Virus record (IMG/VR): IMGVR_UViG_3300026519_000009
Location: 1-64,000 of that record
Strand: one strand, 5' to 3'
From: a virus
DNA: 64,000 nt
Part shown: in pieces, positions 1 through 64,000 of the stretch
Layout: the number at the start of each line of letters is the position of its first letter
Numbering within the stretch: the stretch's first letter is position 1
The notes under the pieces: model-generated
Database searches by the model: none
Seen by the model: the letters and a program-made list of their open reading frames with translations, nothing else
What the model was told of the DNA's origin: nothing
Position numbers and translations under genes: made by a program

Positions 1-135
1 CCATGTCATATCAGTGTGGACAAGGTTCTTTAGTTAGTCAAATACGAGCAGGAATATCGCATATAGATGCTATTTTAAATCAACGTTCTATGGCGGCTGC
101 GGATAACGACACGCAATTAATGTAATTGTAATATG

Positions 136-477
136 TTATTTCGTAATAACGAACTCTCTACCACCAGCGCCTGTCGTACCACTTACTTTAAATTTTGTAC
201 CATGTGGAACAGTGCCCATTTTATTACTGCCTAATTGCTTAACACGTATGCCATCCATACCCATTTTTGTAATCAAAAACTTACCAGAATTTGTTTTAAT
301 TACATCATTTACCGATGGCGACATGCCGTATTTTGCTGTAATTTCATCAGCACCTTGTGTTTTTTCTGCTTGCGCTTGTTGTTTGGCCCGTTCTTCGTCT
401 TTTAACTCACGCGCCCATGCAAGGTCAACACTATCAATTTCTATTAAGAATTCTTTAAAGGTTTTAGTATTACTCAT
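136..477 (-). CDS. Small phage protein with T4-like capsid-targeting N-terminus (candidate internal head protein)
   Basis: 113-aa ORF; N-terminus MSNTKTFKEFLIE resembles the T4 internal-protein CTS (MKTYQEFIAE). Confidence 0.5.
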   Translation of the reverse strand: MSNTKTFKEFLIEIDSVDLAWARELKDEERAKQQAQAEKTQGADEITAKYGMSPSVNDVIKTNSGKFLITKMGMDGIRVKQLGSNKMGTVPHGTKFKVSGTTGAGGREFVITK

Positions 478-512
478 CGCTTGTTTATTTCCCGGTGATT
501 ATATATGATTAG

Positions 513-764
513 TTAAACATCAACGTTATTACTATTTATAACGGCATTAATTATTTCTTCTAAAACACCCGAACCATATAACGCATGTTTTGCATTTGTC
601 CATGCGTTTTCGTCTGCATTTTTCAAACCATTAATAACTTCCTCCAACCTTGAAATTGTAGTGGACACGGCGGTTTCGTAGGATATCTGACCATACCCCT
701 TAATATTTAATGGCTTAGACGCATTATTATTTTCCGATAATTTCAATATTACATCAGATAGCAT
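513..764 (-). CDS. Hypothetical phage protein
   Basis: 83-aa ORF; ATAAATA motif upstream at 792-798 on the minus strand. Confidence 0.6.
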   Translation of the reverse strand: MLSDVILKLSENNNASKPLNIKGYGQISYETAVSTTISRLEEVINGLKNADENAWTNAKHALYGSGVLEEIINAVINSNNVDV

Positions 765-798
765 AATATATATCCCAAATAGTTATTGTAATATTTAT

Positions 799-861
799 CA
801 AATTGACAAAATATCACCACTAAATCAGCTTGCTGATTTAGTGGTGATCGATTTTCTTCAA
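799..861 (+). mobile_element. Palindromic mini-element (IS200/IS605-derived, PATE-like) copy
   Basis: TTTAT|CAAATTG...; perfect stem ATCACCACTAAATCAGC-tt-GCTGATTTAGTGGTGAT; ends TTCAA. Confidence 0.8.
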
Positions 862-892
862 TATTTAGTGGGCGTAGGAAAACGTAAGTGAA

Positions 893-1084
893 TCAACCCA
901 ACAGCAATTGATCTCCACTTTCCACAATAGGAACGATTATTGCAACTTTTTGTTCGGCTTCGGTAAGACTCATCATTGCCATTTCAGCGCTTATCGTTGT
1001 TGGAAAACGTGCGGATACTTCCATACCATTGATTTTAATAACATAAAACACCTTATTCGTACTATCGGTTATCAGATTATCCAT
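893..1084 (-). CDS. Hypothetical phage protein
   Basis: ORF with GAGGG RBS before MDNLITD. Confidence 0.55.
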   Translation of the reverse strand: MDNLITDSTNKVFYVIKINGMEVSARFPTTISAEMAMMSLTEAEQKVAIIVPIVESGDQLLLG

Positions 1085-1116
1085 TAACTTCCCTCTCGTT
1101 ATATAATATATTAATG

Positions 1117-1476
1117 TCAGCAACCACTACCATCAGTATATTTATTCTTATTATCTTGACTTGTAATAGTTTCATTAAGAAGTACATCAGGTGTATTGGC
1201 ATCTACATCACCATTATCAAAACATTTTTGTGTTTCATATGGTCCTGCAATCGTTCGATAATGTTCTAGCTGTACGCATGTCAATAATCCAATAGCACTA
1301 TTTATGTCCGCATAATTTGTATTATAACAAGTTCGTAGTAATTTTGTTATAATGTAGTTTAAATTACCTTCCATTTGATTTTCATCGTCATCTAACTCTA
1401 ATTGAACAAGCGCCGAGCGTACCTTTTCAATTACTGGGTCTAAAACTTCCCGTTTATGTTGTTTAATATATGGCAT
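1117..1476 (-). CDS. Conserved-looking phage hypothetical protein (MPYIKQ... type)
   Basis: 119-aa ORF with GGAGGT RBS. Confidence 0.65.
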   Translation of the reverse strand: MPYIKQHKREVLDPVIEKVRSALVQLELDDDENQMEGNLNYIITKLLRTCYNTNYADINSAIGLLTCVQLEHYRTIAGPYETQKCFDNGDVDANTPDVLLNETITSQDNKNKYTDGSGC

Positions 1477-1540
1477 TAAATCACCTCCTATTTATGAAAT
1501 TTATATTGCGTAACATATTCTACGTCAGCGCTTGTTCGAT

Positions 1541-1720
1541 TCAAGGTAATAGTACCATAGCTTGTATTACAATCTCAATATTATCTGGTGCTATTTTTAT
1601 TTTATGTAGTGTACCATGTAATTTCCATCCATCCGCTAGTAAATTATTTACTTCAGTAGATACGTTACTAGGAATCCCCTCTACAATATGATATTTGCTA
1701 ATTCGTTTATTGTGTTTCAT
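1541..1720 (-). CDS. Small DUF1737-like protein (59 aa, below ORF-track cutoff)
   Basis: Manual translation MKHNKRISKYHIVEG...VNNLLADGWKLHG...QAMVLLP. Confidence 0.5.
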   Translation of the reverse strand: MKHNKRISKYHIVEGIPSNVSTEVNNLLADGWKLHGTLHKIKIAPDNIEIVIQAMVLLP

Positions 1721-1796
1721 GTGATATAGTCACTTATGCTATAATGTTCAATTTCACCTAACTTGGCACGCTTACACGATGTAGTTTTGTCGCAAT

Positions 1797-1859
1797 CCAT
1801 AGTATTTGCCGGAATGCCACTTCCAAATCAGCGAGCTGATTTGGAAGTGGTCGCTTCAC
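1797..1859 (+). mobile_element. Palindromic mini-element copy; supplies the TGA stop of the adjacent minus-strand gene
   Basis: CCACTTCCAAATCAGC-ga-GCTGATTTGGAAGTGG-TCGCTTCAC; left end degenerate. Confidence 0.8.
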
Positions 1860-2131
1860 TTTAATTCACGCCATATCATCATTTTCTTCGTGTTTTTATC
1901 CTTACGTACAAACACCTGTCCTGAATTTGAATATATATCATGGCGTTTTATTTGTCGAAGCACATTTGTTGACACGTTATGTACACGCGCAAATTCATTA
2001 AAATCAACAGCGATATGTGGGATTTTTTTAAAAGCTAATGCAATTTTATTCCCTTTCGGTCCACGTTTTTTAAGTTTCTTTTTTTGTTTTGTTGCTGTTT
2101 GTGGGGGCGAATGTGGTAATGTGTCTTTCAT
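1856..2131 (-). CDS. Basic hypothetical protein, possibly DNA-binding
   Basis: GGAGGA RBS before MKDTL; Lys/Arg-rich. Confidence 0.55.
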   Translation of the reverse strand: MKDTLPHSPPQTATKQKKKLKKRGPKGNKIALAFKKIPHIAVDFNEFARVHNVSTNVLRQIKRHDIYSNSGQVFVRKDKNTKKMMIWRELK

Positions 2132-2369
2132 TAATATTCCTCCAATTATAGTGTTCATTTCCGGTTTCCCGATAAGTCTTATCGCCAACGCGCTTGCTGC
2201 TGAATAAGCCGGTTGTTGTGTCCATTTGCGATGTGTACGCTGCATTTACAAGTTTACAAGCATTTTATGTGACGTTATTCTTACATAGACTTTCAAATAA
2301 GTCAAATCCAAATCATCAAAGCCGATCTTTGTGCGTTATAACAGTATGGTATGTGGTTGAATCCAATAT

Positions 2370-2398
2370 TTGACACAGCATCCTGTCGATGGTACAAT
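2370..2398 (+). promoter_or_regulatory. Sigma70-type promoter upstream of rpsU
   Basis: TTGACA-N17-TACAAT with extended -10 TG. Confidence 0.7.
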
Positions 2399-2434
2399 TG
2401 TATATTAACTATTAACATTATAAAGGGAATGTGT

Positions 2435-2653
2435 ATGGCTACCGTAAAACAAAAACATGTAAATGAAAGATTTGACAGCTTACTTCGGAGATTTAAAAAG
2501 GCAGTAGATAATGATAATATAATTAAGGAATATAGAAATCGTGAATTCTATTCAAAACCATCATTAAAACGAAAAGCCAAACGGGCGGCGGCGATTAAGC
2601 GTGCCGAAAAACAACATAATGAATCCGTCATGTTGAAAACCCGATTATACTGA
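2435..2653 (+). CDS. rpsU: Phage-encoded 30S ribosomal protein bS21
   Basis: NERFDSLLRRFKKAV...EYRNREFYSKPSLKRK...AAAIKR; ends in TRLY like gammaproteobacterial S21. Confidence 0.9.
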   Translation: MATVKQKHVNERFDSLLRRFKKAVDNDNIIKEYRNREFYSKPSLKRKAKRAAAIKRAEKQHNESVMLKTRLY

Positions 2654-2656
2654 TTC

Positions 2657-3038
2657 ATGTTCCACTGGACTTACACAGAAATCTTTGGTAAACTAACGCG
2701 GTATTGCGAAGATCAAGTTGTTATTGTTCGCAAATTACCGTCTAGTTACGCGAGCCAACAACGATGCACCAAAGGCGGCTGGGTACAAAAAACCAATAGA
2801 AATGGTAAAACATTTGAATGCCAGTCATGCGGTCACGCCGCAGATGCGTATATCAATGCCGCCATTAATATCGGAAGCGAATTGTCAACGTTGTCAAATC
2901 GCAAGTTACTAGACAACAATAATGGATTTTATTGGAATCTAGTAGATCAGGAGCAGTATATAGTCCCTGATTACCAAAAAACATTGAATAATATATTGTA
3001 ATGGTTTACAATATATGTATATTCAAAATGTAACTATC
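2657..3038 (+). pseudogene. tnpB: tnpB 3' remnant (second family) with downstream end region
   Basis: Degenerate zinc ribbon and RuvC-III: NRNGKTFECQSCGHAADAYINAAINI; 3' region repeated at 57889-57999. Confidence 0.7.
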
Positions 3039-3062
3039 TGGGTGTTGTTTAAGAGAATTTAT

Positions 3063-3723
3063 CCAAGTGGCCGGATAGACACCATATTAAATACACAATG
3101 ATTAAGTGAATTTAGTTCTTGACTTGACATTTAACTATGGTATCATAACTATATGAAAAGAGCAATCATTCCTGATGATAAAGCCATGAAGACTTTAATA
3201 ATCCGTGTCAAGGACAACAAGCGCAAGGTTTTAAAGCAAAAGGCGTTTGAAGTCAATCAGGTGTGGAATGATGCAAATCATAAATGGTCAACCAAGATAG
3301 TAAAAGAAAACGAATTAATAGCGATTGGTAATGTTAGTGCGTCTAAGTTAGCAAAAACCAAGATGGCTAAATCCGTATTAGACGCAGGTTGGTATCAACT
3401 AAAGAACATGCTCGATTATAAATCGAAAGCGATGCGATGCATGTTTGTTGAAGTCAACGAATCGTACACCACCCAAACTTGTTCGACGTGTCAAAAAATA
3501 ACTGACACGAGTCCGAAAGGTAGATCAGGCCTTGGAATAAGAGAATGGACGTGTTCCGGGTGTGGAACAAGGCATGATCGTGATATCAATGCAGCAACGA
3601 ACATTCTCCGCTTGGGAAGTCAAGCGCTGGTAGCAGGAGTCTGTGGAAACACAGAAGACACAATGGGTGACCATTGTGCGAATCCACCACCAAATCTTTG
3701 ATTTGGTGGTGGATTCGCTTCAA
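3063..3723 (+). mobile_element. Internally deleted IS200/IS605 (IS1341-like) element with truncated tnpB
   Basis: TTTAT|CCAAG left end; promoter TTGACT-N16-TATCAT; ORF 3153-3701; right hairpin followed by TTCAA. Confidence 0.85.
3153..3701 (+). pseudogene. tnpB: tnpB with in-frame internal deletion (RuvC-I missing)
   Basis: N-terminal KTLIIRVKD fused to AKSVLDAGW...VNESYTTQTCSTC...WTCSGCG..HDRDINAATNI. Confidence 0.85.
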
Positions 3724-3754
3724 AACAATCTATTACATAGGAGAATCTAAGAAA

Positions 3755-4630
3755 ATGAAAATATTAATGGTAGGCATTACCGCTATTTCACTACTATTGC
3801 TGGCGAATATAGCAGTTGGAAGTAGTACCTCCGGTTGGGGAACAAAACATGTGCATAACTCGAAATGTAATCACACAATTAACAAGAATAGAAACGTTAA
3901 TAAAAACATGAATGTTAACAAGAATAGAAACGTTAATAAAAACATGAATGTTAACAAGAATAGAAACGTTAATAAAAACATGAATGTTAACAAGAATAGA
4001 AACGTTAATAAAAACATGAATGTTAACAAGAATAGAAATATTAATCGAAGTAATAACAATCTGAGGACAACAAGCGTTGCCAAAATTAATGGTTCAGGTA
4101 ATAGTAAAAATTACAACAAAACTACCAGTTCGGCAAATGCAACGGGTGGTTCGGCAAATGCAACGGGTGGTTCCGCACAACAAAAACAAAGCCAATCACA
4201 ATCGTTGAATAATTCAGGAAATTCGTCGGCGACAGCGGTGGGTGGTGATGTTTTAGCCAACGGTGCAATTCAGATATCTGACAATTCTAGCACAGTATAT
4301 AAGGCAGCGCGGATTCCTGTAAATACGGCATGGGCAGCCCCATTGGTGGCAAGCGATGATACTTGCATGGGCAGCACTAGTGCTGGTGGACAAGGCATTA
4401 CTATTGGGTTAAGTTTTAGCACAACTTGGAGTGATTCCGACTGTGTTGTTCGTAAGGATGCACGTTTTTTGCACAATACACATCGTCCAGACATTGCGTT
4501 ATCATTAATGTGTTCTAAGAAATCCGTTAAGGAAGCGGTTAGGAGGGCAGGTAGCGACGCTGAAAAACGTAGTTGTGGTCTATTAGAACCGGCACCAACA
4601 GTAACCGAAGAATATGGCGAAAGGGGTTGA
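3755..4630 (+). CDS. Secreted low-complexity Asn-rich repeat protein
   Basis: GGAG RBS; signal peptide; (NKNRNVNKNMNV)n; Cys-containing C-terminal domain. Confidence 0.7.
   Translation: MKILMVGITAISLLLLANIAVGSSTSGWGTKHVHNSKCNHTINKNRNVNKNMNVNKNRNVNKNMNVNKNRNVNKNMNVNKNRNVNKNMNVNKNRNINRSNNNLRTTSVAKINGSGNSKNYNKTTSSANATGGSANATGGSAQQKQSQSQSLNNSGNSSATAVGGDVLANGAIQISDNSSTVYKAARIPVNTAWAAPLVASDDTCMGSTSAGGQGITIGLSFSTTWSDSDCVVRKDARFLHNTHRPDIALSLMCSKKSVKEAVRRAGSDAEKRSCGLLEPAPTVTEEYGERG
3881..4038 (+). repeat. 36-bp tandem repeat, about 4.4 copies
   Basis: AACAAGAATAGAAACGTTAATAAAAACATGAATGTT, perfect copies. Confidence 0.95.
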
Positions 4631-4639
4631 TAACCCAAT

Positions 4640-4690
4640 GATATTTGCTATCAATAATATTTGATAGCAAATATCAGCTTGTTTTTTGTT
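4640..4690 (+). terminator. Intrinsic terminator-like hairpin
   Basis: GATATTTGCTATCAA...TTGATAGCAAATATC followed by a T-rich tract. Confidence 0.6.
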
Positions 4691-4744
4691 TTGATAGTGA
4701 TATAGTAAGATTTAATCTTCATTCATACAACAAATTAATAATTT

Positions 4745-5389
4745 ATGGTGACACCAATGTTTAAAATATTTTCAATATTATCTGTTTTTTACATATTAGT
4801 AGGTTGCGCAAGCACCACACCACTTCGTAGCGTTCATTATATAGCTGATGATTGGATTGTGGCTGGTATGGTTGAACAATCAAAAATATTTGTCCACACC
4901 CGAAATTTAGGCAATTTTAAAGAAACCATTGTAAATTCAGAAACTACGTTTTCCACATATGTGATTAAGCACGGGGATACTTTATCCCGAATTTCAAAAC
5001 TGATGTATGGTTCTACCGAATATGCTGGTGCAATTGCGTTTCACAACGATATCGATAATCCCAATGAAATTATCGTTGATGAGCCTATCCGAATACCATT
5101 TATTAATACCACGGAACATGATGTCGTTATTAATAAATGGGAAGTCAGATATGTGAACGCAAGTGACGTATCATTATGTATAAATGTTACCTTCATCAAC
5201 AATGATTATGCAATCAACATAGCGGATGGGTGGTACCATTTAGAACCAACCAGTACCATATACGTTGGTGATATTACGCAAGAATATTGGGAACTGGATG
5301 AAGCTATCGTTACATTGGATGATGCAGCATGGGCGGTCAACATCATCGAAGTGGTAGATTATTCCAAACAAACAGGTTGTAAATTTTAA
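4745..5389 (+). CDS. LysM-domain lipoprotein
   Basis: Lipobox LVGC; LysM YVIKHGDTLSRISKLMYG...NDIDNPNEI. Confidence 0.8.
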   Translation: MVTPMFKIFSILSVFYILVGCASTTPLRSVHYIADDWIVAGMVEQSKIFVHTRNLGNFKETIVNSETTFSTYVIKHGDTLSRISKLMYGSTEYAGAIAFHNDIDNPNEIIVDEPIRIPFINTTEHDVVINKWEVRYVNASDVSLCINVTFINNDYAINIADGWYHLEPTSTIYVGDITQEYWELDEAIVTLDDAAWAVNIIEVVDYSKQTGCKF

Positions 5390-5419
5390 TAACAAGAATA
5401 TATTATTAAGGGGTGGCAC

Positions 5420-6499
5420 ATGCGGTTGATAGAAGATATAAAACTTGACTACACTGATGTATTATTTGTACCAAAGCGATCTACATTAACATCCCGAAAG
5501 CATGTTGTTCTTGAGCGGAAACAACAGTTTCTACATACTAGTAACAAATATAATGGCATTGGAATCATTAGTGCAAATATGGATCATACTGGTACCTTTG
5601 AAATGGCACGGGCACTAAGTGCCCTAAACGTATCAACCGCGTTACATAAGCACTATGCCGCCGATGAATTAATTACATTCTTTTCGGATAACAATGAACA
5701 AAATCATATAATTTTCTATTCAATGGGGATTAGTAAAACCGATTACGATAAATTCAAGCAGGTGTATAAACACCATAAAACGAATATTTCAGCGGTTTGT
5801 ATTGATGTTGCTAATGGATATACCACACAGTTTGAACAATTCATTACTAAAATTCGTAATGAATTCCCCAAATTAACAATAATGGCCGGAAGTGTTGTTA
5901 CGCCGGAAATGACAGAACAACTCTTATTAGCTGGTGCTGATATTATTCGCGTTGGTATTGGTAGTGGGAGCGTGTGTACCACACGAAAGCTTACTGGCGT
6001 AGGGTATCCACAATTAAGTGCAGTTATTGAATGTGCCGATGCAGCACACGGGCTAAAAGGTCATATATGCGCGGATGGTGGTTGCACTATGCCCGGTGAC
6101 ATATCAAAAGCGTTTGGTGCGGGTGCTGATTTCGTAATGTTAGGTGGTCTATTAGCAGGACACAAAGAATGTAATGGTGAATTAGTGTATCCCTCCAAAA
6201 ATATATCCGAGGGGGGTCCATTAATAGAAGAAGAGCCCACGCATATGCAATTCTATGGGATGAGTTCTGCGCTCGCCATGGAAAAATATGCGGGCGGTGT
6301 TGCTGATTATAGGGCTGCGGAGGGCAAGTCAGTATTGGTGCCCTATCGTGGTGCGGTAACGGACACGATGCACACGATTCTTGGTGGAATACGCAGCACA
6401 TGTACCTATGTCGGGGCTGTTTCATTAAAAGAATTAAGCAAACGCACTACTTTTATTCGTGTGAATCAATCTCACAACACCATATTTGGGGATGAATAA
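5420..6499 (+). CDS. guaC: GMP reductase
   Basis: ANMDHTG, DVANGY, GIGSGSVCTTR, ECADAAHGL, ADGGC, FYGMSS motifs. Confidence 0.95.
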   Translation: MRLIEDIKLDYTDVLFVPKRSTLTSRKHVVLERKQQFLHTSNKYNGIGIISANMDHTGTFEMARALSALNVSTALHKHYAADELITFFSDNNEQNHIIFYSMGISKTDYDKFKQVYKHHKTNISAVCIDVANGYTTQFEQFITKIRNEFPKLTIMAGSVVTPEMTEQLLLAGADIIRVGIGSGSVCTTRKLTGVGYPQLSAVIECADAAHGLKGHICADGGCTMPGDISKAFGAGADFVMLGGLLAGHKECNGELVYPSKNISEGGPLIEEEPTHMQFYGMSSALAMEKYAGGVADYRAAEGKSVLVPYRGAVTDTMHTILGGIRSTCTYVGAVSLKELSKRTTFIRVNQSHNTIFGDE

Positions 6500-6637
6500 T
6501 GGACGAATTGATAATTGTAAGCTACATCATCAGCAACAAGTTGGTATTACTAACTTGTTACCGAAACACTACACCCAATTTTAACTTGCCAATTTGATGG
6601 TGTAGTCTAATTTCATTTCTAAAAATCATCGACACCA

Positions 6638-6696
6638 TTGAAGCAATCACCACCAATTCAGCAAGCTGAATTGGTGGTGATATTTCGGCAACTTGT
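6638..6696 (-). mobile_element. Palindromic mini-element copy
   Basis: TTGAAGC-AATCACCACCAATTCAGC-aa-GCTGAATTGGTGGTGAT-ATTTCGGCAACTTG; a further decayed copy may lie at about 6552-6614. Confidence 0.8.
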
Positions 6697-6701
6697 GTAA
6701 A

Positions 6702-7067
6702 TTAATTTTTGGGAGTTTTTCCCATTAATCTAGCATTTAGTTTAGATAAAATGTTACTAATAGACTTACGTTTTGATATAGCTGCTTTTCGATTTATCAC
6801 GCCTTTTTTGGTTCGCATGATTTTCTTTCCCCTGCGTACCTTTTTGGGGTCTTTGCGCGTAGCGCAACTACCCGGCGATCCTACTAAACGATTTTTCTTT
6901 GGGCCAGACATACAACGATATTTTTTTACCAATTTCTGACCCTGGCGTTTCCATTGACGAACAGCAGCTTCAGATAGAATATTATCATCGCTATCTAAAT
7001 ATACTTCTTCAAACACGCATTCTGTTTCAAATATCACATCTTCCACTTTCATCGTTATATATTCCAA
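6702..7067 (-). CDS. Hypothetical protein with acidic N-terminus and very basic C-terminus (possible prohead-core/internal protein)
   Basis: LSE-type putative protease site followed by a Lys/Arg-rich region. Confidence 0.5.
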   Translation of the reverse strand: MEYITMKVEDVIFETECVFEEVYLDSDDNILSEAAVRQWKRQGQKLVKKYRCMSGPKKNRLVGSPGSCATRKDPKKVRRGKKIMRTKKGVINRKAAISKRKSISNILSKLNARLMGKTPKN

Positions 7068-7077
7068 TAAGTAAATA

Positions 7078-7332
7078 TTATTTTTCTTTTAAAGATAAAT
7101 TCTGCTTTGCACGAATCAACTGTTGTTTTAATTTTTCAATTCTAAGCTTTTCGGATTTATTTGGATCATCAGTCTGTTTAATCGCCCGCTGGTCATCAAT
7201 GCCCTGCGCCAGTTGTTTCTTACGATAGCGTTCAGGATCACGGGCAGCTTGTTTAACATCCGCCATTGCTTGCGTTGGATCATCACTAACGGTGAGTTCA
7301 GTCAAATATTGAATAAATGTTAAATGTTTCAT
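7078..7332 (-). CDS. Small protein with CTS-like N-terminus
   Basis: MKHLTFIQYLTE; start overlaps upstream stop (ATGA). Confidence 0.55.
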   Translation of the reverse strand: MKHLTFIQYLTELTVSDDPTQAMADVKQAARDPERYRKKQLAQGIDDQRAIKQTDDPNKSEKLRIEKLKQQLIRAKQNLSLKEK

Positions 7333-8366
7333 GAATTATGACCAAGGTTACGAATAATCAACGCGGACAATTCTTCTAATGAAATGTCGGCGTTGTCCAA
7401 ATCTTCATCTTCCTGATTTGTTTTATATGGAATACTATCGCCAACATTGATAGTGTTCTCCATTGAAAGCTTAACTTCAGCATTTTGTGCCTGCTCATGT
7501 TGATATCGCGCCAATTTAGCCATTTGCTTTGCTTCTTTTTCTTGGTCTTTAGCTTCTTTTTCAGCGGCTTTCATATCATATAATTGTTCATCCTTACGAA
7601 TATTAAAACTAGCCAAACGTGCGCCAGCTTCCGCCTCTTTTGCACGGGCTTCCGCTTGTTTTGCATCCGCTTCCGCACGGCGGGCATCCGCATCCGCCTT
7701 CATCATGTCAATAACTTGGTTTAACGCGGATTTTGCGGCATCATCGCCCGCATCGCCCGCATCGCCCGCATCAACACTATCCGCAGTGGAAACATCGGAT
7801 AAATCGCTACCATCATCCGGTTCACCGCCATCGCTTGGTGGTGTTTCCATACCACCATCTACCTCTTGTTCTTCTTCTACATCACCTTCTATATTTGGCC
7901 ATTCAACATCCACAATATCAAACTTATCCTTTAACTTAAATAATACTTCCGCAATTTCAATTGATGTATTAGAATCATCATTATCACTATCTTCGCCCGC
8001 CAGCATTGCGGCCAGTTGTTTTTCAAATTGCTCGGCATCCGCATCTGCCACATATACCTTGATCATATTACCATCTTCATCCTCAAGACCAAAAGCAACG
8101 GTGTCCCGTTCCTTTGCGTTTCGCTTGGAGGCACTTTCTATTTTAGACATAACATCGGACGAATCAAACTTGTTAGTATCTTTTGCTATTCCTAGCCCTT
8201 CGCCAATATTAATCACCCTGCGCAGCATTTTTGTATTTTTCTTTTTTCGTTTTTTTGCATCAACCAAACCACCTCCAAGTAGTGATCCTGGATACGCAGC
8301 AATACTACCAGCACTGGTGCTACCAGCCGAAGCCATTTCTTTAATAAGGGTATGTAATAATGACAT
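7329..8366 (-). CDS. Acidic coiled-coil protein (possible head internal/scaffold protein)
   Basis: 345 aa; LIKE-MASAG N-terminus; D/E-rich; ATAAATA upstream. Confidence 0.55.
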   Translation of the reverse strand: MSLLHTLIKEMASAGSTSAGSIAAYPGSLLGGGLVDAKKRKKKNTKMLRRVINIGEGLGIAKDTNKFDSSDVMSKIESASKRNAKERDTVAFGLEDEDGNMIKVYVADADAEQFEKQLAAMLAGEDSDNDDSNTSIEIAEVLFKLKDKFDIVDVEWPNIEGDVEEEQEVDGGMETPPSDGGEPDDGSDLSDVSTADSVDAGDAGDAGDDAAKSALNQVIDMMKADADARRAEADAKQAEARAKEAEAGARLASFNIRKDEQLYDMKAAEKEAKDQEKEAKQMAKLARYQHEQAQNAEVKLSMENTINVGDSIPYKTNQEDEDLDNADISLEELSALIIRNLGHNS

Positions 8367-8401
8367 ATAACTATTCCTATATAACTGTATATTCTATTTA
8401 T

Positions 8402-8829
8402 CTAAAATGCAGAAATACCACCGCCAAATTCAGCGAGCTGAATTTGGCGGTGGATTCGCATAATGATCACACATTATGCTGTCGGCAACTGTTGGCAACC
8501 TTCCGTGTTCCGTTGGTAGCCCATAGACACCTCCTACGATCGTTTCGCTTCACAAGTGGAGAATGTTCATCGCTGCATTGACAACGCGCTCATGTATTGT
8601 TCCACGCTTGATTGACAACAAACGCCTTTTGAATCAATACTTTGCGTTTGTTGTCATTGACACGAAACTTTAATGTCTTCATGACTTTATTGTCGGAATG
8701 AATGCACTTTTTCACATAAACGGTGTACCATAGTTAAATGTCAGATCAAGAACTAAATTCACTATGGTGCCTATCCAACCACTTCCAAATCAGCAAGATG
8801 AATTTGGAAGTGGTATTCCGGTAACTTGG
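8402..8829 (-). mobile_element. Decayed tnpB element with a left end on both sides, between divergent genes
   Basis: Reverse-complement similarity to 3063-3723; hairpins at about 8418-8453 and 8779-8813; both ends abut ATAAATA motifs. Confidence 0.85.
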
Positions 8830-8836
8830 ATAAATA
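8830..8836 (+). promoter_or_regulatory. Putative T4-like late promoter (ATAAATA)
   Basis: Motif recurs upstream of structural genes (12554, 23699, 26064, 45831 and several minus-strand sites); resembles T4 TATAAATA. Confidence 0.6.
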
Positions 8837-8859
8837 GAATAAATTAATGGATATTTAAT

Positions 8860-9240
8860 ATGGCGCACCAAACTAATCTTTACCGAGGCTACTCATCATT
8901 TAACTTTCAAAGCGATAAAACCTTTGCATTGCGCGATGTTGAACTCGTTCAGACGGAATTACTGGCCCATATATTTACCACCAAGGGGTCACGGGTCATG
9001 ATGCCAAATTTTGGCAGCAATATCCCAACAATGGCATTTGAACCATTAGACGAAATGATAGTTGATGAAGTTTATACCGAATTATTAAATATTTTTGACT
9101 ATGATCCAAGAGTTGAAGTGGTTTCATTGCGTGTTATCCCGGACTTCGACAATAATTCAATAGAGGCACGTGCTAGATTACGATATATCGAATTAGATAC
9201 TGTCGATGACTTCGACCTAAATATAGACTTTGAAAATTAA
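8860..9240 (+). CDS. Baseplate wedge subunit, GPW/gp25 family
   Basis: IFTTKGSRVMMPNFGSNIP..AFEPLD...YDPRV motif. Confidence 0.9.
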   Translation: MAHQTNLYRGYSSFNFQSDKTFALRDVELVQTELLAHIFTTKGSRVMMPNFGSNIPTMAFEPLDEMIVDEVYTELLNIFDYDPRVEVVSLRVIPDFDNNSIEARARLRYIELDTVDDFDLNIDFEN

Positions 9241-9267
9241 ATAAAACATACAACATGAGAAATTATA

Positions 9268-12200
9268 ATGGTTAATGAAATTTCAAGAGCTGAAGCATGG
9301 ACACGCGCACATGAGGTGTTCACACGTGTAAATTTTAATGCATTTGACTATAATACAATTAAGGAAAGCCTACTGGACTATATGAAGCTATATTTTCCAG
9401 AAGACTTTAATTCGTATATCGAATCATCCGAATTTATTGCAATTCTTGAACTATTTGCATATGTTGGTGAATTATTAGCATACCGGTTGGATTTAAACGC
9501 ACATGAAAACTTCATTACCACGGCTGAACGCAAAGAATCAATTTTACGATTAGCTAAATTAATATCATATAGTGCTTCGCGTAATGTTCCAGCGCGGGGG
9601 TTAGTAAAAATAACATCTATACAAACAACTGAACAGATTTTTGACGCACAAGGTAGGAACTTAGCTAATACAAATTTAATATGGAATGACTTAAACAACC
9701 CAGACTGGAAAGAACAGTTTCTTACGGTAATGAATCGTGTATTAGAACAACCATTCGGTACGGTTACACCAAATGAGCGGGTACAAATAGAAGATGTATT
9801 GTTTGAATTATACACATGGAATAATCAGCCATTATCTGGAAATGGGATAACCACGTTTAAGTATTCAATTCCTGCTGCGGGCACCACATTTCCACTTGAA
9901 TTAGTACCGGTGGCACTTACCGCAGCATCACCAATAGAAAAGCGACCTGAACGAAATGGGAAATTCTCATTATTATATGGTGCTGATGGTCTTGGTGATG
10001 GTTCCGATACAACCGGGTTTTTCCTGTACACCAAACAAGGAACATTGCAAGTTCGTGAAGCTAATTTCGACGGTCTCACCACAAACCAAACATTTGATGT
10101 AGCTACGAATAATATTAATGAAACTGACGTTTGGTTAAACAATGTAGACCCTAATACCCGTGAAATCATTAGCACAAATCCCTTTGCCCAACAATTACCT
10201 CACCTTGATAGTAATACCGGTCGGTTTGGAGAATGGTCAACCGTTAATGCGTCAAATACACAAAATATCTTCTTTAATATTGTCAATAAACGCCAACAGT
10301 TTGAAATTGAAACATTAGATAACGACCAAATTAGATTAATATTCGGGGATGGTGAATTTTCGGATATTCCAAACGGTGCTTTTGATATTTGGTATAGAAT
10401 TTCTGCAAATAGTAATAGTGCAATTCCACAAACGTCTGCGAATGAGCTCACCGCAAGCTTTACGTATTTAGATATTAGCAACACAACACAAACGTTTACC
10501 TTTACCTTTGCATTAATCAATTCGCTACAGAATGCATCGGTCTCCGAAGATATTGAACATATTAGACGTGTTGCGCCTTCGGTGTACTACACACAGGATA
10601 GAATGGTAAATGGTAGGGACTATAACTCGTTTATGCTACAAGACCCATCTATATTAAAATTACGTGCGGTAAACCGAACATTTTCGGGTGACTCAAAATA
10701 TATAGCGTGGCATGACCCAAAAGAATATTACGAAGATGTAAAAATATTCGGGGAGGATATGGCACTGTATTGGATAAATAATGTTGTGGAGAATGGTGGA
10801 CTAATTACCTCCAATACCGCGCTTACTTCATCTGAAGTTATTTCAAACCTAATAGAACCATTACTATGTAGTTCTGACTTATACAATATAATGATTGGTT
10901 TATTTCAAAACGCATCAATGCAATTAGTGGAACATTGTACGTTTACACCAGCCGAAGTGTCAGTAATTCAATCTGCTTTAGATTTTGCTGCCACATCTTC
11001 CAATCCACAAGTAGACTTATATTTTTCGGCTACTGGTGATGAATGGACGGTGGGCGAAAGCATATCATACACCGATTCTGTATTTTTGATAAGAATAGAA
11101 GCAATTTTCACCGCTAGTAGCTTATCTGGATGGACTATACGTTGGGCGACCAGTAGAATGAATGTTCAAAGTCAAACTACTAGATTTAGAAATACAAATA
11201 CAACCTCACGAATCGTCAACTTTGATACACTAAATTCAAATGATGATAATATTTTAATACTTAATGCAAACGCAAATGGCAGTGAAAATGCGTTATTGGG
11301 TTCAAATAAAAAATATAATGTATTAGGTCAGGAACTCGTAGAACAAAATCTACCAAATGCTGGATTACCGGATGATAATCGTCTTTCAGTGATACCGACC
11401 GATACGGATGATGATGGTATTCCGAATGACATAGAACAAACGGATTTATTAAACGCAATATACACCACCGTCATAGCAGTTGCTGGTACGGGAATATTAT
11501 TTGACTTTCAATCACTATCCAATCCTGCACCCGGCACACAGCTTCCTAATGCAAATGCAATGTATTTTATGGAAAATACACATTTGGAAAGTGTTTCGGT
11601 TAAGGTTAATAATACAACCATTACTACGTGGGTACCCGGTCCAGTTATTCCAGGGACAAACGAAATTCATTCAATAATAATCACATCACCGCTTTCCGTA
11701 AGCGATATTCTCGAAATATCAACTAAACGATTTGTTTATTTTCATCGCCCAACCATTACCGATCAATGGGTACCTGTTGTCGATAATAGCGCAAATCGTG
11801 CGTTATGGTTTGCAGATTCATTGAACCTTTTATATAAACGCGAAGAAGGACGATTTCCGCTAAACTTCGCATGGTTCTATACAACGCCTAGGTTTCATCT
11901 CGTAGACCCCGCCGCTAGTAACATAATTGATATGTTTATAATCACAACGTCATATTATCAAGAACTTACGCGATATCTAAATAATAGCACTACTATTATG
12001 CCAACATTGCCAACACCACTTGACTTACGAACGTCATATGCTGGATTGTTACAAAATGCAATGATTTCGGACACAGTTATTTTACATCCTGGAACATTTA
12101 AAATACTATTCGGCGAGCGTGCAATACCTGAACTTCGTGGTGTATTTAAAGTTCTACGACCGGATAATACATCATTGACTGATAATGAGGTCAAAGTCAG

Positions 12201-12465
12201 AATAGTAGATACCATTAAACGGTTTTTTAATATAACGGATTGGAATTTTGGAAGCACGTTTTACTTAACAGAATTACTAGCCGCCATACATGTTGATTTA
12301 GGAGCGGAGATTCGATCAATTGTATTAGTCCCCACATTCACGACAAATCAATTTGGCGACTTGTTTCAAGTTCAAGCACGCGAAGATGAAATATTTATAG
12401 CAGATATTAATACAACCGATGTTGATATCATACAATCGTTCACCGCTGAAAATATAAGACAATAA
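9268..12465 (+). CDS. Baseplate wedge protein, gp6/baseplate-J-like
   Basis: FDYNTIKESL...ENFITTAERKESILRLAKLISY; FGDGEF; QDRMVNGRDY; directly follows gp25. Confidence 0.85.
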   Translation: MVNEISRAEAWTRAHEVFTRVNFNAFDYNTIKESLLDYMKLYFPEDFNSYIESSEFIAILELFAYVGELLAYRLDLNAHENFITTAERKESILRLAKLISYSASRNVPARGLVKITSIQTTEQIFDAQGRNLANTNLIWNDLNNPDWKEQFLTVMNRVLEQPFGTVTPNERVQIEDVLFELYTWNNQPLSGNGITTFKYSIPAAGTTFPLELVPVALTAASPIEKRPERNGKFSLLYGADGLGDGSDTTGFFLYTKQGTLQVREANFDGLTTNQTFDVATNNINETDVWLNNVDPNTREIISTNPFAQQLPHLDSNTGRFGEWSTVNASNTQNIFFNIVNKRQQFEIETLDNDQIRLIFGDGEFSDIPNGAFDIWYRISANSNSAIPQTSANELTASFTYLDISNTTQTFTFTFALINSLQNASVSEDIEHIRRVAPSVYYTQDRMVNGRDYNSFMLQDPSILKLRAVNRTFSGDSKYIAWHDPKEYYEDVKIFGEDMALYWINNVVENGGLITSNTALTSSEVISNLIEPLLCSSDLYNIMIGLFQNASMQLVEHCTFTPAEVSVIQSALDFAATSSNPQVDLYFSATGDEWTVGESISYTDSVFLIRIEAIFTASSLSGWTIRWATSRMNVQSQTTRFRNTNTTSRIVNFDTLNSNDDNILILNANANGSENALLGSNKKYNVLGQELVEQNLPNAGLPDDNRLSVIPTDTDDDGIPNDIEQTDLLNAIYTTVIAVAGTGILFDFQSLSNPAPGTQLPNANAMYFMENTHLESVSVKVNNTTITTWVPGPVIPGTNEIHSIIITSPLSVSDILEISTKRFVYFHRPTITDQWVPVVDNSANRALWFADSLNLLYKREEGRFPLNFAWFYTTPRFHLVDPAASNIIDMFIITTSYYQELTRYLNNSTTIMPTLPTPLDLRTSYAGLLQNAMISDTVILHPGTFKILFGERAIPELRGVFKVLRPDNTSLTDNEVKVRIVDTIKRFFNITDWNFGSTFYLTELLAAIHVDLGAEIRSIVLVPTFTTNQFGDLFQVQAREDEIFIADINTTDVDIIQSFTAENIRQ

Positions 12466-12485
12466 TTCAAAACTTTGAATTTTAT

Positions 12486-12553
12486 CTAAATTAACGAAAT
12501 GTCACTTCCAAATTCCGCTGGGCGGCCAACGGTGAGGGGATTTAGCAAATCGG
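12486..12553. mobile_element. Degenerate palindromic mini-element with two left ends
   Basis: TTTAT|CTAAATT...CACTTCCAAATT...GCAAATCGG|ATAAATA. Confidence 0.55.
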
Positions 12554-12586
12554 ATAAATAATTAAATAATTGGAGAGCAACTTACC

Positions 12587-15500
12587 GTGCCGAGTGATAA
12601 TAAAACAGATTATATGATAAAATTTATGGATTTACTGGAATTATTACCAGAGCCATATCAATCTGATGTTAATATAAGTGTAGTTAATAACCTTTTTAAT
12701 CGTTTTTTAACGAAAAAAGAGACGGTGCGCGTCTCTGGTTATATTGGTGTTGGTAATCAAAATGCTCTTACCCCTAGACGAATTAAAGAAAATGATATTC
12801 ATCGTCAAGCGTTTCAACTTCAACCAATATTATATGACAAAATTGGTACAATTGAACACATGGCATCGTGGAAGGATATTCAAAATGAAACGACACGACT
12901 TGGAATAAACATTGACGATTTTGCAACGTGGGGCGCAAGTGAAACCTTTAATTGGGTGCCACCAATTGATATCAATAAGATTATTAACTATCGTGACTAT
13001 TATTGGGTCGATACCGTAGGTAGTCAACCACAATATATTACCGTTCGTAGTCGCTGCGCAGTAGCGACAAGTCTGGCAAACTTTTGGGGGCAAATAATAA
13101 CACAATACGGTGAATTATTTCCAATAACTGAAATACGTGAGATTGACGACACCAGTGCATTACAAACATATTCTATTGTGTCGATTAATACAGGCACTGG
13201 TAATGTTGTTATTACAGGTGATGCCACAACCGATATTGTTAATGGTAATTTTTTTAACATATCATCAACATTAAACAACAATGGTACCTACCAAGTAAAT
13301 ATGGCACCGGTATATGATGGTGTTACAAACACTACAACATTAGACGTAAGTGGTTTAATTGCGGATGAAAATATTGGATTAGTAACACTTAGACGATATG
13401 ATAAGCTGGTGATTGGTCCAAATGACAATACACCTACCGGTGATTATAGTACGCTATTTGAAGAAGGGTTTGTTTTTTTTATGAGGCAACCAACAAACCC
13501 AGAACAAAATAATCAATTTGTAACGGTAATTAGTTCAACGTTTGACCCAAACAATGCAAACACAATAGTTAAGATCGGATTAACAACTACCGATAATACT
13601 GTGGCAGCTAGTAGTATGGTTTCATTGGTTGAACAAAATGCAATATATGTCGATGCCCGAAATTGTCAATGTGGCGTTGGGGTAGATGGCTGGGATGATG
13701 GTGTTTTATGGGACGATAACCCATCTAATCCAATATGGGGGGATGCGGAAGGTGCATTAGGGTCACCCATCCCTGATGGAATTTCGGATTATCAAAATTT
13801 AATTAATCGCATATCAAATGCCGGTCCACCTGCTTTGCCGGGAATTCAAAATGAATTATGGTTTGATACCATTGGTGATATATTATATCAATATGATACG
13901 GTAGGCGGTTGGAAGATCATTTGGAACTCTTTTAGTACATTACTATCCGATGTAACCGGACAAGTATTATGGGATTTATCGCAAAATTGCGACGAAGCCA
14001 TTCGTATACCAGCCATGGATCAATGGATTCTTGAAAATAAATGGGTTCATAAAAATGATATAACTAACTTTGCTTCGGTACGTAGAGCCACCCAACCTAT
14101 TATAGAATATGACTGGGACTTAGAGTTAAACGAATGGACATTTACCAAATATCGCTGGGGATACCGTAGTGAAACAAATGGTACCTTCATAGAAACAACA
14201 GAACTTCCACCTTTTATAGAATTAGAAGAAATAGTATGGTGGGAACTGGATACTACTGATATTACGAATAGTACTGTAATCCTTGACTCGCGTTATGGTG
14301 ATCAAAGTGCCTGTTTCGCAGCAAACACCCGATTTCATATTGGTAACACTATTATTAATGAAGTTGACTATGTTGAATATAAAAAACCGTCAATTGCCAG
14401 TATGTTCCCATATAGAACATATGTGAAATTTAAAACACCAATCGTAGGGTCAACCGGTGACTTTAGTATAGGAACCCCTAATAGTTTGTCATTAACACCA
14501 GTTGTAACAAAACAAGGTGATCTTTGGGGAGGATACGGTGTTCATTGGATATTTTTAGGCGCAAATGATACAGTACCTGTTCCACACCAAACGGATAATC
14601 CTGATGTTGCAATTCTGGATACTGCGTTGGTGTCTACTATTGGAAGTCCTCCTATATATGAAACACGCGAATCATTATATGCGCAAGAATTTCAATTATT
14701 AGCACCATCTACAACAATATTGGAATTAAGTAATATTGTTCCTACTAATGATACTAGATCATTACAAAGAAAGGCATTGTATAATTTCGATGATATTCGT
14801 GTTTATTTAAGCGATATCACAAATGGAAATATTGTTCGTCAATTCGGAACGTATGAAGAAATAGGAGAAGTTGTTGTCGATATTATCGGAATCGATGACG
14901 TATTAAACGAATTTATAATAGGTGAAGACTATTCAACATTATATACAGCAGGGGATACAATACGATTACAGGAAAATAATACGGTTGGTACACAAGACTA
15001 TACGGTTGCGGGCGGTGCGTCAAATCCTAATCGTATTCGCGTAACAACCGCGCTTGCCGGAATATCCATAACCGGACAAATAGTGAATATATCGAATCCT
15101 GTTACTACCGAATTATATCCAAATATCGATTTCGTAAATACACGAAATATTTCAATTTATGTTCGAGGGATACGCTTCTTAACCCCTGTGTTAGGCGGAC
15201 AAAATGTTACAATAGAAGTCGGTGAAGCATCAATAAATGAATTAGACCGTCATGCACTTAGAGTGCGCACTATTGAGGATGAAGCACAATATAATATTGT
15301 TGGTGACTTAGCTATTAGTACAATAAAATATAGAAAAGTTGAACAAGTAAAAACAAGTGACAATCAATATCCTTTATTTGATATTTTTACAGCAACGGGC
15401 GAAGCTGCAAATCGTGCCAATCCTATATTTGGATATAAAACGTCAAACACCGCTCCTATTAATCAAACAGGACTACGAATAGTTTTCGATGCAAGCACGC

Positions 15501-18500
15501 TGGTATATGAATTTGATCAATTTATTTTAGATGCAGATAATAGTGAATTATTTGCATATCGTGACTATTCTAATAAAAAAACAGATTTTTGGTATAATCC
15601 AGAAACAAATGAAATGTTGTTCTGGCACGGCACCGAATGGAGCAGTCGCACGGCGATGTCTGAGCATTATAGAAATGCTGTTATTAGTAGTATTGAACCG
15701 TCATTAATTGACCGCGCAATCAATGGCCTATATTGGTATAACACTACAACAAATACGCTATTTATTAGATCAATAGACCCAATATCCAATATTGGTACGT
15801 GGAATCCAATATTGGATATTGATACCACGACGACTGATACCAATTTACAAACAATATGGAAAGGCGGGTTGAACAATGATCAATATGTGCCTGAACGTGT
15901 TGATTGGTTAAATAGAACAAATAGTGAATATAATACTGAAATGTCTGCCTTTATTGACGGTAGAGTTAATACTTTATTGACGGGTGACACAACCCTAAGT
16001 ATCGCCGACGCAACAACGCAAGCATCCATTGATTGGTTTACTAGTCAGGAAAATGTGTTGTCACCGACCGGCATATGGGTCGGTGATTGGGAAATACCTG
16101 ATCCCTTATATCATAATAATTTACACGAAAATAAGAAATGCATTACAAGTAGGGACTTGTTAACACATTTCACCACCATTATTGAAAGTCAACCGACGAT
16201 TCCCGGATTTAATGGTGATAAAAACGCAATGTTCAATTTAATTCCAACGACGGGTGTTAATTTTGCACTAGGCGGTACAATAAAAGAATTCAATGATGGT
16301 TTCGATACTTTTCTATCTTCAACCTTCGTAAATAATGTAACACCTAGACGATTAATTGAGTTCGCGCATGATCAATATGAAAGTTTATTGAATAGCATTA
16401 AAGAAAGTTATCGGGCAAATGCGGTGCGCCTATTTACCGATTTATCCCCTAATAATATAGTAAACATATCTGGTTATATTTCAAATGAAATAATAGCTAT
16501 ACACGAGTTAAATGATGCGGCGGCATTTATATATGGGGATAGTACGACATTCAATGATATCCCCGGTGCCAATGATCTTGGTGTTCGGAATTGGATAGCA
16601 ACATTACCGTATTTGCGTCTATTGCATCGAAGATTGCCCGTTAGAATAATTAACGAGGTATTATCGCTGGATGAGATAATACATCACGATGGTCATCGGG
16701 GGGCATATTCATTAACCGATACTGCGGAAAATGTAATTGTTCAATTAATTATTAATACTGATGATAATCGAAATGGGATTGATACTTTAGGTAGAAATTC
16801 AATAGCAAACCCACCGAATAATATAGCTGATTTTGCTGCCGAATTTAATACCGATGCGAATAATCGCGGTGGTGTTTATTGGTGGAACACGACAACAAGT
16901 ATATTATATCGCTATACCGTAGCTGAATCTGGAACAAATACACCTATATTAGATTATCCTGATGGAACGCTATGGATGGATTTAACGCTTGGTAATGAAG
17001 TACTACGCATAAAATCAACAAGTACGAGTGGTGTGATATCTTGGGATGTCGCTGATGGATTATCGGTAGGCGATGGAAGATTTCATAATGGCACAACGGT
17101 TAATGATTTTAACACGGCAACAGTATCCACATGGCAAGAAGTTAACTTAAATAATTTATTGGGTGACCTTATATTCGAGCTTGAAACCCGTCTGTATAAT
17201 AATGCACCCAATAATCCGCAACTTAGCTATAATACCTCATTAGTGGAAACAACGTATCCGAATGACCACGCATTATATTTAGAGCAGGCATTTTTAGATC
17301 ATGTATCCCAACTAAATATACAAACCCCATATCAAAATACAGCGTTCAATATTTCTGATCCATTTACATGGAATTATAAGCATTCAGCAGGAGGCGGTGG
17401 GTTCGCTATACTCGAGGCGGATGGACTTACGAACTCTTTTTTAATATCGGGTAATCAATTATTCTTTTTTGATCCATGTTCGGCCTCCGCCACCGGATCA
17501 CCGATAACATATCCTGCATGTGTTCCAGGGGGGACAACAGCTACATTTTATATTAAAAACTCAGGCGGAAATGATGGAATTTGGACAACATTAAGTTCAA
17601 CCGTCGGTGATTTTACCGCATTCTATGATATATTAACCAATACCACCAGGATTTTTGTCCAAGGCAATGTGATGGATGATGCTACAGGTATTATTCATAT
17701 TGGATTATTACCAAGTCAAATATCATCAACAACGCCAAACAATCTAAATGATGGTTCGGAATCTGGTGGTGACTGGCGCGACTTGTATACCAAGTTATAC
17801 AATACACCATATCCAAATTTAGAACCATGGAAATTACAGGGCTATATCGATAAACCAACGTGGTGGGATGCGGAATATCTTAACACAAATGCATTACAAT
17901 GGGGCGACCGCGTATGGAAGTATAAGCACGGGTTTGAACTTATAAGTGCCGACAACTTAAGTAATGATAGTGTAGATGGTATACACGGTTCATTTAATAT
18001 TTCTGGAAACTTTAATACTGTTTTTACAACAGGTCATTCGTTTACCATAGATTCATCAATCGGATCACCGAATAACGATGGTACGTATATCACAGGTATG
18101 CGCGAAATAATTACTAATGTTAATATAGGTAGTGCTGGTACTGCATCTATAGAAATCGATGATGTCAGCAATTTAGCAACTGCGATATATCTACCGTCAA
18201 TGATATTTTCTGTAATTCAAACACCTGTTCTACCAGCAATAAATAATACAATTACAAAAACATATTCAATTACCAGCGTAAATAAAATAGGCTCCATATT
18301 TACAATAGCGGTAGCGGAAGAAATATTGGTTGGAGATATTATTCCAGCAACAAGTGTTATTAATGGAGCATTATACTTACCAACGTCCAACATCACTAAA
18401 GTGAAAATAGCTGGTGCCGTGACAACCAGTAGTGGGAATGGAAGACTAATAAAATCCGATAGTTTTGGACTTGGAATGTGGGAGAACATAAGGATTGGTG

Positions 18501-21500
18501 TAATTCCTCCTAACCGTGAATATCCAAATGGTATAGTTGGTGTCACCGGCAATCCATCAATAGATACATTAAATGGTTTGTCGGTACCTGATTTACCAAG
18601 ATTTAGTTACTTCAGTGTCAATATTGATAATAGTAATGTTAGTTCGGATGGAGGAATGACTACGTATGCACCTGATGGATTACTCCCTCCGTTTTGGGAT
18701 CATACCCAGCAATTTGGAACTACATTAATATCGTTCGATAATTTGATTCGAACAGTATTTTTTAACTTTAGCACAGAAATAATAACACCTAATATTGATT
18801 TTATATTTGGTGATGCCGGGCCAGTTGAATGGGAATGGAGAGTTTCATCACAATTTTTATATGATCAGTTAACTATAGCGTATAGAATTGATCCGGTCAG
18901 ATATGTGTCATCAACGTTCGGCTTCAATTTAACAACAATTGCTGGATTACAAATAGACCGTAATATAAGAAACACTCCCAGTCATACGCGAACTACATTT
19001 CATGGTGATATTGCAAATAATACACCAGTAGTAAGCAATGGAACGAATCAATGGTATGTCAATTTTAATCGTTTTACCGGTTATGACTCTAATTTTTCCG
19101 ATTTTAACCAGTTATGGACGCAATGGACCGCACCACTTAGTTACCAGTTTGCTTCGTTTATTGATACGCCATCTTTAAGTATTGGACATCGGTTTGTGTC
19201 AATTTCTGAGTTCGACTATAATATAGCGGCAAAACGCTCACCCGGTGTTAATGATTATTGGTTAGACGCATTTAATGTTAATATTATACAGATACCGTTT
19301 GATATTCAACGATATGATAATCAGTTGGAATGGCGATTTGAACTATCTACTAATATAAATATTAGTAGAGAAATCAACTATTACGATGTACGAAATTATC
19401 AATTCTATGCCAATCCTATAACAAATGAATGCTTGTTATACACATGGGAAATTGAGTCTGTAAATGCATTCAATAAAGAATTTACAATATTGGGCGATCA
19501 AACCTATGTGTTTTCCGCAGGAAGGGAATTCACAATTTCGACATCGAGTGGTAATGATGGTACATATACAACAACACGGGCAAGATATGATGTAAATTCA
19601 AACACCACTACAATAACCGTTAATTCCATAATTACATCAACTGTTGCGAATGGATTGATAACAGCAAAATATCGTTCTTATATGTGGGATACCGGTGATA
19701 GTATTTACCTGTCCACCGCTGAAACCCTTCCCATACCATTAAGGGGCGATAACGCAAATGGCCTAACCGAATATTTTATTATAAAAATATCTGATACCGT
19801 ATTTAAAATTGCAAATACTCCACAAGATGCAATAACAAATACCCCTATTGTAATTACATCAACAGGAAGGCGCGATCAATTCGTAGGCGAAATAACAAGC
19901 ACATTCCTTGCGCCTAACTCAACCACTAATTGGAGAATATATCGCATAGATGAATCATCTTCACGAAAATTTAATACACCATATCAAGTGCAAGGATTTC
20001 AAACACTTATTGATATAGTTCGTGGCTATGCAACATTTGCAAATGATGTTGGGTGGGTATTCAATGAAGACAACTCACTTCGTGATCCCGATACTACGCG
20101 AGTCGTAAATTGGCAGGTCGAATTGGAACGACTAATTACATATGCTTACGGTAATCGTCAATTGCGCAGAAGCATTAATGATAGGTATGAGGTATCCGTA
20201 AATTCATCAACCGATATTTGGACATTTATTGAACCGAATCAATCGTTTATAACGGGCGATATAATTACTGTATTATCTTCTAATTCTATATTTCCGGTGC
20301 CGATTGCAAATGGTCTCAATTACTTCATAATCCGAGATTCCATAACTACATTTAGAATATCTGCAACTAGGCAAGATGCGCTAAATGGTATAGCACTTAA
20401 TATTTCGGCATCAAGTGGCGTAGGAACATTACAAATATCAACACCGAATACCAACGCTAATATCATTCAGCCTTTTGAATTAAATGCGTTTAGAAATGCG
20501 GCATGGTTGAATACGCCTACCGGAATTGTTTCCAATGTAATTACCGGTCCAAGTGAAGATATTAGAACCAATCAAACTATTTTTAATCAGAATGGTCAAC
20601 AGATCAGCGAATCGCATTTGAGGGTGTATCGCCAAGATAAACAAACAAAAATACAAATAATAGATGTTGATAATCCGGTATCAAATAATAATAACCCATT
20701 ACTTTCACAAGAATATAGTAATATTAATTTAGGTGGATTGCATTTGTTTACCGATTCATACGAACACATCATGATATTCAACAATTATAATACTGATGGC
20801 GTATTGCTGTATGATCCATTTATTGGGTTAAATGTATCGAAGTATGAAATGTTATTCAATAAACAGCCAGAATTTCTACATAGACCATCGGTTGGTGGGT
20901 ATACTATTGAAACATTTTTCAATCAAGGTACAAATTTAACCGAAAATATAGAAGCAAGCATTGAGAATCTTAGGTTTGCACATGATACCTATACTAATTT
21001 AGAAAGTAATTTAATGACTACACATTCAAGATTATCATTGGGGTATGAAGGAATAACCGATTATTTACTTAATCTAAATCTTTCCGAAAAATCACAATTT
21101 ATTTTTTGGCGTGGTCTTATTCAGTATAAAGGTTCGCGCAATGCGGTACAAGCATTTACACATTCAAGACGGTTTATTGATGCACAGATTGACGACTTCT
21201 GGGCAATAAAAGTTGGTGAATTTGGTAGTGTAAAGGAAAAAGAATATCCTGAGATATTTGTAACAACTTCCGATGCGCGATCAAATGAGCTTCGCCTCGA
21301 ATTTATAGATAATGATGCATTAGATACAAGCGTAGAAAGTACATTTACGCCAATTAAACTATCAAACGAAGAACGATGGTATAACCAGCCTGATCAAGTG
21401 CATATTTTACGTGATAAAGGAAATGCATTATTTTTTGATATGATTGTGAATAATTCAATAGTATGTTCGTTAACCCCTGGATCGCCCTCTAACTTAATTG

Positions 21501-23632
21501 AATCACCGGGTACATTCAATAACAAACTATACATTCGACATGATCTAGATGCAGATGCAATTGCAATTACTCATTTTAATAACACAACCAATTTATTAGA
21601 AACGTTGGTATTGGGGGTTGACTATAATATTATTAACAATAACATAATTGAATATATTATTGGACCACCAAGAGATTCAATTACAATCTGGGGAATGTTA
21701 CAGAATAATGATGCACAATCACCTGCACGAATTATTGATCACGCCTCGGAAACGCAAATTTCTCCCATTCAATTCTTTGATCCGGCACGGGGTATACATT
21801 ATTCTAATGCTATTCATAATATTGATTTGTTGAATGATACCGATCCCGCGCAATATACGAATACCATTAAAAATCAACCAATGGGTTCACCAGCAACCAC
21901 AGTTATAAATTCCACAATTTGGGAAAAATCATTTATTGGAACGACTTGGTGGAACACCAATAATTTAGACTATGTTCCTTATTATAGTAAAGAAATGCTA
22001 CCTAACACAACCGAACGATTCCGCAATTGGGGTGCGTTGGCTGATTGGTCAACCGTTTCCATATTTGAATGGGTTGAGTCAAACGTTCCACCGGATGAAT
22101 GGGATATTCTAGCGTTAAGTGAAGAAGGTGATTTATCAATACCAGAACACATACGCAAGTCAGGAACCGCTCGGCGCGTGTTATTTGAACAAAATAATGC
22201 AGGGGGTTTTATTGTTGCAGTTGATAAAATCGAAGAACAATATGTGGCGACTGAAGGAACAGAAACAGCAACCACGTTTGAATTTTCAGTTCCAGTTGGA
22301 AACTTTAAAGAAACGGGTAGTCCGCTCATGTATATTGTTGATGTATATATTAATGGAAAATTATATAAAGAGAATGATATCTTAACCTTTCCATATATTG
22401 TCGATAAGGTAAACATTAAAGAAGCCGATATTATTCACTTCGTTCAACCGATTCCAACCGATCAGACTATAATTGATGCTGAAATAATAGCGGGTAATAT
22501 GCGACAGGAGTATGAATTTTCCAGAATAACAACCTTTAATGAAATAGGCACGGAAGTAACAACATATTATTTTTGGGTAGAAAATAAGAAAACTAGACCC
22601 ATTAATCGGAATCGTTCAATGTCAATATCTGAGGCCGCAACCCAATTAATAGACATTCCTTCGGCACATATGTTTTTTCAAGAAGTACGACCGACCGAAA
22701 CAATAACATTGGATGATACAATACTACCACGAACCGAATTACATACGGTAATTGGTGGTAGTCCGATAGCTACCTTTTATCCGACAGATTTGCCAATTGC
22801 GTCAACCACCAATCTTTTAGTGGAAGTTAATGGCGTGGATTTACCGAATAATGGTATATATTTTACAGTGGGGGGGTCGCCCAATGGAATTACAATGATA
22901 AACCCACTCCCAAGTGGTAACAATTTAATGGCAGGTGACATTATACGCATATCATATAATGGAGTGAATACCAATTCACTAATATTACCATATCGTCAAA
23001 CCCAATGTATTATTCGTGGATTGCAAGGTATAGTGAATGCGGATCGTAGATATACTATTAGGTTCACGCGAGACTTCACTTTGCGTGATAACTTAACTAT
23101 TGTTGATAATGATGAACATATACAATTAAACAACGTACACGAAGAATGGAAGTTATTCAGGGAAAGTCAGCAATTTAACATTGATCGATATATGTGGGAT
23201 AATATAACGGAATCCATTGTTAAATTTAAGCTATTGCAACCAAGCGTGCGCGTTCCATCATTTGAGCGCGAATTATATGATTTACAATACAACACTGATA
23301 CACAATATGGTCTGGAAGACGGACAAGCCTTCGTAAATGGTGAGTTGGCGCTGGGTAGCGTATTGGGATATTTAAATGATCCAAATGTGGACTTTTCGCC
23401 AATAGATATTAATGCCTTTTTTAATAACAATAGTTTTGATACACCTGCTGAAATAATTATTGCGATGGATACTATATATAATACATTTTTATTCACCGAT
23501 GTGAATCGAATATTCTTCTCTGTGTTGGCTGATGCTTTTAGTACAAAATCTAAATACCCAGGATTGTTTAAAACATCAATGGTAAGTTTACATGGGGTGC
23601 AACCATTTCAAACCGCGTTATTTGATGATTAA
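12587..23632 (+). CDS. Giant virion structural (baseplate-associated) protein, 3681 aa
   Basis: Uninterrupted ORF with GTG start and GGAG RBS inside the baseplate cluster; repeated beta-rich modules. Confidence 0.8.
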   Translation: MPSDNKTDYMIKFMDLLELLPEPYQSDVNISVVNNLFNRFLTKKETVRVSGYIGVGNQNALTPRRIKENDIHRQAFQLQPILYDKIGTIEHMASWKDIQNETTRLGINIDDFATWGASETFNWVPPIDINKIINYRDYYWVDTVGSQPQYITVRSRCAVATSLANFWGQIITQYGELFPITEIREIDDTSALQTYSIVSINTGTGNVVITGDATTDIVNGNFFNISSTLNNNGTYQVNMAPVYDGVTNTTTLDVSGLIADENIGLVTLRRYDKLVIGPNDNTPTGDYSTLFEEGFVFFMRQPTNPEQNNQFVTVISSTFDPNNANTIVKIGLTTTDNTVAASSMVSLVEQNAIYVDARNCQCGVGVDGWDDGVLWDDNPSNPIWGDAEGALGSPIPDGISDYQNLINRISNAGPPALPGIQNELWFDTIGDILYQYDTVGGWKIIWNSFSTLLSDVTGQVLWDLSQNCDEAIRIPAMDQWILENKWVHKNDITNFASVRRATQPIIEYDWDLELNEWTFTKYRWGYRSETNGTFIETTELPPFIELEEIVWWELDTTDITNSTVILDSRYGDQSACFAANTRFHIGNTIINEVDYVEYKKPSIASMFPYRTYVKFKTPIVGSTGDFSIGTPNSLSLTPVVTKQGDLWGGYGVHWIFLGANDTVPVPHQTDNPDVAILDTALVSTIGSPPIYETRESLYAQEFQLLAPSTTILELSNIVPTNDTRSLQRKALYNFDDIRVYLSDITNGNIVRQFGTYEEIGEVVVDIIGIDDVLNEFIIGEDYSTLYTAGDTIRLQENNTVGTQDYTVAGGASNPNRIRVTTALAGISITGQIVNISNPVTTELYPNIDFVNTRNISIYVRGIRFLTPVLGGQNVTIEVGEASINELDRHALRVRTIEDEAQYNIVGDLAISTIKYRKVEQVKTSDNQYPLFDIFTATGEAANRANPIFGYKTSNTAPINQTGLRIVFDASTLVYEFDQFILDADNSELFAYRDYSNKKTDFWYNPETNEMLFWHGTEWSSRTAMSEHYRNAVISSIEPSLIDRAINGLYWYNTTTNTLFIRSIDPISNIGTWNPILDIDTTTTDTNLQTIWKGGLNNDQYVPERVDWLNRTNSEYNTEMSAFIDGRVNTLLTGDTTLSIADATTQASIDWFTSQENVLSPTGIWVGDWEIPDPLYHNNLHENKKCITSRDLLTHFTTIIESQPTIPGFNGDKNAMFNLIPTTGVNFALGGTIKEFNDGFDTFLSSTFVNNVTPRRLIEFAHDQYESLLNSIKESYRANAVRLFTDLSPNNIVNISGYISNEIIAIHELNDAAAFIYGDSTTFNDIPGANDLGVRNWIATLPYLRLLHRRLPVRIINEVLSLDEIIHHDGHRGAYSLTDTAENVIVQLIINTDDNRNGIDTLGRNSIANPPNNIADFAAEFNTDANNRGGVYWWNTTTSILYRYTVAESGTNTPILDYPDGTLWMDLTLGNEVLRIKSTSTSGVISWDVADGLSVGDGRFHNGTTVNDFNTATVSTWQEVNLNNLLGDLIFELETRLYNNAPNNPQLSYNTSLVETTYPNDHALYLEQAFLDHVSQLNIQTPYQNTAFNISDPFTWNYKHSAGGGGFAILEADGLTNSFLISGNQLFFFDPCSASATGSPITYPACVPGGTTATFYIKNSGGNDGIWTTLSSTVGDFTAFYDILTNTTRIFVQGNVMDDATGIIHIGLLPSQISSTTPNNLNDGSESGGDWRDLYTKLYNTPYPNLEPWKLQGYIDKPTWWDAEYLNTNALQWGDRVWKYKHGFELISADNLSNDSVDGIHGSFNISGNFNTVFTTGHSFTIDSSIGSPNNDGTYITGMREIITNVNIGSAGTASIEIDDVSNLATAIYLPSMIFSVIQTPVLPAINNTITKTYSITSVNKIGSIFTIAVAEEILVGDIIPATSVINGALYLPTSNITKVKIAGAVTTSSGNGRLIKSDSFGLGMWENIRIGVIPPNREYPNGIVGVTGNPSIDTLNGLSVPDLPRFSYFSVNIDNSNVSSDGGMTTYAPDGLLPPFWDHTQQFGTTLISFDNLIRTVFFNFSTEIITPNIDFIFGDAGPVEWEWRVSSQFLYDQLTIAYRIDPVRYVSSTFGFNLTTIAGLQIDRNIRNTPSHTRTTFHGDIANNTPVVSNGTNQWYVNFNRFTGYDSNFSDFNQLWTQWTAPLSYQFASFIDTPSLSIGHRFVSISEFDYNIAAKRSPGVNDYWLDAFNVNIIQIPFDIQRYDNQLEWRFELSTNINISREINYYDVRNYQFYANPITNECLLYTWEIESVNAFNKEFTILGDQTYVFSAGREFTISTSSGNDGTYTTTRARYDVNSNTTTITVNSIITSTVANGLITAKYRSYMWDTGDSIYLSTAETLPIPLRGDNANGLTEYFIIKISDTVFKIANTPQDAITNTPIVITSTGRRDQFVGEITSTFLAPNSTTNWRIYRIDESSSRKFNTPYQVQGFQTLIDIVRGYATFANDVGWVFNEDNSLRDPDTTRVVNWQVELERLITYAYGNRQLRRSINDRYEVSVNSSTDIWTFIEPNQSFITGDIITVLSSNSIFPVPIANGLNYFIIRDSITTFRISATRQDALNGIALNISASSGVGTLQISTPNTNANIIQPFELNAFRNAAWLNTPTGIVSNVITGPSEDIRTNQTIFNQNGQQISESHLRVYRQDKQTKIQIIDVDNPVSNNNNPLLSQEYSNINLGGLHLFTDSYEHIMIFNNYNTDGVLLYDPFIGLNVSKYEMLFNKQPEFLHRPSVGGYTIETFFNQGTNLTENIEASIENLRFAHDTYTNLESNLMTTHSRLSLGYEGITDYLLNLNLSEKSQFIFWRGLIQYKGSRNAVQAFTHSRRFIDAQIDDFWAIKVGEFGSVKEKEYPEIFVTTSDARSNELRLEFIDNDALDTSVESTFTPIKLSNEERWYNQPDQVHILRDKGNALFFDMIVNNSIVCSLTPGSPSNLIESPGTFNNKLYIRHDLDADAIAITHFNNTTNLLETLVLGVDYNIINNNIIEYIIGPPRDSITIWGMLQNNDAQSPARIIDHASETQISPIQFFDPARGIHYSNAIHNIDLLNDTDPAQYTNTIKNQPMGSPATTVINSTIWEKSFIGTTWWNTNNLDYVPYYSKEMLPNTTERFRNWGALADWSTVSIFEWVESNVPPDEWDILALSEEGDLSIPEHIRKSGTARRVLFEQNNAGGFIVAVDKIEEQYVATEGTETATTFEFSVPVGNFKETGSPLMYIVDVYINGKLYKENDILTFPYIVDKVNIKEADIIHFVQPIPTDQTIIDAEIIAGNMRQEYEFSRITTFNEIGTEVTTYYFWVENKKTRPINRNRSMSISEAATQLIDIPSAHMFFQEVRPTETITLDDTILPRTELHTVIGGSPIATFYPTDLPIASTTNLLVEVNGVDLPNNGIYFTVGGSPNGITMINPLPSGNNLMAGDIIRISYNGVNTNSLILPYRQTQCIIRGLQGIVNADRRYTIRFTRDFTLRDNLTIVDNDEHIQLNNVHEEWKLFRESQQFNIDRYMWDNITESIVKFKLLQPSVRVPSFERELYDLQYNTDTQYGLEDGQAFVNGELALGSVLGYLNDPNVDFSPIDINAFFNNNSFDTPAEIIIAMDTIYNTFLFTDVNRIFFSVLADAFSTKSKYPGLFKTSMVSLHGVQPFQTALFDD

Positions 23633-23698
23633 CCAAATAGCCGAAATGCCACCACCAATTCAGCAAGCCGAATTGGTGGTGGCATTTCGGAAAATTAG
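23633..23698. mobile_element. Palindromic mini-element with two left ends
   Basis: CCGAAATGCCACCACCAATT...AATTGGTGGTGGCATTTCGG, then AAAATTAG|ATAAATA. Confidence 0.8.
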
Positions 23699-23740
23699 AT
23701 AAATATAATATGCAACATATAAAATAACCGGATATTCTAA

Positions 23741-25759
23741 ATGACTGATAATATTAAAACATTAGACCCAGTACAGGGATTAATTGATTATGTAAATGAT
23801 GTAAAACCATTTCATACTAAAGTTATAGAAACGTTGGTAGAATATGTTGGGTTTGAATCGGTTAATACTACCATAAGTGAACAATACATAATGGAAATCG
23901 GGTTAAATTATGGATATAATACACCCATAAGCGAATGTATTAATGCGATAGACGGACAAACCATTATTAATACTACGATACCAGTTCGTTCCAATATTAC
24001 GTTTATTGGCAGCCCACCGCTGCAATTATATGATTTTAATGATACTATAGTGTATGTTAATGGCATATTACAAGCGGAGTCATTAGACGGTGGCAGCCCA
24101 CCCACGGGTGATTACACTATATCCGGTCCAAATCAAATAACGTTTACCAATCCTCTTATGGATGGTGATGAGGTAAAAATATATACGTTTACACATTTAC
24201 AACAAGCACCAGATCAATGCTTGTTGGGTGGGTATGGTACAAATGGATTTGACTTTCCAACTAATATTCCAGTATTGTCGCCTGATATGTCAATATCATT
24301 ACCGGCATTCCCAGCAATTAGCGCCAATACACTAATTGTGTTGGGTGATCAAACAAAATTATTCAATCCAAATAAAAATTTAACGTTTCAATTAAATAGC
24401 TATATTGAAAATCCAATACTTGGAACTATGGTTAGTGATGCTAGCAATACAGGTTCTTTTATTGTAATTAACGCAACGGTAACGCCACGCACACTGGTGA
24501 CAACAGAATATACTACCATAACACTTTCCGGTTTGACATTGATACCACCAGCAGTGCCCGCTGATCCAAATGAAAAATATGTTTCCATAATATCACTCGG
24601 CGGAATATCATATAACGGTATATTATCCTATAGTAATACCTTCGAGACAATAAATGCTGGTTCGCCACCGAATGAGGTACAAGTGCCGGACGAAGGGCAT
24701 ATATCCATACCTATTGTGGGTATTAATGGTGGTTCGCCCGGTTCGTTTGTAATATCTGGTGATTTTAGAGGGAGTAATCTATTTGAACAAGATACCTTTA
24801 TTGTATCAAACTCAATAGGTAATGATGGTACATATGTTATATCTAATATATCATATGATATGGTAATGAATGAAACAACATTAACCACCTCAAGTACTAT
24901 CACCGAGTTAACGATTAGTGGAAATATATCGTTAATAATACCGGCAAATGTATTTTTAATTTCAGGCGATTACACAGAATTTTTTAAACAAGGAACGGTA
25001 ATTCGTGTACTATCAGGGAGTGTAATTGGTATATACACAACATTAATATCCTTTTTCAACAATAACAAAACATACATTAGGGTATTTGAAGATATTATTA
25101 ATGATCCCGGCGCTGATATAATAGGAACAGTTACATCACCCGATGGAATTATAGTGAGCGGTGATCAATCAGGAACATATCTTACAGGTACCGCGTTTAA
25201 TATATCGTCATCGCTGTTAAATAATGGTAGCTTTACCACAACCACTAATTCTACATATGATATAATAAATGATGAAACTACAATCCTTGTCAATGAGGCG
25301 TTAGATACAACGGATATTACCGGGAATATCCATGAATTTATAAGCGGTAACTTAGAAATCCTATCACCAGGATTTGGACAAACTTCACTTATTTGCGAAG
25401 AACTTCCAGACACTTTAATTAAAATAGGATTCATCGATACTCTTACAGTACAAACTACAACGGGTGGATCACCAAGTATACCAATGTTTCAATATGTTAT
25501 TATAAATACGTCTAATACAATTGGAAGCCCAATAGGCGTGAATTCAATATCAGTGCATGGGGATGCAACAAATGACATTATTAATGGAAACACGATAACT
25601 ATTATACATTCTACTTTTTCACCAAGTAATGATGGAATATATACGATATCATCCAACCCAACATATAATATCGGTGAGAATTTTACAACGTTTAATGTGT
25701 TAGAAGGTATAAATAATGTAGGTAATTCAGGTGGTTGGATTGAAGGAATTTTGCAATAA
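23741..25759 (+). CDS. Virion structural protein
   Basis: IDYVNDVKPFHTK N-terminal motif; shares NDGTY modules with the giant protein. Confidence 0.7.
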   Translation: MTDNIKTLDPVQGLIDYVNDVKPFHTKVIETLVEYVGFESVNTTISEQYIMEIGLNYGYNTPISECINAIDGQTIINTTIPVRSNITFIGSPPLQLYDFNDTIVYVNGILQAESLDGGSPPTGDYTISGPNQITFTNPLMDGDEVKIYTFTHLQQAPDQCLLGGYGTNGFDFPTNIPVLSPDMSISLPAFPAISANTLIVLGDQTKLFNPNKNLTFQLNSYIENPILGTMVSDASNTGSFIVINATVTPRTLVTTEYTTITLSGLTLIPPAVPADPNEKYVSIISLGGISYNGILSYSNTFETINAGSPPNEVQVPDEGHISIPIVGINGGSPGSFVISGDFRGSNLFEQDTFIVSNSIGNDGTYVISNISYDMVMNETTLTTSSTITELTISGNISLIIPANVFLISGDYTEFFKQGTVIRVLSGSVIGIYTTLISFFNNNKTYIRVFEDIINDPGADIIGTVTSPDGIIVSGDQSGTYLTGTAFNISSSLLNNGSFTTTTNSTYDIINDETTILVNEALDTTDITGNIHEFISGNLEILSPGFGQTSLICEELPDTLIKIGFIDTLTVQTTTGGSPSIPMFQYVIINTSNTIGSPIGVNSISVHGDATNDIINGNTITIIHSTFSPSNDGIYTISSNPTYNIGENFTTFNVLEGINNVGNSGGWIEGILQ

Positions 25760-25769
25760 GGAATATAAT

Positions 25770-26003
25770 ATGGAACGATTTAATACAACAGATATTATTT
25801 TAGCATCGGTGCTTGACTTAGCAGGGGCTGAATTAATTGATATTGAAATAAACGGTAACAAGGGAACGTTTATTTTTTCAAACGTAAACGATGAACTTAT
25901 TTTCAAATATGACCTTGCCAAATGCATGGTTGAACCAATTGCGTTTAATAACAAAATAAAACAATTAACAACAAGCGTTCGTCGAAAATTAAAACGTAAA
26001 TAA
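25770..26003 (+). CDS. DUF5659-like small protein
   Basis: FNTTDIILASVL...VEPIAFNNKIKQL. Confidence 0.55.
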   Translation: MERFNTTDIILASVLDLAGAELIDIEINGNKGTFIFSNVNDELIFKYDLAKCMVEPIAFNNKIKQLTTSVRRKLKRK

Positions 26004-26096
26004 TTTTAAAAATGTTTAAGTAAGTCAATTCAAAAACACTTTTTATGGATTAAAAAAATCACATAAATATAATGAAATATAGGAGCGTTCGCCATA

Positions 26097-27284
26097 ATGC
26101 ACAGTAATATACCAGTTTTAATATCAGGACATGTCCTGATTGAAGATGATCTTGGAAACGTTTTGTTAGATAAAGAGAATGCCGTTCACCCACAAAATAT
26201 GTCAAGAATAATTGCACGTGCATTAAGTAACGAAAGTAATTTTCGCATTAATCGTATTGCATATGGGAACGGTGGGACAAATATAGATGCCGCATTTAAT
26301 ATCACATTTAACCCACCTAATGATGGCCAGCCACCCGATGTGCAAACGTGGGAATCCCGATTATACAACGAAACTTATTCCGAAATAGTAGATGATAGCA
26401 ATACAGCATTGTTGGGTACCGATCCAGGTAGTGCCGGTCCAAGCGTAGGAACACGTCCAGGAGGAGGGGCAAATCCAAGTGGTGACCCAGCATCAATCAC
26501 ACATGTTTCCGGCCCCGGAACACGAAGTAGGGAACTTGGTCTAACTTCTGAGGTTCTAATAGTATCAGTATTAAATCCATCCGAACCAACCGGTCAGTTT
26601 GCAAATGATCAAACATTAAGCAATATTAATTCACCGTTTACATTCGATGAATTGGCGCTATTTACAACTGGTCAACAAGCCGCCGCCTCATCCGGTTCAC
26701 AAGATATTGATGTTGGTAATAAAACTTCAACCGATCTTACTAATCTAGTAATGGGTACCACATATACCTTTCAAATCGCCGTAGATGCAGCTACCTCCGC
26801 GCCCATATCATATACCACAGTCTCATTAACACCACCAACCGCCACCACCACCTTCGGTGAACTATGCGAAGCATTAAATAATATTACGGGTGCTACAGGT
26901 ATTGCGTGGGGTGTATCAACACCACTACCCAGCTTAACCACTTGTTCAATTACAGATACAACATTTGGTACGTACCCATCAATTGAAGGGCTACAGACCT
27001 TTGGCTTTTTAAGGTTTACTAGTGGAACCGCTGGAAATACATCGAAAATTAGGGTTATTGGGGATGGTAGTCCTACCGATTTGTTCGTTGGTTTAGCAGG
27101 CACAGTGGTAACACCAGCAGCCGATGGAAATGATAAGGGTGTTCAAAATAACGCAACCAATCCATCAACAGAACAAGAGCGAATGTTAACACATTTAATA
27201 TTCGCACCTATAATTAAGGCGGCCAATAGAACACTTACGATAACGTATACACTCACGGTTGCGGTTGGACGAACGCAAACCTAA
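26097..27284 (+). CDS. Virion structural (baseplate/tail) protein
   Basis: ISGHVLIEDD...KENAVH; FDELALF; MLTHLIFAPIIKAANRTLTITYTL; ATAAATA upstream. Confidence 0.7.
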   Translation: MHSNIPVLISGHVLIEDDLGNVLLDKENAVHPQNMSRIIARALSNESNFRINRIAYGNGGTNIDAAFNITFNPPNDGQPPDVQTWESRLYNETYSEIVDDSNTALLGTDPGSAGPSVGTRPGGGANPSGDPASITHVSGPGTRSRELGLTSEVLIVSVLNPSEPTGQFANDQTLSNINSPFTFDELALFTTGQQAAASSGSQDIDVGNKTSTDLTNLVMGTTYTFQIAVDAATSAPISYTTVSLTPPTATTTFGELCEALNNITGATGIAWGVSTPLPSLTTCSITDTTFGTYPSIEGLQTFGFLRFTSGTAGNTSKIRVIGDGSPTDLFVGLAGTVVTPAADGNDKGVQNNATNPSTEQERMLTHLIFAPIIKAANRTLTITYTLTVAVGRTQT

Positions 27285-27307
27285 ATTCGCAGTGATATGG
27301 AACAGAT

Positions 27308-27367
27308 TTGAAGCGAGCACTTCCAATTCGGTAAGCTGAATTTGGTTGTGCTCGCCCGGTAATTTAG
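27308..27367 (-). mobile_element. Palindromic mini-element copy
   Basis: TTGAAGCGAGCACTTCCAATT...GCTGAATTTGG...AATTTAG|ATAAT. Confidence 0.7.
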
Positions 27368-27385
27368 ATAATGCGTTAGCAATCG

Positions 27386-27580
27386 CTATTTCAACAATGC
27401 GTTGTGAATTGTTTTGGCAGTAGTATATCCATCTACCCATTTATCGAATAAATCACGTTCCGAGCAGCAATTATATATATTACATGATAAACCATGTTCT
27501 TCAAAAAAAGCAACCCACCCAAGATTATAAGCATGTTCTTCTGGTGTTGGTGTAATCGGTTCATTATTTAAACTATTCAT
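27386..27580 (-). CDS. Rmf/CrpP-fold-like small protein
   Basis: AYNLGWVAF...CNIY...KWVDGY resembles the Rmf pattern AxxxGxxA...CPY...WxxGW. Confidence 0.45.
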   Translation of the reverse strand: MNSLNNEPITPTPEEHAYNLGWVAFFEEHGLSCNIYNCCSERDLFDKWVDGYTTAKTIHNALLK

Positions 27581-28539
27581 GCGCATATCTCACTGACTGA
27601 TGTTCCTAAATGGATTCTCCTTATTGTTTCCGCTAACAAAGAGGCAATTGATATCACCCGAACTTTAGACTGTGAATCAATATCAATATTTAATATAGTA
27701 TCAGTTATTACTACTTCTGACAATATCGAATTTTCGATATTATCGAACGCACTACCCGATAACACTCCATGCGTGGCATATGCACACACCGATGCAGCGC
27801 CCTTTTCATGTAATGCGGCTGCCGCTTTCACAAGCGTACCTGCGGTATCTACAATATCATCTACAATGATACAGTCCTTACCTTGAACATCGCCGATTAC
27901 ATTCATAACCTGCGACACATTTGGTGATGGTCTGCGTTTATCTATTATGGATAAATCCGCATCATTTATTTGCTTAGCAATAAATCGGGCACGCGCTACG
28001 CCACCTGTGTCAGGACTAACAATAACCACATTATTAATATTAGCTTGATACTTTCGCCAGATATCACCAACAATAATTGGCATTGCGGAAATATTGGTTA
28101 CTGGTATGGAGAAAAAACCTTGTTGTTGTTCCGAATGTAAATCAACTACAACAAGTTGCGATATGCCGGATGATTCAATTAAGTCCGCTACTAGTTTTGA
28201 TGTTATGGCTACCCTACTATAACTCGGACGACGATCTTGCCTTGAATATCCATAATATGGAACAACACCTATGATATCACTAGCTCCTGAACGTTTGGCA
28301 GCATCCGCGATTATAAGCAGTTCCATTATATTATCATTAGCAGGGGCACTTGTCGGTTGGATAATAAAAACAGATTGTTTTCGAACTGGCTCATTCAATT
28401 CAACACACGTTTCATTATCACTGAAAGAACTAACATCTATTTTACCAAGTCGATGTTGTAATGTCGCTGCAATATTAGTAGATAGTGCAATATTTGCAGT
28501 TCCTGAAAAAATAATGGTATTTGTTAAATCCTTATTCAT
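27577..28539 (-). CDS. prs: Ribose-phosphate pyrophosphokinase
   Basis: PYYGYSRQDRR, DLHSEQQQGFF, VSPDTGGVARAR, IVDDIVDTAGTL. Confidence 0.97.
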   Translation of the reverse strand: MNKDLTNTIIFSGTANIALSTNIAATLQHRLGKIDVSSFSDNETCVELNEPVRKQSVFIIQPTSAPANDNIMELLIIADAAKRSGASDIIGVVPYYGYSRQDRRPSYSRVAITSKLVADLIESSGISQLVVVDLHSEQQQGFFSIPVTNISAMPIIVGDIWRKYQANINNVVIVSPDTGGVARARFIAKQINDADLSIIDKRRPSPNVSQVMNVIGDVQGKDCIIVDDIVDTAGTLVKAAAALHEKGAASVCAYATHGVLSGSAFDNIENSILSEVVITDTILNIDIDSQSKVRVISIASLLAETIRRIHLGTSVSEICA

Positions 28540-28563
28540 TATAGCACTTTTGTTTCAAATATA

Positions 28564-29238
28564 TCAATTTTCATCATTTTCACCATTCATTATGTTTTCT
28601 ATTATTAAATCAAGTACCGAACTAATTTCGGTACGCACATCCTCAATTGAACCGGTTGCATCAATAACATGATATCGGTCGGTGTTTGCTGCTGCACGAC
28701 TGAGGTATGTGGTTCTAACACGTTCAATAAAGTCGGTTGGTTCGCGTTCAATACGATCCTTTTCCTCTTCCACTCTGCGCACCTGTCTAACGCTGGCAGG
28801 TAAATCCATAATAAAAGTAAGGTCTGGGCGTAATTCACCAAGCACCCAATCTTCTAACAACGCAATTCTATTATGTGGAATCCCGCGCCCACCACCTTGA
28901 TATGCATATGTAGAATCGGTGAATCTGTCACATAACACCCAGTCGCCCATAGATAATGTTGGTTCAATTACGCTTTGAATATGTTGCGCCCTCGCTGCAA
29001 ACAACATTAATAATTCGGCATCATTTACAATATTAGGTTGATCAGCGTTTAGTAGTATTGCCCGCAACTGTTCACCTAACAGTGTTCCACCTGGTTCACG
29101 GGTATGCCTTATATTAATTCCCATAGGCGCTAAGCGGGCCGATAAATATTCTATAGCATATCCCATTTGTGTACTTTTACCACCACCATCCCCGCCATCT
29201 ATCGTTATAAACATACCACGCTTAATTGTACTATTCAT
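28564..29238 (-). CDS. tmk: Thymidylate (dTMP) kinase
   Basis: GGDGGGKST P-loop, TREPGGT, DRFTDSTYAYQGGGRG. Confidence 0.95.
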   Translation of the reverse strand: MNSTIKRGMFITIDGGDGGGKSTQMGYAIEYLSARLAPMGINIRHTREPGGTLLGEQLRAILLNADQPNIVNDAELLMLFAARAQHIQSVIEPTLSMGDWVLCDRFTDSTYAYQGGGRGIPHNRIALLEDWVLGELRPDLTFIMDLPASVRQVRRVEEEKDRIEREPTDFIERVRTTYLSRAAANTDRYHVIDATGSIEDVRTEISSVLDLIIENIMNGENDEN

Positions 29239-30353
29239 AAACTTAATTCATCCAAAATTGTTTTGTCCACATCTTGTTTTATGTCAGAAATCAAATATGA
29301 AGATAATTCCACTTCTTGTGGTGCCACTTGTACATCACCACCACTAATCCACTGCTTAGTCCATGGTAAAGGATTAGAAGTTGGGTGTTCAAAATCCACA
29401 TCAATTCCAACCGAACGCATTCTTCTACTAGCAATGTATTCAATATATTGTCCAAGAATTTCTTCACTGAGACCAATCATAGATCCATACTTAAATAAAT
29501 ATCGCGCCCAATCCTTTTCTTGTGTAATTGCGTCATGAAACATTTCCAGAACATCATTATAACATTCCTGTTTTATTTTTACAAAATCTTTATCGTCTTT
29601 AGGTAATGTTCTTAAAAAATATTGGGTTGACCCAAGGTGAATATTTTCATCACGGCATATTAGCTTAATTTCTTTTGCATTTCCTTCCATTAATTTTAAT
29701 TCAGAAAAGTTCCAAGAACAAGCAAATGATACATAAAAACGAATACCTTCTAAAATATTAGCACTATTCATTGCCAACCAAAAAGCTTTTTTATGCTCAT
29801 ACTCATCATATTTAAGTTTATCAATAATACCACACCGGGAAGCATCGCGTAGGGTATTATGATATGCGAGAATATTATAATATTTAGATATAGATTCAAT
29901 AAAGGTTGTTATTTCTGGAATCTTCATGATGTTATCAAAAACTTCGGAAGGGTTTGAATATATATTCTTAATTATATGGGTATACGCCCGACTATGTATC
30001 GTTTCATTTGCCCCCCAAGTTTCAATCCATACCTCAACTTCAGGAAGACTGGCTAATGGAAGAAACACTAAGTTTGGACCACGGCCATTTACCGTATCTG
30101 CCGCAATCTGTCTAAATAAATTACTGGTAAATATATGTTGTTGTTCTTGTGGTAAACTATGAAAATCGCGCTTATCCTTTGTTAAATCGAGTTCCTCTGG
30201 TCGCCAAAAAAAGGAAAGTTGGGTATTCGTAAAATTGTCAAATTGTGAATATTTTACTTCTTCATATCTTGCAATTTGTGGCCCACCATTTTCATCAAAA
30301 AACATTTTTGATTTTAAATGGTGTGTAGCCTTATGATTAAATACTTTATCCAT
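29235..30353 (-). CDS. nrdB: Ribonucleotide reductase class Ia beta subunit
   Basis: FFWRPEE, ETIHSRAY, LEGIRFYVSFAC, DENIH, VQVAPQE. Confidence 0.97.
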   Translation of the reverse strand: MDKVFNHKATHHLKSKMFFDENGGPQIARYEEVKYSQFDNFTNTQLSFFWRPEELDLTKDKRDFHSLPQEQQHIFTSNLFRQIAADTVNGRGPNLVFLPLASLPEVEVWIETWGANETIHSRAYTHIIKNIYSNPSEVFDNIMKIPEITTFIESISKYYNILAYHNTLRDASRCGIIDKLKYDEYEHKKAFWLAMNSANILEGIRFYVSFACSWNFSELKLMEGNAKEIKLICRDENIHLGSTQYFLRTLPKDDKDFVKIKQECYNDVLEMFHDAITQEKDWARYLFKYGSMIGLSEEILGQYIEYIASRRMRSVGIDVDFEHPTSNPLPWTKQWISGGDVQVAPQEVELSSYLISDIKQDVDKTILDELSL

Positions 30354-30362
30354 TATGATTTA

Positions 30363-31384
30363 CCGTTGTTAAAATAGTAACAAAATGTAACAAGTGTTTT
30401 TTGTTACTGATTATTCACAATGTCAACGAGCTTGCCAAGATGATCTTTGGACTGACGGCTCTCTTTTGTGCGTTTTTGGCCTCCTTGCAACGCATGGCGA
30501 CCATACTCTTTTAAATTATTTGCTGCATTAAAATCACGATCCATATTAACACCACAATCACAACTATACAACCGTTCCGACAATGTTAAATCGTTTTTTA
30601 ATTGTCCGCAGCCACTACATACCGCGATTGCTTCCTTTCTTCTTTCGTGCCATTTCCGTTGCAACCGTGCCAACCGATTAAGATTGGATTTAAGGCATTG
30701 ATTAGCTGGGAAAATTGTCCCATTGCTAATCACTGCCAATTCTTTAATTCCTAAATCAACGCCACCAATTGCTTCGCGGTTATGATCCTGTGGATCATAT
30801 TCGTTGGTTTCAACCAAGATCGATGCGAAGTATTTTCCGGCGTGTTTACTAATAGTAACCTGCTTGGTCTGCCCGGCAAATCGTAATCGTTGCCGCATTT
30901 TTATCTTGGTCTTTAACTTTTCAATCCGTAGTTCTCGGCCAGCCACATCAAACTTTTCCGCTTCGCGCAAGGCAAATGAGTCACGAACACCCCGTCGTTT
31001 GAATCGGGAAAAGCCCGGTGTCTGTCCCTTCTTCACCCGACGAAAGAAATGACTAAAGGCATTATCCAAATCATCAATCGCATTGCGCGTAACACGCGAT
31101 GACACCTCATTGTACCATGGAAACGTAGGTCTAATAACTCTCATGAAATGCTGATAACCAGCAGCTTTCGACCACTTATTCTCTGGATGACTAAAATGCG
31201 CCAGCAATTGATTATAGCAATGCCGCCGATGACCACAGGCCATATCCAAATATTGGATATGGCCTGCTGTAGGTCGCAATTCAATTTTGTGTGCTAGTAA
31301 CATAGTAGTATTTATCTACAAAATGTAACACGACTTGTTACATTTTGTCAAGTTTAGTTACATTTTAATCAACTGTTGGCAGCC
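30363..31384 (-). mobile_element. IS607-like non-autonomous tnpB element inserted at a GG in the nrdB leader
   Basis: Subterminal AAAATGTAAC repeats at both ends; GG at both junctions; removal restores AATAATAAGG-TAAATCATA-ATG. Confidence 0.7.
30404..31303 (-). pseudogene. tnpB: tnpB (third family) with deletion of the RuvC-II region
   Basis: HKIELRPT N-terminus; GVDLGIKELA; jumps directly to CSGCG...DRDFNAANN. Confidence 0.85.
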
Positions 31385-31435
31385 TTATTATTATTATTGC
31401 ACTATTATGGTTAATATATATTTATATGTTTATCA

Positions 31436-33793
31436 TCACAATACACATGAATCGCATTGATCATCGACATCAACATCATCATCCTTTTCTAAAATAACTT
31501 CACCAGCACCATCACTTGTATTTTGATAATACAACGTCTTAATTCCAAGCTTATATGCATAAATTATGTCCTTCAACAATTCTGACATCGGTACTTTACT
31601 ATCGGCATAGTTCTTAGGGTTATATGTTGTATTTGTTGATATCGACTGATCCGCCCACTTTTGAAATATGGCGGCTATTTCTAAATATCCACGTGTATGC
31701 GGCATGTCCCACAGGTATTCATATTTGTTTTTTAATTTATGGAACTCTGGTACTACTTGCTTCAGTGTACCATCCTTAGAACTCTTTATTGATACCGCCG
31801 CCCTTGGTGGTTCTATGCCATTCGACGAATTGATGACTTGGCTGGAACTTTCAATTGGCATCAATGCCATGACGGTTGAATTGCGCATTCCATGTTCTAA
31901 TATTTCTTTTCGCAATGGTTCCCAGTCTATATGTGATGTTACCGTCAATAAACTATCTACTTCTTTTTTATAAGTATCAATCGGCAATATACCATCTGAA
32001 TATTTAGTTTCATCGAACCAATCACATTTACCCTTTTCTTTAGCAAGGTTAACTGACGTGTTAATTAAGTGATATGATATCTTTTCGGCATATTCATTAA
32101 CTAATTCATTTGCAGAACTGTCTGAATATTTAACACCATTTTTTGCAAGGAAGTATGCAAGATTACCAATCCCTACTCCCAATGTTCTGCGTTTATGCGC
32201 AGGAATCGCGGCGGCAATCATTGGATAATCCTGATAGTCAAGTAATTCATCCAAACCACGAATAATAAGGTCACATGCAAGTATAATGTCTTCATCCGTC
32301 CGCATCATGCCCATGTTTATTCCACCTAATGTACAAAGTGCGATTTCACCATATTTTTCACGAAAATCTTTCGGGGTAACATCTTTGAATTCTTCTAAAT
32401 GGGTTTCCGATTCAAATGCTATGCGACTATTGCGTGTCAAAGGGGCGGTCGAAAGTGTAATTTCTGCACATAAATTTGACATTCTTACCGGACTAGTTTC
32501 TTCTTTAAATGAACTATGTGTATTCGAATGGTCAACATTGTGTATATAAATTCGACCGGTGTTGTTTCGTTCCATTATGACATTAGAAAAATGTTCTAAT
32601 GCAGATAGTGTTTTTTTCTTAATGGAATACGCACGTTCATATTTTTCATATAATTCACCGAACAGTTTCTGATCTTCAAAGAATGCGGCATATAAGTCTG
32701 GAACATCATATGGATTAAATAATGTAATTTTTTCTCCCTTCAATAACCGTGTATATAGATACCCATTTATTTGGACACCATAGTCCATATGGCGAACACG
32801 GGTTTCTTCGGTTCCTTTATTATTTTTCAACACTATTAAATCTTCTGCTTCTAAATGCCAAATGGGGAAATATACGGTCGCGGATGCCCCCCGAATTGCA
32901 CCTTGACTACAACTCTTCAATGCGGCGTTAAAGTATTTGTAGAACGGAATATTACCGGTATGGAACGCTTCGCCCTCACGTATCGGCGATCCTTTAGCAC
33001 GAATGGCACCCGCACCAATCCCAATCCCCGCACGCCGTGACGCATAGTCTACGATGCTACTCGCAACTTCATTAATACTACTTAGGCTATCACCTGTTTC
33101 GATCAATGTACATGAACTAAATTGTCGTGTTGGTGTACGCATTCCTGCTATTAATGGCGTAGGTAAGGTGAATAATGATTTTGGACCTTTTGATATTGCA
33201 TCATAATAAGAACGAATATACCGCATTTTTGTATCTTCGGGATATTTACTAAATAATATGGCAGCAATAAGAATATACGCCATTTGTGGCGTTTCATAAT
33301 ATCTGCCTGTTATTCGGTCCTGCACCAAATATTTACCACGAAATTGTTCAACGCCCGCATATGATAATAACATATCGCGTTCATGTTTTACTATTTTATC
33401 TAATTTCATCCATTCATCTTCGGTAAATAATGATATAAGTTCGGAATCATATACACCTAACCTAATACATTTCTTAACATGTTCGATTAATACAGGAGGC
33501 TCGAAGCAATCATATGCCGTCTTACGCAACGTGAATATTGCTAACCGTGCAGCAACCCACTGATAGTTTGGATATTCTTCGGATATTAAATTGGCTGCGG
33601 ATTTTATTAAAGTTTCATGTATTTCTGATGTAGGGATTTTATTATACAGCTGCATTTTAGTTTTTATTTCAATTTCTGAAACTGAAACATTTGATATATT
33701 TTCGGTGCCCCAAAAAAGAACTGTGTGGATTTTGTCAAAATCCAATGGTGCTGTTTTACCATTCCGTTTAGTTACGTGAAGAAGATCGGTCAT
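31436..33793 (-). CDS. nrdA: Ribonucleotide reductase class Ia alpha subunit
   Basis: ATP-cone VTKRNG, RQFSSC, SNLCAEI, ALCTL, C-terminal CDSC. Confidence 0.97.
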   Translation of the reverse strand: MTDLLHVTKRNGKTAPLDFDKIHTVLFWGTENISNVSVSEIEIKTKMQLYNKIPTSEIHETLIKSAANLISEEYPNYQWVAARLAIFTLRKTAYDCFEPPVLIEHVKKCIRLGVYDSELISLFTEDEWMKLDKIVKHERDMLLSYAGVEQFRGKYLVQDRITGRYYETPQMAYILIAAILFSKYPEDTKMRYIRSYYDAISKGPKSLFTLPTPLIAGMRTPTRQFSSCTLIETGDSLSSINEVASSIVDYASRRAGIGIGAGAIRAKGSPIREGEAFHTGNIPFYKYFNAALKSCSQGAIRGASATVYFPIWHLEAEDLIVLKNNKGTEETRVRHMDYGVQINGYLYTRLLKGEKITLFNPYDVPDLYAAFFEDQKLFGELYEKYERAYSIKKKTLSALEHFSNVIMERNNTGRIYIHNVDHSNTHSSFKEETSPVRMSNLCAEITLSTAPLTRNSRIAFESETHLEEFKDVTPKDFREKYGEIALCTLGGINMGMMRTDEDIILACDLIIRGLDELLDYQDYPMIAAAIPAHKRRTLGVGIGNLAYFLAKNGVKYSDSSANELVNEYAEKISYHLINTSVNLAKEKGKCDWFDETKYSDGILPIDTYKKEVDSLLTVTSHIDWEPLRKEILEHGMRNSTVMALMPIESSSQVINSSNGIEPPRAAVSIKSSKDGTLKQVVPEFHKLKNKYEYLWDMPHTRGYLEIAAIFQKWADQSISTNTTYNPKNYADSKVPMSELLKDIIYAYKLGIKTLYYQNTSDGAGEVILEKDDDVDVDDQCDSCVL

Positions 33794-33841
33794 TTAACTA
33801 CCTTATTATTGTTGTTATTATTGTAATTATAATTATAATTA

Positions 33842-34087
33842 TTGTTGCACAGTATCAATATCTATAATATATGTCAATATATAATCGACATATATATCAT
33901 TATGACGATGAACGAAAAAGATGCATTATTGGCATATTTAGAAATCAAATTATTTGAATTATATTCAAACACTGAACGATATATATATAGCCCTGGGTTG
34001 CATATTCTACATGAAGAAATTTATAACCTATTATTAGAAATAGATGATAGTATCATATGTAGCGATATCGACATTACTTCACATTAA
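33842..34087 (+). CDS. Small hypothetical protein (start uncertain)
   Basis: Short ORF divergent from nrdA. Confidence 0.3.
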   Translation: MLHSINIYNICQYIIDIYIIMTMNEKDALLAYLEIKLFELYSNTERYIYSPGLHILHEEIYNLLLEIDDSIICSDIDITSH

Positions 34088-34093
34088 GCGTTG

Positions 34094-34153
34094 TTGAAGC
34101 GACTACCACCAAATCAGCAAGCTGAATTTGGAAGTGGTATTCCGGCAACTTGG
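34094..34153 (-). mobile_element. Palindromic mini-element copy
   Basis: TTGAAGCGACTACCACCAAATCAGC-aa-GCTGAATTTGGAAGTGGTATTCCGGCAACTTGG. Confidence 0.85.
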
Positions 34154-34158
34154 GTATT

Positions 34159-35676
34159 CTATCTGTGCCAACGTGGATTCCTTGCAATAGGAACACCACG
34201 TTCTACACGTCCTACATTCGCATCGTTATAATTATGTTCACTGGAACCCATGTGACTATTGCCAGAATCAAGGTCCGTGGCCGATGCTAGTGTCATTGTC
34301 CTTGCCCATGGTTCATGTTCAGGAACACGGCTGGTTAACCATGCTTCAAGTGTTTCACTGGCGGACATACTGGCCGTTGCAGGTGTTGCGGGTGGGCCAT
34401 TCAAATGTATAGAGGTGCCCGTTACGATCACATCCGCTGCCGCTAATATATTGGTGGTAGCACCCGATTGTAAATTCAACATACCGCCACTCGCGGTAAG
34501 ATGTATATCGGCAGTGGCCGTTAAAAATAAGTTGGGCATTGATATTCCCATATCACCAATTGAATCAATATTTGTTGACCCATTTGAACGAATATTTAGA
34601 TTCCCACTAGAATGTATTCGCATTTCGCCCTCAGTTGCCAAATGAATACCTTCTTTTGCAGTAACCCTAAATGCGCTGCCTGCCGTAAAATTTATATCCT
34701 TCTCGGCGTGCATCGAAATATTTCCTGCACCATACATATCAATATTTCCATTTTCGTCCATTTCAATCCAAGTGTTACCACCGGCTGTACTAATGTATAT
34801 CCTTTCATTAGTATCATCCATTATTATTTGATGACCATGTGTTGAACGTACACGAATTCTACAATTATCCGCATTATCAGACATTGAATATGAATGGAAG
34901 CCAGGTGTTGTCCAAGAATATACCTGTGGATCGTATACAAATTCGGTGGCACTAGATGCAAGCCCTTCTTGCACCCGACTTCTATTGTATCCCTGAGTGT
35001 TATTTAATATATTTCCATCTTCTTCAGTGAAGTCAACTTCCTGATCATCTGCAACGCTGGTATAAATAACATCATTATTCGCAATATAAACTGCTGATAA
35101 TCCAGCAACACCAACATCGGCACCTCGTGTTCTATATTCAAAATTCTTTCTAGGTGTTGGGATTGCTTGGCCGGTAACTGATTCATATTTTGTGAACGCA
35201 TTGGTTTGGCTTGAATACAATGGTTGGATAGGGTCATCCGTTGAACTTAGTGGGCCGGTAGGTTCTTCGTTAGAAGCAGCTGTTTTATTATAAGTATATC
35301 GTCCATGTGGCATTGTATGTGGAAGAAATTGATCATGCATTGCACCAAGATATATACGAAACCGTGGATCTGCATCAATACACCCCACCAACACGGTTGC
35401 CCCCACTTTCGGAACATTGAACATACCATAGGCGACCGGGCCAAATGTTCTATCGTCACCACGACCACGACTGGCGGATTCATTAATTCCTGCTAATGGT
35501 GAAATTGGTGTTGCCCAAGGTATATCCTCAACCACAGTATTATTTAGATCACCAAATCGTGGACATGCTACGCGAATCCTACCCATTTGCTGTGGGTCAT
35601 TTGTATCCACGACCTCACCCAATGTTAAGTGATCAAAATTACCATTAGTTGTATTTATTTCATCGAAAATAGACAT
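34159..35676 (-). CDS. Baseplate central spike, gp5/VgrG-like
   Basis: GEVVDTNDPQQMGRIRV OB-fold; GHQIIMDDTNERIYI; beta-helix repeats; RVPEHEPW; TAATG coupling to upstream gene. Confidence 0.88.
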   Translation of the reverse strand: MSIFDEINTTNGNFDHLTLGEVVDTNDPQQMGRIRVACPRFGDLNNTVVEDIPWATPISPLAGINESASRGRGDDRTFGPVAYGMFNVPKVGATVLVGCIDADPRFRIYLGAMHDQFLPHTMPHGRYTYNKTAASNEEPTGPLSSTDDPIQPLYSSQTNAFTKYESVTGQAIPTPRKNFEYRTRGADVGVAGLSAVYIANNDVIYTSVADDQEVDFTEEDGNILNNTQGYNRSRVQEGLASSATEFVYDPQVYSWTTPGFHSYSMSDNADNCRIRVRSTHGHQIIMDDTNERIYISTAGGNTWIEMDENGNIDMYGAGNISMHAEKDINFTAGSAFRVTAKEGIHLATEGEMRIHSSGNLNIRSNGSTNIDSIGDMGISMPNLFLTATADIHLTASGGMLNLQSGATTNILAAADVIVTGTSIHLNGPPATPATASMSASETLEAWLTSRVPEHEPWARTMTLASATDLDSGNSHMGSSEHNYNDANVGRVERGVPIARNPRWHR

Positions 35677-37673
35677 TACGTTCTTCCAGCTACTGGCCAT
35701 CGGACCGTACTTTTCTTAACATCACCTACAGCAACGGTTTCACTATTCTTTACATTACCGGAATTGGACAAGGTAAATAGACCGGTTATTTCACGATGCA
35801 CCGCTGTTCGATTCTGATCCTTGTCAACTATAACGTCACTCGTGGTATCTGTGTGTTGTTCTAATTTATCTGATACAGGTAAGCTCATCAAATCCAACTC
35901 TTGTGTAAATTCACCATTATTGAATATTTGTTTTACCCCAAATAACGTATAAAATCCGGTATACCAAAAATCACGATATTCAGTATTAACATCATTTGTA
36001 TCAACTGGCATTTTAATATTTATTTTAACCAACGTAGGTGTATTCAACCAACTTGGGTTAATTGTTTGACCATCCCGCACAGGCTCTGTTTCTTGTCGAT
36101 CTAATTCACTAGGCAATACTTGCATTTCATTTAATAATTGTGGGTTGCCATAAATCACCATCTTAGCTTCAATAGTTTCCAATGCTGCGTGACGGTTTAA
36201 TAATGCTTGAAACGATGCACTATCTATAGGATTTCGTGTATTTCTTGCCATTGGTTGTTCTATTTTTGAACCAAGAAACAATGGTGTTGCGCTTCTACGT
36301 GTTTGACCATTTGATGCAACAACGGTTGAGCCAGTGGTTTTTACTTGATATGAACGATTTCCTTCTTTGGTTGTTTGTTGGGTGGGGATGGTATCTGTTG
36401 TTGCTGCAATTTGAAAAAAGGCCATTCCCATTTCCATTTTAATATCAAACGACTTTATATCTACATTATTACCAGTAAATATATAGTCAAACGTAATTGA
36501 TTGGCCGGGCAATGGTTCGAATACCGCACCATTAAACGCGGCTTCGTATGGGAGCATTGTCATTGCATATCGTTTTATATGATATTCAACAATAAACTGC
36601 GTCGATGTGGAGTTTAGTCCCGACGTTATTTTGTAAATAAATTTTGTTCCGTCCTCCCGACCCTTACCATCATTAATGACACCATTACAGCTTGCCATTA
36701 TTCGTTTAATAATTTCTTCAACACCTACTTTCGGTCCAAAGTTAAATGCACCATCCGCATTGATATTACTTATCCGAACATGTTCATTGTCACCCGCACT
36801 ATACACCGCACCATCCGCATAGTCAGGTGCAAAAATACGGTATTCAACCGGACGATAGTTTGCATCAAAAAACTTAGTGGCGCTATCAACACTTTCCTGA
36901 GCTGTTAATGGATTTCCTTCAAGCACGGATGCGTCATATAGTGTTTTTGCAAACTCTATTTTAGCTTGTTCAAGATATGCAGAGTATGATGTATTTATTT
37001 TGGTGGCTAATGATGCAAACGTTTCCGCCAAGCTATCTGATTGACCAATCTTAAATGAAAACCCTTTAAATATTTGTTGCGTTTGCGGTAGTTTACCCAT
37101 ACCATTTGTTGCACCCACAAAACTCATTTTATATTTAGCACCAGATGTATCAAAAATCGCTGATATATCATAATTAATAAACAACAATGGTCTAATATTA
37201 GATATCATTTCCGTAGTGCCCTGTGTAGTATGTCCTACAAAAACGGTTTTCAATACAAAAACCAAACCAACCGGATCAGTGTTCAACTCATCGCACGCAT
37301 TCGTAAGGACGTTCAGGAAGTTTGCGCCAAGTGGTTCTATAATATCAAGTTCACCATCTAATGCCATTGAAGTCGATTGTGGAATATTACCGTATCCTAT
37401 AAAGTTTTCCATGGCAATAATATTTTCCCACGTAGCAGCGGTAATATAAAATCTAGCATCGGTCATTCCATCAATTAAAGTAATATATCGATTCTCGGTG
37501 CTGGTGCCGGTTGGACGGGAAGCGTAACGCGCACGATCACTTGGCTGTTGAAATACAACAATTTCACTAGTATTTGCCAGCTCTTCCGCAGCAGTACTAT
37601 TATTACACACTAAAAGAATGTGATGATAGGAATATGATCTAAATTGCCCAAGTATATTTCGTGGTGTTGACAT
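35676..37673 (-). CDS. Putative baseplate hub protein
   Basis: NILGQFRSYSYH N-terminus; IYGNP...YTGFY...FNNGEFTQEL C-terminus; directly upstream of gp5-like gene. Confidence 0.65.
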   Translation of the reverse strand: MSTPRNILGQFRSYSYHHILLVCNNSTAAEELANTSEIVVFQQPSDRARYASRPTGTSTENRYITLIDGMTDARFYITAATWENIIAMENFIGYGNIPQSTSMALDGELDIIEPLGANFLNVLTNACDELNTDPVGLVFVLKTVFVGHTTQGTTEMISNIRPLLFINYDISAIFDTSGAKYKMSFVGATNGMGKLPQTQQIFKGFSFKIGQSDSLAETFASLATKINTSYSAYLEQAKIEFAKTLYDASVLEGNPLTAQESVDSATKFFDANYRPVEYRIFAPDYADGAVYSAGDNEHVRISNINADGAFNFGPKVGVEEIIKRIMASCNGVINDGKGREDGTKFIYKITSGLNSTSTQFIVEYHIKRYAMTMLPYEAAFNGAVFEPLPGQSITFDYIFTGNNVDIKSFDIKMEMGMAFFQIAATTDTIPTQQTTKEGNRSYQVKTTGSTVVASNGQTRRSATPLFLGSKIEQPMARNTRNPIDSASFQALLNRHAALETIEAKMVIYGNPQLLNEMQVLPSELDRQETEPVRDGQTINPSWLNTPTLVKINIKMPVDTNDVNTEYRDFWYTGFYTLFGVKQIFNNGEFTQELDLMSLPVSDKLEQHTDTTSDVIVDKDQNRTAVHREITGLFTLSNSGNVKNSETVAVGDVKKSTVRWPVAGRT

Positions 37674-37711
37674 GTATTAATTATTCCAATTATTATTATT
37701 ATTATTATTAT

Positions 37712-37772
37712 CCAAGTTGCCGGAATACTACTTCCAAATTCAACAAGCTGTATTTGGAAGTAGTCGCCTCAC
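37712..37772 (+). mobile_element. Palindromic mini-element copy
   Basis: ATTAT|CCAAGTTGCCGGAATACTACTTCCAAA...TTTGGAAGTAG-TCGCCTCAC with a compensatory stem change. Confidence 0.85.
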
Positions 37773-37786
37773 GTATACTAATATGA

Positions 37787-38146
37787 TTAAACTACGTTAT
37801 TTCCACCTTCCGATTTGGTAATTATATCCAATATTAATCTTGACTGTGTTGGAAGTCTGATAGCAACACCCGCTACTAATTCGGTTACCGGATCAACAAT
37901 ACTGTTATATTGCAATACCAACCATGCAAATGTTGCCTTTCCATACACCCTATTTGAAATTAAATCGGGACGACCGGCTTCGTGTTCAAGAACAACAAGC
38001 AGGAAATCATTTTCTTGTTGTGGTAGGGTACGTTTTTCCCACCATCCAAGTCTATTATTATAGATGTCCGTGGTTCCGCCCTGAACCAAACGTGAATTTC
38101 TATTTTCAACCGAGCTTGTACTAATGTTTTGAGTATTAAATGGCAT
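37787..38146 (-). CDS. Baseplate wedge gp53/LysM-like tail protein
   Basis: GRPDLISNRVYG...WLVLQYNSIVDP...IRLP. Confidence 0.8.
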   Translation of the reverse strand: MPFNTQNISTSSVENRNSRLVQGGTTDIYNNRLGWWEKRTLPQQENDFLLVVLEHEAGRPDLISNRVYGKATFAWLVLQYNSIVDPVTELVAGVAIRLPTQSRLILDIITKSEGGNNVV

Positions 38147-38148
38147 AA

Positions 38149-38871
38149 TTAAAATCCTTGTAGTCGGCCAGTTCTAAATGCGTCTAAATCAAATGATTCA
38201 AATGCATCAGGACTGGGTGCTTCCAATAAACTAATATCAATATTCATTATAATTGGCATAGGCACGCCACTTGTTGTGGTAATATAATCAACATCATTTG
38301 GATATGGTATCGTAAGTTGTTGTATAACCACTGGAATCCGGTTAATATGCTGTGCTATTTGCCAAACATTGGTTGCCCCCGTGGTCGCACCAGTGGGTTC
38401 GGTTCCGATAGTTCTTGAATACGCACTTAGGTATAAAATAGCGGGTGGTGCCCCCAATAACTCACTACCTAAAAAGCTTGCACGTTCTTGTGGCGTTAAA
38501 TCTAAACTATCCAACTCATCCGCCGTAAAATTAGCTTCCCTTGCCGCACGCTGCTCACTATTTAATGTGGAGCTATTTCCAAATCTGGGCATACACCAAC
38601 CACGAAGTCGCCATAATCTTCTTAAATTTCGATCCGCTTCTTCAATTGTTCTGGAAATTAACTTAATATCTGATAATTGAAAATTGCGGGAGGATGTATT
38701 TTTATAAACTTGTATTTGTCCCGGAGCATGTAATGGTTCAAGTGAATTATAATTCACATTTCTATTTTCAGAAACAACAGGACTTGCATCAAAACTAACG
38801 GTACCACCACCGCTATTTGCATTTGTTAATTTTACACGATAAGGATTTGATATTCTGTTACGATCCGACAT
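38149..38871 (-). CDS. Putative baseplate/tail-tube initiator protein
   Basis: GAPPAILYLSAY...IPVVIQQLTIPYPNDVDYI; position in baseplate cluster. Confidence 0.6.
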   Translation of the reverse strand: MSDRNRISNPYRVKLTNANSGGGTVSFDASPVVSENRNVNYNSLEPLHAPGQIQVYKNTSSRNFQLSDIKLISRTIEEADRNLRRLWRLRGWCMPRFGNSSTLNSEQRAAREANFTADELDSLDLTPQERASFLGSELLGAPPAILYLSAYSRTIGTEPTGATTGATNVWQIAQHINRIPVVIQQLTIPYPNDVDYITTTSGVPMPIIMNIDISLLEAPSPDAFESFDLDAFRTGRLQGF

Positions 38872-38911
38872 TTAGTATCCATTGATAATCATACATTGTA
38901 TTGTTATTTAT

Positions 38912-39357
38912 CCAATTTGCCGGAATACCACTTCCAAATTCAGCTTGGTGAATTTGGAAGTGGATGGATAGGCACCATTAGGACGATCTTGCACTTGTAT
39001 ATATTGCTTTAATATTTCAATTGGGGCAATAATTAAGTGAATTTAGTTCTTGAATTGATATTTAACTATGGTACACTGTTTATATGAAAAGAGCAATCAT
39101 TCCCGACAAAATAAAGCCATGAAGACTTTAAAAATTCGCGTCAATGACATCAAGCACACGGTTGCCAACAGTATTGAACCAAAGGGGGGGGTTGCGGTTG
39201 CCAACAGTCAATCGGGTGTTGATGGACACAAAACATAAATGATCAACAAAAATAGTAAGTGAAAACGAATTAGTGAAAACACCGAAGACATAATGAGCGA
39301 CCATTGTGCGAATCCACGTTCAAGCGCAGATCGCTGATTTGGTGGTGGTCGCTTCAA
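38912..39357 (+). mobile_element. Decayed IS200/IS605 tnpB element with both hairpins
   Basis: TTTAT|CCAATTTGCC; left hairpin; tnpB promoter and 5' remnant; right hairpin; TCGCTTCAA supplies the stop of the next gene. Confidence 0.88.
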
Positions 39358-39932
39358 TAGTTAACAATTCCTGCGTGATTTAGTGCTTTAACGAGTGATA
39401 GTAGGTGCTTACATACCCCAGGAACTTGTTTTGGATTAACCGGTCCCCTATTTGAACCTTGAACTTTTTGGTATGGTTTGGGTGCTCTTCCTATTAGGCT
39501 TTTATCCTTAGCATTGAAATAACTAAATCGGTAATAGAAATCTAAACAATTACATCTAACCCGGCATGTATGTGCCGTTAAATGTATTGCATTCATATTG
39601 TATTCTTCACCATCTTTTGCGGTGAACGTCACGTTGTCCGGTAAATTTTCGTTTGAAAATTCAACGTTATTGAATATAATTGAAGTGTTATAATTGGTAC
39701 CATCGCTACTTGCGAGACCTATCACGTTTAAATTTTTGGTGCCTATAAATGGCAATAATTCCAATTTAACTATTCTAACCGGGTCGATTGCATTTTGGCG
39801 CTTTGCAGATACCGGGATAAAATTCAGCACATTTTGTTCTAAATCCGAAAATGTTGATTGTTCACATAAAACAAATTTATCAAGTTGATTGTGTATTCGT
39901 TGGCCACGTATAAGGTAATGATCATTTTTCAT
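39354..39932 (-). CDS. SWIM-type zinc-finger protein
   Basis: VRCNCLDF...GVCKHL; GGATAAATA 5 nt upstream of MKNDHY. Confidence 0.7.
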   Translation of the reverse strand: MKNDHYLIRGQRIHNQLDKFVLCEQSTFSDLEQNVLNFIPVSAKRQNAIDPVRIVKLELLPFIGTKNLNVIGLASSDGTNYNTSIIFNNVEFSNENLPDNVTFTAKDGEEYNMNAIHLTAHTCRVRCNCLDFYYRFSYFNAKDKSLIGRAPKPYQKVQGSNRGPVNPKQVPGVCKHLLSLVKALNHAGIVNY

Positions 39933-39944
39933 AGTGGTATTTAT

Positions 39945-40000
39945 CCAAGTTGTCATTAAAGCGGTTGCCAACGGTCGCCAACTGTGCAATCACTTTTCAA
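39945..40000 (+). mobile_element. Decayed mini-element left end carrying two 10-bp inserts
   Basis: TTTAT|CCAAGTTGTC...GG-TTGCCAACGG-TCGCCAACTG. Confidence 0.5.
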
Positions 40001-40094
40001 TTTTCGGTGAAATTATTTTAAATTTTTAAAAATTAGTGGAACTTTTTTGAATATACAGCGTCTTTACTATTTTAACAACGTGTGTACGTTCAAA

Positions 40095-41693
40095 TTAAAT
40101 AAATAATAATTTCCCAATAGTCCGACCTTCTACCGCAGCGTTAAGTGTGTCAGTTATTTGAAAACTAATATCATTAGAATTAATTACAGTGGGATTTAAC
40201 ACCCTTGCCGTACCATTATACAATACTAATAGTGCAAATCCTGGTTCGGTAGATGCTAAATTATGAGTGATTGTAAAATTCCCTACACCAATATATGTAG
40301 TTGTCCATCCAATAGGCAAGGTATTATTAGTCATTACCGCCCCTGTTGTATCAACATCAATAAAAAAAGATTCGGAATGTAACGCAGTTGTTGTATCTAC
40401 ATATGACTTCGAGGCCGCTTCATCGGGTGCTACTGGTAATAGTGGTACCCCAGTAATGGTTCCACCGCCAGTTATAACAATATCAGAACCATTTGTTATC
40501 TGTAGTTGACCACCGTCTAATGTAAACGTAGCGGCCAAATCCATTGTATCACCACTTCTACTAATTTTTAAGTCAGAATATTGTTTTGTCGCGAATTCCG
40601 CATCAAGCACAGGTGTTATTCCTTGTACTGAACCTGTAAATGTTGCAGCATTCCCCGTGATATTTCCTGTAAAAATAGGATTATTTAAAGGAGCTTTTTC
40701 TACGTCTAACTCATTAATTGCTGCTTGTATATCAATTGCACTTATATTTCCAGCTGGGACATTAGTCAAATCACTTGCGGTATGTGTATGTCCTACGCGC
40801 GAAATACCTTCTACCGTTAATGTGTTAGTACTGGGTGGTGAACCTGGAACGAGTACCGTAAATTCTAAAGTAGTATCGGATACTACAAATGGACCGGGTG
40901 TCGCGGCAACAAAGTTAGCACTATTTAATACACCATCACCTGAACTTACACCACCGGTTAATACAGAAAAATCAACATATGCCTTTGATGCAACCTCATC
41001 CGCTAATGTAGGGAGGGCGGGTATGCCTGTGATTATACCACCAGAAATAACTAAATTTCCAGCAATAACACCTCCCGATAAATTTAATTTATTATTAAGT
41101 TGTAACTGTACATTGCTTGTAATTCCTTCTAATTGATTAACATCACTTGCTGTGAGTGTAGTCGGTGAACCAGTCAGTGATAAATTGTCTAAGAACGTGT
41201 TTTGTATGGGTGATAAGTGTAATGCATTATCTGAAATATGGGTATCCACATATTGTTTTGGTACTGCACCCAAATTCGTAGTTGGATTACCAAACAATAA
41301 TAGTTCACCTTGCATTGGTGTTGAACCTGTGGCGGTTATTATTCCATCCCACCCTGGACCACCAGCGGTATCATCGGGTGAATTATTCCGTATAAACAAG
41401 GAACTACTAGGCGGACTACCGTTATTAGTAGAATACCATAATTGTCCTTCTATAGAATTAACCGGGCGTGTTGGACTAGCAAAGTTTTCTATCATATATA
41501 CAAAATTTTGCGCAACCGCTTCCCCAAAATTAGATAAGCCACGGCCATATAACTTCAATGTGGTTCTTGCAGTAACAGCATTTTCTATGAGCGTGGGATT
41601 GGATGGACTAATCGGACCATTTGTTGTAAATGGAAAAATAGAAAATCCTGGTTTAGTCGTATCCGAAAATAATAAGTTATATGTTAGAGCCAC
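40095..41693 (-). CDS. Tail-fibre-like virion protein
   Basis: LYGRG...GEAVAQNFVYMIENFA...GQLWY; repeated A(S/T)KxY(V/S)D fibre motifs. Confidence 0.7.
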   Translation of the reverse strand: MALTYNLLFSDTTKPGFSIFPFTTNGPISPSNPTLIENAVTARTTLKLYGRGLSNFGEAVAQNFVYMIENFASPTRPVNSIEGQLWYSTNNGSPPSSSLFIRNNSPDDTAGGPGWDGIITATGSTPMQGELLLFGNPTTNLGAVPKQYVDTHISDNALHLSPIQNTFLDNLSLTGSPTTLTASDVNQLEGITSNVQLQLNNKLNLSGGVIAGNLVISGGIITGIPALPTLADEVASKAYVDFSVLTGGVSSGDGVLNSANFVAATPGPFVVSDTTLEFTVLVPGSPPSTNTLTVEGISRVGHTHTASDLTNVPAGNISAIDIQAAINELDVEKAPLNNPIFTGNITGNAATFTGSVQGITPVLDAEFATKQYSDLKISRSGDTMDLAATFTLDGGQLQITNGSDIVITGGGTITGVPLLPVAPDEAASKSYVDTTTALHSESFFIDVDTTGAVMTNNTLPIGWTTTYIGVGNFTITHNLASTEPGFALLVLYNGTARVLNPTVINSNDISFQITDTLNAAVEGRTIGKLLFI

Positions 41694-41720
41694 AATCGTA
41701 TCCTTTTTTTAAATAAATTT

Positions 41721-43685
41721 TTACCCAAATACCCGCAATTCTTTAAACCTTCGTCGAATCAAGGTACCACCAGAACTAAATAAAATCGCTCGCGCGTTCG
41801 TTCCATCCGATATAATAGTGTACATACGCTGTGAATGTGGGAGGTTTCCGGTCCCCGTGGCAGGGGGTGTGGATGAGACATTATTACCATCAAAAATTTT
41901 AGTCCAGGCACTATCTATAAATACTTCAAATATAACTTGACCATTTATCAAATCTTCGTTTACTACCTGATACATTCCAGCTGGAAATACGTATGTAGAG
42001 CCAGGGACATTTGCTAATGTTCGTAAAGTATATACATTAGTAAAACTAAAACCACCAGCAATAAGATTATCAACATATTGCTTATTTGCAGCATCCGAAT
42101 TATTAGTCGGTGTGTCCACGTTAACAATTTTAGCGTTTGTCATATCTAATTCACTATCAAATTGAACTGGCCCTGTAATTCTGGCATCGCCAACCACATG
42201 TAACTTATTTCCTGGTGCCGGTGTTCCTATTCCAACGTCACCAGTCGTGGTTATTCTAAACTGTTCGGTTGCTACACCAGCACTTCCGGTTTCTATTACA
42301 AAGTCCCCATAATTTGCACGTAGTCGTAGTATATCGCCAAAATCATTGTGCTGTATAAGACTACGAGGTAGAACATTTCCAGCTTGATGGAATTGTATTG
42401 CAACATTTCCATTCGAGTTATTGTTCTCTAGGCGCAATGCTTCACCATTGCCGCCCGCTAAGGTTAGGACGTGTAACTTTGCGGCTGGTGCTGTCACCCC
42501 CATTCCAATATCACCACTAGACGTTATAACTAGATTTTTATTACCATTTGTTGAAAAACTAAGTGTTTGTCCAAGGTCAAATTCAATTGAATTATCACCA
42601 CCTGCGGAATTACCAAAGTTTATTAATCCGGTGGAAGGGTCGGTTAACGCATTAGTAGCCCGTATTGCGCCATTAATAGTAACTTCACCACTAGGCGCTA
42701 TAAGTAGTTTTTCATTACCATTTGTTGAAAAACTAAGTGTTTGTCCAAGGTCAAATTCAATTGAATTATCACCACCTGCGGAATTACCAAAGTTTATTAA
42801 TCCGGTGGAAGGGTCGGTTAACGCATTAGTAGCCCGTATTGCGCCATTAATAGTAACTTCACCGGTGGTCTCAAAAATATTTAGACGTATTTGATTATTT
42901 TTAACTATATCGAAACTATTACTATTATTAATTATATAATCACTGGCACCTAACCCGAAATTAATTCGACCATCCCCACTATTGTTAACTGTCAGGTCAT
43001 CATTGATTGTAGTTGCACCATTCAATTCAGTATCACCAACTACTTCAAATGCTGTGGATGGTGATGGTTGATTAATTCCAACTGACCCATTACTTAACGC
43101 GGTTAGTACACTCCCCCCTGCACTTTGTAAATCAATAATAGCACCTGCCCCCTGTTGATTTACAATAAGCAATGTTCCCGGTTCATTCGCTTGCATAATA
43201 TCAGCAACATCGCTGCGTAAAAATTGAGTACTATCAAGGCCGTCCAACAACGTTGCATCACCACCAGTCGGAATTGACCATATATTACCTAATGAAAAGG
43301 TATAAGTAACATTTGCAGAAGTATTGAACCATTGTTGTCCAATAACAGGATTAGTTATTCCATTACCAAGACCAAGATCATTTTCATCTTTTGGAAGAAC
43401 CGGATCGGTCACAGGGTCATAATCCATTAACATCGTAGCTGGATTATAATCACCGAAAACCTTTGCTGGGCAAGCATAATTCTCCAACAATCTGAATATA
43501 TTTTGATTTACGCCCTGTCCCCAACTTACAGTACCAAATCCATATAATGATAAGTCGGAATCCCGCGCAATCCCGCCTGCACCATTTAATTCACCAGAAC
43601 CAATAGTAAATGATGATGAAGTACGATTTGCAACTGATTCTGAATCATCATATGCTGTATGTTTTATTAAATATGTTTCAGCCAT
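41721..43685 (-). CDS. Tail-fibre-like virion protein (N-terminus paralogous to previous gene)
   Basis: LYGFG...QNIFRLLENYA; DATLLDGLDSTQFLRSD; GxVGIGT repeats. Confidence 0.75.
   Translation of the reverse strand: MAETYLIKHTAYDDSESVANRTSSSFTIGSGELNGAGGIARDSDLSLYGFGTVSWGQGVNQNIFRLLENYACPAKVFGDYNPATMLMDYDPVTDPVLPKDENDLGLGNGITNPVIGQQWFNTSANVTYTFSLGNIWSIPTGGDATLLDGLDSTQFLRSDVADIMQANEPGTLLIVNQQGAGAIIDLQSAGGSVLTALSNGSVGINQPSPSTAFEVVGDTELNGATTINDDLTVNNSGDGRINFGLGASDYIINNSNSFDIVKNNQIRLNIFETTGEVTINGAIRATNALTDPSTGLINFGNSAGGDNSIEFDLGQTLSFSTNGNEKLLIAPSGEVTINGAIRATNALTDPSTGLINFGNSAGGDNSIEFDLGQTLSFSTNGNKNLVITSSGDIGMGVTAPAAKLHVLTLAGGNGEALRLENNNSNGNVAIQFHQAGNVLPRSLIQHNDFGDILRLRANYGDFVIETGSAGVATEQFRITTTGDVGIGTPAPGNKLHVVGDARITGPVQFDSELDMTNAKIVNVDTPTNNSDAANKQYVDNLIAGGFSFTNVYTLRTLANVPGSTYVFPAGMYQVVNEDLINGQVIFEVFIDSAWTKIFDGNNVSSTPPATGTGNLPHSQRMYTIISDGTNARAILFSSGGTLIRRRFKELRVFG
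42540..42863 (-). repeat. 150-bp identical direct repeat with 174-bp period inside fibre gene
   Basis: 42540-42689 equals 42714-42863. Confidence 0.9.
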
Positions 43686-43721
43686 GGTATCCTCGTGTTT
43701 ATTGATTATATTATTATTTAT

Positions 43722-43865
43722 CCAAGTTGCTGAAATACCATTTCCAAATCAACAAGCTGAATTTGGAAATGGATGGATAAGAAGAATTTTGGTTGGATTC
43801 CAATTGAAGCTACCATCACCAAATCGTCTCGCTCATTTGGTGATGGTCGCCAACAGTAGCTTCAA
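43722..43865 (+). mobile_element. Two-hairpin mini-element (left end, short spacer, right end)
   Basis: TTTAT|CCAAGTTGC; hairpin CCATTTCC/GGAAATGG; second hairpin; ends CTTCAA. Confidence 0.85.
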
Positions 43866-43889
43866 GTATTAATCATAACAATTAGCACG

Positions 43890-44558
43890 TTAATGTATTG
43901 TTGTTCCTTTTTTAACGAAAGGAACTGTCGTTATTGATTTATTATCAATATTTTCTTGTTCGGTCAATTTACTTGGGGGTGTATCATATAAGTTTGATAA
44001 TATTTCACGTATTTTACTGTCTTTCGAGGATGATTTACTATTCTCTTTAACCGGTTCTTTTACCTTCTTAACCGGTTCTTTTACCTTCTTAACCGGTTCT
44101 TTTACCTTCTTAACCGGTTCTTTTACCTTCTTAGCCGGTTCTTTTACCTTCTTAATCGGTTCCTTAATTGATTCGTTATCCGTCTTAATAGGTTCTTTAG
44201 CTTGGTTAATAGATTTATTGACATTGGATGGATTCAATACCAACTTCGGACGCGAAACATAAACATCATGCGTTCCTACCACATTAATATTTCCGTTCAT
44301 TGGACAAAAATGGTATCCATCTACAATAATATCAATATGGAAGTTATATGTGGTAGTTTCCAGCATTTCTAATGGCGGAATTATTACTGTCCATGAACGC
44401 TTGCTATTCTCGACTCGTTTACATTCAAATTTAAGGTCCATTTCGGAGGCTTCTATAACAAAATAAACACACATATCTTTCGTTTCGATATTAGTTATGT
44501 CTACTTCAAAATCCAAAATATTTTCTTTTACGTTTGAAATTGATATTAAATTATCCAT
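43890..44558 (-). CDS. Hypothetical protein with KEPVKKV tandem repeats
   Basis: 222-aa ORF; 21-bp tandem repeat at about 44045-44165. Confidence 0.7.
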   Translation of the reverse strand: MDNLISISNVKENILDFEVDITNIETKDMCVYFVIEASEMDLKFECKRVENSKRSWTVIIPPLEMLETTTYNFHIDIIVDGYHFCPMNGNINVVGTHDVYVSRPKLVLNPSNVNKSINQAKEPIKTDNESIKEPIKKVKEPAKKVKEPVKKVKEPVKKVKEPVKKVKEPVKENSKSSSKDSKIREILSNLYDTPPSKLTEQENIDNKSITTVPFVKKGTTIH

Positions 44559-44562
44559 AATA

Positions 44563-45015
44563 TTAGTTATCCGTTCGTTTTCTTGTTAAATTTTTAATCA
44601 AAATGCGCATGTTATGCAACTTCTTTCGTATCGTGGATACCCCAATTTTTACCCTAGATTTCGATATATTGGCAAAATTCAAAATAGTGACTATCGTATC
44701 CGCTTTCTCTATTGGCACCATATATATTTTTTCCATATGGAAGTTACCTAGTTCAACACGAATTATTACTTCTTTTTTATAGCGTGGAAATCGTGTAGGA
44801 TCATAAAAGTCTTCAGCAACCGGTTTGAAAAAATCCTGTATATTGTTTACTTGATTCTGAGCACCCATATTTTCCGGGTATGGTCCACCACCGCCCGTTG
44901 GTTGAACCACCACACCAAGGCAATATAGTGAAAAATGCGTAGTAATTAACCCTTCACATGCCCCACCACATAGTCCCTTTGTTATTATTCGCTGACCACC
45001 AACACCAATACTCAT
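44563..45015 (-). CDS. Hypothetical (probable virion) protein
   Basis: Likely start MSIGVGGQRIITKGL just after the upstream stop. Confidence 0.55.
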   Translation of the reverse strand: MSIGVGGQRIITKGLCGGACEGLITTHFSLYCLGVVVQPTGGGGPYPENMGAQNQVNNIQDFFKPVAEDFYDPTRFPRYKKEVIIRVELGNFHMEKIYMVPIEKADTIVTILNFANISKSRVKIGVSTIRKKLHNMRILIKNLTRKRTDN

Positions 45016-45022
45016 ATTATGC

Positions 45023-45685
45023 CTATGGGCATACCGCCTTGCCATCCGTACCACCAGCAACAGGTCTACGTTCACACACTTCAGACGTACTAGGCGTGCC
45101 ACTCTGATCCAATAAGTTAAATACCCGCAATGGTGTAACGCAATCATCATCGTATACAGTTAATGTGTTTGCGGTAGAATCAACACGGGTGCGGTTCGTT
45201 TCATATTTACACAATAATTCTACAATATCGGTTACCGCCTGAATGTCCAAAAATAATTGTGTAGTGTTCGCATTAATCATGCTTAATGTAGCACCAGTGG
45301 AGCCGGTTATTTGATGGTCAGGGAGCAATACTTCGTCAAGAACATTTGGTTCAATTTTTGCGGTTTGATACCGGTCTATATTCGATACAGAGGGACCAGC
45401 ATCCGTCCGTATAACGTAATTACTACTTTGGTCATACCCGAGTAATGGGGTAAAGTCAAAGGTGTAGAAACCATCTTGTGATGGTGGTGAACCAGTACCG
45501 ATAATTTCAAGCATAACACCATCCGTAGCTTGTCCTGTGCCATTGGGGGCACCAACAATCAGCGTTTGAGTCGATCCATTTACTTCCCATATACGAACCC
45601 GAGGATATCCGGGGGTGGTTGTTCCTATGTTTATTGCGGGAACGCCTGCATCTGAAAAGAAGCTATTAATTTCCGTTTGTGCCAT
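45023..45685 (-). CDS. Probable virion protein
   Basis: 220 aa; ATAAATA upstream; contains GSPP. Confidence 0.6.
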   Translation of the reverse strand: MAQTEINSFFSDAGVPAINIGTTTPGYPRVRIWEVNGSTQTLIVGAPNGTGQATDGVMLEIIGTGSPPSQDGFYTFDFTPLLGYDQSSNYVIRTDAGPSVSNIDRYQTAKIEPNVLDEVLLPDHQITGSTGATLSMINANTTQLFLDIQAVTDIVELLCKYETNRTRVDSTANTLTVYDDDCVTPLRVFNLLDQSGTPSTSEVCERRPVAGGTDGKAVCP

Positions 45686-45723
45686 ATGTACAACATCCTA
45701 TTAACTATTATCTTATTATTTAT

Positions 45724-45775
45724 TCAAGTTACCGAAATACTACTACTGGTGGTTGGTCGTTTCGAACCGTTAATT
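45724..45775 (+). mobile_element. Decayed mini-element
   Basis: TTTAT|TCAAGTTACCGAAATACTAC...GGTCG. Confidence 0.5.
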
Positions 45776-45849
45776 TGACATTATATATCAATATCGCTTC
45801 AATCTTTTTTTTTATGTATGATAAATATACTAAACTAGGGAATATAATT

Positions 45850-46092
45850 ATGCATGATTTTTCACTAATTAAACAGTTAAATACCGTTGACGTTAAGCAA
45901 CCGTGTGGATTGGCGGAAGGAATTGTGTACCAGCAATATGAGCTAAAGATTGAAGGTGGTTTAGTGACTGTCAATATCCCATTACGCGAAAGCGAACATT
46001 TTGAAACAGCATTGTCTAAACACGACAGCGAAATAACACGTCAATCATTAAAATTATTATTAAGAGAATTTCGCGGAATCCGCGAACGCTAA
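45850..46092 (+). CDS. Hypothetical protein
   Basis: GATAAATA and GGGA upstream of MHDFSL. Confidence 0.55.
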   Translation: MHDFSLIKQLNTVDVKQPCGLAEGIVYQQYELKIEGGLVTVNIPLRESEHFETALSKHDSEITRQSLKLLLREFRGIRER

Positions 46093-46107
46093 TACTGGAT
46101 ATTAAAT

Positions 46108-46602
46108 ATGGGATTTGTTCTAACACAACCAACAACAGGTAACATAGGCGGCGGGGGAATACCCGGACTAACGGTATCCATGATAAATGGGCAAAACGTT
46201 CTAACATTGGAAGATACTACACGTGGTAATAAAATATTATCTGTTTCGGATAATCCAGTCGTTTTTTCCGAAAATGTATTATCAAACCTTGACTGGTTGG
46301 CCGTTGGTGGGGCAAGGGATGCGGATAGTGGTTTTATCACAACATTAGATGCAACTATTGTTGGCATTTCGGCACATTGTGAAAATACTGGCGGAAATTC
46401 TAAAAATATTCATCTTTTTGTTGATGGTGCCGACCTTGGCTCACTTGGAACACTAGGTGGCGGTACAAATGCAGTGATTAATGATACTATTTTGGATATA
46501 GATATTAATCAGGGACAACGTGTAAGATTACGCGCAGTGGACGGTATACCGGGAAATATCCAAGATACCGTAATTAAACTAACATTAAAGTGGCGCGGCT
46601 AA
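46108..46602 (+). CDS. Probable virion (beta-rich) protein
   Basis: 164-aa Gly/Thr/Asn-rich ORF. Confidence 0.55.
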   Translation: MGFVLTQPTTGNIGGGGIPGLTVSMINGQNVLTLEDTTRGNKILSVSDNPVVFSENVLSNLDWLAVGGARDADSGFITTLDATIVGISAHCENTGGNSKNIHLFVDGADLGSLGTLGGGTNAVINDTILDIDINQGQRVRLRAVDGIPGNIQDTVIKLTLKWRG

Positions 46603-46838
46603 ACTTGAGTTATAATGACTTTTAATTCGTTTAATGTTTTTTCTTCACCATTAACTACTATAATCGGAACGGTTCTTGGTGTACGGTCTATAATATCCGT
46701 TATTTCTTCTATTGAAATATTGGTACCAATCGTCAAATAATTATACGGGATTCCCTTATCTGTAAGCATAGCTTCTAATTTACGACAATTGCCACACACT
46801 TTTGTACCAAATATATCAATTTTCATCATTTTCACCAT
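46599..46838 (-). CDS. Glutaredoxin
   Basis: CGNC active site; RTVPII cis-Pro motif. Confidence 0.85.
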   Translation of the reverse strand: MVKMMKIDIFGTKVCGNCRKLEAMLTDKGIPYNYLTIGTNISIEEITDIIDRTPRTVPIIVVNGEEKTLNELKVIITQV

Positions 46839-46854
46839 TAATTAATTTTGTTAT

Positions 46855-46912
46855 CCAATTTGCTGAATCCACTTCCAATTTCAGCTTACTGATTTGGAAG
46901 TGATCGCTTCAA
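46855..46912 (+). mobile_element. Mini-element inserted in the 3' end of a membrane-protein gene
   Basis: GTTAT|CCAATTTGC...hairpin...TCGCTTCAA; excision restores a TAATG overlap with the glutaredoxin start. Confidence 0.88.
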
Positions 46913-47330
46913 ATTTAAGATAAATTGTTTGAATTGTTGTATTAAACCGTAGACAGAAAATAAAAGTACTAATAACTGTCGCATTCATTACACTCCAGCC
47001 TACGCTGAAAATCGCCCATGTGTTTTCATTTGTCACAACAGGTAATATCAAAAGCGTTATAATATTAAAAAATATAGCGCAGGCGGAAAACCGAAGTAAT
47101 GAACGATATCCGGTAATAACGGAGTTAATAAAGTTATTTTCTGCCCGCCATAATAATATTTCTGATTCGTTCGTCACACCGGTAGTCTTGTCCATGGCAG
47201 CGTGAATTAGCAACCGTGTTCGTAATGCACACTTAATAGTGGTAATATATGAACGACATATGACTACACACATGACACACAGCAACAATATTAATAATAT
47301 AATCCCATATTCATCCATTACATTCTCCAA
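46881..47330 (-). CDS. Membrane protein (about 3 TM); last ~10 aa element-derived
   Basis: Hydrophobic segments. Confidence 0.6.
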   Translation of the reverse strand: MENVMDEYGIILLILLLCVMCVVICRSYITTIKCALRTRLLIHAAMDKTTGVTNESEILLWRAENNFINSVITGYRSLLRFSACAIFFNIITLLILPVVTNENTWAIFSVGWSVMNATVISTFIFCLRFNTTIQTIYLKFEAITSKSVS

Positions 47331-47349
47331 ATGCCTATAATATAGTTAT

Positions 47350-47410
47350 CCAAGTTGCCTGAATACTACTTCCAAAGTGGGCTAGCTGAATTTGGAAGCG
47401 GTCGCTTCAA
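47350..47410 (+). mobile_element. Mini-element supplying the TGA stop of the Nudix gene
   Basis: GTTAT|CCAAGTTGCC...GTCGCTTCAA. Confidence 0.85.
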
Positions 47411-47838
47411 TTAACTATGTTTTTTGTGATCCATCGCGTAGCAGCCTCTACAATAGGACGATGCAATAGTCTACCTTCCTCATAAAATTCGGAAGGTGTC
47501 ATCCATCGCGTTGATGCAATTCCGGGTTCAGGATCACCAAACAACAATGGATCATTTACTTCTGCCACAAAAACAGTAGTTCGTCCAAGAAAAATCCCAA
47601 GTGAATAAATGTCACCAATTATATTGGGTACAAACAGACCAACTTCTTCTTGGGCTTCGCGAATAGCAGCATCAATCGCCGATTCATTGTTTTCAATTTT
47701 ACCCTTACATAATTGATAAGTATTACCCCCGAAAGTATGCGAGGCTGGACGTTGAAATAACATTTTAAATGTATTTGAATCTTCACTTAAATGATAGGGT
47801 ATCAATCCAGCTCTATATATTTTTTTTTTATTTCTCAT
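47407..47838 (-). CDS. Nudix hydrolase
   Basis: Nudix box GKIENNESAIDAAIREAQEEVGL. Confidence 0.9.
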   Translation of the reverse strand: MRNKKKIYRAGLIPYHLSEDSNTFKMLFQRPASHTFGGNTYQLCKGKIENNESAIDAAIREAQEEVGLFVPNIIGDIYSLGIFLGRTTVFVAEVNDPLLFGDPEPGIASTRWMTPSEFYEEGRLLHRPIVEAATRWITKNIVN

Positions 47839-47873
47839 AATAGTGATCGTTCCAATATATTATAGATATTTAT

Positions 47874-47937
47874 CCAATTTGCCAAAATACCATCACCCAA
47901 TTTTGCAAGCAGAATTTGGTGATGGCATTCGCGTCAA
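47874..47937 (+). mobile_element. Palindromic mini-element copy
   Basis: TTTAT|CCAATTTGCC..CCATCACC...GGTGATGG..CGCGTCAA. Confidence 0.8.
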
Positions 47938-47945
47938 CGTCTGCA

Positions 47946-48179
47946 TTAATGTGCGATATGTTTTTCATTAAACATATTATATTCTTTTAAATATCGTTGG
48001 GCACGCTTATCGTTTTCGCTACTACCAAGTTGCTTGCGCACCACATCAGAATCTTCAATCAACGATGCTTTAATTTTAATCGTATTCCTGCAAAAATTAA
48101 TTAAGTCATTCGCTGACGTATTTGTTCGGACGAATATAATAGTTGACGTATTATCGTGTTCCATTAGTTCAATTAACAT
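47946..48179 (-). CDS. Hypothetical protein
   Basis: 77-aa ORF overlapping the upstream gene. Confidence 0.5.
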   Translation of the reverse strand: MLIELMEHDNTSTIIFVRTNTSANDLINFCRNTIKIKASLIEDSDVVRKQLGSSENDKRAQRYLKEYNMFNEKHIAH

Positions 48180-48369
48180 GTTTGGTCACCACCATACGAA
48201 CAGGCAAACGTTTTTCGACAATTTTATATTGTTTCATGATAAGCTTATTTGCCACACTACGCATATCAGGTGTCATATTTTTGTCATTGCGTGTCATTAT
48301 TAATAAGTCGGAGGTAAGCTTATCTAATTGCCGATGCGTTTTTACTGATGAAAAATCTAAAATATTCAT
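48169..48369 (-). CDS. Hypothetical protein
   Basis: 66-aa ORF in a minus-strand run. Confidence 0.45.
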   Translation of the reverse strand: MNILDFSSVKTHRQLDKLTSDLLIMTRNDKNMTPDMRSVANKLIMKQYKIVEKRLPVRMVVTKHVN

Positions 48370-48548
48370 AATATATGTACTATCTCTGGTATAATTTATG
48401 GGAGATTAGGTAGATGTTAAAACAACTACCGCCCAACGTTGGTGTTCCGGCACAACAGTTCCACGATCAATAAATGTGTAGTTACTATTTCTTTCGGAAA
48501 AGATTAATGCCATTGCCTTATTCCTGAAAAACATCATAATTAAATTCC

Positions 48549-48917
48549 TTAAAGTGAAAGCATTTCGGTTACCCTGATTTTCCGGCGCAACGATTCAACA
48601 TATAAACGCTTAGCGCCGTCTATATCACTGGCTGAGTTTTCGGGGGGTGTAAACGTGTTAATTACCTTAATGTAGGGTGCGACAGGTTTACCTTCGCGGA
48701 TATCACGAACTACATATACAATCGACATTTTACCAGATTGTTTATTAATCGTTCGGTGGGCGGCATGTAATGACTGTGCGTATGGGATACCGATTTGAAA
48801 CTGTTCACAAAGCATTTTAATTGCGGTATTGCGCTTAATATGTTTAATTTCATCGAGATATGCGAATGCCAGCTGTCGTTTACTGTTTGGGTTAGATGGT
48901 CTTGCCATATTAATCAC
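48549..48917 (-). CDS. Basic hypothetical protein, possibly DNA-binding
   Basis: MARPSNPNSKRQ...; start may be at 48908. Confidence 0.55.
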   Translation of the reverse strand: MINMARPSNPNSKRQLAFAYLDEIKHIKRNTAIKMLCEQFQIGIPYAQSLHAAHRTINKQSGKMSIVYVVRDIREGKPVAPYIKVINTFTPPENSASDIDGAKRLYVESLRRKIRVTEMLSL

Positions 48918-49008
48918 CTGTTGTTGTAAGTCATCAGCATTATTACTGATTTAAACAAACTATATCATAATTATTCAACAACTGTCAACCATTTTTTAAT
49001 GGTTGTGA

Positions 49009-49389
49009 TTAGAATCCAGGTTTAATTTTCTTCAACTCCCAATATTTCCTATTCCCTATATGTCTAACACGATGAATTTTAAACTTCTTTGATGCTACCA
49101 TAGCATCTACCATTTTTGTAGTCATCCGTTTGCTATACGCATCCGTGGCGAACAAACTCACAATATTTCGTCGATTTGTCTTATATTGCGAATATGCAGA
49201 AAGCGCATTTATACTAGCTGCCATGGTTAAATTAGAATTCGATTTCATAAAATCCTTAACCATTTTATCAGTAATGTTTTTGCCACGTTTAGACACCTTC
49301 AATTCCCGAATTGAACGGGATATCGCTTCCATCAAATTAATGGCTTCAATATTAAGATATTCTTCCGTTATTTCTTTAAGTAAATCCAT
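49009..49389 (-). CDS. Hypothetical protein (LxE N-terminus, basic body)
   Basis: GAGG RBS; MDLLKEITEE. Confidence 0.6.
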   Translation of the reverse strand: MDLLKEITEEYLNIEAINLMEAISRSIRELKVSKRGKNITDKMVKDFMKSNSNLTMAASINALSAYSQYKTNRRNIVSLFATDAYSKRMTTKMVDAMVASKKFKIHRVRHIGNRKYWELKKIKPGF

Positions 49390-49402
49390 TTTCGCCTCAA
49401 TA

Positions 49403-49756
49403 TTATTCTACCGGTAATTCCTCGGGTGGTAGACCAAGCTTTTTCTGTAATTCATCCCGCTGCTCGGTATATGCTTTATTTATCACATCGTACTCTTTTA
49501 ACGCACGCTCTAGTTCACGCGCATATCCCAATAACACTTCCAGTGTGGCATGATAATGCTTTACTAAGGCACCGGGTTGAAGAATTTCTTCCTGCGTCAT
49601 ATCATGTATGGGAAGACTGGGGCGTGGTATGTGTGGCGGCTTTGGACTATACAATATAGGAACCAATGTTTCTTGAACTTCGGTCTTTACCGTTATTAAT
49701 TTTCCACCACAGCCAACCATCAATGTCATTAATATAATAATAATTATTTTTCCCAT
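49403..49756 (-). CDS. Outer-membrane spanin (Rz1-like lipoprotein)
   Basis: Lipobox LMVGC; Pro-rich segment; overlaps the upstream i-spanin-like gene. Confidence 0.7.
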   Translation of the reverse strand: MGKIIIIILMTLMVGCGGKLITVKTEVQETLVPILYSPKPPHIPRPSLPIHDMTQEEILQPGALVKHYHATLEVLLGYARELERALKEYDVINKAYTEQRDELQKKLGLPPEELPVE

Positions 49757-50190
49757 GATATCCCCTTTCGAATATTGCGTAAGTATTCAATACTAGCTTC
49801 GCATGTTGTTGGTGTCTTATTGGCAAGAATTTCATTTACCCTTTTATCGGTATTCACGCGGCTATCCCGTAGTGTATTTTTCAAACTTTTAATATTGTTT
49901 GCAAGGTTTTTTGATATCATTCGCCATTTATCAACTTCATTATTTCTATCAACAATACTGTCGGCAAGTGTATCATTCCCTTTTTTACAAATATCAATCG
50001 CATTATCCGCAGCAGCAAGTCTCTTCGTCAAGCTAGGTATGGTTTCAGCGCCAAAAAATATTCGGGCTTCAAACACATTTTGATATACTATTATAGCCAT
50101 CATACCACCAATGGCAATTGTTTTCCAGTTTGTTATGATAAACGGAACTATACTTTTAAAATTTAAAAGTTTTAATAAGAATAACGGCAT
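49744..50190 (-). CDS. Inner-membrane spanin (Rz-like)
   Basis: N-terminal TM, coiled coil, C-terminal PTTCEASIEYL. Confidence 0.7.
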   Translation of the reverse strand: MPLFLLKLLNFKSIVPFIITNWKTIAIGGMMAIIVYQNVFEARIFFGAETIPSLTKRLAAADNAIDICKKGNDTLADSIVDRNNEVDKWRMISKNLANNIKSLKNTLRDSRVNTDKRVNEILANKTPTTCEASIEYLRNIRKGISWEK

Positions 50191-50240
50191 AACAGATTCT
50201 CCACTTGATATAATTATATATCAAGTGGAGAATCTGTTAT
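50189..50240 (-). promoter_or_regulatory. Perfect 24-bp stem-loop masking the spanin RBS and start
   Basis: ATAACAGATTCTCCACTTGATATA-atta-TATATCAAGTGGAGAATCTGTTAT. Confidence 0.75.
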
Positions 50241-50249
50241 TTTTTGAAT

Positions 50250-50324
50250 TTACTGTTGGCAACCCTAAATTTCCGAAATGCCACTTCCAAATTTGGTTTG
50301 CTGAATTGGAAGTGGTCGCGTCAT
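50250..50324 (+). mobile_element. Mini-element copy with a 10-bp insert at its left junction; supplies a TGA stop
   Basis: CCACTTCCAA...TTGGAAGTGG-TCGCGTCAT. Confidence 0.75.
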
Positions 50325-50524
50325 TTTCCTAGTTTTTGGTGGATATTCATAAGGTCTGATGAATTTTTTCGTGTAGAATGATATGTTCTATCCAGCTTTA
50401 CACCAGTTTTTTGAAGTTGCTTCTGCAACTGACGCATTACTTTTTCTATTTTCCTAATTTGATCAGCCTGTTTTGATATCAGTTCCGATTGTAGTTTTAG
50501 TTGTTGTTCGATATTAATTTTCAC
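50321..50524 (-). CDS. Small coiled-coil protein
   Basis: 67-aa ORF. Confidence 0.55.
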   Translation of the reverse strand: MKINIEQQLKLQSELISKQADQIRKIEKVMRQLQKQLQKTGVKLDRTYHSTRKNSSDLMNIHQKLGK

Positions 50525-50873
50525 TATAAAGTTCCCAAAAGTTGATTATAACGTAGCTATTCCATAGGACAACTATCATGTATATTATCGTTACCGCTAA
50601 CATAGTCCAAAACACAAGGGGTCGCTGACACAGTGCCCAGCGGCGATACGCGATGCCACATACCCAAGATAATCCAATTAGTTTGACTACCAATATAACC
50701 CAAATAGTATTGGTTATGTCCATCAGATATACTAAAACTGGGTTTACCTCACGGCCATCCATTTTCTCTAAAATAATATATGTTGTGACGAAATCCAATA
50801 AGTTAAGAACAACAATGGCACCTATCATTGCAATGATGCCAATGCGGAGTGTATTAGCAGACAACAACATCAA
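50514..50873 (-). CDS. DUF5658-like membrane protein
   Basis: LNLLDFVTTY...GREVNPVL; 3 TM. Confidence 0.65.
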   Translation of the reverse strand: MMLLSANTLRIGIIAMIGAIVVLNLLDFVTTYIILEKMDGREVNPVLVYLMDITNTIWVILVVKLIGLSWVCGIAYRRWALCQRPLVFWTMLAVTIIYMIVVLWNSYVIINFWELYSEN

Positions 50874-51337
50874 TGACCGGTGGGCATTAAAATATGATTT
50901 GTTAATACAATTGCAGTATCAATATCCGATACTACAAATGGACATGCTTCAAGCAACATTGGGTGTTCATGTATATTTCCATGCGGTTCCATAATCAATA
51001 CGATTGGAATATTTGCTTGTTTGGCCCACGCAATTTCCATTACAGTACCAATACTAACAGTAGTGGCGTTCAGTAAATTTACTAGAAGTAAGTCAGAACG
51101 ATGAACATCAAAATTGTCACGTGTATATATACCACGCTGGGTAGATAATGGCCAATCATTATTGTCATAAGAACCAACTATTTTGTCAAGCGTACCTAAG
51201 TATTCCTTACCACGTAATGGGGACACGCCGCTGATATGCGAATCTAAATTTTCAATAGCATACTGTCGCCAGTCAATAGATTCGTTGAACCCGAGTCCTG
51301 AAATGGGCCCGGCCAAGTATACAAAAAACGATTTCAT
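50870..51337 (-). CDS. Nucleoside 2-deoxyribosyltransferase-like protein
   Basis: VYLAGP, DVHRSD, SIGTVMEIAWA. Confidence 0.85.
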   Translation of the reverse strand: MKSFFVYLAGPISGLGFNESIDWRQYAIENLDSHISGVSPLRGKEYLGTLDKIVGSYDNNDWPLSTQRGIYTRDNFDVHRSDLLLVNLLNATTVSIGTVMEIAWAKQANIPIVLIMEPHGNIHEHPMLLEACPFVVSDIDTAIVLTNHILMPTGH

Positions 51338-51592
51338 TTTTGCCTCCAGTAATGATATTATATTAAAGCGTTATCCATCAATATCAGGAAGTTCAGCATT
51401 CTGTTTCACCAATTCGTCAAACACAATAGAAATCCGATTAGATAATGTAGTTTCCAAGGCGGATAATGACGTAAGTTCTGATAGTCGAACGGTTGCTTCA
51501 ATTAAGCTATCCATGATATATTCTCTCTAATATTATTGAAACATGACAATATCATGCGATAACGAATAAATCAAGCATTTTATCCAATTTGA

Positions 51593-51766
51593 CTAAATTT
51601 CGGATGGCTTTCCAAATATTCGTTCAACTGCATGTAAGAACTCCTTTTCGGGGTCTAATGCCCGTGCGAGCATCTCTTCTTGTTCGGGTGTTAATGGTTG
51701 GGTTTCGGTAAATCCCATGTCGGCTAAAACGGTGATAATCGCTGAATCTTGGTTTTCTGTCTTCAT
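51593..51766 (-). CDS. Small acidic protein (57 aa, not in ORF track)
   Basis: MKTENQDSAII...ERIFGKPSEI; GGATAAATA 5 nt upstream. Confidence 0.45.
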   Translation of the reverse strand: MKTENQDSAIITVLADMGFTETQPLTPEQEEMLARALDPEKEFLHAVERIFGKPSEI

Positions 51767-51778
51767 GTGTATATTTAT

Positions 51779-51842
51779 CCAAGTTGTCGGAATACCACCA
51801 AATTAGCAAGCTGAATTTTGAAGTGGTATTCTGGCAACTTGG
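51779..51842. mobile_element. Mini-element with two left ends
   Basis: TTTAT|CCAAGTTGTCGGAATACCAC...GTGGTATTCTGGCAACTTGG|ATAAA. Confidence 0.85.
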
Positions 51843-51844
51843 AT

Positions 51845-51882
51845 AAAAAAAGCAGTGATATACCGAAAAATATCACTGCTTT
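51845..51882 (-). terminator. Intrinsic terminator
   Basis: AAAAAAGCAGTGATAT...ATATCACTGCTTT. Confidence 0.7.
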
Positions 51883-51906
51883 GGTTTAAACAACCACCGG
51901 TTGTCG

Positions 51907-52173
51907 CTAGTCGGCGGAGGGAGAATCTTCTGCGTCAGCAGAAGATTCTCCCTCCGCACTAAGCTCTGCACGTACTTTATTGATAATTTGTTGCGAAAGT
52001 GTTTCTTTTGCCGCAATATATCGAGTCAATTCATCCCGTACCACCACTTCCTGCCGTTGCCAATCATTATACATTTCGACCAATCCTTGAATTTCTTCAC
52101 TCAGACTATCAACCGCATATGGCTTTTCATCAATTGTAAGTACCTTAATATCCACTACTTTTTGCATCTTCAA
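51907..52173 (-). CDS. Small acidic hypothetical protein
   Basis: GGAG RBS; terminator downstream. Confidence 0.6.
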   Translation of the reverse strand: MKMQKVVDIKVLTIDEKPYAVDSLSEEIQGLVEMYNDWQRQEVVVRDELTRYIAAKETLSQQIINKVRAELSAEGESSADAEDSPSAD

Positions 52174-52254
52174 TCTCCTAATATTATAATTATATATTCA
52201 ACGCTTTATTTTACCACTGTATTGCTACAAATATCAATCTTTTTTTTTCATTTA

Positions 52255-53574
52255 TTACACATTCGGTAACGTGTTAAACATATGGTCGGCATCCGACAAA
52301 TCAACACCAGGCGGTGCATCGGATGGTTTTTTCTTCTTAAAAATAAGTTGATCGGAGGCGGCTGTATCATCATCCACTATCCTTAAATATTTATTATCCC
52401 ATTTTAAATGAATATGATCACCAACACCATCGCTATTTCGTGTTTTTTGTAAAATAAATATAATTTTTTCCATTGCACGCATCTCATCCGTCATTATTAT
52501 TGAGAAATAAGTATCAGCGACCTGTATTTTACTAAGACCACCAGCAATTTGACTATGATTATGTGATGGTGCTTCAATTGCACTACGATTAAGTTGGGAA
52601 GCGGTTGCAATAAACATATCGTAATCTATACCAATTTGTCGTAACTGTTCGGAACATAATTTATCTTTTTGAAACACATTATCAGCGGATATTGCTTCAT
52701 TTGCCCCCATATTATCAAGATAATCAAGAACGATCATATCCGGTATTCGTTTGTTTCTTAACTCAAATTCTTTTAAATATGCACGAATATCATTGGCGCT
52801 AGTTTCGGTTGGCATCTGTACGATATCTAACGCCCCGATGTTTTTACCGGCCTTTGTTACCGTTTTGGTTATTTCATCTACATGTTCTTTCCAAACTTTC
52901 CTAGAAATACCGGTGTACATTGTGTCAAATCTACTGCCTATTACATCTTCTGATAATTCAAGTGATATGTATAAAACGTCAAGTCCTCTATTTACAAAAT
53001 TTAATGCTAAATTGGCCAAAGTAATAGACTTACCGCCACCGGAATTCGCGGAAACTAATAATAATTCTTTTCGTGAAATACCACCAAATAATGCATCATC
53101 CAGTTTAGACCATCCGGTCGGTGATGTCTGCGTGCCTATTAAATTTCGTTGTAGTCGTTCTTCTACGCTTGAAAAATATGATAATCCAAGATTTTTTGAC
53201 AGTGATATTTGTGACGCGGCTAACATTACGGCAGCTGCTTCTGCATGTTTCGCATCGTTAGTAATTAGTTCAACGGCAATAATTACTGCTTCTTCCATCG
53301 CTCGCTTTTGGCAAAACTCTTCTATTTCATCTGCACAATATGAAACTTGATCCGTTGTTATTTCATGCATTCGCAACAACATGCCAGTTTCCGCTTCAAT
53401 TTGTTTTGTATTAGGTGTAGTGGAATACTCATTAAAGTATTTAACTATAAACATAATGACCCTTTGATATTCAGGATCAAAGTAAGTTGCTTTGATTATC
53501 CCTTGACACATAGCATATGTGTCCGGTGATGAAATCAGCAATTCTATTAAGAATTTTTGTTTAGTATTATCCAT
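52255..53574 (-). CDS. Replicative DnaB-like helicase (T4 gp41-type)
   Basis: SANSGGGKS Walker A, ISLELSE, VLDYLD, TASQLNR, KTRN. Confidence 0.92.
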   Translation of the reverse strand: MDNTKQKFLIELLISSPDTYAMCQGIIKATYFDPEYQRVIMFIVKYFNEYSTTPNTKQIEAETGMLLRMHEITTDQVSYCADEIEEFCQKRAMEEAVIIAVELITNDAKHAEAAAVMLAASQISLSKNLGLSYFSSVEERLQRNLIGTQTSPTGWSKLDDALFGGISRKELLLVSANSGGGKSITLANLALNFVNRGLDVLYISLELSEDVIGSRFDTMYTGISRKVWKEHVDEITKTVTKAGKNIGALDIVQMPTETSANDIRAYLKEFELRNKRIPDMIVLDYLDNMGANEAISADNVFQKDKLCSEQLRQIGIDYDMFIATASQLNRSAIEAPSHNHSQIAGGLSKIQVADTYFSIIMTDEMRAMEKIIFILQKTRNSDGVGDHIHLKWDNKYLRIVDDDTAASDQLIFKKKKPSDAPPGVDLSDADHMFNTLPNV

Positions 53575-53591
53575 TTTTTATTATTTTTTAT

Positions 53592-53650
53592 CCAAGTTGC
53601 TGGAATACCACTTCCAAATCGGCGATCTGATTTGAAACCGACCACTTCAA
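53592..53650 (+). mobile_element. Palindromic mini-element copy
   Basis: TTTAT|CCAAGTTGCTGGAATACCACTTCCAAATC...CACTTCAA. Confidence 0.8.
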
Positions 53651-53653
53651 TTT

Positions 53654-54661
53654 CTAAATATTTCGTATAGCGGGATATATAGTTTTTATAGCTGCCTCAT
53701 CGATGAAAAATTCACCATTATCGTAAACCAGTGCAAATTGATTCATTGTTGGGGTTATATCAGTAACATCTACATATATACCGGTATCCTTATCTACCGT
53801 AGCAAAGGGTGGATTTGACATAAGCAACAACACCTCATTTTTCTCTATACTTCTGGTATTCGGCGGACTACCCGAACATTCGGTTATGGTATCATATGTA
53901 AACGTAGAACCATTACCAACAATATCATCTTGTATTGATTGATATATCCCTTGATAGCTCCGCACCGTATATATTTTACCCTTAATGACCACACTATCAA
54001 AATCACTCCATGGTGATACCGAATTAAGCAAGGATTCGCTTACATTTGAATACAGGTGCTGTTCCGTATTTCCCGTTGCGGTAGTAAAGGATACCATTAT
54101 TCCGACATTTGCGCAAGTGCCTATGGTAGGGACTCGCGTGGCGATAGTGATTTCGCCACCAATGGAAATTTGTCGGCGCGACCGTATGGAGGCTGATTCT
54201 ATAGTAGTGGAAGATAATATATCGGGGGGGGACTGTCTAGCCACAAGCTGTGCAACCCCAGACCATTGACGATCAAATACCAACATAATATTATTTGAAT
54301 CGACTATTATGACATCTGTCGGTGATATTTCAACCATATTATTAATATCCGTTTCTGTTGGTATATTAACAAATACCGAAATTGCGGGCGTGGTACCAAG
54401 ATTATGTGGAATAGTCCATGTGGAGCGTGCAATAACTTGTGTATGATCATATAAAACACGACGGGGAAGCCACTCGTCCAGTCCAAATACGGGGGTTGAT
54501 ACACCAGCTTGGGTAAAGTCGGACATTAAATCAATTTGATACAATGAACCACGACAACCATGCGTAATAGTACAACGATTTATATTTTCAATACCATCGA
54601 TGATACGAACGTATTCCTTTTCCCGTTTACACACATCGCATCTATATAAAACAACTGCCAT
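53654..54661 (-). CDS. Probable virion protein
   Basis: N-terminal Cys motif (CDVC...CTITHGC); WTIPHNLG module; GSPP. Confidence 0.6.
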   Translation of the reverse strand: MAVVLYRCDVCKREKEYVRIIDGIENINRCTITHGCRGSLYQIDLMSDFTQAGVSTPVFGLDEWLPRRVLYDHTQVIARSTWTIPHNLGTTPAISVFVNIPTETDINNMVEISPTDVIIVDSNNIMLVFDRQWSGVAQLVARQSPPDILSSTTIESASIRSRRQISIGGEITIATRVPTIGTCANVGIMVSFTTATGNTEQHLYSNVSESLLNSVSPWSDFDSVVIKGKIYTVRSYQGIYQSIQDDIVGNGSTFTYDTITECSGSPPNTRSIEKNEVLLLMSNPPFATVDKDTGIYVDVTDITPTMNQFALVYDNGEFFIDEAAIKTIYPAIRNI

Positions 54662-54672
54662 ATTTCCCCCAA

Positions 54673-54975
54673 TTACGCCAATACAATATCGGACACTTGC
54701 TGTAAATAAGCATCAATCATTGGCTGTGGAACTGTTGTTACTTCTGACATAATTGCGGTCTTTAACATTTTTACCGTAGTTTCCGTAGTAAACTCTGGAT
54801 TATTTGCACTTACCATAAATGGTAACATGCCCAATGATACAGAACCATCTGGCGACTGCTGCATAACCAATACCCTAGCCCTTTCAAGCATATAGTAAGT
54901 ACTATTATCTTCTACGAGAGTTGCAATTACTTCTTCACCGCTGATTGTTTTAAGTGCCAATACTGTTGTTGTCAT
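54673..54975 (-). CDS. Small phage protein, Sm-like fold candidate
   Basis: LKTISGEEVIATL...YLQQVSDI pattern common in T4-like phages. Confidence 0.55.
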   Translation of the reverse strand: MTTTVLALKTISGEEVIATLVEDNSTYYMLERARVLVMQQSPDGSVSLGMLPFMVSANNPEFTTETTVKMLKTAIMSEVTTVPQPMIDAYLQQVSDIVLA

Positions 54976-55016
54976 CCTTATCTCCTATTTATTATTATAA
55001 ACATATAATATCAATT

Positions 55017-55583
55017 CTAACTATTGGTTGTCAAGTGCGCATAGTTACTAATCGTGGTGACACGGAGCGCATAGTAATATGGTATCCCATATAATATTAT
55101 TTCAGCACCGCTGGATATTCCTTCGGATAGCTGTTCGGTTGAATAATTAAACCGCAATAAATCTTCAAATATCATCGTTCCGCTTGTTTCACCAAGCTTA
55201 TTGAATATTGATTCAAATATTGGTTCGTAACAGTTGGTTGAATCGTTAACCGCCTTGCTGTACATATATCGAAACCCATTGGGTGGAAACACATAAAACA
55301 ACTCATTTTCATTTTCATAAATATCTTCCACCCCACCAATGGCAAATACTGCTCGTTCTCTCAGGTTATACAGTTGTTCCTTAAATACTGAATTAAAAAC
55401 CTTACCGAATTTCGTCGTATTATTGTGCTTACGGACTTTGATTTTTTGAAAGTCATCGTGTGTATTGGGTAAGTACTTGAACAATGGCATACCATTTGCT
55501 TCCAATAAAAACTGGGAACAATTGGTTTTGATTCGACGAATGTTGCTAATTTCGTTTATTTGTAATAATGGTTGTACGCGCAT
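55017..55583 (-). CDS. Hypothetical protein (possible internal head protein)
   Basis: LQINE N-terminus; GGATAAATA 6 nt upstream. Confidence 0.55.
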   Translation of the reverse strand: MRVQPLLQINEISNIRRIKTNCSQFLLEANGMPLFKYLPNTHDDFQKIKVRKHNNTTKFGKVFNSVFKEQLYNLRERAVFAIGGVEDIYENENELFYVFPPNGFRYMYSKAVNDSTNCYEPIFESIFNKLGETSGTMIFEDLLRFNYSTEQLSEGISSGAEIILYGIPYYYALRVTTISNYAHLTTNS

Positions 55584-55596
55584 AAAACCTATTTAT

Positions 55597-55663
55597 CCAA
55601 GTTGCAGCAATACCACTTCCGATTTCAGCTTGCCGATTTGGAAATGGTATTGCTACAATTTGG
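55597..55663. mobile_element. Mini-element with two left ends
   Basis: TTTAT|CCAAGTTGCAGCAATACCA...TGGTATTGCTACAATTTGG. Confidence 0.8.
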
Positions 55664-55704
55664 GTAACTAACAATAGTCAATCAAACACTAATCCAGACA
55701 ACGA

Positions 55705-56166
55705 TCACTTCCAACGCAACTCACCACCAATATTTTTGGGCATCCCATCTAAAGATTTAAGATGATTATTCATACACAAGAACGTTCCTCCCACTGAGGT
55801 CGGCGCACCGTCTAATGTTATTAATTCATTATCATAGCAAAAAAAACTACCATTAACCTCATATGGTGAATATTCTAAGCTGGATAATAAGTTAAATGAA
55901 CAATTAAAACCACCTTCTACTTCGTGCGGGCTACCTTTTAATGATGTCAATTTGTTACCTGAGCAGTTAAAATCACCATACACCGTTCGAAATTGCACTG
56001 GGATTTCGGTCAAATAACGATGACAAATGTTTACGTTACCATTTACGATAACACTACCGTTATCGCAAATAATATAGTTTTTTATTTTCATATTTTCAAG
56101 CCAGCGCATAATATCGCACACTGGCTTGAAATCCGTTCCGGAGGTATCAGGCATGTTCATCATCAT
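55705..56166 (-). CDS. LRR-like solenoid repeat protein
   Basis: 22-aa repeats GDFNCSGNKLTSLKGSPHEV. Confidence 0.8.
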   Translation of the reverse strand: MMMNMPDTSGTDFKPVCDIMRWLENMKIKNYIICDNGSVIVNGNVNICHRYLTEIPVQFRTVYGDFNCSGNKLTSLKGSPHEVEGGFNCSFNLLSSLEYSPYEVNGSFFCYDNELITLDGAPTSVGGTFLCMNNHLKSLDGMPKNIGGELRWK

Positions 56167-57148
56167 GCTCTTTCATTCCCCCAAAGTGTCTGGATTCTGT
56201 CACAGATATATTATGCTTTTTGAAATATTTTCGAATATCAGCATGGTGTTTGGTAACAATGGTACTACCATGTTTACCCTTTACCTGCGTTGCCTTTCCG
56301 TTAACCAGCTCAATTGTTGCGATTGGGACCATTAGTTTATTCCGAGCACTGTAAATTTTTGCCTTGCCCTTTTCAATATCAGAACCATACGAAGCAACGC
56401 AATGTTTCATTAATGTACCTTCGACCTTAGCACTCTCCCGTGTCAGTAATTTTACAACTGTTATTGTTTCAAAATCATCATCTTCAACCGTAAAGTCTTT
56501 GCCTTCAACCAAGTTATCTATCATTTCTTGTGCCAGCGCAGCGTCAACTATTTCGGATTGTTGCACCGTGTATTCGTGCCATGCTATTGACCGCTTTAGC
56601 GCTTCCGGGAAATGTAGTTTTGATATATCACGAACTTGAAAGGCTAATGGACAAATAACACTTTCCTCATATCCCGCCTGTGCGTTTGCTAATAAAAAAT
56701 CATGCACGTTACTGATGACATTTGTTAGTTTTAATATTCTGAACATTCGTCCTGCTGAAAACACAACAACATCATCAATCGCTTCTTGTGCAAATTCAGG
56801 AAATAATGCCAAAGCGGTTTGCATTGAAATGTTGTTGCTTTTTGTTGAAACTAATGTGGTCAGATATTCCTTTAATGGGACAAAAAACATTTCTTGAAAT
56901 TTTTCAGGGTTCATCATGTCATTCGTGATATCAATTGCACCACGTCTGACCCAATTATAAAAATTGTGTTTAAACCAATATCGTACATCATCAGTTGTTC
57001 GAGAATTACAAATTTTATTGTCAATAAAGCGTTCTATAATATGTTGACACGTATTGATATGGTCGATTTCAATGCCATCGTTATTTGCTATTGTGATTTT
57101 TACATTACCAGAATTGACAATATTCGGACATTTTTTCATAGCTTTCAT
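56147..57148 (-). CDS. PcfJ-domain protein
   Basis: EGTLMKHCVASY...IYSAR...ATIEL...QVKGK. Confidence 0.8.
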   Translation of the reverse strand: MKAMKKCPNIVNSGNVKITIANNDGIEIDHINTCQHIIERFIDNKICNSRTTDDVRYWFKHNFYNWVRRGAIDITNDMMNPEKFQEMFFVPLKEYLTTLVSTKSNNISMQTALALFPEFAQEAIDDVVVFSAGRMFRILKLTNVISNVHDFLLANAQAGYEESVICPLAFQVRDISKLHFPEALKRSIAWHEYTVQQSEIVDAALAQEMIDNLVEGKDFTVEDDDFETITVVKLLTRESAKVEGTLMKHCVASYGSDIEKGKAKIYSARNKLMVPIATIELVNGKATQVKGKHGSTIVTKHHADIRKYFKKHNISVTESRHFGGMKEHDDEHA

Positions 57149-57177
57149 AGATACATTCCATAAGTAGTTGAATTAAA

Positions 57178-57519
57178 TTGAAGTGACCACCATCAAATCA
57201 GCGAGCTGTGTTTGGTGGTGGATTCGCACAACGGTCGCCCATTGTGTTTTCTGCATTTCCACAGACCCCTGCTAGTAGCGCTTGGTTTCCCAAGCTGAGA
57301 ATGTTCGTTGCTACATTTACATTGCAATCATGCATTGTTTCACACCCGGAGCATGTACATTCTCTTATTCCAAGACCTGAACTACCTTACTGATAATAAC
57401 ATAGTTAAATGTCAAGTCAAGAATTAAATTCACTTAATCATTGTGTGTTTAATATGTTGCCTGTCCAACCACCATCAAATCAGCACGATGATTTGATGGT
57501 GGTTGGACAGGCAACTTGG
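57178..57519 (-). mobile_element. Deleted IS200/IS605 element retaining promoter region, tnpB 3' end and both hairpins
   Basis: Reverse-complement similarity to 3063-3723; TTGAA at 57178; AACTTGG|ATAAA at 57519. Confidence 0.88.
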
Positions 57520-57880
57520 ATAAATATTCAATAACAGCCTCTTCGTCTATTGTTAGTGATCCACTTGCATTGGCGCGGCGCAACGTAGTTTCAAAGGTCA
57601 TTATCATTTCTTTTGAGTTTATATATTCTAATATGATTTCACACGCGGCGCGTGTGAAATCATATTGTGAATTGTCCTCATCATGTTTGTAGTCAATTGC
57701 CAACGCCGCCATAAACATGATATTTTGTACCACTGGCACCGTGGTTGGCATTAAAGTGAACCATCCAGGATCATTTTTAATAAAATTGGTGTATAAAATT
57801 TTATCATCATCCGTTAATGGCACGCAGCTTGACATTTGTTTAACAAATCGTTCTTCATATGTTTTTTGCAATGCAGTCAT
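57449..57880 (-). CDS. Hypothetical protein with element-derived C-terminal extension
   Basis: Reads through the left end (EYL|SKLP...); excision gives EYLF*. Confidence 0.6.
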   Translation of the reverse strand: MTALQKTYEERFVKQMSSCVPLTDDDKILYTNFIKNDPGWFTLMPTTVPVVQNIMFMAALAIDYKHDEDNSQYDFTRAACEIILEYINSKEMIMTFETTLRRANASGSLTIDEEAVIEYLSKLPVQPPSNHRADLMVVGQATY

Positions 57881-57888
57881 ATTATATC

Positions 57889-57999
57889 CGATAGTTGCAT
57901 TTTGAATATGAATATATTGTAAACTATTACAATATATTATTCAATGGTTTTGGACTATATATTTCACTTGTTCTACTAGATTCCAATAAAATCCATTAT
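57889..57999 (-). repeat. Second copy of the 3' end region of the 2657-3038 tnpB remnant
   Basis: ATAATGGATTTTATTGGAATCTAGTAGA...CATTGAATAATATATTGTAAT...TTCAAAATG.AACTATC shared with 2918-3038. Confidence 0.8.
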
Positions 58000-58059
58000 C
58001 CAAGTTGCCGAAATACCACTACCAAATCAGCAAGCTGAATTTGGAAATGGTCGCTTCAA
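58000..58059 (+). mobile_element. Palindromic mini-element copy (near consensus)
   Basis: ATTAT|CCAAGTTGCCGAAATACCAC...TGGTCGCTTCAA. Confidence 0.88.
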
Positions 58060-58069
58060 TATGTCAATA

Positions 58070-58846
58070 TTAATGTTTTGGTTGCCAACGTTCTAAATAC
58101 TGCCCGATATCGAATAACACCGAATTTACATTGTGAAATAACCAACTGTTGTTATTGGGTTGGCGTGACCCATGTTGGTCTAATGCACCGAACACGGCTG
58201 TGCTTTGTTCAGCATCCCATATATACCATTGCACTATTTCTAGGTTCCGTTCGGTTATTATTTTATGTAGTTCAGTCTGACCGGTTTTATGAATAAAGAC
58301 CCCTATTATATTGGGCGAACTAGATTTCATTCTATATAAAATGAATATGGGCGTGATTTCCTTAGCCGCGTTGATTTTAGATTGCACGGTTTTGCCCAAA
58401 AAACCGGGCCAACCACCATTTTTCGTAAAATCACGATAGCCACGAATTGGATTTCTTGGTATCCCTTCGGGTATGTTACCCTTGTCAAATTCTATTTTGA
58501 ATTCTTCGATTGTTTTTAGGCCAAGTTTATGTATTAAGGCCACCGCATCCCAATATGGCATTCGCTTGGCGCGTGTAACCGCGTGTGGCGCGTCCGCTGA
58601 GAATATGTTGTTGGTATCTAAAAACGTATTCCAGTTATCCCATTCTATATAAACCTCACTTGGATTTGCAGGCATTCCACCCGGTTTATAGTTACGTATC
58701 CATGTCCGGTATTGGCGGTATGATTTAATGCCTACCCGTCTTGCATATTGCGCAGCAAGGTCATATGGCATCCACCTCCAGTCTTTTGGTTTGCTATTTT
58801 CCAATGCTTTGGGAAGATATGTGCGTGATTTGCGTTTTTTAACCAT
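58070..58846 (-). CDS. Protein with two 'phage-integrase repeat'-like DNA-binding units
   Basis: MPY..A...R..GIKS...PANP..VY..W..W..FL repeated twice. Confidence 0.6.
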   Translation of the reverse strand: MVKKRKSRTYLPKALENSKPKDWRWMPYDLAAQYARRVGIKSYRQYRTWIRNYKPGGMPANPSEVYIEWDNWNTFLDTNNIFSADAPHAVTRAKRMPYWDAVALIHKLGLKTIEEFKIEFDKGNIPEGIPRNPIRGYRDFTKNGGWPGFLGKTVQSKINAAKEITPIFILYRMKSSSPNIIGVFIHKTGQTELHKIITERNLEIVQWYIWDAEQSTAVFGALDQHGSRQPNNNSWLFHNVNSVLFDIGQYLERWQPKH

Positions 58847-58857
58847 ATAATTACCAA

Positions 58858-59358
58858 CTAATTGTTGTGTGAATTAATGAACAGTCCGCCAATAATTGTG
58901 GTTGCGCGATGTGATTGTGGTAGTATATTAAATGAACAGTCAAAATCACCATCAATTTCTTGTGGTGATCCTGTCAACGATCTTAGGTTATTAGCATATA
59001 CATGAAAAAACTTTCCGACTTCGGATGGACCGCCAACTAATGAAGATATCATATTCATAGAACAATCAAAGCCACCAGCAACTTCCTTCGGCGCACCTAA
59101 TAATGAGTTCAGTTCGTTAAATGAACAATCAAAATCGCCACCGACTTCACGCGGTGAACCTTTTAGTGTGGTCAAGCTATTATTTGAGCAATTAAAATTA
59201 CCATAAACAATTCGGAACTGTACTGGTATTTCGACTAATCCTTTAAAATCTAAATAAACATCACCTTTCACCGTTACCGTACTTGTATCATTAATAGTAT
59301 AATTTATAATACCCATTTCATCAAGCCATCTTATAATTTCTTTTTTATTAGTCATCAT
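58858..59358 (-). CDS. LRR-like solenoid repeat protein, paralog of 55705-56166
   Basis: EIPVQFR.VYG.FNCS.N.LT.LKGSP.EV. Confidence 0.8.
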   Translation of the reverse strand: MMTNKKEIIRWLDEMGIINYTINDTSTVTVKGDVYLDFKGLVEIPVQFRIVYGNFNCSNNSLTTLKGSPREVGGDFDCSFNELNSLLGAPKEVAGGFDCSMNMISSLVGGPSEVGKFFHVYANNLRSLTGSPQEIDGDFDCSFNILPQSHRATTIIGGLFINSHNN

Positions 59359-59370
59359 ATTGATATTTAT

Positions 59371-60088
59371 CCAAGTTGCCGAAATACCACTTCCAAATTC
59401 ACGTGGTCGGTGGTATCTTTCGGTTCAAGTACTTGTTGACAAACAAGTATCAACTGGCACCGGACATATAGGAATTGACTTGGGGTTAAAGACCATTGCT
59501 ACGTGTTCAAATGGCGAAATATTAGAACGTAAGGAATATTATCGTAAATCCGAAAGCAAGTTGGGCATTGCCCAACTTGCAAAAAAGAAACGCCAAGTAA
59601 AAACAATTCATGCGAAAATCAAGAACCAACGGATGGACACAAATCATAAATGGTCAACCAAGATAGTAAAAGAAAAACGAATTAATAGCGATTGGTAATG
59701 TTAGTGCGTCTAAATTAGCAAAGACTAAGATGGCTAAATCCGTATTAGACGCAGGTTGGTATCAACTAAAGAACATGCTCGATTATAAATCGAAAGCGAT
59801 GCGATGCATGTTTGTTGAAGTCAACGAATCGTACACCACCCAGACCTGTTCGTCGTGTCAGGAAATAACTGAAACGAGTCCGAAAGGTAGGACAGGTCTT
59901 GGAATAAGGGAATGGACGTGTTCCGGGTGTGGCACATTGCATGATCGTCATATCAATGCAGCAACGAACATTCTCCGCTTGGGAAGTCAAGCGCTCGATG
60001 GAGGAGTCTGTGGAAACACAGAAGACACAATGGGTGACCATTATGCGAATCCACTTCCAAATCAAAGATTTGGAAGTGGTCGCTTCAA
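59371..60088 (+). mobile_element. tnpB: IS200/IS605 element remnant with the largest tnpB fragment (5' deleted, frameshifted)
   Basis: TTTAT|CCAAGTTGCC; IGIDLGLKT RuvC-I; extra A near 59678; zinc ribbon; right hairpin + TTCAA. Confidence 0.9.
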
Positions 60089-60112
60089 CAGTAATAATAA
60101 AGGAAACGGCTA

Positions 60113-60325
60113 ATGCCTACATATCAATATAAATGTTCAAATAAAAAGTGTGACATTCATAATGTTATTATAGAAGTAAAGCAAAAAATGACTGAAGAAC
60201 CATTACAAATATGCCCCGACTGTTCTGAACCTACCTTAACAAAAAGGATATCAGGCGGTGGTGGATTCCGCATAGGTGGCCAAGGCGTTCATAAACCAAC
60301 CGCACACTGGGGTGATCTAAGCTAA
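60113..60325 (+). CDS. FmdB-family zinc-ribbon protein
   Basis: MPTYQYKC....C...CPDC...KRISGGGGF. Confidence 0.85.
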   Translation: MPTYQYKCSNKKCDIHNVIIEVKQKMTEEPLQICPDCSEPTLTKRISGGGGFRIGGQGVHKPTAHWGDLS

Positions 60326-60591
60326 TGTCAACCACCACGAAAGAGATTGAAACAATAATTAATAAAAAAATATCATTACTTTCGTGGAATTATTTATTGA
60401 ACTTCTTTGAAGAATTCAAGTCAGAGCTTTCAATCAATGAAATTGAAATACTAAATGCACATTCAGAAAAATGCAGGCATTTCTTAAATACTAAATATGA
60501 AAAAACGTATGGTTGGAAACATATTTCAAAAAAAGATATGAGAGTTGATATATTATATTATTTAAAAGAAAGAAAGAAAAAACGATTGTAA
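60325..60591 (+). CDS. Hypothetical protein
   Basis: TAATG coupling to upstream gene. Confidence 0.55.
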   Translation: MSTTTKEIETIINKKISLLSWNYLLNFFEEFKSELSINEIEILNAHSEKCRHFLNTKYEKTYGWKHISKKDMRVDILYYLKERKKKRL

Positions 60592-61153
60592 AAGTTTAAC
60601 ATTCGTGTAATATCCATAATACAGAAGTGATGATCAAGCCCCCAATTTGGGCACTATTGTTGCACATCACCAACAATTCGATGTACGTTGCCCAATTTAT
60701 CGAAAGACGTTGAGGTTAGTCCATTGTTAGGTAGATTTTTATATTTACCAGAAGGTAGAAAACAAACATGCTGTAGTGTTCCAGTTTTCAAACGCTATGG
60801 TGGTAGTTCCCCACTAGGCCCGCGAAACCCCCCGTGACCGGCCTGGATAGATATATATCTATCCGAACGGAGGGGGGCCAGCTCTCATGGTTTTAAATGG
60901 TTAAAAAAAATAATTTAATAATGAATGTTTATTAGTTCTTTCTGCCTTGCGAGGCTTTATCCGCAAGGCAGAAGAATAATTGATATTACATTTTCGCGCC
61001 TTGGTGCGAAGATTATAGATAATCCATTATTACGTTATTATATTATTATGGAAATTGAAAATGTAGGCAATAATTGCAAAAAATGTGGTTTTGTTGTTGT
61101 CATGTCCCATTCATAACATTGGCACCAGACAAGTGCTTTCACGCAAGCGCTTC

Positions 61154-61168
61154 TTGAACGCAACTTGG
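61154..61168 (-). repeat. Minimal element scar (both ends, hairpin lost)
   Basis: TTGAA-CG-CAACTTGG|ATAAA. Confidence 0.5.
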
Positions 61169-61260
61169 ATAAAAAATACAAGTCGTCAATAGTGACGAAT
61201 AAATATATTCTTAAAAAATAATCCATTGATGATTTATAAAAAACATGATACAATCATAGG

Positions 61261-62859
61261 ATGAATAATAAATCAAAAATATTTGAATCATGGCCCACGC
61301 CAGAATTCACACCTCGTACAAATCAAATAATTGCATTGGAATGGATTGAAAAACAAACCGCAAAATATTTGATTTTGGAAGCACCGGTTGGTAGTGGAAA
61401 ATCACATACAGCACTTACATTTGCAACCTCTATATCAACACATCTAAAACACTCATTTGTATTAACACCACAGATAATTTTACAACAGCAATATGAAGTT
61501 GACTTTAAAAAAAATGGTAGTGCATTTTTAGCATCATTGCGTGGTAAATCAAATTATAAGTGTATTAATAAAAAAACATCATGTAATGTTGGTTCTTTAG
61601 TCAAACCAAAATGTGCTGTCTGCCCCTATATTAAAGCAAAACAACGGGCATTATACTCCAAAAATACGGTTCTTAATTACAAGTTGGCACTAACTACCTT
61701 CACGTATACAGATACGTTTGCAAAACGAAAGCTATTAATAATGGACGAAGCACATACCCTTGAGCGACATTTAGTTGATTTTGATTCCGTTGATATCAAA
61801 TCTTTTATATGCGAGAAATACAATATTAAATTTAAAGTTAATACTAATATTAAATCAGCAAAAGAATGGGTAACAAAAGAATATTTACCTAACATACAAG
61901 ACGCATTAAATACACTTGAAGAAGATAGTGAATATTTATATGAAAAAACAGGAGCAGAAATAACAAAAAAGGAATTAAAATTATTATCAGAAATTGATGA
62001 ATTAAGCGCACATGTGAATGATGTTTTGGAATTGTCAATACGAAATGTTAAGTATTTAGAAAAACACTTCGTACTAGTACACGATAAAACGATGATTCAA
62101 TTTAAACGTATTACAGGCGCGTATTCATTTAAAAAAATATTTGAACCACAAGCTGAACGTTTTTTATTCATGTCCTCAACCATATTAAATAAAAACCAAT
62201 TCTGTGCAGACTTAGGTATTGATGAAAAAGATACCGCGTTTTTATCACTTGAAAGTGACTTCCCTGTTGAAAACAGGCCAATATATTATATGCCCATTTT
62301 AAAAATGAATGCTGCTTGGAACAAACCAGAACAAGCAAATGGTAGAAAACAAATGATTACCAGAATATGCGAACTGCTTGATATTCATAAAACCGAGTCG
62401 GGAATAATCCACACAGCAAATTATCAAATAGCAATATGGTTAGTACAGGAACTTTCGAAGTTAAAGTCACACGACATTTATCATCATAATCCAAAAACCA
62501 AGCATAATCGAAATACCACAATTGATATGTTTATAGAGTCAACCGTACCATCTATTCTTATAAGCCCATCATGTACCGAAGGACTTGACCTAAAAGATGA
62601 TTTGTCACGGTTCGCAATGATTGTTAAGACACCGTTTGGATACTTAGGTGACCAGTGGATAAAGAAACGGTTAGATATGTCGGCTGAATGGTACAGGCGC
62701 AGAGCTATGACCGATATCATACAAGCTGGTGGACGAATTGTGAGAAGTTCAAATGATAGTGGCACAGTATATATTCTGGACGGTAGCTTTGGATACCTAT
62801 ATTCGCAGTCATCTTCCATGATACCAAAATGGTGGAAAGATTCATTAGTGTTTATGTAG
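61261..62859 (+). CDS. DinG/XPD-like SF2 helicase
   Basis: APVGSGKS, Cys cluster, DEAH, MSST, EGLDL, QAGGRIVRS. Confidence 0.9.
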   Translation: MNNKSKIFESWPTPEFTPRTNQIIALEWIEKQTAKYLILEAPVGSGKSHTALTFATSISTHLKHSFVLTPQIILQQQYEVDFKKNGSAFLASLRGKSNYKCINKKTSCNVGSLVKPKCAVCPYIKAKQRALYSKNTVLNYKLALTTFTYTDTFAKRKLLIMDEAHTLERHLVDFDSVDIKSFICEKYNIKFKVNTNIKSAKEWVTKEYLPNIQDALNTLEEDSEYLYEKTGAEITKKELKLLSEIDELSAHVNDVLELSIRNVKYLEKHFVLVHDKTMIQFKRITGAYSFKKIFEPQAERFLFMSSTILNKNQFCADLGIDEKDTAFLSLESDFPVENRPIYYMPILKMNAAWNKPEQANGRKQMITRICELLDIHKTESGIIHTANYQIAIWLVQELSKLKSHDIYHHNPKTKHNRNTTIDMFIESTVPSILISPSCTEGLDLKDDLSRFAMIVKTPFGYLGDQWIKKRLDMSAEWYRRRAMTDIIQAGGRIVRSSNDSGTVYILDGSFGYLYSQSSSMIPKWWKDSLVFM

Positions 62860-62861
62860 TG

Positions 62862-62883
62862 TTGAATAATTCAGGCAACTTGG
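62862..62883 (-). repeat. Minimal element scar
   Basis: TTGAA-TAATTCA-GGCAACTTGG|ATAAA. Confidence 0.55.
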
Positions 62884-62898
62884 ATAAAGGAAAAAAAA

Positions 62899-63204
62899 AT
62901 GCGAAGCATATTAAAATTAATGTTACAGATTGTCGCGTATGCAGTAATAGTGATGTTAACAGTATATTGGATATCGGCAGAACAACTAAACTACATTCTT
63001 ATTGAAATACCAACATTAATATTTGATACGTTGGTTAAGTTAATGCCGACTAATGGCCACGAATCAACAACAGTTGACGTTGCGTTAATGGGGATATACA
63101 CATTCCTTGCACTAACCTTACCCGTTCTTTGGTGGTTATTTGTATTTTTTACACCATTTATGCTATTACGTAATGTTTCCAACAAATATATTAATGGTTG
63201 TTGA
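62899..63204 (+). CDS. Membrane protein; stop codon supplied by element
   Basis: Two hydrophobic segments; TGA lies in TTGAAGCG. Confidence 0.6.
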   Translation: MRSILKLMLQIVAYAVIVMLTVYWISAEQLNYILIEIPTLIFDTLVKLMPTNGHESTTVDVALMGIYTFLALTLPVLWWLFVFFTPFMLLRNVSNKYINGC

Positions 63205-63262
63205 AGCGCCACACACCACCAAATCAGCAAGTTGAATTTGGTGGTGTGGTAGTGGTAACTTC
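63201..63262 (-). mobile_element. Palindromic mini-element between convergent genes
   Basis: TTGAAGCG-CCACACACCACCAAAT...ATTTGGTGGTGTGG...GGTAACTT. Confidence 0.75.
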
Positions 63263-64000
63263 AATTCGTCCAATGTAGTTTTACTTTTCCACTATCCCAT
63301 ATAGTATCGTAACCAATTGATTCAAGGATTTTGGATTTACTTAAATGTGCGGGATGCCCCTTCGCCACTAAATCTTTTTTAGATATAAACCTCCGATGTT
63401 GTCGATTTGTGTAATCTGTCCACCATAATGCCGGTTTAGTATATCCGACACGCACAAATCCAATATGTTGTTTTACCAGTCCGGTAAACCAACGTCGATC
63501 AACATATGCTATTATTTCATTATATCCAAAGGTGCGTATTGCATGTTTGAACATTTTAGACCCCAGGCCGGGATTATTTTTTTTATTAGTAACAAACCGC
63601 TTTAATTCCACCACACTCGAATCGCCATGTTCATTATTGGTCTGCCCAAATACCATTACGCCAATTAAATTATCATTATTATCATAAGCACCAATTCGTT
63701 TATTTCCACAGCTTCCTGCATTCAATAAATGATATTGATTTAAAAATTTCCTAGCGGTAGGCCAATTAATTTCACGAATAGTAGTATTTCGTGCGTATAC
63801 GCCCTTTTTACTCCGATTCATTAAATGTAGTAAGGTATCTTTGCATTTTTGTTGTTGATCACGCCATTCATCCTCAAATATATGAATAAGACGAATTCCT
63901 TGCGCTTCGCATAATTGGGTCTTGTTCAAATGATAGTTAGAATCCTTACCTTGTGCTGTAGAATGATAATACAAACCATTATATTCTATTGCTAACTTAT
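63261..64000 (-). CDS. Putative Hef-like/Vsr-type endonuclease (5' end beyond window)
   Basis: Frame open to window edge; LAIEYNGLYYH, LIHIFEDEW, YARN, ELKRF, IWDSG. Confidence 0.7.
   Translation of the reverse strand, partial: KLAIEYNGLYYHSTAQGKDSNYHLNKTQLCEAQGIRLIHIFEDEWRDQQQKCKDTLLHLMNRSKKGVYARNTTIREINWPTARKFLNQYHLLNAGSCGNKRIGAYDNNDNLIGVMVFGQTNNEHGDSSVVELKRFVTNKKNNPGLGSKMFKHAIRTFGYNEIIAYVDRRWFTGLVKQHIGFVRVGYTKPALWWTDYTNRQHRRFISKKDLVAKGHPAHLSKSKILESIGYDTIWDSGKVKLHWTN

Follow-up and report, generated by a model that had tools for sequence, protein, structure and literature searches.

Short 10-bp units recur directly behind GG in this phage DNA, and we think it probable, at about 0.6, that each consists of the outermost decamer from the left end (LE) of an IS607-family element, which stayed behind at the GG target when the element, once inserted there, was almost completely lost. 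Three observations carry this reading: the units are derived insertions, they abut GG, and they match the LE tip of an element still present in the same DNA. All of the evidence is comparative, and it is drawn from a single small phage lineage.

Distribution and derived nature of the units

The window, that is the whole 64,000-nt stretch of DNA that was analysed, contains 14 matches to YYRCCRACDG, compared with 3.1 expected and with no shuffle out of 100 reaching that number. With GG required in front of the motif, 9 matches remain against an expectation of 0.09; these comprise eight solo units and the tip of a decayed IS607-family element, which we call element F (Table 1). A count against expectation had been proposed in an earlier, sequence-only reading of this DNA, and we found a unit at every coordinate given there. 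Loose-motif matches at 17601, 46301, 49958 and 54316 lack the GG and were treated as chance. Solo units sit directly 3' of GG with the single exception of the one at 8479, which directly follows another unit. All nine GG-prefixed matches lie in non-coding or decayed DNA. The units at 39965 and 39975 overlap only a spurious TTG-extended ORF, the former lying upstream of the probable ATG start of the minus-strand gene at 39354, and all units fall outside real coding sequence.

Table 1. Positions of the 10-bp units, of the sequences that they interrupt or resemble, and of element F
Feature	Position	Strand	Context
Unit TTGCCGACAG	8479-8488	-	Distal in tandem pair, inside decayed tnpB copy B
Unit TTGCCAACAG	8489-8498	-	Directly after GG (8500-8499), copy B
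Unit CTACCAACGG	8510-8519	-	After GG; 11 nt upstream of tandem pair, copy B
Unit TTGCCAACAG	39162-39171	+	After GG, decayed tnpB copy C; 10 extra bases compared with copies A, B and G001:50359
Unit TTGCCAACAG	39198-39207	+	After GG, inside copy C
Unit TTGCCAACGG	39965-39974	+	After GG; ends in GG, directly before the next unit
Unit TCGCCAACTG	39975-39984	+	Tandem with the 39965 unit
Unit TCGCCAACAG	43847-43856	+	Splits hairpin
Unit TTGCCAACAG	50253-50262	-	After AGGG; adjoins ~60-bp hairpin element
Hairpin, interrupted target	43804-43865	.	Between two minus-strand genes; resembles recurrent ~60-bp hairpins
Copy A, hairpin-ended tnpB element (IS200/IS605 type, internally deleted)	3060-3720	+	Unit-free reference for copies B and C
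Copy B, hairpin-ended tnpB element, decayed	8400-8860	-	Three units
Copy C, hairpin-ended tnpB element, decayed	38895-39370	+	Two units
Element F, decayed IS607-family element	30363-31382	-	Between nrdA and nrdB; without tnpA
tnpB of element F	30404-31303	-	299 aa; ~108 aa of RuvC region missing compared with 387-aa bacterial homologues

The units are clustered beyond chance. Seven of the nine solo units fall into three clusters, two of them strictly tandem, and the five neighbour pairs within 40 bp were never reproduced in 100,000 simulations; the probability of at least two exact re-hits of the same GG is ~0.001. When the one solo unit of a related phage fragment is included (n = 10), the units end in AG in seven cases, in GG in two and in TG in one, and 7/10 carry a terminal CAACAG or CGACAG.

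Removal of the units from the sequences that hold them identifies them as true, derived insertions. Without the unit at 43847-43856, the hairpin at 43804-43865 forms a perfect 21-bp stem, as had been claimed, and its folding energy falls from -28.0 to -35.2 kcal/mol. Copy B, once 8479-8498 and 8510-8519 are taken out, aligns with copy A without a gap over the stretch. Taking 39162-39171 and 39198-39207 out of copy C leaves a 2-3 nt poly-G as the sole difference from copy A. The earlier claim of restored colinearity with the other tnpB copies thus holds fully for copy B and nearly for copy C.

The decamer as the left tip of an IS607-family element

The unit corresponds to the first ten bases of the LE of element F, where GG is followed by CTGCCAACAGTTGATT and then by three AAAATGTAAC-type motifs; the right end (RE) terminates in TTTTAACAACGG. 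We read the ends on the minus strand just as they had been quoted, with GG before CTGCCAACAG at 31384-31373 and CAACGG at 30368-30363. The junctions run from GG through CTGCC...CAACGG to T, placing GG at both ends, and show neither a target duplication nor terminal inverted repeats. Of the subterminal motif AAAATGTAAC, in direct or complementary form, the LE carries three copies and the RE one perfect copy with a partial GTTAC beside it. In its GG crossover and target, its lack of target duplication and terminal inverted repeats, and its short subterminal repeats, element F resembles the IS607 family, for which GG is the obligatory target (PMC6188088; bioRxiv 10.1101/2023.11.20.567912). The resemblance extends to its TnpB, whose closest relatives belong to canonical tnpA-tnpB elements (63-71% identity; 65-71% over residues 1-216), and to the unit itself, which is the LE tip. 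The RE has the same boundary in F and in two further contexts, in the related phage fragments G001 and G003, each with a different flank, and all three known REs end in CAACGG.

F lacks the serine-recombinase TnpA, with its N-terminal MerR-type helix-turn-helix, that characterises the IS607 family: we found no Resolvase domain in G000, G001 or G003, whereas one lies directly upstream of the bacterial homologous tnpB. F is therefore a non-autonomous derivative. The 152 kb of readable DNA from the phage group encode no serine recombinase, and an autonomous element with a TTGCCAACAG tip was found neither in IMG/VR nor in genomes of the bacterial order nor in a metagenome scan; both results count against our reading. 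Extended to 18 nt, the F LE had no other match in IMG/VR. In 107 genomes from the order to which the nearest bacterial relative belongs, a 17-nt LE pattern had four matches, all inside coding sequence, and the metagenome scan with F TnpB returned only bacterial-type relatives and G001 again.

Intact relatives with a serine tnpA, the kind of element that the sequence-only reading had said should be sought, occur in bacteria. In these relatives a serine tnpA with its Resolvase domain stands directly upstream of the homologous tnpB, the LE starts after (G)GG with CTAACAACAG, CTAAAAACAG, TAAGTAACAG, GTTTAAACAG or TTCGTAACTG, so that a homologous decamer ends in AAC(A/T)G, and the REs end in (A/G)CGG. 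The decamer keeps this position in tnpA-bearing relatives from Thiotrichaceae, Chromatiaceae and Endozoicomonadaceae; it is a family feature, in line with the earlier claim that it marks the left terminus. The preference for T at +1 of the units (5/7 scar sites) is likewise common to 35 bacterial copies, in which T follows the RE in 21. In an Endozoicomonadaceae genome, 37 of 39 decamer occurrences are LEs. The decamer therefore travels with the element, and we rejected the idea that it is a pre-existing target sequence. An exact search of the same genome (~38 young copies) gave 1-2 solo decamers at most, compared with 4 control matches, and the scar is therefore not a general by-product of the family's transposase. 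A broader scar pattern, too degenerate for the purpose, occurred in four bacterial genomes as often as in controls.

G001 and G003 together hold only one further solo unit and two short LE remnants. The G003 unit stands directly before a truncated element, GG being followed by GTGCCAACAG, TTATCAACAGTTG, a tnpB tail and CAACGG. At G001:3417 a paralogous tnpB copy has a deletion junction, at which the same GG is followed by TTGTCAACGGTTGAT, a 13-15-mer of the LE. These two cases are the only signs, both indirect, of a former element at such a site. Neither fragment has backbone genes in common with the window. A protein-anchored IMG/VR search with the 654-aa neighbour recovered no relative, and phage and plasmid collections held no near match to the region. 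Searching with the uninterrupted stem sequence gave chance coding matches only, with the invariant 18-mer of the hairpin-ended tnpB family G001 only, and with the RE 17-mer only G001 and G003. Across IMG/VR, G001 and G003, no site was seen both filled and scarred, or as an empty ortholog, which counts against insertion and loss.

Possible routes to a ten-base remnant

In our picture tnpA-less F-type elements would be integrated at GG, with a preference for GG before T, by a serine transposase that the host provides or that is encoded in the three quarters of the phage genome not sequenced. Loss would then use a breakpoint within the LE, exactly 10 bp from its tip, and not the boundary GG. Because the GG to the left of the scar would survive, the same site could be hit again, which would explain the tandem units. 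Our tentative preference, with the odds clearly below even, is for excision by the transposase itself via the conserved AC-AG that occupies positions 7-10 of the LE. These four bases would mimic (A/G)C-GG at the tip of the RE, and one helical turn separates them from the true crossover. If their AG paired with the GG of the RE, a one-base mismatch would result, predicted to segregate into scars ending in CAACAG and in CAACGG. In line with such pairing, an IS607-family transposase has been observed to recombine between non-identical core dinucleotides (10.1101/2023.11.20.567912).

The sequence-only reading had proposed cycles of insertion and loss by collapse or excision between two CAAC(A/G)G ends. 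It is supported in part: derived insertions, the position after GG, identity with the LE tip and the arithmetic (the first LE bases plus CAAC(A/G)G give exactly 10 nt) agree with it, whereas former whole elements at these sites are a proposal. A collapse between the two ends is doubtful, since the REs are all CAACGG and simple microhomology would then leave mostly GG, and yet seven of ten solo units end in CAACAG or CGACAG. A related explanation keeps the LE tip as the source and dispenses with the transposase: slippage or microhomology deletion between CAAC(A/G)G (LE 5-10) and the CAACGG of the RE. It draws on repeats that lie at the right distances and yield exactly 10 nt, on inverted AAAATGTAAC/GTTACATTTT motifs that lie 6 nt from one repeat and 13 nt from the other and may bring the repeats together as in Tn10, and on phage elements that do decay through short-repeat deletions. 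Moreover, the bacterial relatives (LE AAACAG, RE TAGCGG) lack both the CAAC/CAAC match and the scar excess. However, slippage within CAAC predicts the GG of the RE, and most scars end in CAACAG, so retention of the LE decamer fits better. A 4-6 nt imperfect repeat is also weak for ten identical outcomes and leaves the re-hitting of the same GG unexplained. We therefore regard slippage as a possible but doubtful route.

Local tandem duplication or template switching, copying the F LE tip or an earlier unit with no element ever inserted at the site, would suit the clusters, and the RE-LE junction of a TTG-type element would show a 10-bp periodicity (CAACG-GTTGC-CAACA-GTTGA); this is quite improbable, as the units at 43847 and 50253 have no unit or element nearby, tandem partners differ at 1-3 positions, and an exact 10-nt copy from a 2-nt GG anchor corresponds to no known mechanism. 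Were the decamers binding sites of a phage or transposon protein, spread or kept to regulate promoters or terminators, one might point to the 9-bp palindrome of the GTTGCCAAC core and to the intergenic units, several of them near promoter-like or terminator-like sequences. Yet one unit disrupts a 21-bp stem and five lie within two dead tnpB copies, orientation and gene distance are inconsistent, and identity reaches into the non-palindromic AG and the GG prefix, as in the LE, which makes this account very improbable. Insertion of the decamer during repair of TnpB-made double-strand breaks is scarcely credible in spite of the abundant tnpB genes and guide-RNA regions of the genome. The cuts made by TnpB fall some 15-21 nt away from its recognition motif, but the units lie directly against GG, and it was because of this position that we rejected the idea; in addition, the decamer derives from the LE and is not part of the guide RNA, and every tnpB copy in the window is truncated. 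We also discarded a mobile 10-bp element (MITE or mini-element), ten bases holding no AAAATGTAAC-type or binding motifs, and an RNA family, for which Rfam found none.

The retained-decamer reading can be extended to the fate of the scars, although we consider this extension unlikely. The serine transposase itself would make the scars through the AC-AG pseudo-crossover, and these would persist, accumulate and attract insertions. In a +10 joint, an RE-like CAAC(A/G)G would separate the GG from the old target, and the joint might thereby escape re-cutting by the element's own TnpB-guide RNA complex; scarless joints, in contrast, would be cut and re-homed. The scar would keep its left GG and often gain a terminal GG beside an LE-like tip, making it attractive to further elements. 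If so, the arrays would be a readable log of an arms race, inside a phage, between two halves of one transposon. At least nine insertion-and-loss cycles in 64 kb, and clustered ones, demand either a very high flux or old scars that attract insertions, a demand that counts against the retained-decamer reading itself.

Significance and relation to known remnants

IS607-family elements are described as entering and leaving DNA unmarked, which renders their past activity invisible. Excision is scarless in published work, a point against our reading, and we found no published IS607 footprint; the earlier reading likewise did not recognise this as a described type. The units are +10 joints, unlike the scarless donor joint, and form a uniform LE remnant that recurs; also unlike the described family, the phage element lacks tnpA and has a truncated tnpB. 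If our reading holds, a uniform scar assignable to one end would make former insertions countable, would reveal a jumbo phage under heavy IS607 transposition flux, probably infecting large sulfur bacteria as judged by the nearest TnpB relatives, and would point to a second, imprecise excision route. This bears on two questions: how a recombinase that barely contacts the transposon tip chooses its crossover site, and which products of excision evade homing driven by TnpB.

Nearly precise excision of Tn10, in which recombination between short repeats near the ends leaves a 50-bp remnant, is similar in that hardly anything of the element survives at the target except a terminal remnant, short and reproducible. 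Here, by contrast, the remnant has 10 bp, its parent belongs to the serine-recombinase elements and has no long inverted repeats, and the dominant AG ending misfits simple repeat slippage. The footprints of eukaryotic cut-and-paste transposons (Tc1/mariner, hAT, P element) also mark former sites with a few terminal bases; they arise when staggered DDE-transposase cuts are repaired, and their sequence varies, whereas the units are uniform, represent one end only and occur in a phage. Cyanobacterial very small dispersed repeats (21-27 nt) resemble the units as tiny, clean insertions inside other repeats and hairpins. They exceed the units in length, fold into hairpins and lack a known parent, whereas for the phage units the parent end is identified.

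Ten-base-pair units as insertions

The window contains 14 matches to the loose motif YYRCCRACDG against 3.1 expected, and nine matches to the same motif preceded by GG against 0.09 expected. A tenth unit, at 8479, directly adjoins the preceding unit; the four other loose matches, which lack the GG, were counted as chance. None of the units lies in real coding sequence and all follow GG; those at 39965 and 39975 fall only inside a mechanical ORF extended to a TTG, upstream of the likely ATG.

The units are insertions. Unit 43847 interrupts a hairpin, and taking it out yields a perfect 21-bp stem with a folding energy of -35.2 kcal/mol, compared with -28.0 kcal/mol in its presence. Deleting the three units in the 3′ region of tnpB copy B gives a gap-free alignment over that stretch to copy A, the unit-free reference, and deleting the two units in the 5′ region of copy C leaves only a 2-3 nt poly-G difference. 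In the sequence-only reading these decamers had been described as recurrent insertions, and every detail that we checked, including the hairpin stem at 43847 and the realignment of copies B and C without their units, was borne out.

Seven of nine solo units, that is, units without an attached element, fall into three clusters, two of which are strict tandems. The 9.5 kb of non-coding DNA hold 635 GG sites, which puts the probability of two or more exact re-hits at ~0.001, and the observed number of close neighbours was obtained in 0 of 100,000 simulations. This excess suggests hot spots, scars resembling the element's left end (LE) that draw new insertions, or some tandem duplication. Since a scar leaves the GG on its left intact, a further element could insert there again. 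Outside the window, GG followed by TTGCTAACTG shortly before a gene start is either a chance match or perhaps a diverged eleventh unit; this sequence could provide a stop codon for the ORF upstream.

Copies A, B and C belong to a set of five internally deleted copies of an A-type tnpB element in the window. Because both of its ends are hairpins, this element is of the IS200/IS605 type. The ORFs of the copies (182 and 127 aa) retain the zinc-finger/TNB part only, and none of the five carries tnpA. A ~60-bp hairpin repeat, CCACTTCCAAAT..ATTTGGAAGTGG, which is also the LE of these copies, occurs ~20 or more times in intergenic gaps between 1806 and 59407. It is inserted after TTATCCAAGT, which on the opposite strand also looks like a late promoter.

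Coordinates of elements, remnants and repeats
Feature	Record	Position	Strand	Remarks
Element F	window	30363-31382	-	between nrdA and nrdB
A-type tnpB, copy A	window	3060-3720	+	hairpin-ended, IS200/IS605-type
A-type tnpB, copy B	window	8400-8860	-	hairpin-ended, IS200/IS605-type
A-type tnpB, copy C	window	38895-39370	+	hairpin-ended, IS200/IS605-type
A-type tnpB	window	57177-57530		hairpin-ended, IS200/IS605-type
A-type tnpB	window	59358-60098		hairpin-ended, IS200/IS605-type
~60-bp hairpin repeat, examples	window	8778-8836, 34095-34156, 43699-43779, 50265-50327		intergenic gaps
Repeated ~110-bp segment	window	2990-3040, 57890-57999		one AAAATGTAAC-type motif
Tandem repeat, ~174 bp	window	42511-42863		inside 654-aa ORF
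Tandem repeat, 36 bp	window	3879-4045		inside 318-aa ORF
Possible eleventh unit	G000 (whole virus record)	69967-69976	-	outside window
Diverged F-type LE (L106)	G001	38840-38990		TTGACA and GTTACATTT motifs; ahead of unrelated genes
Diverged F-type LE (L102)	G003	4630-4760		TTGACA and GTTACATTT motifs; ahead of unrelated genes
RE-LE contact	L066 (metagenome contig)	40-75		right end (RE)-like TTTTTTAGCAACGG adjoins LE

Element F and the origin of the decamer

Element F, a decayed IS607-family element, starts with GG followed by CTGCCAACAGTTGATT and ends with TTTTAACAACGG. Its LE carries three AAAATGTAAC-type motifs and its RE one perfect and one partial motif. The RE boundary follows from two more copies, found in G001 and G003 (fragments of related phages), that share the sequence through CAACGG and diverge beyond it. 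The element contains no tnpA, and its 299-aa TnpB has lost ~108 aa from the RuvC region. The readable 152 kb of the phage group encode no serine recombinase, and searches for a source element found no autonomous element with an F-type LE tip. The repeated ~110-bp segment may be another F-type end relic.

The nearest relatives of the F TnpB (63-71% identity) occur in MAGs of Thiotrichaceae, Chromatiaceae and Endozoicomonadaceae, where tnpB comes after a MerR-HTH + Resolvase tnpA in the canonical IS607 arrangement. After (G)GG, the LEs of intact bacterial relatives start with CTAACAACAG, CTAAAAACAG, TAAGTAACAG, TAAGTTACAG, GTTTAAACAG or TTCGTAACTG, and their REs finish with (A/G)CGG; the 10-mer is therefore a lineage-specific form of a family-wide LE terminal decamer. 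Of the 39 occurrences of GG plus decamer in the Endozoicomonadaceae genome, 37 are element LEs. The decamer thus moves with the element, which rules it out as a pre-existing target sequence.

The Endozoicomonadaceae MAG holds ~38 near-identical IS607-family copies (L015-L051), with RGGG before every LE and T after the RE in 60%. At a further locus, L055, an LE 24-mer runs into a stretch of TTTTTTAG, the remnant of a larger size that a collapse has left. The LE in the metagenome contig L066 (GTAAGTAACAG..) belongs to a tnpA-tnpB element, and its contact with the RE-like sequence represents a tandem element pair or an assembled circle junction.

Target site and possible routes of element loss

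IS607-family transposases insert strictly at GG, without duplication, and excise scarlessly (PMC6188088; bioRxiv 10.1101/2023.11.20.567912). Of 35 bacterial copies, 21 have T directly after the RE and none has G, and RGGG always precedes the LE; T comes next after 5/7 scar sites. From the GG before the units and the T preference after them, the units therefore occupy the position that the left junction of an IS607-type element would take. Footprints of transposons are a known kind of event, as is nearly precise excision. Excision in the IS607 family is described as scarless, and a search of the literature for an IS607 footprint found none.

Two routes could have left such scars. The transposase may have excised the element via the AC-AG at LE positions 7-10 in place of the boundary GG. 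Conserved throughout the clade, this tetramer is similar to the RE tip (A/G)C-GG; its distance from the true crossover is 10 bp, or one helical turn. The IS607 transposase binds subterminal motifs and barely contacts the tip (PMC6188088), and an IS607-family transposase has been observed to recombine non-identical core dinucleotides (bioRxiv 10.1101/2023.11.20.567912). An AG x GG exchange would create a single mismatch that would segregate into CAACAG and CAACGG scars. Alternatively, slippage or microhomology deletion may have joined the LE CAACAG to the RE CAACGG, perhaps assisted by the adjoining inverted motifs. Nearly precise excision of Tn10 is a parallel case for such a deletion. The bacterial relatives have neither the CAAC/CAAC match nor an excess of scars, which fits this second route. 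However, all known F-type REs (3/3) end in GG, whereas the solo units end in AG (7), GG (2) or TG (1). Both routes would give the same product; the end counts fit transposase excision, or any loss that leaves the LE decamer whole, better than slippage within CAAC. The evidence comes from one lineage and ten units, and no site was seen in two states. G001 and G003 have mobile elements in common with the window and no backbone genes.

Remnants in the related phage fragments

In G003, GG followed by GTGCCAACAG and TTATCAACAGTTG is fused to the last 58 tnpB codons and the RE, a junction that reads as a solo unit ahead of an internally deleted element. In G001, TTGTCAACGGTTGAT follows the GG of a paralogous A-type copy, the same GG that bears unit 39162 in copy C, and sits where a 175-bp deletion has joined its flanks; it is an LE 15-mer or else a unit with original sequence after it. 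A diverged F-type LE of ~100 bp, beginning after GG with TTACTAGCTG or TTGCTAACCA, is present in both fragments as well. Element remnants thus come in several sizes. The recurrent class is that of exactly 10 bp, which argues for a defined breakpoint over random decay. An RE-like ..ACATTACGG lies ~150 bp beyond the diverged LE of G001; this stretch may represent a miniature derivative or else a promoter that was co-opted.

The window makes up the first 64 kb of the virus record (76.6 kb, 37% G+C, ~24% complete by estimate), which represents part of a jumbo phage genome. Genes in the window encode ribonucleotide reductase subunits, thymidylate kinase, PRPP synthetase, gp25- and gp53-like baseplate proteins and a 3681-aa ORF. 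Comparison with deposited phages and plasmids gave no near match. In IMG/VR the only other members of its phage group are G001 and G003, and metagenome 3300026519 is the source of both. Two ORFs of the window contain near-perfect tandem repeats.

Follow-up and report, generated by a model that had tools for sequence, protein, structure and literature searches.

In a single clade of uncultured jumbo phages, the tail proteins are strongly enriched in the tripeptide Gly-Ser-Pro (GSP). The enrichment is exact to the residue and lies in loops where positions turn over, and it is present or absent lineage by lineage. Our preferred reading, to which we assign a probability of roughly 55%, is that GSP is a selected short tag on the outer tail proteins of this clade and is read in trans. 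The stretch of DNA analyzed here (the window, 64,000 nt) covers about one quarter of a jumbo myovirus genome related to that of Xanthomonas phage XacN1, and its source contig (G000, 76.6 kb) is 24% complete by CheckV. ORF sets are mechanical longest-ORF calls, and the window proteome consists of 52 ORFs taken as genes (17,858 aa).

GSP excess and its carriers

In the proteome-wide tripeptide comparison called for by the original prediction, GSP came out first by far (runner-up AGG, p 3e-6). The 52 window ORFs contain 25 GSP versus 3.45 expected (Poisson p 6.5e-14), and the excess survives correction for composition and for first-order Markov dependence (5.3 expected, p 6e-10). The prediction had counted 21 GSP by hand in six proteins, where roughly 1–2 were expected; a recount gave the same figure, with 9, 6, 3, 1, 1 and 1 GSP in the 3681-, 672-, 532-, 395-, 220- and 335-aa proteins (5835 aa) against 1.64 expected from pooled and 1.72 from per-protein composition. 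Eight of these 21 read GSPP. The GSP-bearing ORFs of the window are:

12587..23632, + strand: giant 3681-aa protein directly downstream of the baseplate wedge gene; 9 GSP (0.75 expected), first base of each 9-base site at 13760, 14642, 17495, 18062, 21479, 21884, 22316, 22757 and 22874
23741..25759, + strand: 672-aa tail-fibre-like protein; 6 GSP (0.33 expected) at 24008, 24092, 24659, 24731, 25466 and 25523
26097..27284, + strand: 395-aa protein conserved across XacN1-like jumbo phages; 1 GSP at 27066-27074
31436..33793, - strand: ribonucleotide reductase (RNR) large subunit; 1 GSP at 32984-32992
40095..41693, - strand: 532-aa virion structural protein (phrog_14394); 3 GSP (0.27 expected) at 41412-41420, 41163-41171 and 40836-40844
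45023..45685, - strand: 220-aa protein; 1 GSP (TGSPP) at 45485-45493
53654..54661, - strand: 335-aa protein adjoining the DnaB-like helicase gene; 1 GSP at 53864-53872
55705..56166, - strand: 153-aa LRR-like ORF; 1 GSP at 55927-55935, within a recurring L-K/T-G-S-P-x-E repeat motif
58858..59358, - strand: 166-aa LRR-like ORF; 2 GSP at 59152-59160 and 58963-58971, in the same repeat

The four sites beyond the six proteins are those of the RNR large subunit (one) and the two small LRR-like ORFs (three). The former appears to belong to the RNR family's own conserved motif, outside the tag; "G-S-P motif" is reportedly a term used in a paper on phosphate specificity in RNRs. The latter are probably the repeat motif of the LRR-like family itself. 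Taken singly, the lone GSP of the 395-, 220- and 335-aa proteins are non-significant, and the window's 1065-aa baseplate wedge, 513-aa hub and 654-aa fibre-like protein contain none. The carriers had been described as virion proteins, which is too broad: across the window and the complete relative G001, the carriers are fibres, the 532-aa structural protein, wedge, sheath and adaptor. The 395-, 220- and 335-aa proteins are at most putative virion proteins, and the G001 major capsid protein has a single GSP.

Specificity for one exact tripeptide

GSP ranks first among tripeptides in nine contigs (G000–G004, G006, G007, G010 and G024), which form our tagged set. Together they contain 374 GSP versus 55 expected, whereas the other five orders of G, S and P number 31–93 each, near expectation; this permutation control rules out loop composition as the source. 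Closely similar tripeptides in the same contigs show little departure (GTP 81 versus 60 expected, GAP 48 versus 55). A pooled set of loci gave 155 GSP versus 14.2 expected, with GTP at 17 versus 17.3, GDP at 17 versus 14.1 and GNP at 11 versus 13.0; the remaining GxP, xSP and GSx tripeptides are near expectation there, the maximum being 1.6-fold. The contrast between GSP and GTP in the pooled set amounts, as a sequence statistic, to an acceptor-type residue rule of Ser and not Thr. Flanking preference is weak, with a small residue at -1 and Pro at +1.

A DNA-level motif was rejected because the codons are heterogeneous: all four Gly codons, all four Pro codons and four of the six Ser codons are in use at GSP. 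The missing TCT and TCC reflect a general Ser-Pro codon-pair bias that also shows at non-GSP Ser-Pro. Duplication of repeats was likewise ruled out, as the flanks are unrelated (mean identity between GSP sites 1.5–1.7 per 20 residues, versus 1.3–1.4 for random windows from the same proteins). The source contig has one GSP pair with similar flanks, which we read as the two sites of the 166-aa ORF.

Loop placement and turnover

In an alignment of ten giant-protein sequences, 95% of the 56 GSP touch indel columns versus a background of 31% (p 1e-23), and in the fibre family 300 of 300 GSP are at indel-adjacent columns (background 56%). The 672-aa protein is built of a conserved N-terminal anchor followed by stacked small beta modules. 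Structure prediction, proposed earlier as a check on loop exposure, agrees with loop placement: all six GSP in the AlphaFold model of this fibre lie between strands, four of them in segments with pLDDT <50. A Foldseek search with the model returned weak matches to phage baseplate proteins and nothing stronger. GSP is frequently found just before a beta strand and recurs at three loop positions of a small NDGxY module. The suggestion that it enters a repeated module as a loop insertion was correct, since residue 1826 of the giant protein reads FTIDSSIGSPNNDGTY versus SSGNDGTY at residue 2323 and SIGNDGTY in the 672-aa protein.

GSP positions turn over within loops of fibres, sheath and baseplate wedge that are rich in indels. 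An insert of about 20 residues bearing three GSP in the G001 sheath is missing from the 79%-identical G004 orthologue. The fibre homologue P0003 (54% identical to the 672-aa protein) has none of the six fibre GSP, with G-x-P (GAP, GGP) still present at some of the lost positions, while P0004 and P0005, similarly diverged, retain five or six; other homologues have as many as 19. Tandem copies spaced one to five residues apart also occur (GSPVGSPP, GSPIFGSP, GSPLGSP).

Distribution among related phages

Ten untagged relatives (G005, G008, G009, G011, RsoM2USA, G018–G020, G022 and G023; 626,460 aa) contain 119 GSP versus 112 expected, that is, no excess. The observed/expected ratio is about 1 in all but G008 and G009, where the excess is non-significant (RsoM2USA has 15 versus 16.7 expected, G020 19 versus 13.9). 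The fibre region of XacN1 also lacks a GSP excess. Orthologues of the giant protein have 2–14 GSP in tagged relatives and 0–2 in untagged ones, and those of the 532-aa protein 6–20 and 0–1, respectively. Orthologues of the 395-aa protein in tagged relatives mostly have 0–1, and those of the 220-aa protein have two in G004 and one in G002. The carriers span unrelated folds (sheath, wedge, adaptor, fibres).

All seven tagged genomes with the giant protein on the contig fall within one clade with 100% support. The untagged G005 and G008+G009 are nested inside it, with at least two whole-genome losses of GSP within the tagged clade. Apart from the complete tagged genome G001, most tagged contigs are 11–43% complete, so that gene presence and absence are weakly sampled.

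A proposed tag read in trans and alternative explanations

A tag that is read in trans fits the exact Ser specificity, the placement in variable loops, the turnover of positions and the all-or-none distribution, from which we infer that a trans-acting reader exists; the chemistry and identity that we give this putative reader below are guesses. In variable surface loops, a substitution or a small insertion would now and then create a new copy of GSP; copies would be kept solely in lineages with a reader, decaying genome-wide once the reader is gone. The reader would most likely be a serine-modifying enzyme that works in the host cytoplasm, either ahead of tail assembly or while it proceeds. 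O-glycosylation is the leading candidate, with phosphorylation or another serine chemistry also conceivable, and the outcome would be a modified tail surface. A more specific version, which we hold tentatively at somewhat short of even odds, has an undescribed serine-specific system, likeliest O-glycosylation, using GSP as its acceptor signal and coating fibres, sheath and baseplate, the tag being lost genome-wide together with its writer. The original prediction of a surface-exposed recognition site for modification gains partial support from the exactness, Ser specificity, loops, turnover and on/off distribution, while no specific chemistry is supported. A literature search on GSP motifs or sequons and on jumbo-phage virion glycosylation found no description of a GSP tag.

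Should GSP prove to signal a modification, phage particles would have their first sequon defined by sequence, and for uncultured phages the sequence by itself would suffice to predict which sites are modified. A coated tail surface would then be implied, with effects on adsorption, on host range and on how well the particle resists proteases or host defences. The tagged and untagged sister lineages provide natural, ready-made controls. Even if its role were structural only, an exact tripeptide toggled genome-wide would represent an unusual proteome-level selection on a motif.

Such a structural role, in which GSP is a lineage-specific habit by which this clade shapes tight turns or caps strands in its beta-rich tail proteins and has no reader, is the strongest competitor, though we consider it unlikely. 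It would account for the frequent position before a beta strand, the recurrence at three NDGxY-module loop positions, the G-x-P retained in P0003 and the slight bias toward a small residue at -1 and Pro at +1. Equivalent turn formers (GTP, GDP and GNP) are nevertheless not enriched, and orthologues of the same fold in G005, G008, G009, G011, RsoM2USA and XacN1 manage without GSP. Moreover, the tripeptide is found in unrelated folds and in optional insertions, not at conserved structural positions.

GSP could instead be a non-covalent docking motif for a chaperone, a prolyl isomerase, a decoration protein or a host-surface component, the last engaged by numerous weak contacts all along the fibres and the sheath. 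Exactness, probable exposure and on/off distribution apply equally to docking, but three residues with almost unconstrained flanks make a very small target for specific binding by a protein, tandem copies one to five residues apart would be hard to bind independently, and no candidate partner gene tracks the trait. We therefore rate docking as less probable again than a structural habit.

Phosphorylation of GSP serines by a phage PrkA (YeaG-like), encoded in a PrkA-DUF444-SpoVR trio, seems quite improbable. The trio is present and unusually conserved (67–89% identity) in the tagged G001, G002, G003 and G006 and missing from the untagged G005 and G011–G013 (90–100% complete), and the C-terminal domain of PrkA is by its Pfam name a serine protein kinase domain. 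The candidacy is weakened by untagged genomes, since RsoM2USA has the whole trio and G020 has PrkA, neither with a GSP excess; the trio may also be mere clade inheritance. Whether PrkA acts as a kinase is itself in dispute, and it has been proposed to be a protease.

Finally, an artefact of G/S/P-rich loops, repeats or ORF miscalls was tested and rejected with near certainty: the carriers are indeed loop-rich and repeat-containing and their ORFs were called mechanically as longest, but other orders of the same composition stay at 31–93, the Markov-corrected excess and unrelated flanks remain, and identical ORF calling on the untagged relatives gives a ratio of 1.06.

Candidate modifying enzymes

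The original prediction noted no modifying enzyme in the window and proposed a search for glycosyltransferases and kinases. That search was run and yielded no candidate in the window or in the whole source contig, which has no match to GT2 (PF00535), the GT1 family (PF00534), GT9 (PF01075), prolyl hydroxylase or PrkA. Pfam and PHROGs assign the larger ORFs of the contig solely to nucleotide metabolism, replication, structural and transposon-related proteins. Its IS transposase points to a gammaproteobacterial host resembling Thiotrichaceae or Endozoicomonadaceae. GT2, PF00534 and prolyl hydroxylase (PF13640) were not found in G000–G004, and Pkinase had no match in G001–G017, the set covered by that search, which left G000 outside. 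XacN1 virions have been reported to contain at least two glycoproteins (PMC5852040). The glycosyltransferases and carbamoyltransferase of XacN1 were rejected as writers, having no homologues in the source contig or in G001. No candidate gene tracked the GSP trait in a gene-content contrast based on G001: what G001 shares with tagged contigs and all untagged genomes lack comes down to small ORFs, most of them with no named function, and a DUF488 gene in a nucleotide-metabolism context.

A 447-aa protein of the tagged G001 and G024 combines an N-terminal TPR domain with a GT9-fold (heptosyltransferase-fold) catalytic domain, which matches TibC (Z 15.2, rmsd 3.2 over 240 residues) and 3tov (Z 16.7). 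The fold is thus confirmed, but the protein was set aside as a candidate writer, its gene being also found in six untagged genomes (G018–G020, G022, G011 and G023). The sulfotransferase of G001 is likewise present in the untagged G018–G020 and G022, G011 and G023 having the TPR gene only. Among 51 IMG/VR loci with the TPR and GT9-fold gene, most have no GSP excess in the surrounding 20 kb; a group of near-identical loci (L329–L335 and L344) has a weak one (5–6 versus 1.0–1.6 expected).

Comparison with known systems

Other three-residue sequons are N-x-S/T for N-glycosylation and D-(S/T)-(A/I/L/V/M/T) for O-glycosylation in Bacteroidota. GSP resembles them in its three-residue rule, its probably exposed loops and the gain and loss of positions at a kept overall density. 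It differs in that the motif is distinct and Ser-only, virions are assembled in the cytoplasm, and GSP is known from sequence alone.

Freeman et al. 2023 (Cell Host Microbe 31:1216) reportedly describe virion O-glycosylation in mycobacteriophages. Particle proteins are modified post-translationally in the host cytoplasm to give a coated virion, a likeness to the modification proposed for GSP. The mycobacteriophage glycans reportedly are on C-terminal parts of capsid and tail-tube subunits, whereas GSP is one exact tripeptide, internal to fibre, sheath and wedge proteins and placed in their loops. The capsid is glycosylated in those phages and nearly untagged in G001. Mycobacteriophage genomes themselves encode the transferases; among the phages studied here no transferase follows the presence or absence of GSP, and none was matched in the 24%-complete contig.

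The bacterial autotransporter heptosyltransferases TibC and AAH (BAHTs) match GSP in the Ser-only rule and in the beta-rich carriers. We know of no GSP-like sequon for BAHTs. They act in the cytoplasm on many serines, not threonines, in loops of a folded beta-rich surface protein, TibC itself having the GT9 fold; the word "consensus" is absent from the text of the TibC paper (PMC4358343). The 447-aa phage protein differs from BAHTs in having the N-terminal TPR domain in place of the dodecamer-forming parts, and it also occurs in untagged phages and is absent from the source contig. Its architecture in G001, with TPR repeats preceding a nucleotide-sugar transferase domain, recalls the O-GlcNAc and O-fucose transferases of GT41 (OGT, SPINDLY, Xanthomonas XCC0866), which are its top Foldseek matches (probability 1.00, TM-scores 0.28–0.37), although the catalytic domain aligns better to GT9. 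To our knowledge, the sequence preferences of OGT are not GSP.

GSP is also part of the family motif of the PAAR repeat (GSPxVxxN...). This repeat accounts for no GSP in the window; it contributes only a handful in relatives and explains the three sites in a 393-aa protein of G010.

Genomic context

The window covers the first 64 kb of a viral contig of 76.6 kb (24% complete by CheckV; G+C content 37%), which is a piece of an uncultured jumbo myovirus genome. Its genes include those for a baseplate wedge, followed directly by the 3681-aa giant protein, for a baseplate hub and for fibre-like proteins. Enzymes encoded there are a ribonucleotide reductase (RNR), a thymidylate kinase, a PRPP synthetase-like protein and a DnaB-like helicase. 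Outside the window, the same contig has terminase and head-tail adaptor genes and one for a tail-tube-like protein. The nearest named phages are XacN1 and Xoo-sp13 of Xanthomonas and CM1 and RAS14 of Stenotrophomonas (terminase identity 47-50%). An IMP dehydrogenase/GMP reductase family gene (5420-6499, plus strand; Pfam E 7e-65) lies next to other nucleotide-metabolism genes. Two ORFs point to mobile elements:

30404-31303, minus strand: IS-type transposase
3153-3701, plus strand: 182-aa ORF, probably a TnpB remnant

The transposase shares 63-71% identity with copies in metagenome-assembled genomes of Thiotrichaceae, Chromatiaceae and Endozoicomonadaceae, a sequence-level hint of a host in these groups. 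The 182-aa ORF contains a TNB domain of the Cas12f1-like type.

Enrichment of GSP in the window

The original prediction held that the tripeptide Gly-Ser-Pro (GSP) is strongly enriched in virion proteins, and its counts for the giant, 672-aa fibre-like, 532-aa structural, 395-, 220- and 335-aa proteins (9, 6, 3, 1, 1 and 1) are exact: 21 GSP in 5835 aa, vs 1.6-1.7 expected. Across the 52 ORFs of the window, the enrichment survives correction for composition (25 vs 3.45 expected, p 6.5e-14) and persists against a first-order Markov expectation (p 6e-10), while the runner-up tripeptide reaches only p 3e-6. The predicted example of GSP as a loop insertion in a repeated module is genuine in the sequence. 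Beyond the six proteins there are four more GSP: a single one in the large subunit of RNR, and three within a repeat motif common to two paralogous LRR-like ORFs:

55705-56166, minus strand: small LRR-like ORF, Cys-/Asn-rich repeats with L-(K/T)-G-S-P-x-E
58858-59358, minus strand: its paralogue, with the same kind of repeat

No GSP occurs in the wedge, the hub or the 654-aa fibre-like protein of the window.

Distribution among related phages

The GSP observation is real and far stronger than a single window implies. Whole contigs were compared for the window's own phage (G000) and for related phages (other G numbers); in nine of them no tripeptide ranks above GSP, and these are hereafter called tagged.

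GSP counts in the nine tagged contigs
G000 (own contig): 26 observed, 4.3 expected
G001 (complete, 363.5 kb): 86 observed, 14.9 expected
G002: 46 observed, 10.0 expected
G003: 23 observed, 6.7 expected
G004: 75 observed, 6.4 expected
G006: 55 observed, 3.3 expected
G007: 19 observed, 3.3 expected
G010: 16 observed, 2.7 expected
G024: 28 observed, 3.7 expected

No excess was found in G005 (14 vs 14.8 expected), G011 (19 vs 19.4), Ralstonia phage RsoM2USA (15 vs 16.7), G018, G019, G020, G022, G023, the fibre region of XacN1, or about 40 more distant loci taken together (57 vs 53.4). Compared between orthologues, tagged genomes carry 2-20 GSP vs 0-2 in untagged ones. Homologues of the 672-aa protein have up to 19 (0.5 expected). 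One of them, P0003 (54% identical), has none: three of the six GSP positions read GAP or GGP, and the remaining three have been changed by substitutions or a deletion. At about the same divergence, P0004 and P0005 retain five or six of the six.

A giant-protein phylogeny built with FastTree (SH-like supports only; G006 and G024 not placeable) groups all seven tagged genomes whose contig has the gene in one clade with 100% support. G010 is basal within it, and untagged G005 and G008+G009 are nested inside. The simplest history is one gain and two losses.

Whole contigs of G002, G018, G020, G022 and G023 show extreme excesses of other tripeptides, probably driven by repeats: GPQ/PQG, GNQ/NQG and GIQ/IQG, which resemble collagen-like triplets, and also DGT, SPP and PPP.

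Carrier proteins and site turnover

In G001, 72 of the 86 GSP are concentrated in 13 proteins representing 11% of residues. The carriers that can be named are a tail fibre, a tail collar/fibre protein, a virion structural protein, a baseplate wedge, the tail sheath and a head-tail adaptor. Given these carriers, the single site in the G001 major capsid protein and the lack of GSP in some tail proteins of the window, the tag marks part of the tail exterior; its predicted association with virion proteins stands to that extent, but not for the virion as a whole.

AlphaFold, given a 30-sequence alignment, models the 672-aa protein as a chain of small beta modules (mean pLDDT 72). Each of the six GSP falls between strands, and the segments around four of them have pLDDT <50. 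Sites are also strongly associated with indels, defined as touching alignment columns with at least 30% gaps: 95% of 56 sites in the giant protein vs 31% of all positions (10 sequences, p 1e-23), and 300/300 in the fibre family vs a 56% background. Numerous sites are found in just one or two sequences, and tandem forms such as GSPVGSPP and GSPIFGSP occur. Between tagged phages, GSP is nevertheless retained somewhat above the average tripeptide (6/14 vs 0.28 for G001 and G004). A recent gain is most evident in the tail sheath:

G001 318091-319920 (locus L067:18091-19920), plus strand: tail sheath, with an insert that includes a tandem GSP-(I/L)-VYV duplication

This insert of about 20 residues holds three GSP and is missing from the 79% identical G004 sheath; at a second site, substitutions and a one-residue insertion created GSPP.

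Explanations for the excess

We favor the reading that GSP is a tag read in trans, at a probability of roughly 0.55, with serine O-glycosylation as the leading candidate chemistry. A literature search (GSP motif or sequon; jumbo-phage virion glycosylation) found no published description of such a tag. A purely structural habit, with no reader involved, seems to us less likely. A general turn rule was rejected: in a pooled set GSP occurs 155 times vs 14.2 expected, GTP, GDP, GNP and GAP are near expectation, and so are all other GxP, xSP and GSx (maximum 1.6-fold). Loop composition was rejected likewise, as the nine tagged contigs contain GSP 374 times and GPS, SGP, SPG, PGS and PSG 31-93 times (each expected 55). 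Duplication of repeats fails on the flanks, where identity between sites is 1.5-1.7 per 20 residues, and windows drawn at random from these proteins give 1.3-1.4. A DNA-level motif is dismissed by the codon usage of the sites, which takes in every one of the four Gly and four Pro codons and both families of Ser codons; the lack of TCT and TCC at GSP serines is a general bias ahead of Pro codons.

Search for a reader or writer

As predicted for the window, it encodes no recognizable protein-modifying enzyme, and neither does the rest of its contig. Elsewhere among the relatives, two gene sets were considered, together with a gene of XacN1:

G001 342691-346438 (L069:2691-6438) and L202:7155-11341: gene cluster for a 447-aa TPR plus GT9-fold (heptosyltransferase-like) protein, with one or two sulfotransferase genes and two small ORFs
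G001 243921-248744 (L064:3921-8744): PrkA (AAA plus PrkA C-terminal domain), DUF444 and SpoVR
XacN1 L002:19292-19960: GT9-family glycosyltransferase (ORF328), a tail-module gene with the giant protein on one side and the 395-aa-protein homologue on the other

The 447-aa protein is encoded in G001 and G024, next to a sulfotransferase gene. Its confident model (pLDDT 93) places ten TPR helices ahead of a transferase domain. It is a candidate protein glycosyltransferase. Foldseek ranks SPINDLY and OGT, both protein O-glycosyltransferases with TPR repeats, highest, and the transferase domain is closest to GT9 heptosyltransferases (3tov, Z 16.7; WaaF, Z 15.5; WaaC, Z 15.2). The invariant Asp207, in an IGD motif, aligns by offset with what we take to be the catalytic Asp position of WaaC. 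The domain also matches the protein heptosyltransferase TibC (Z 15.2), a serine-modifying enzyme that leaves threonines unmodified (PMC4358343). The 447-aa protein belongs to a large family: 676 matches occur in metagenomic contigs, many of jumbo-phage size. Because untagged G011, G018-G020, G022 and G023 have it too, the gene is no predictor of the tag; G005, untagged, near-complete and inside the tagged clade, has no gene of this family.

The PrkA-DUF444-SpoVR trio is 67-89% identical among G001, G002, G003 and G006 and is missing from near-complete untagged G005 and G011-G013. PrkA is rare in the phage collection (17/50,697 records). It was ruled out as sufficient for the tag, as RsoM2USA has the trio (genes 28-30) and G020 has PrkA only, and both are untagged. 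When G001 gene content was contrasted between tagged and untagged genomes, only small ORFs remained, mostly without a named function. A reader, if any, may be encoded by the host, may lie in unsampled parts of the genomes, or may be a shared enzyme with a different specificity.

At least two glycoproteins have been reported in the XacN1 virion (PMC5852040); XacN1 shows no GSP excess in its fibre region. A group of near-identical IMG/VR contigs of 36-69 kb (L329-L335 and L344) has a TPR plus GT9-fold gene, 45% identical, with a weak GSP excess nearby (5-6 vs 1.0-1.6 expected, p about 0.003-0.007), and may represent a second, independent tagged lineage.
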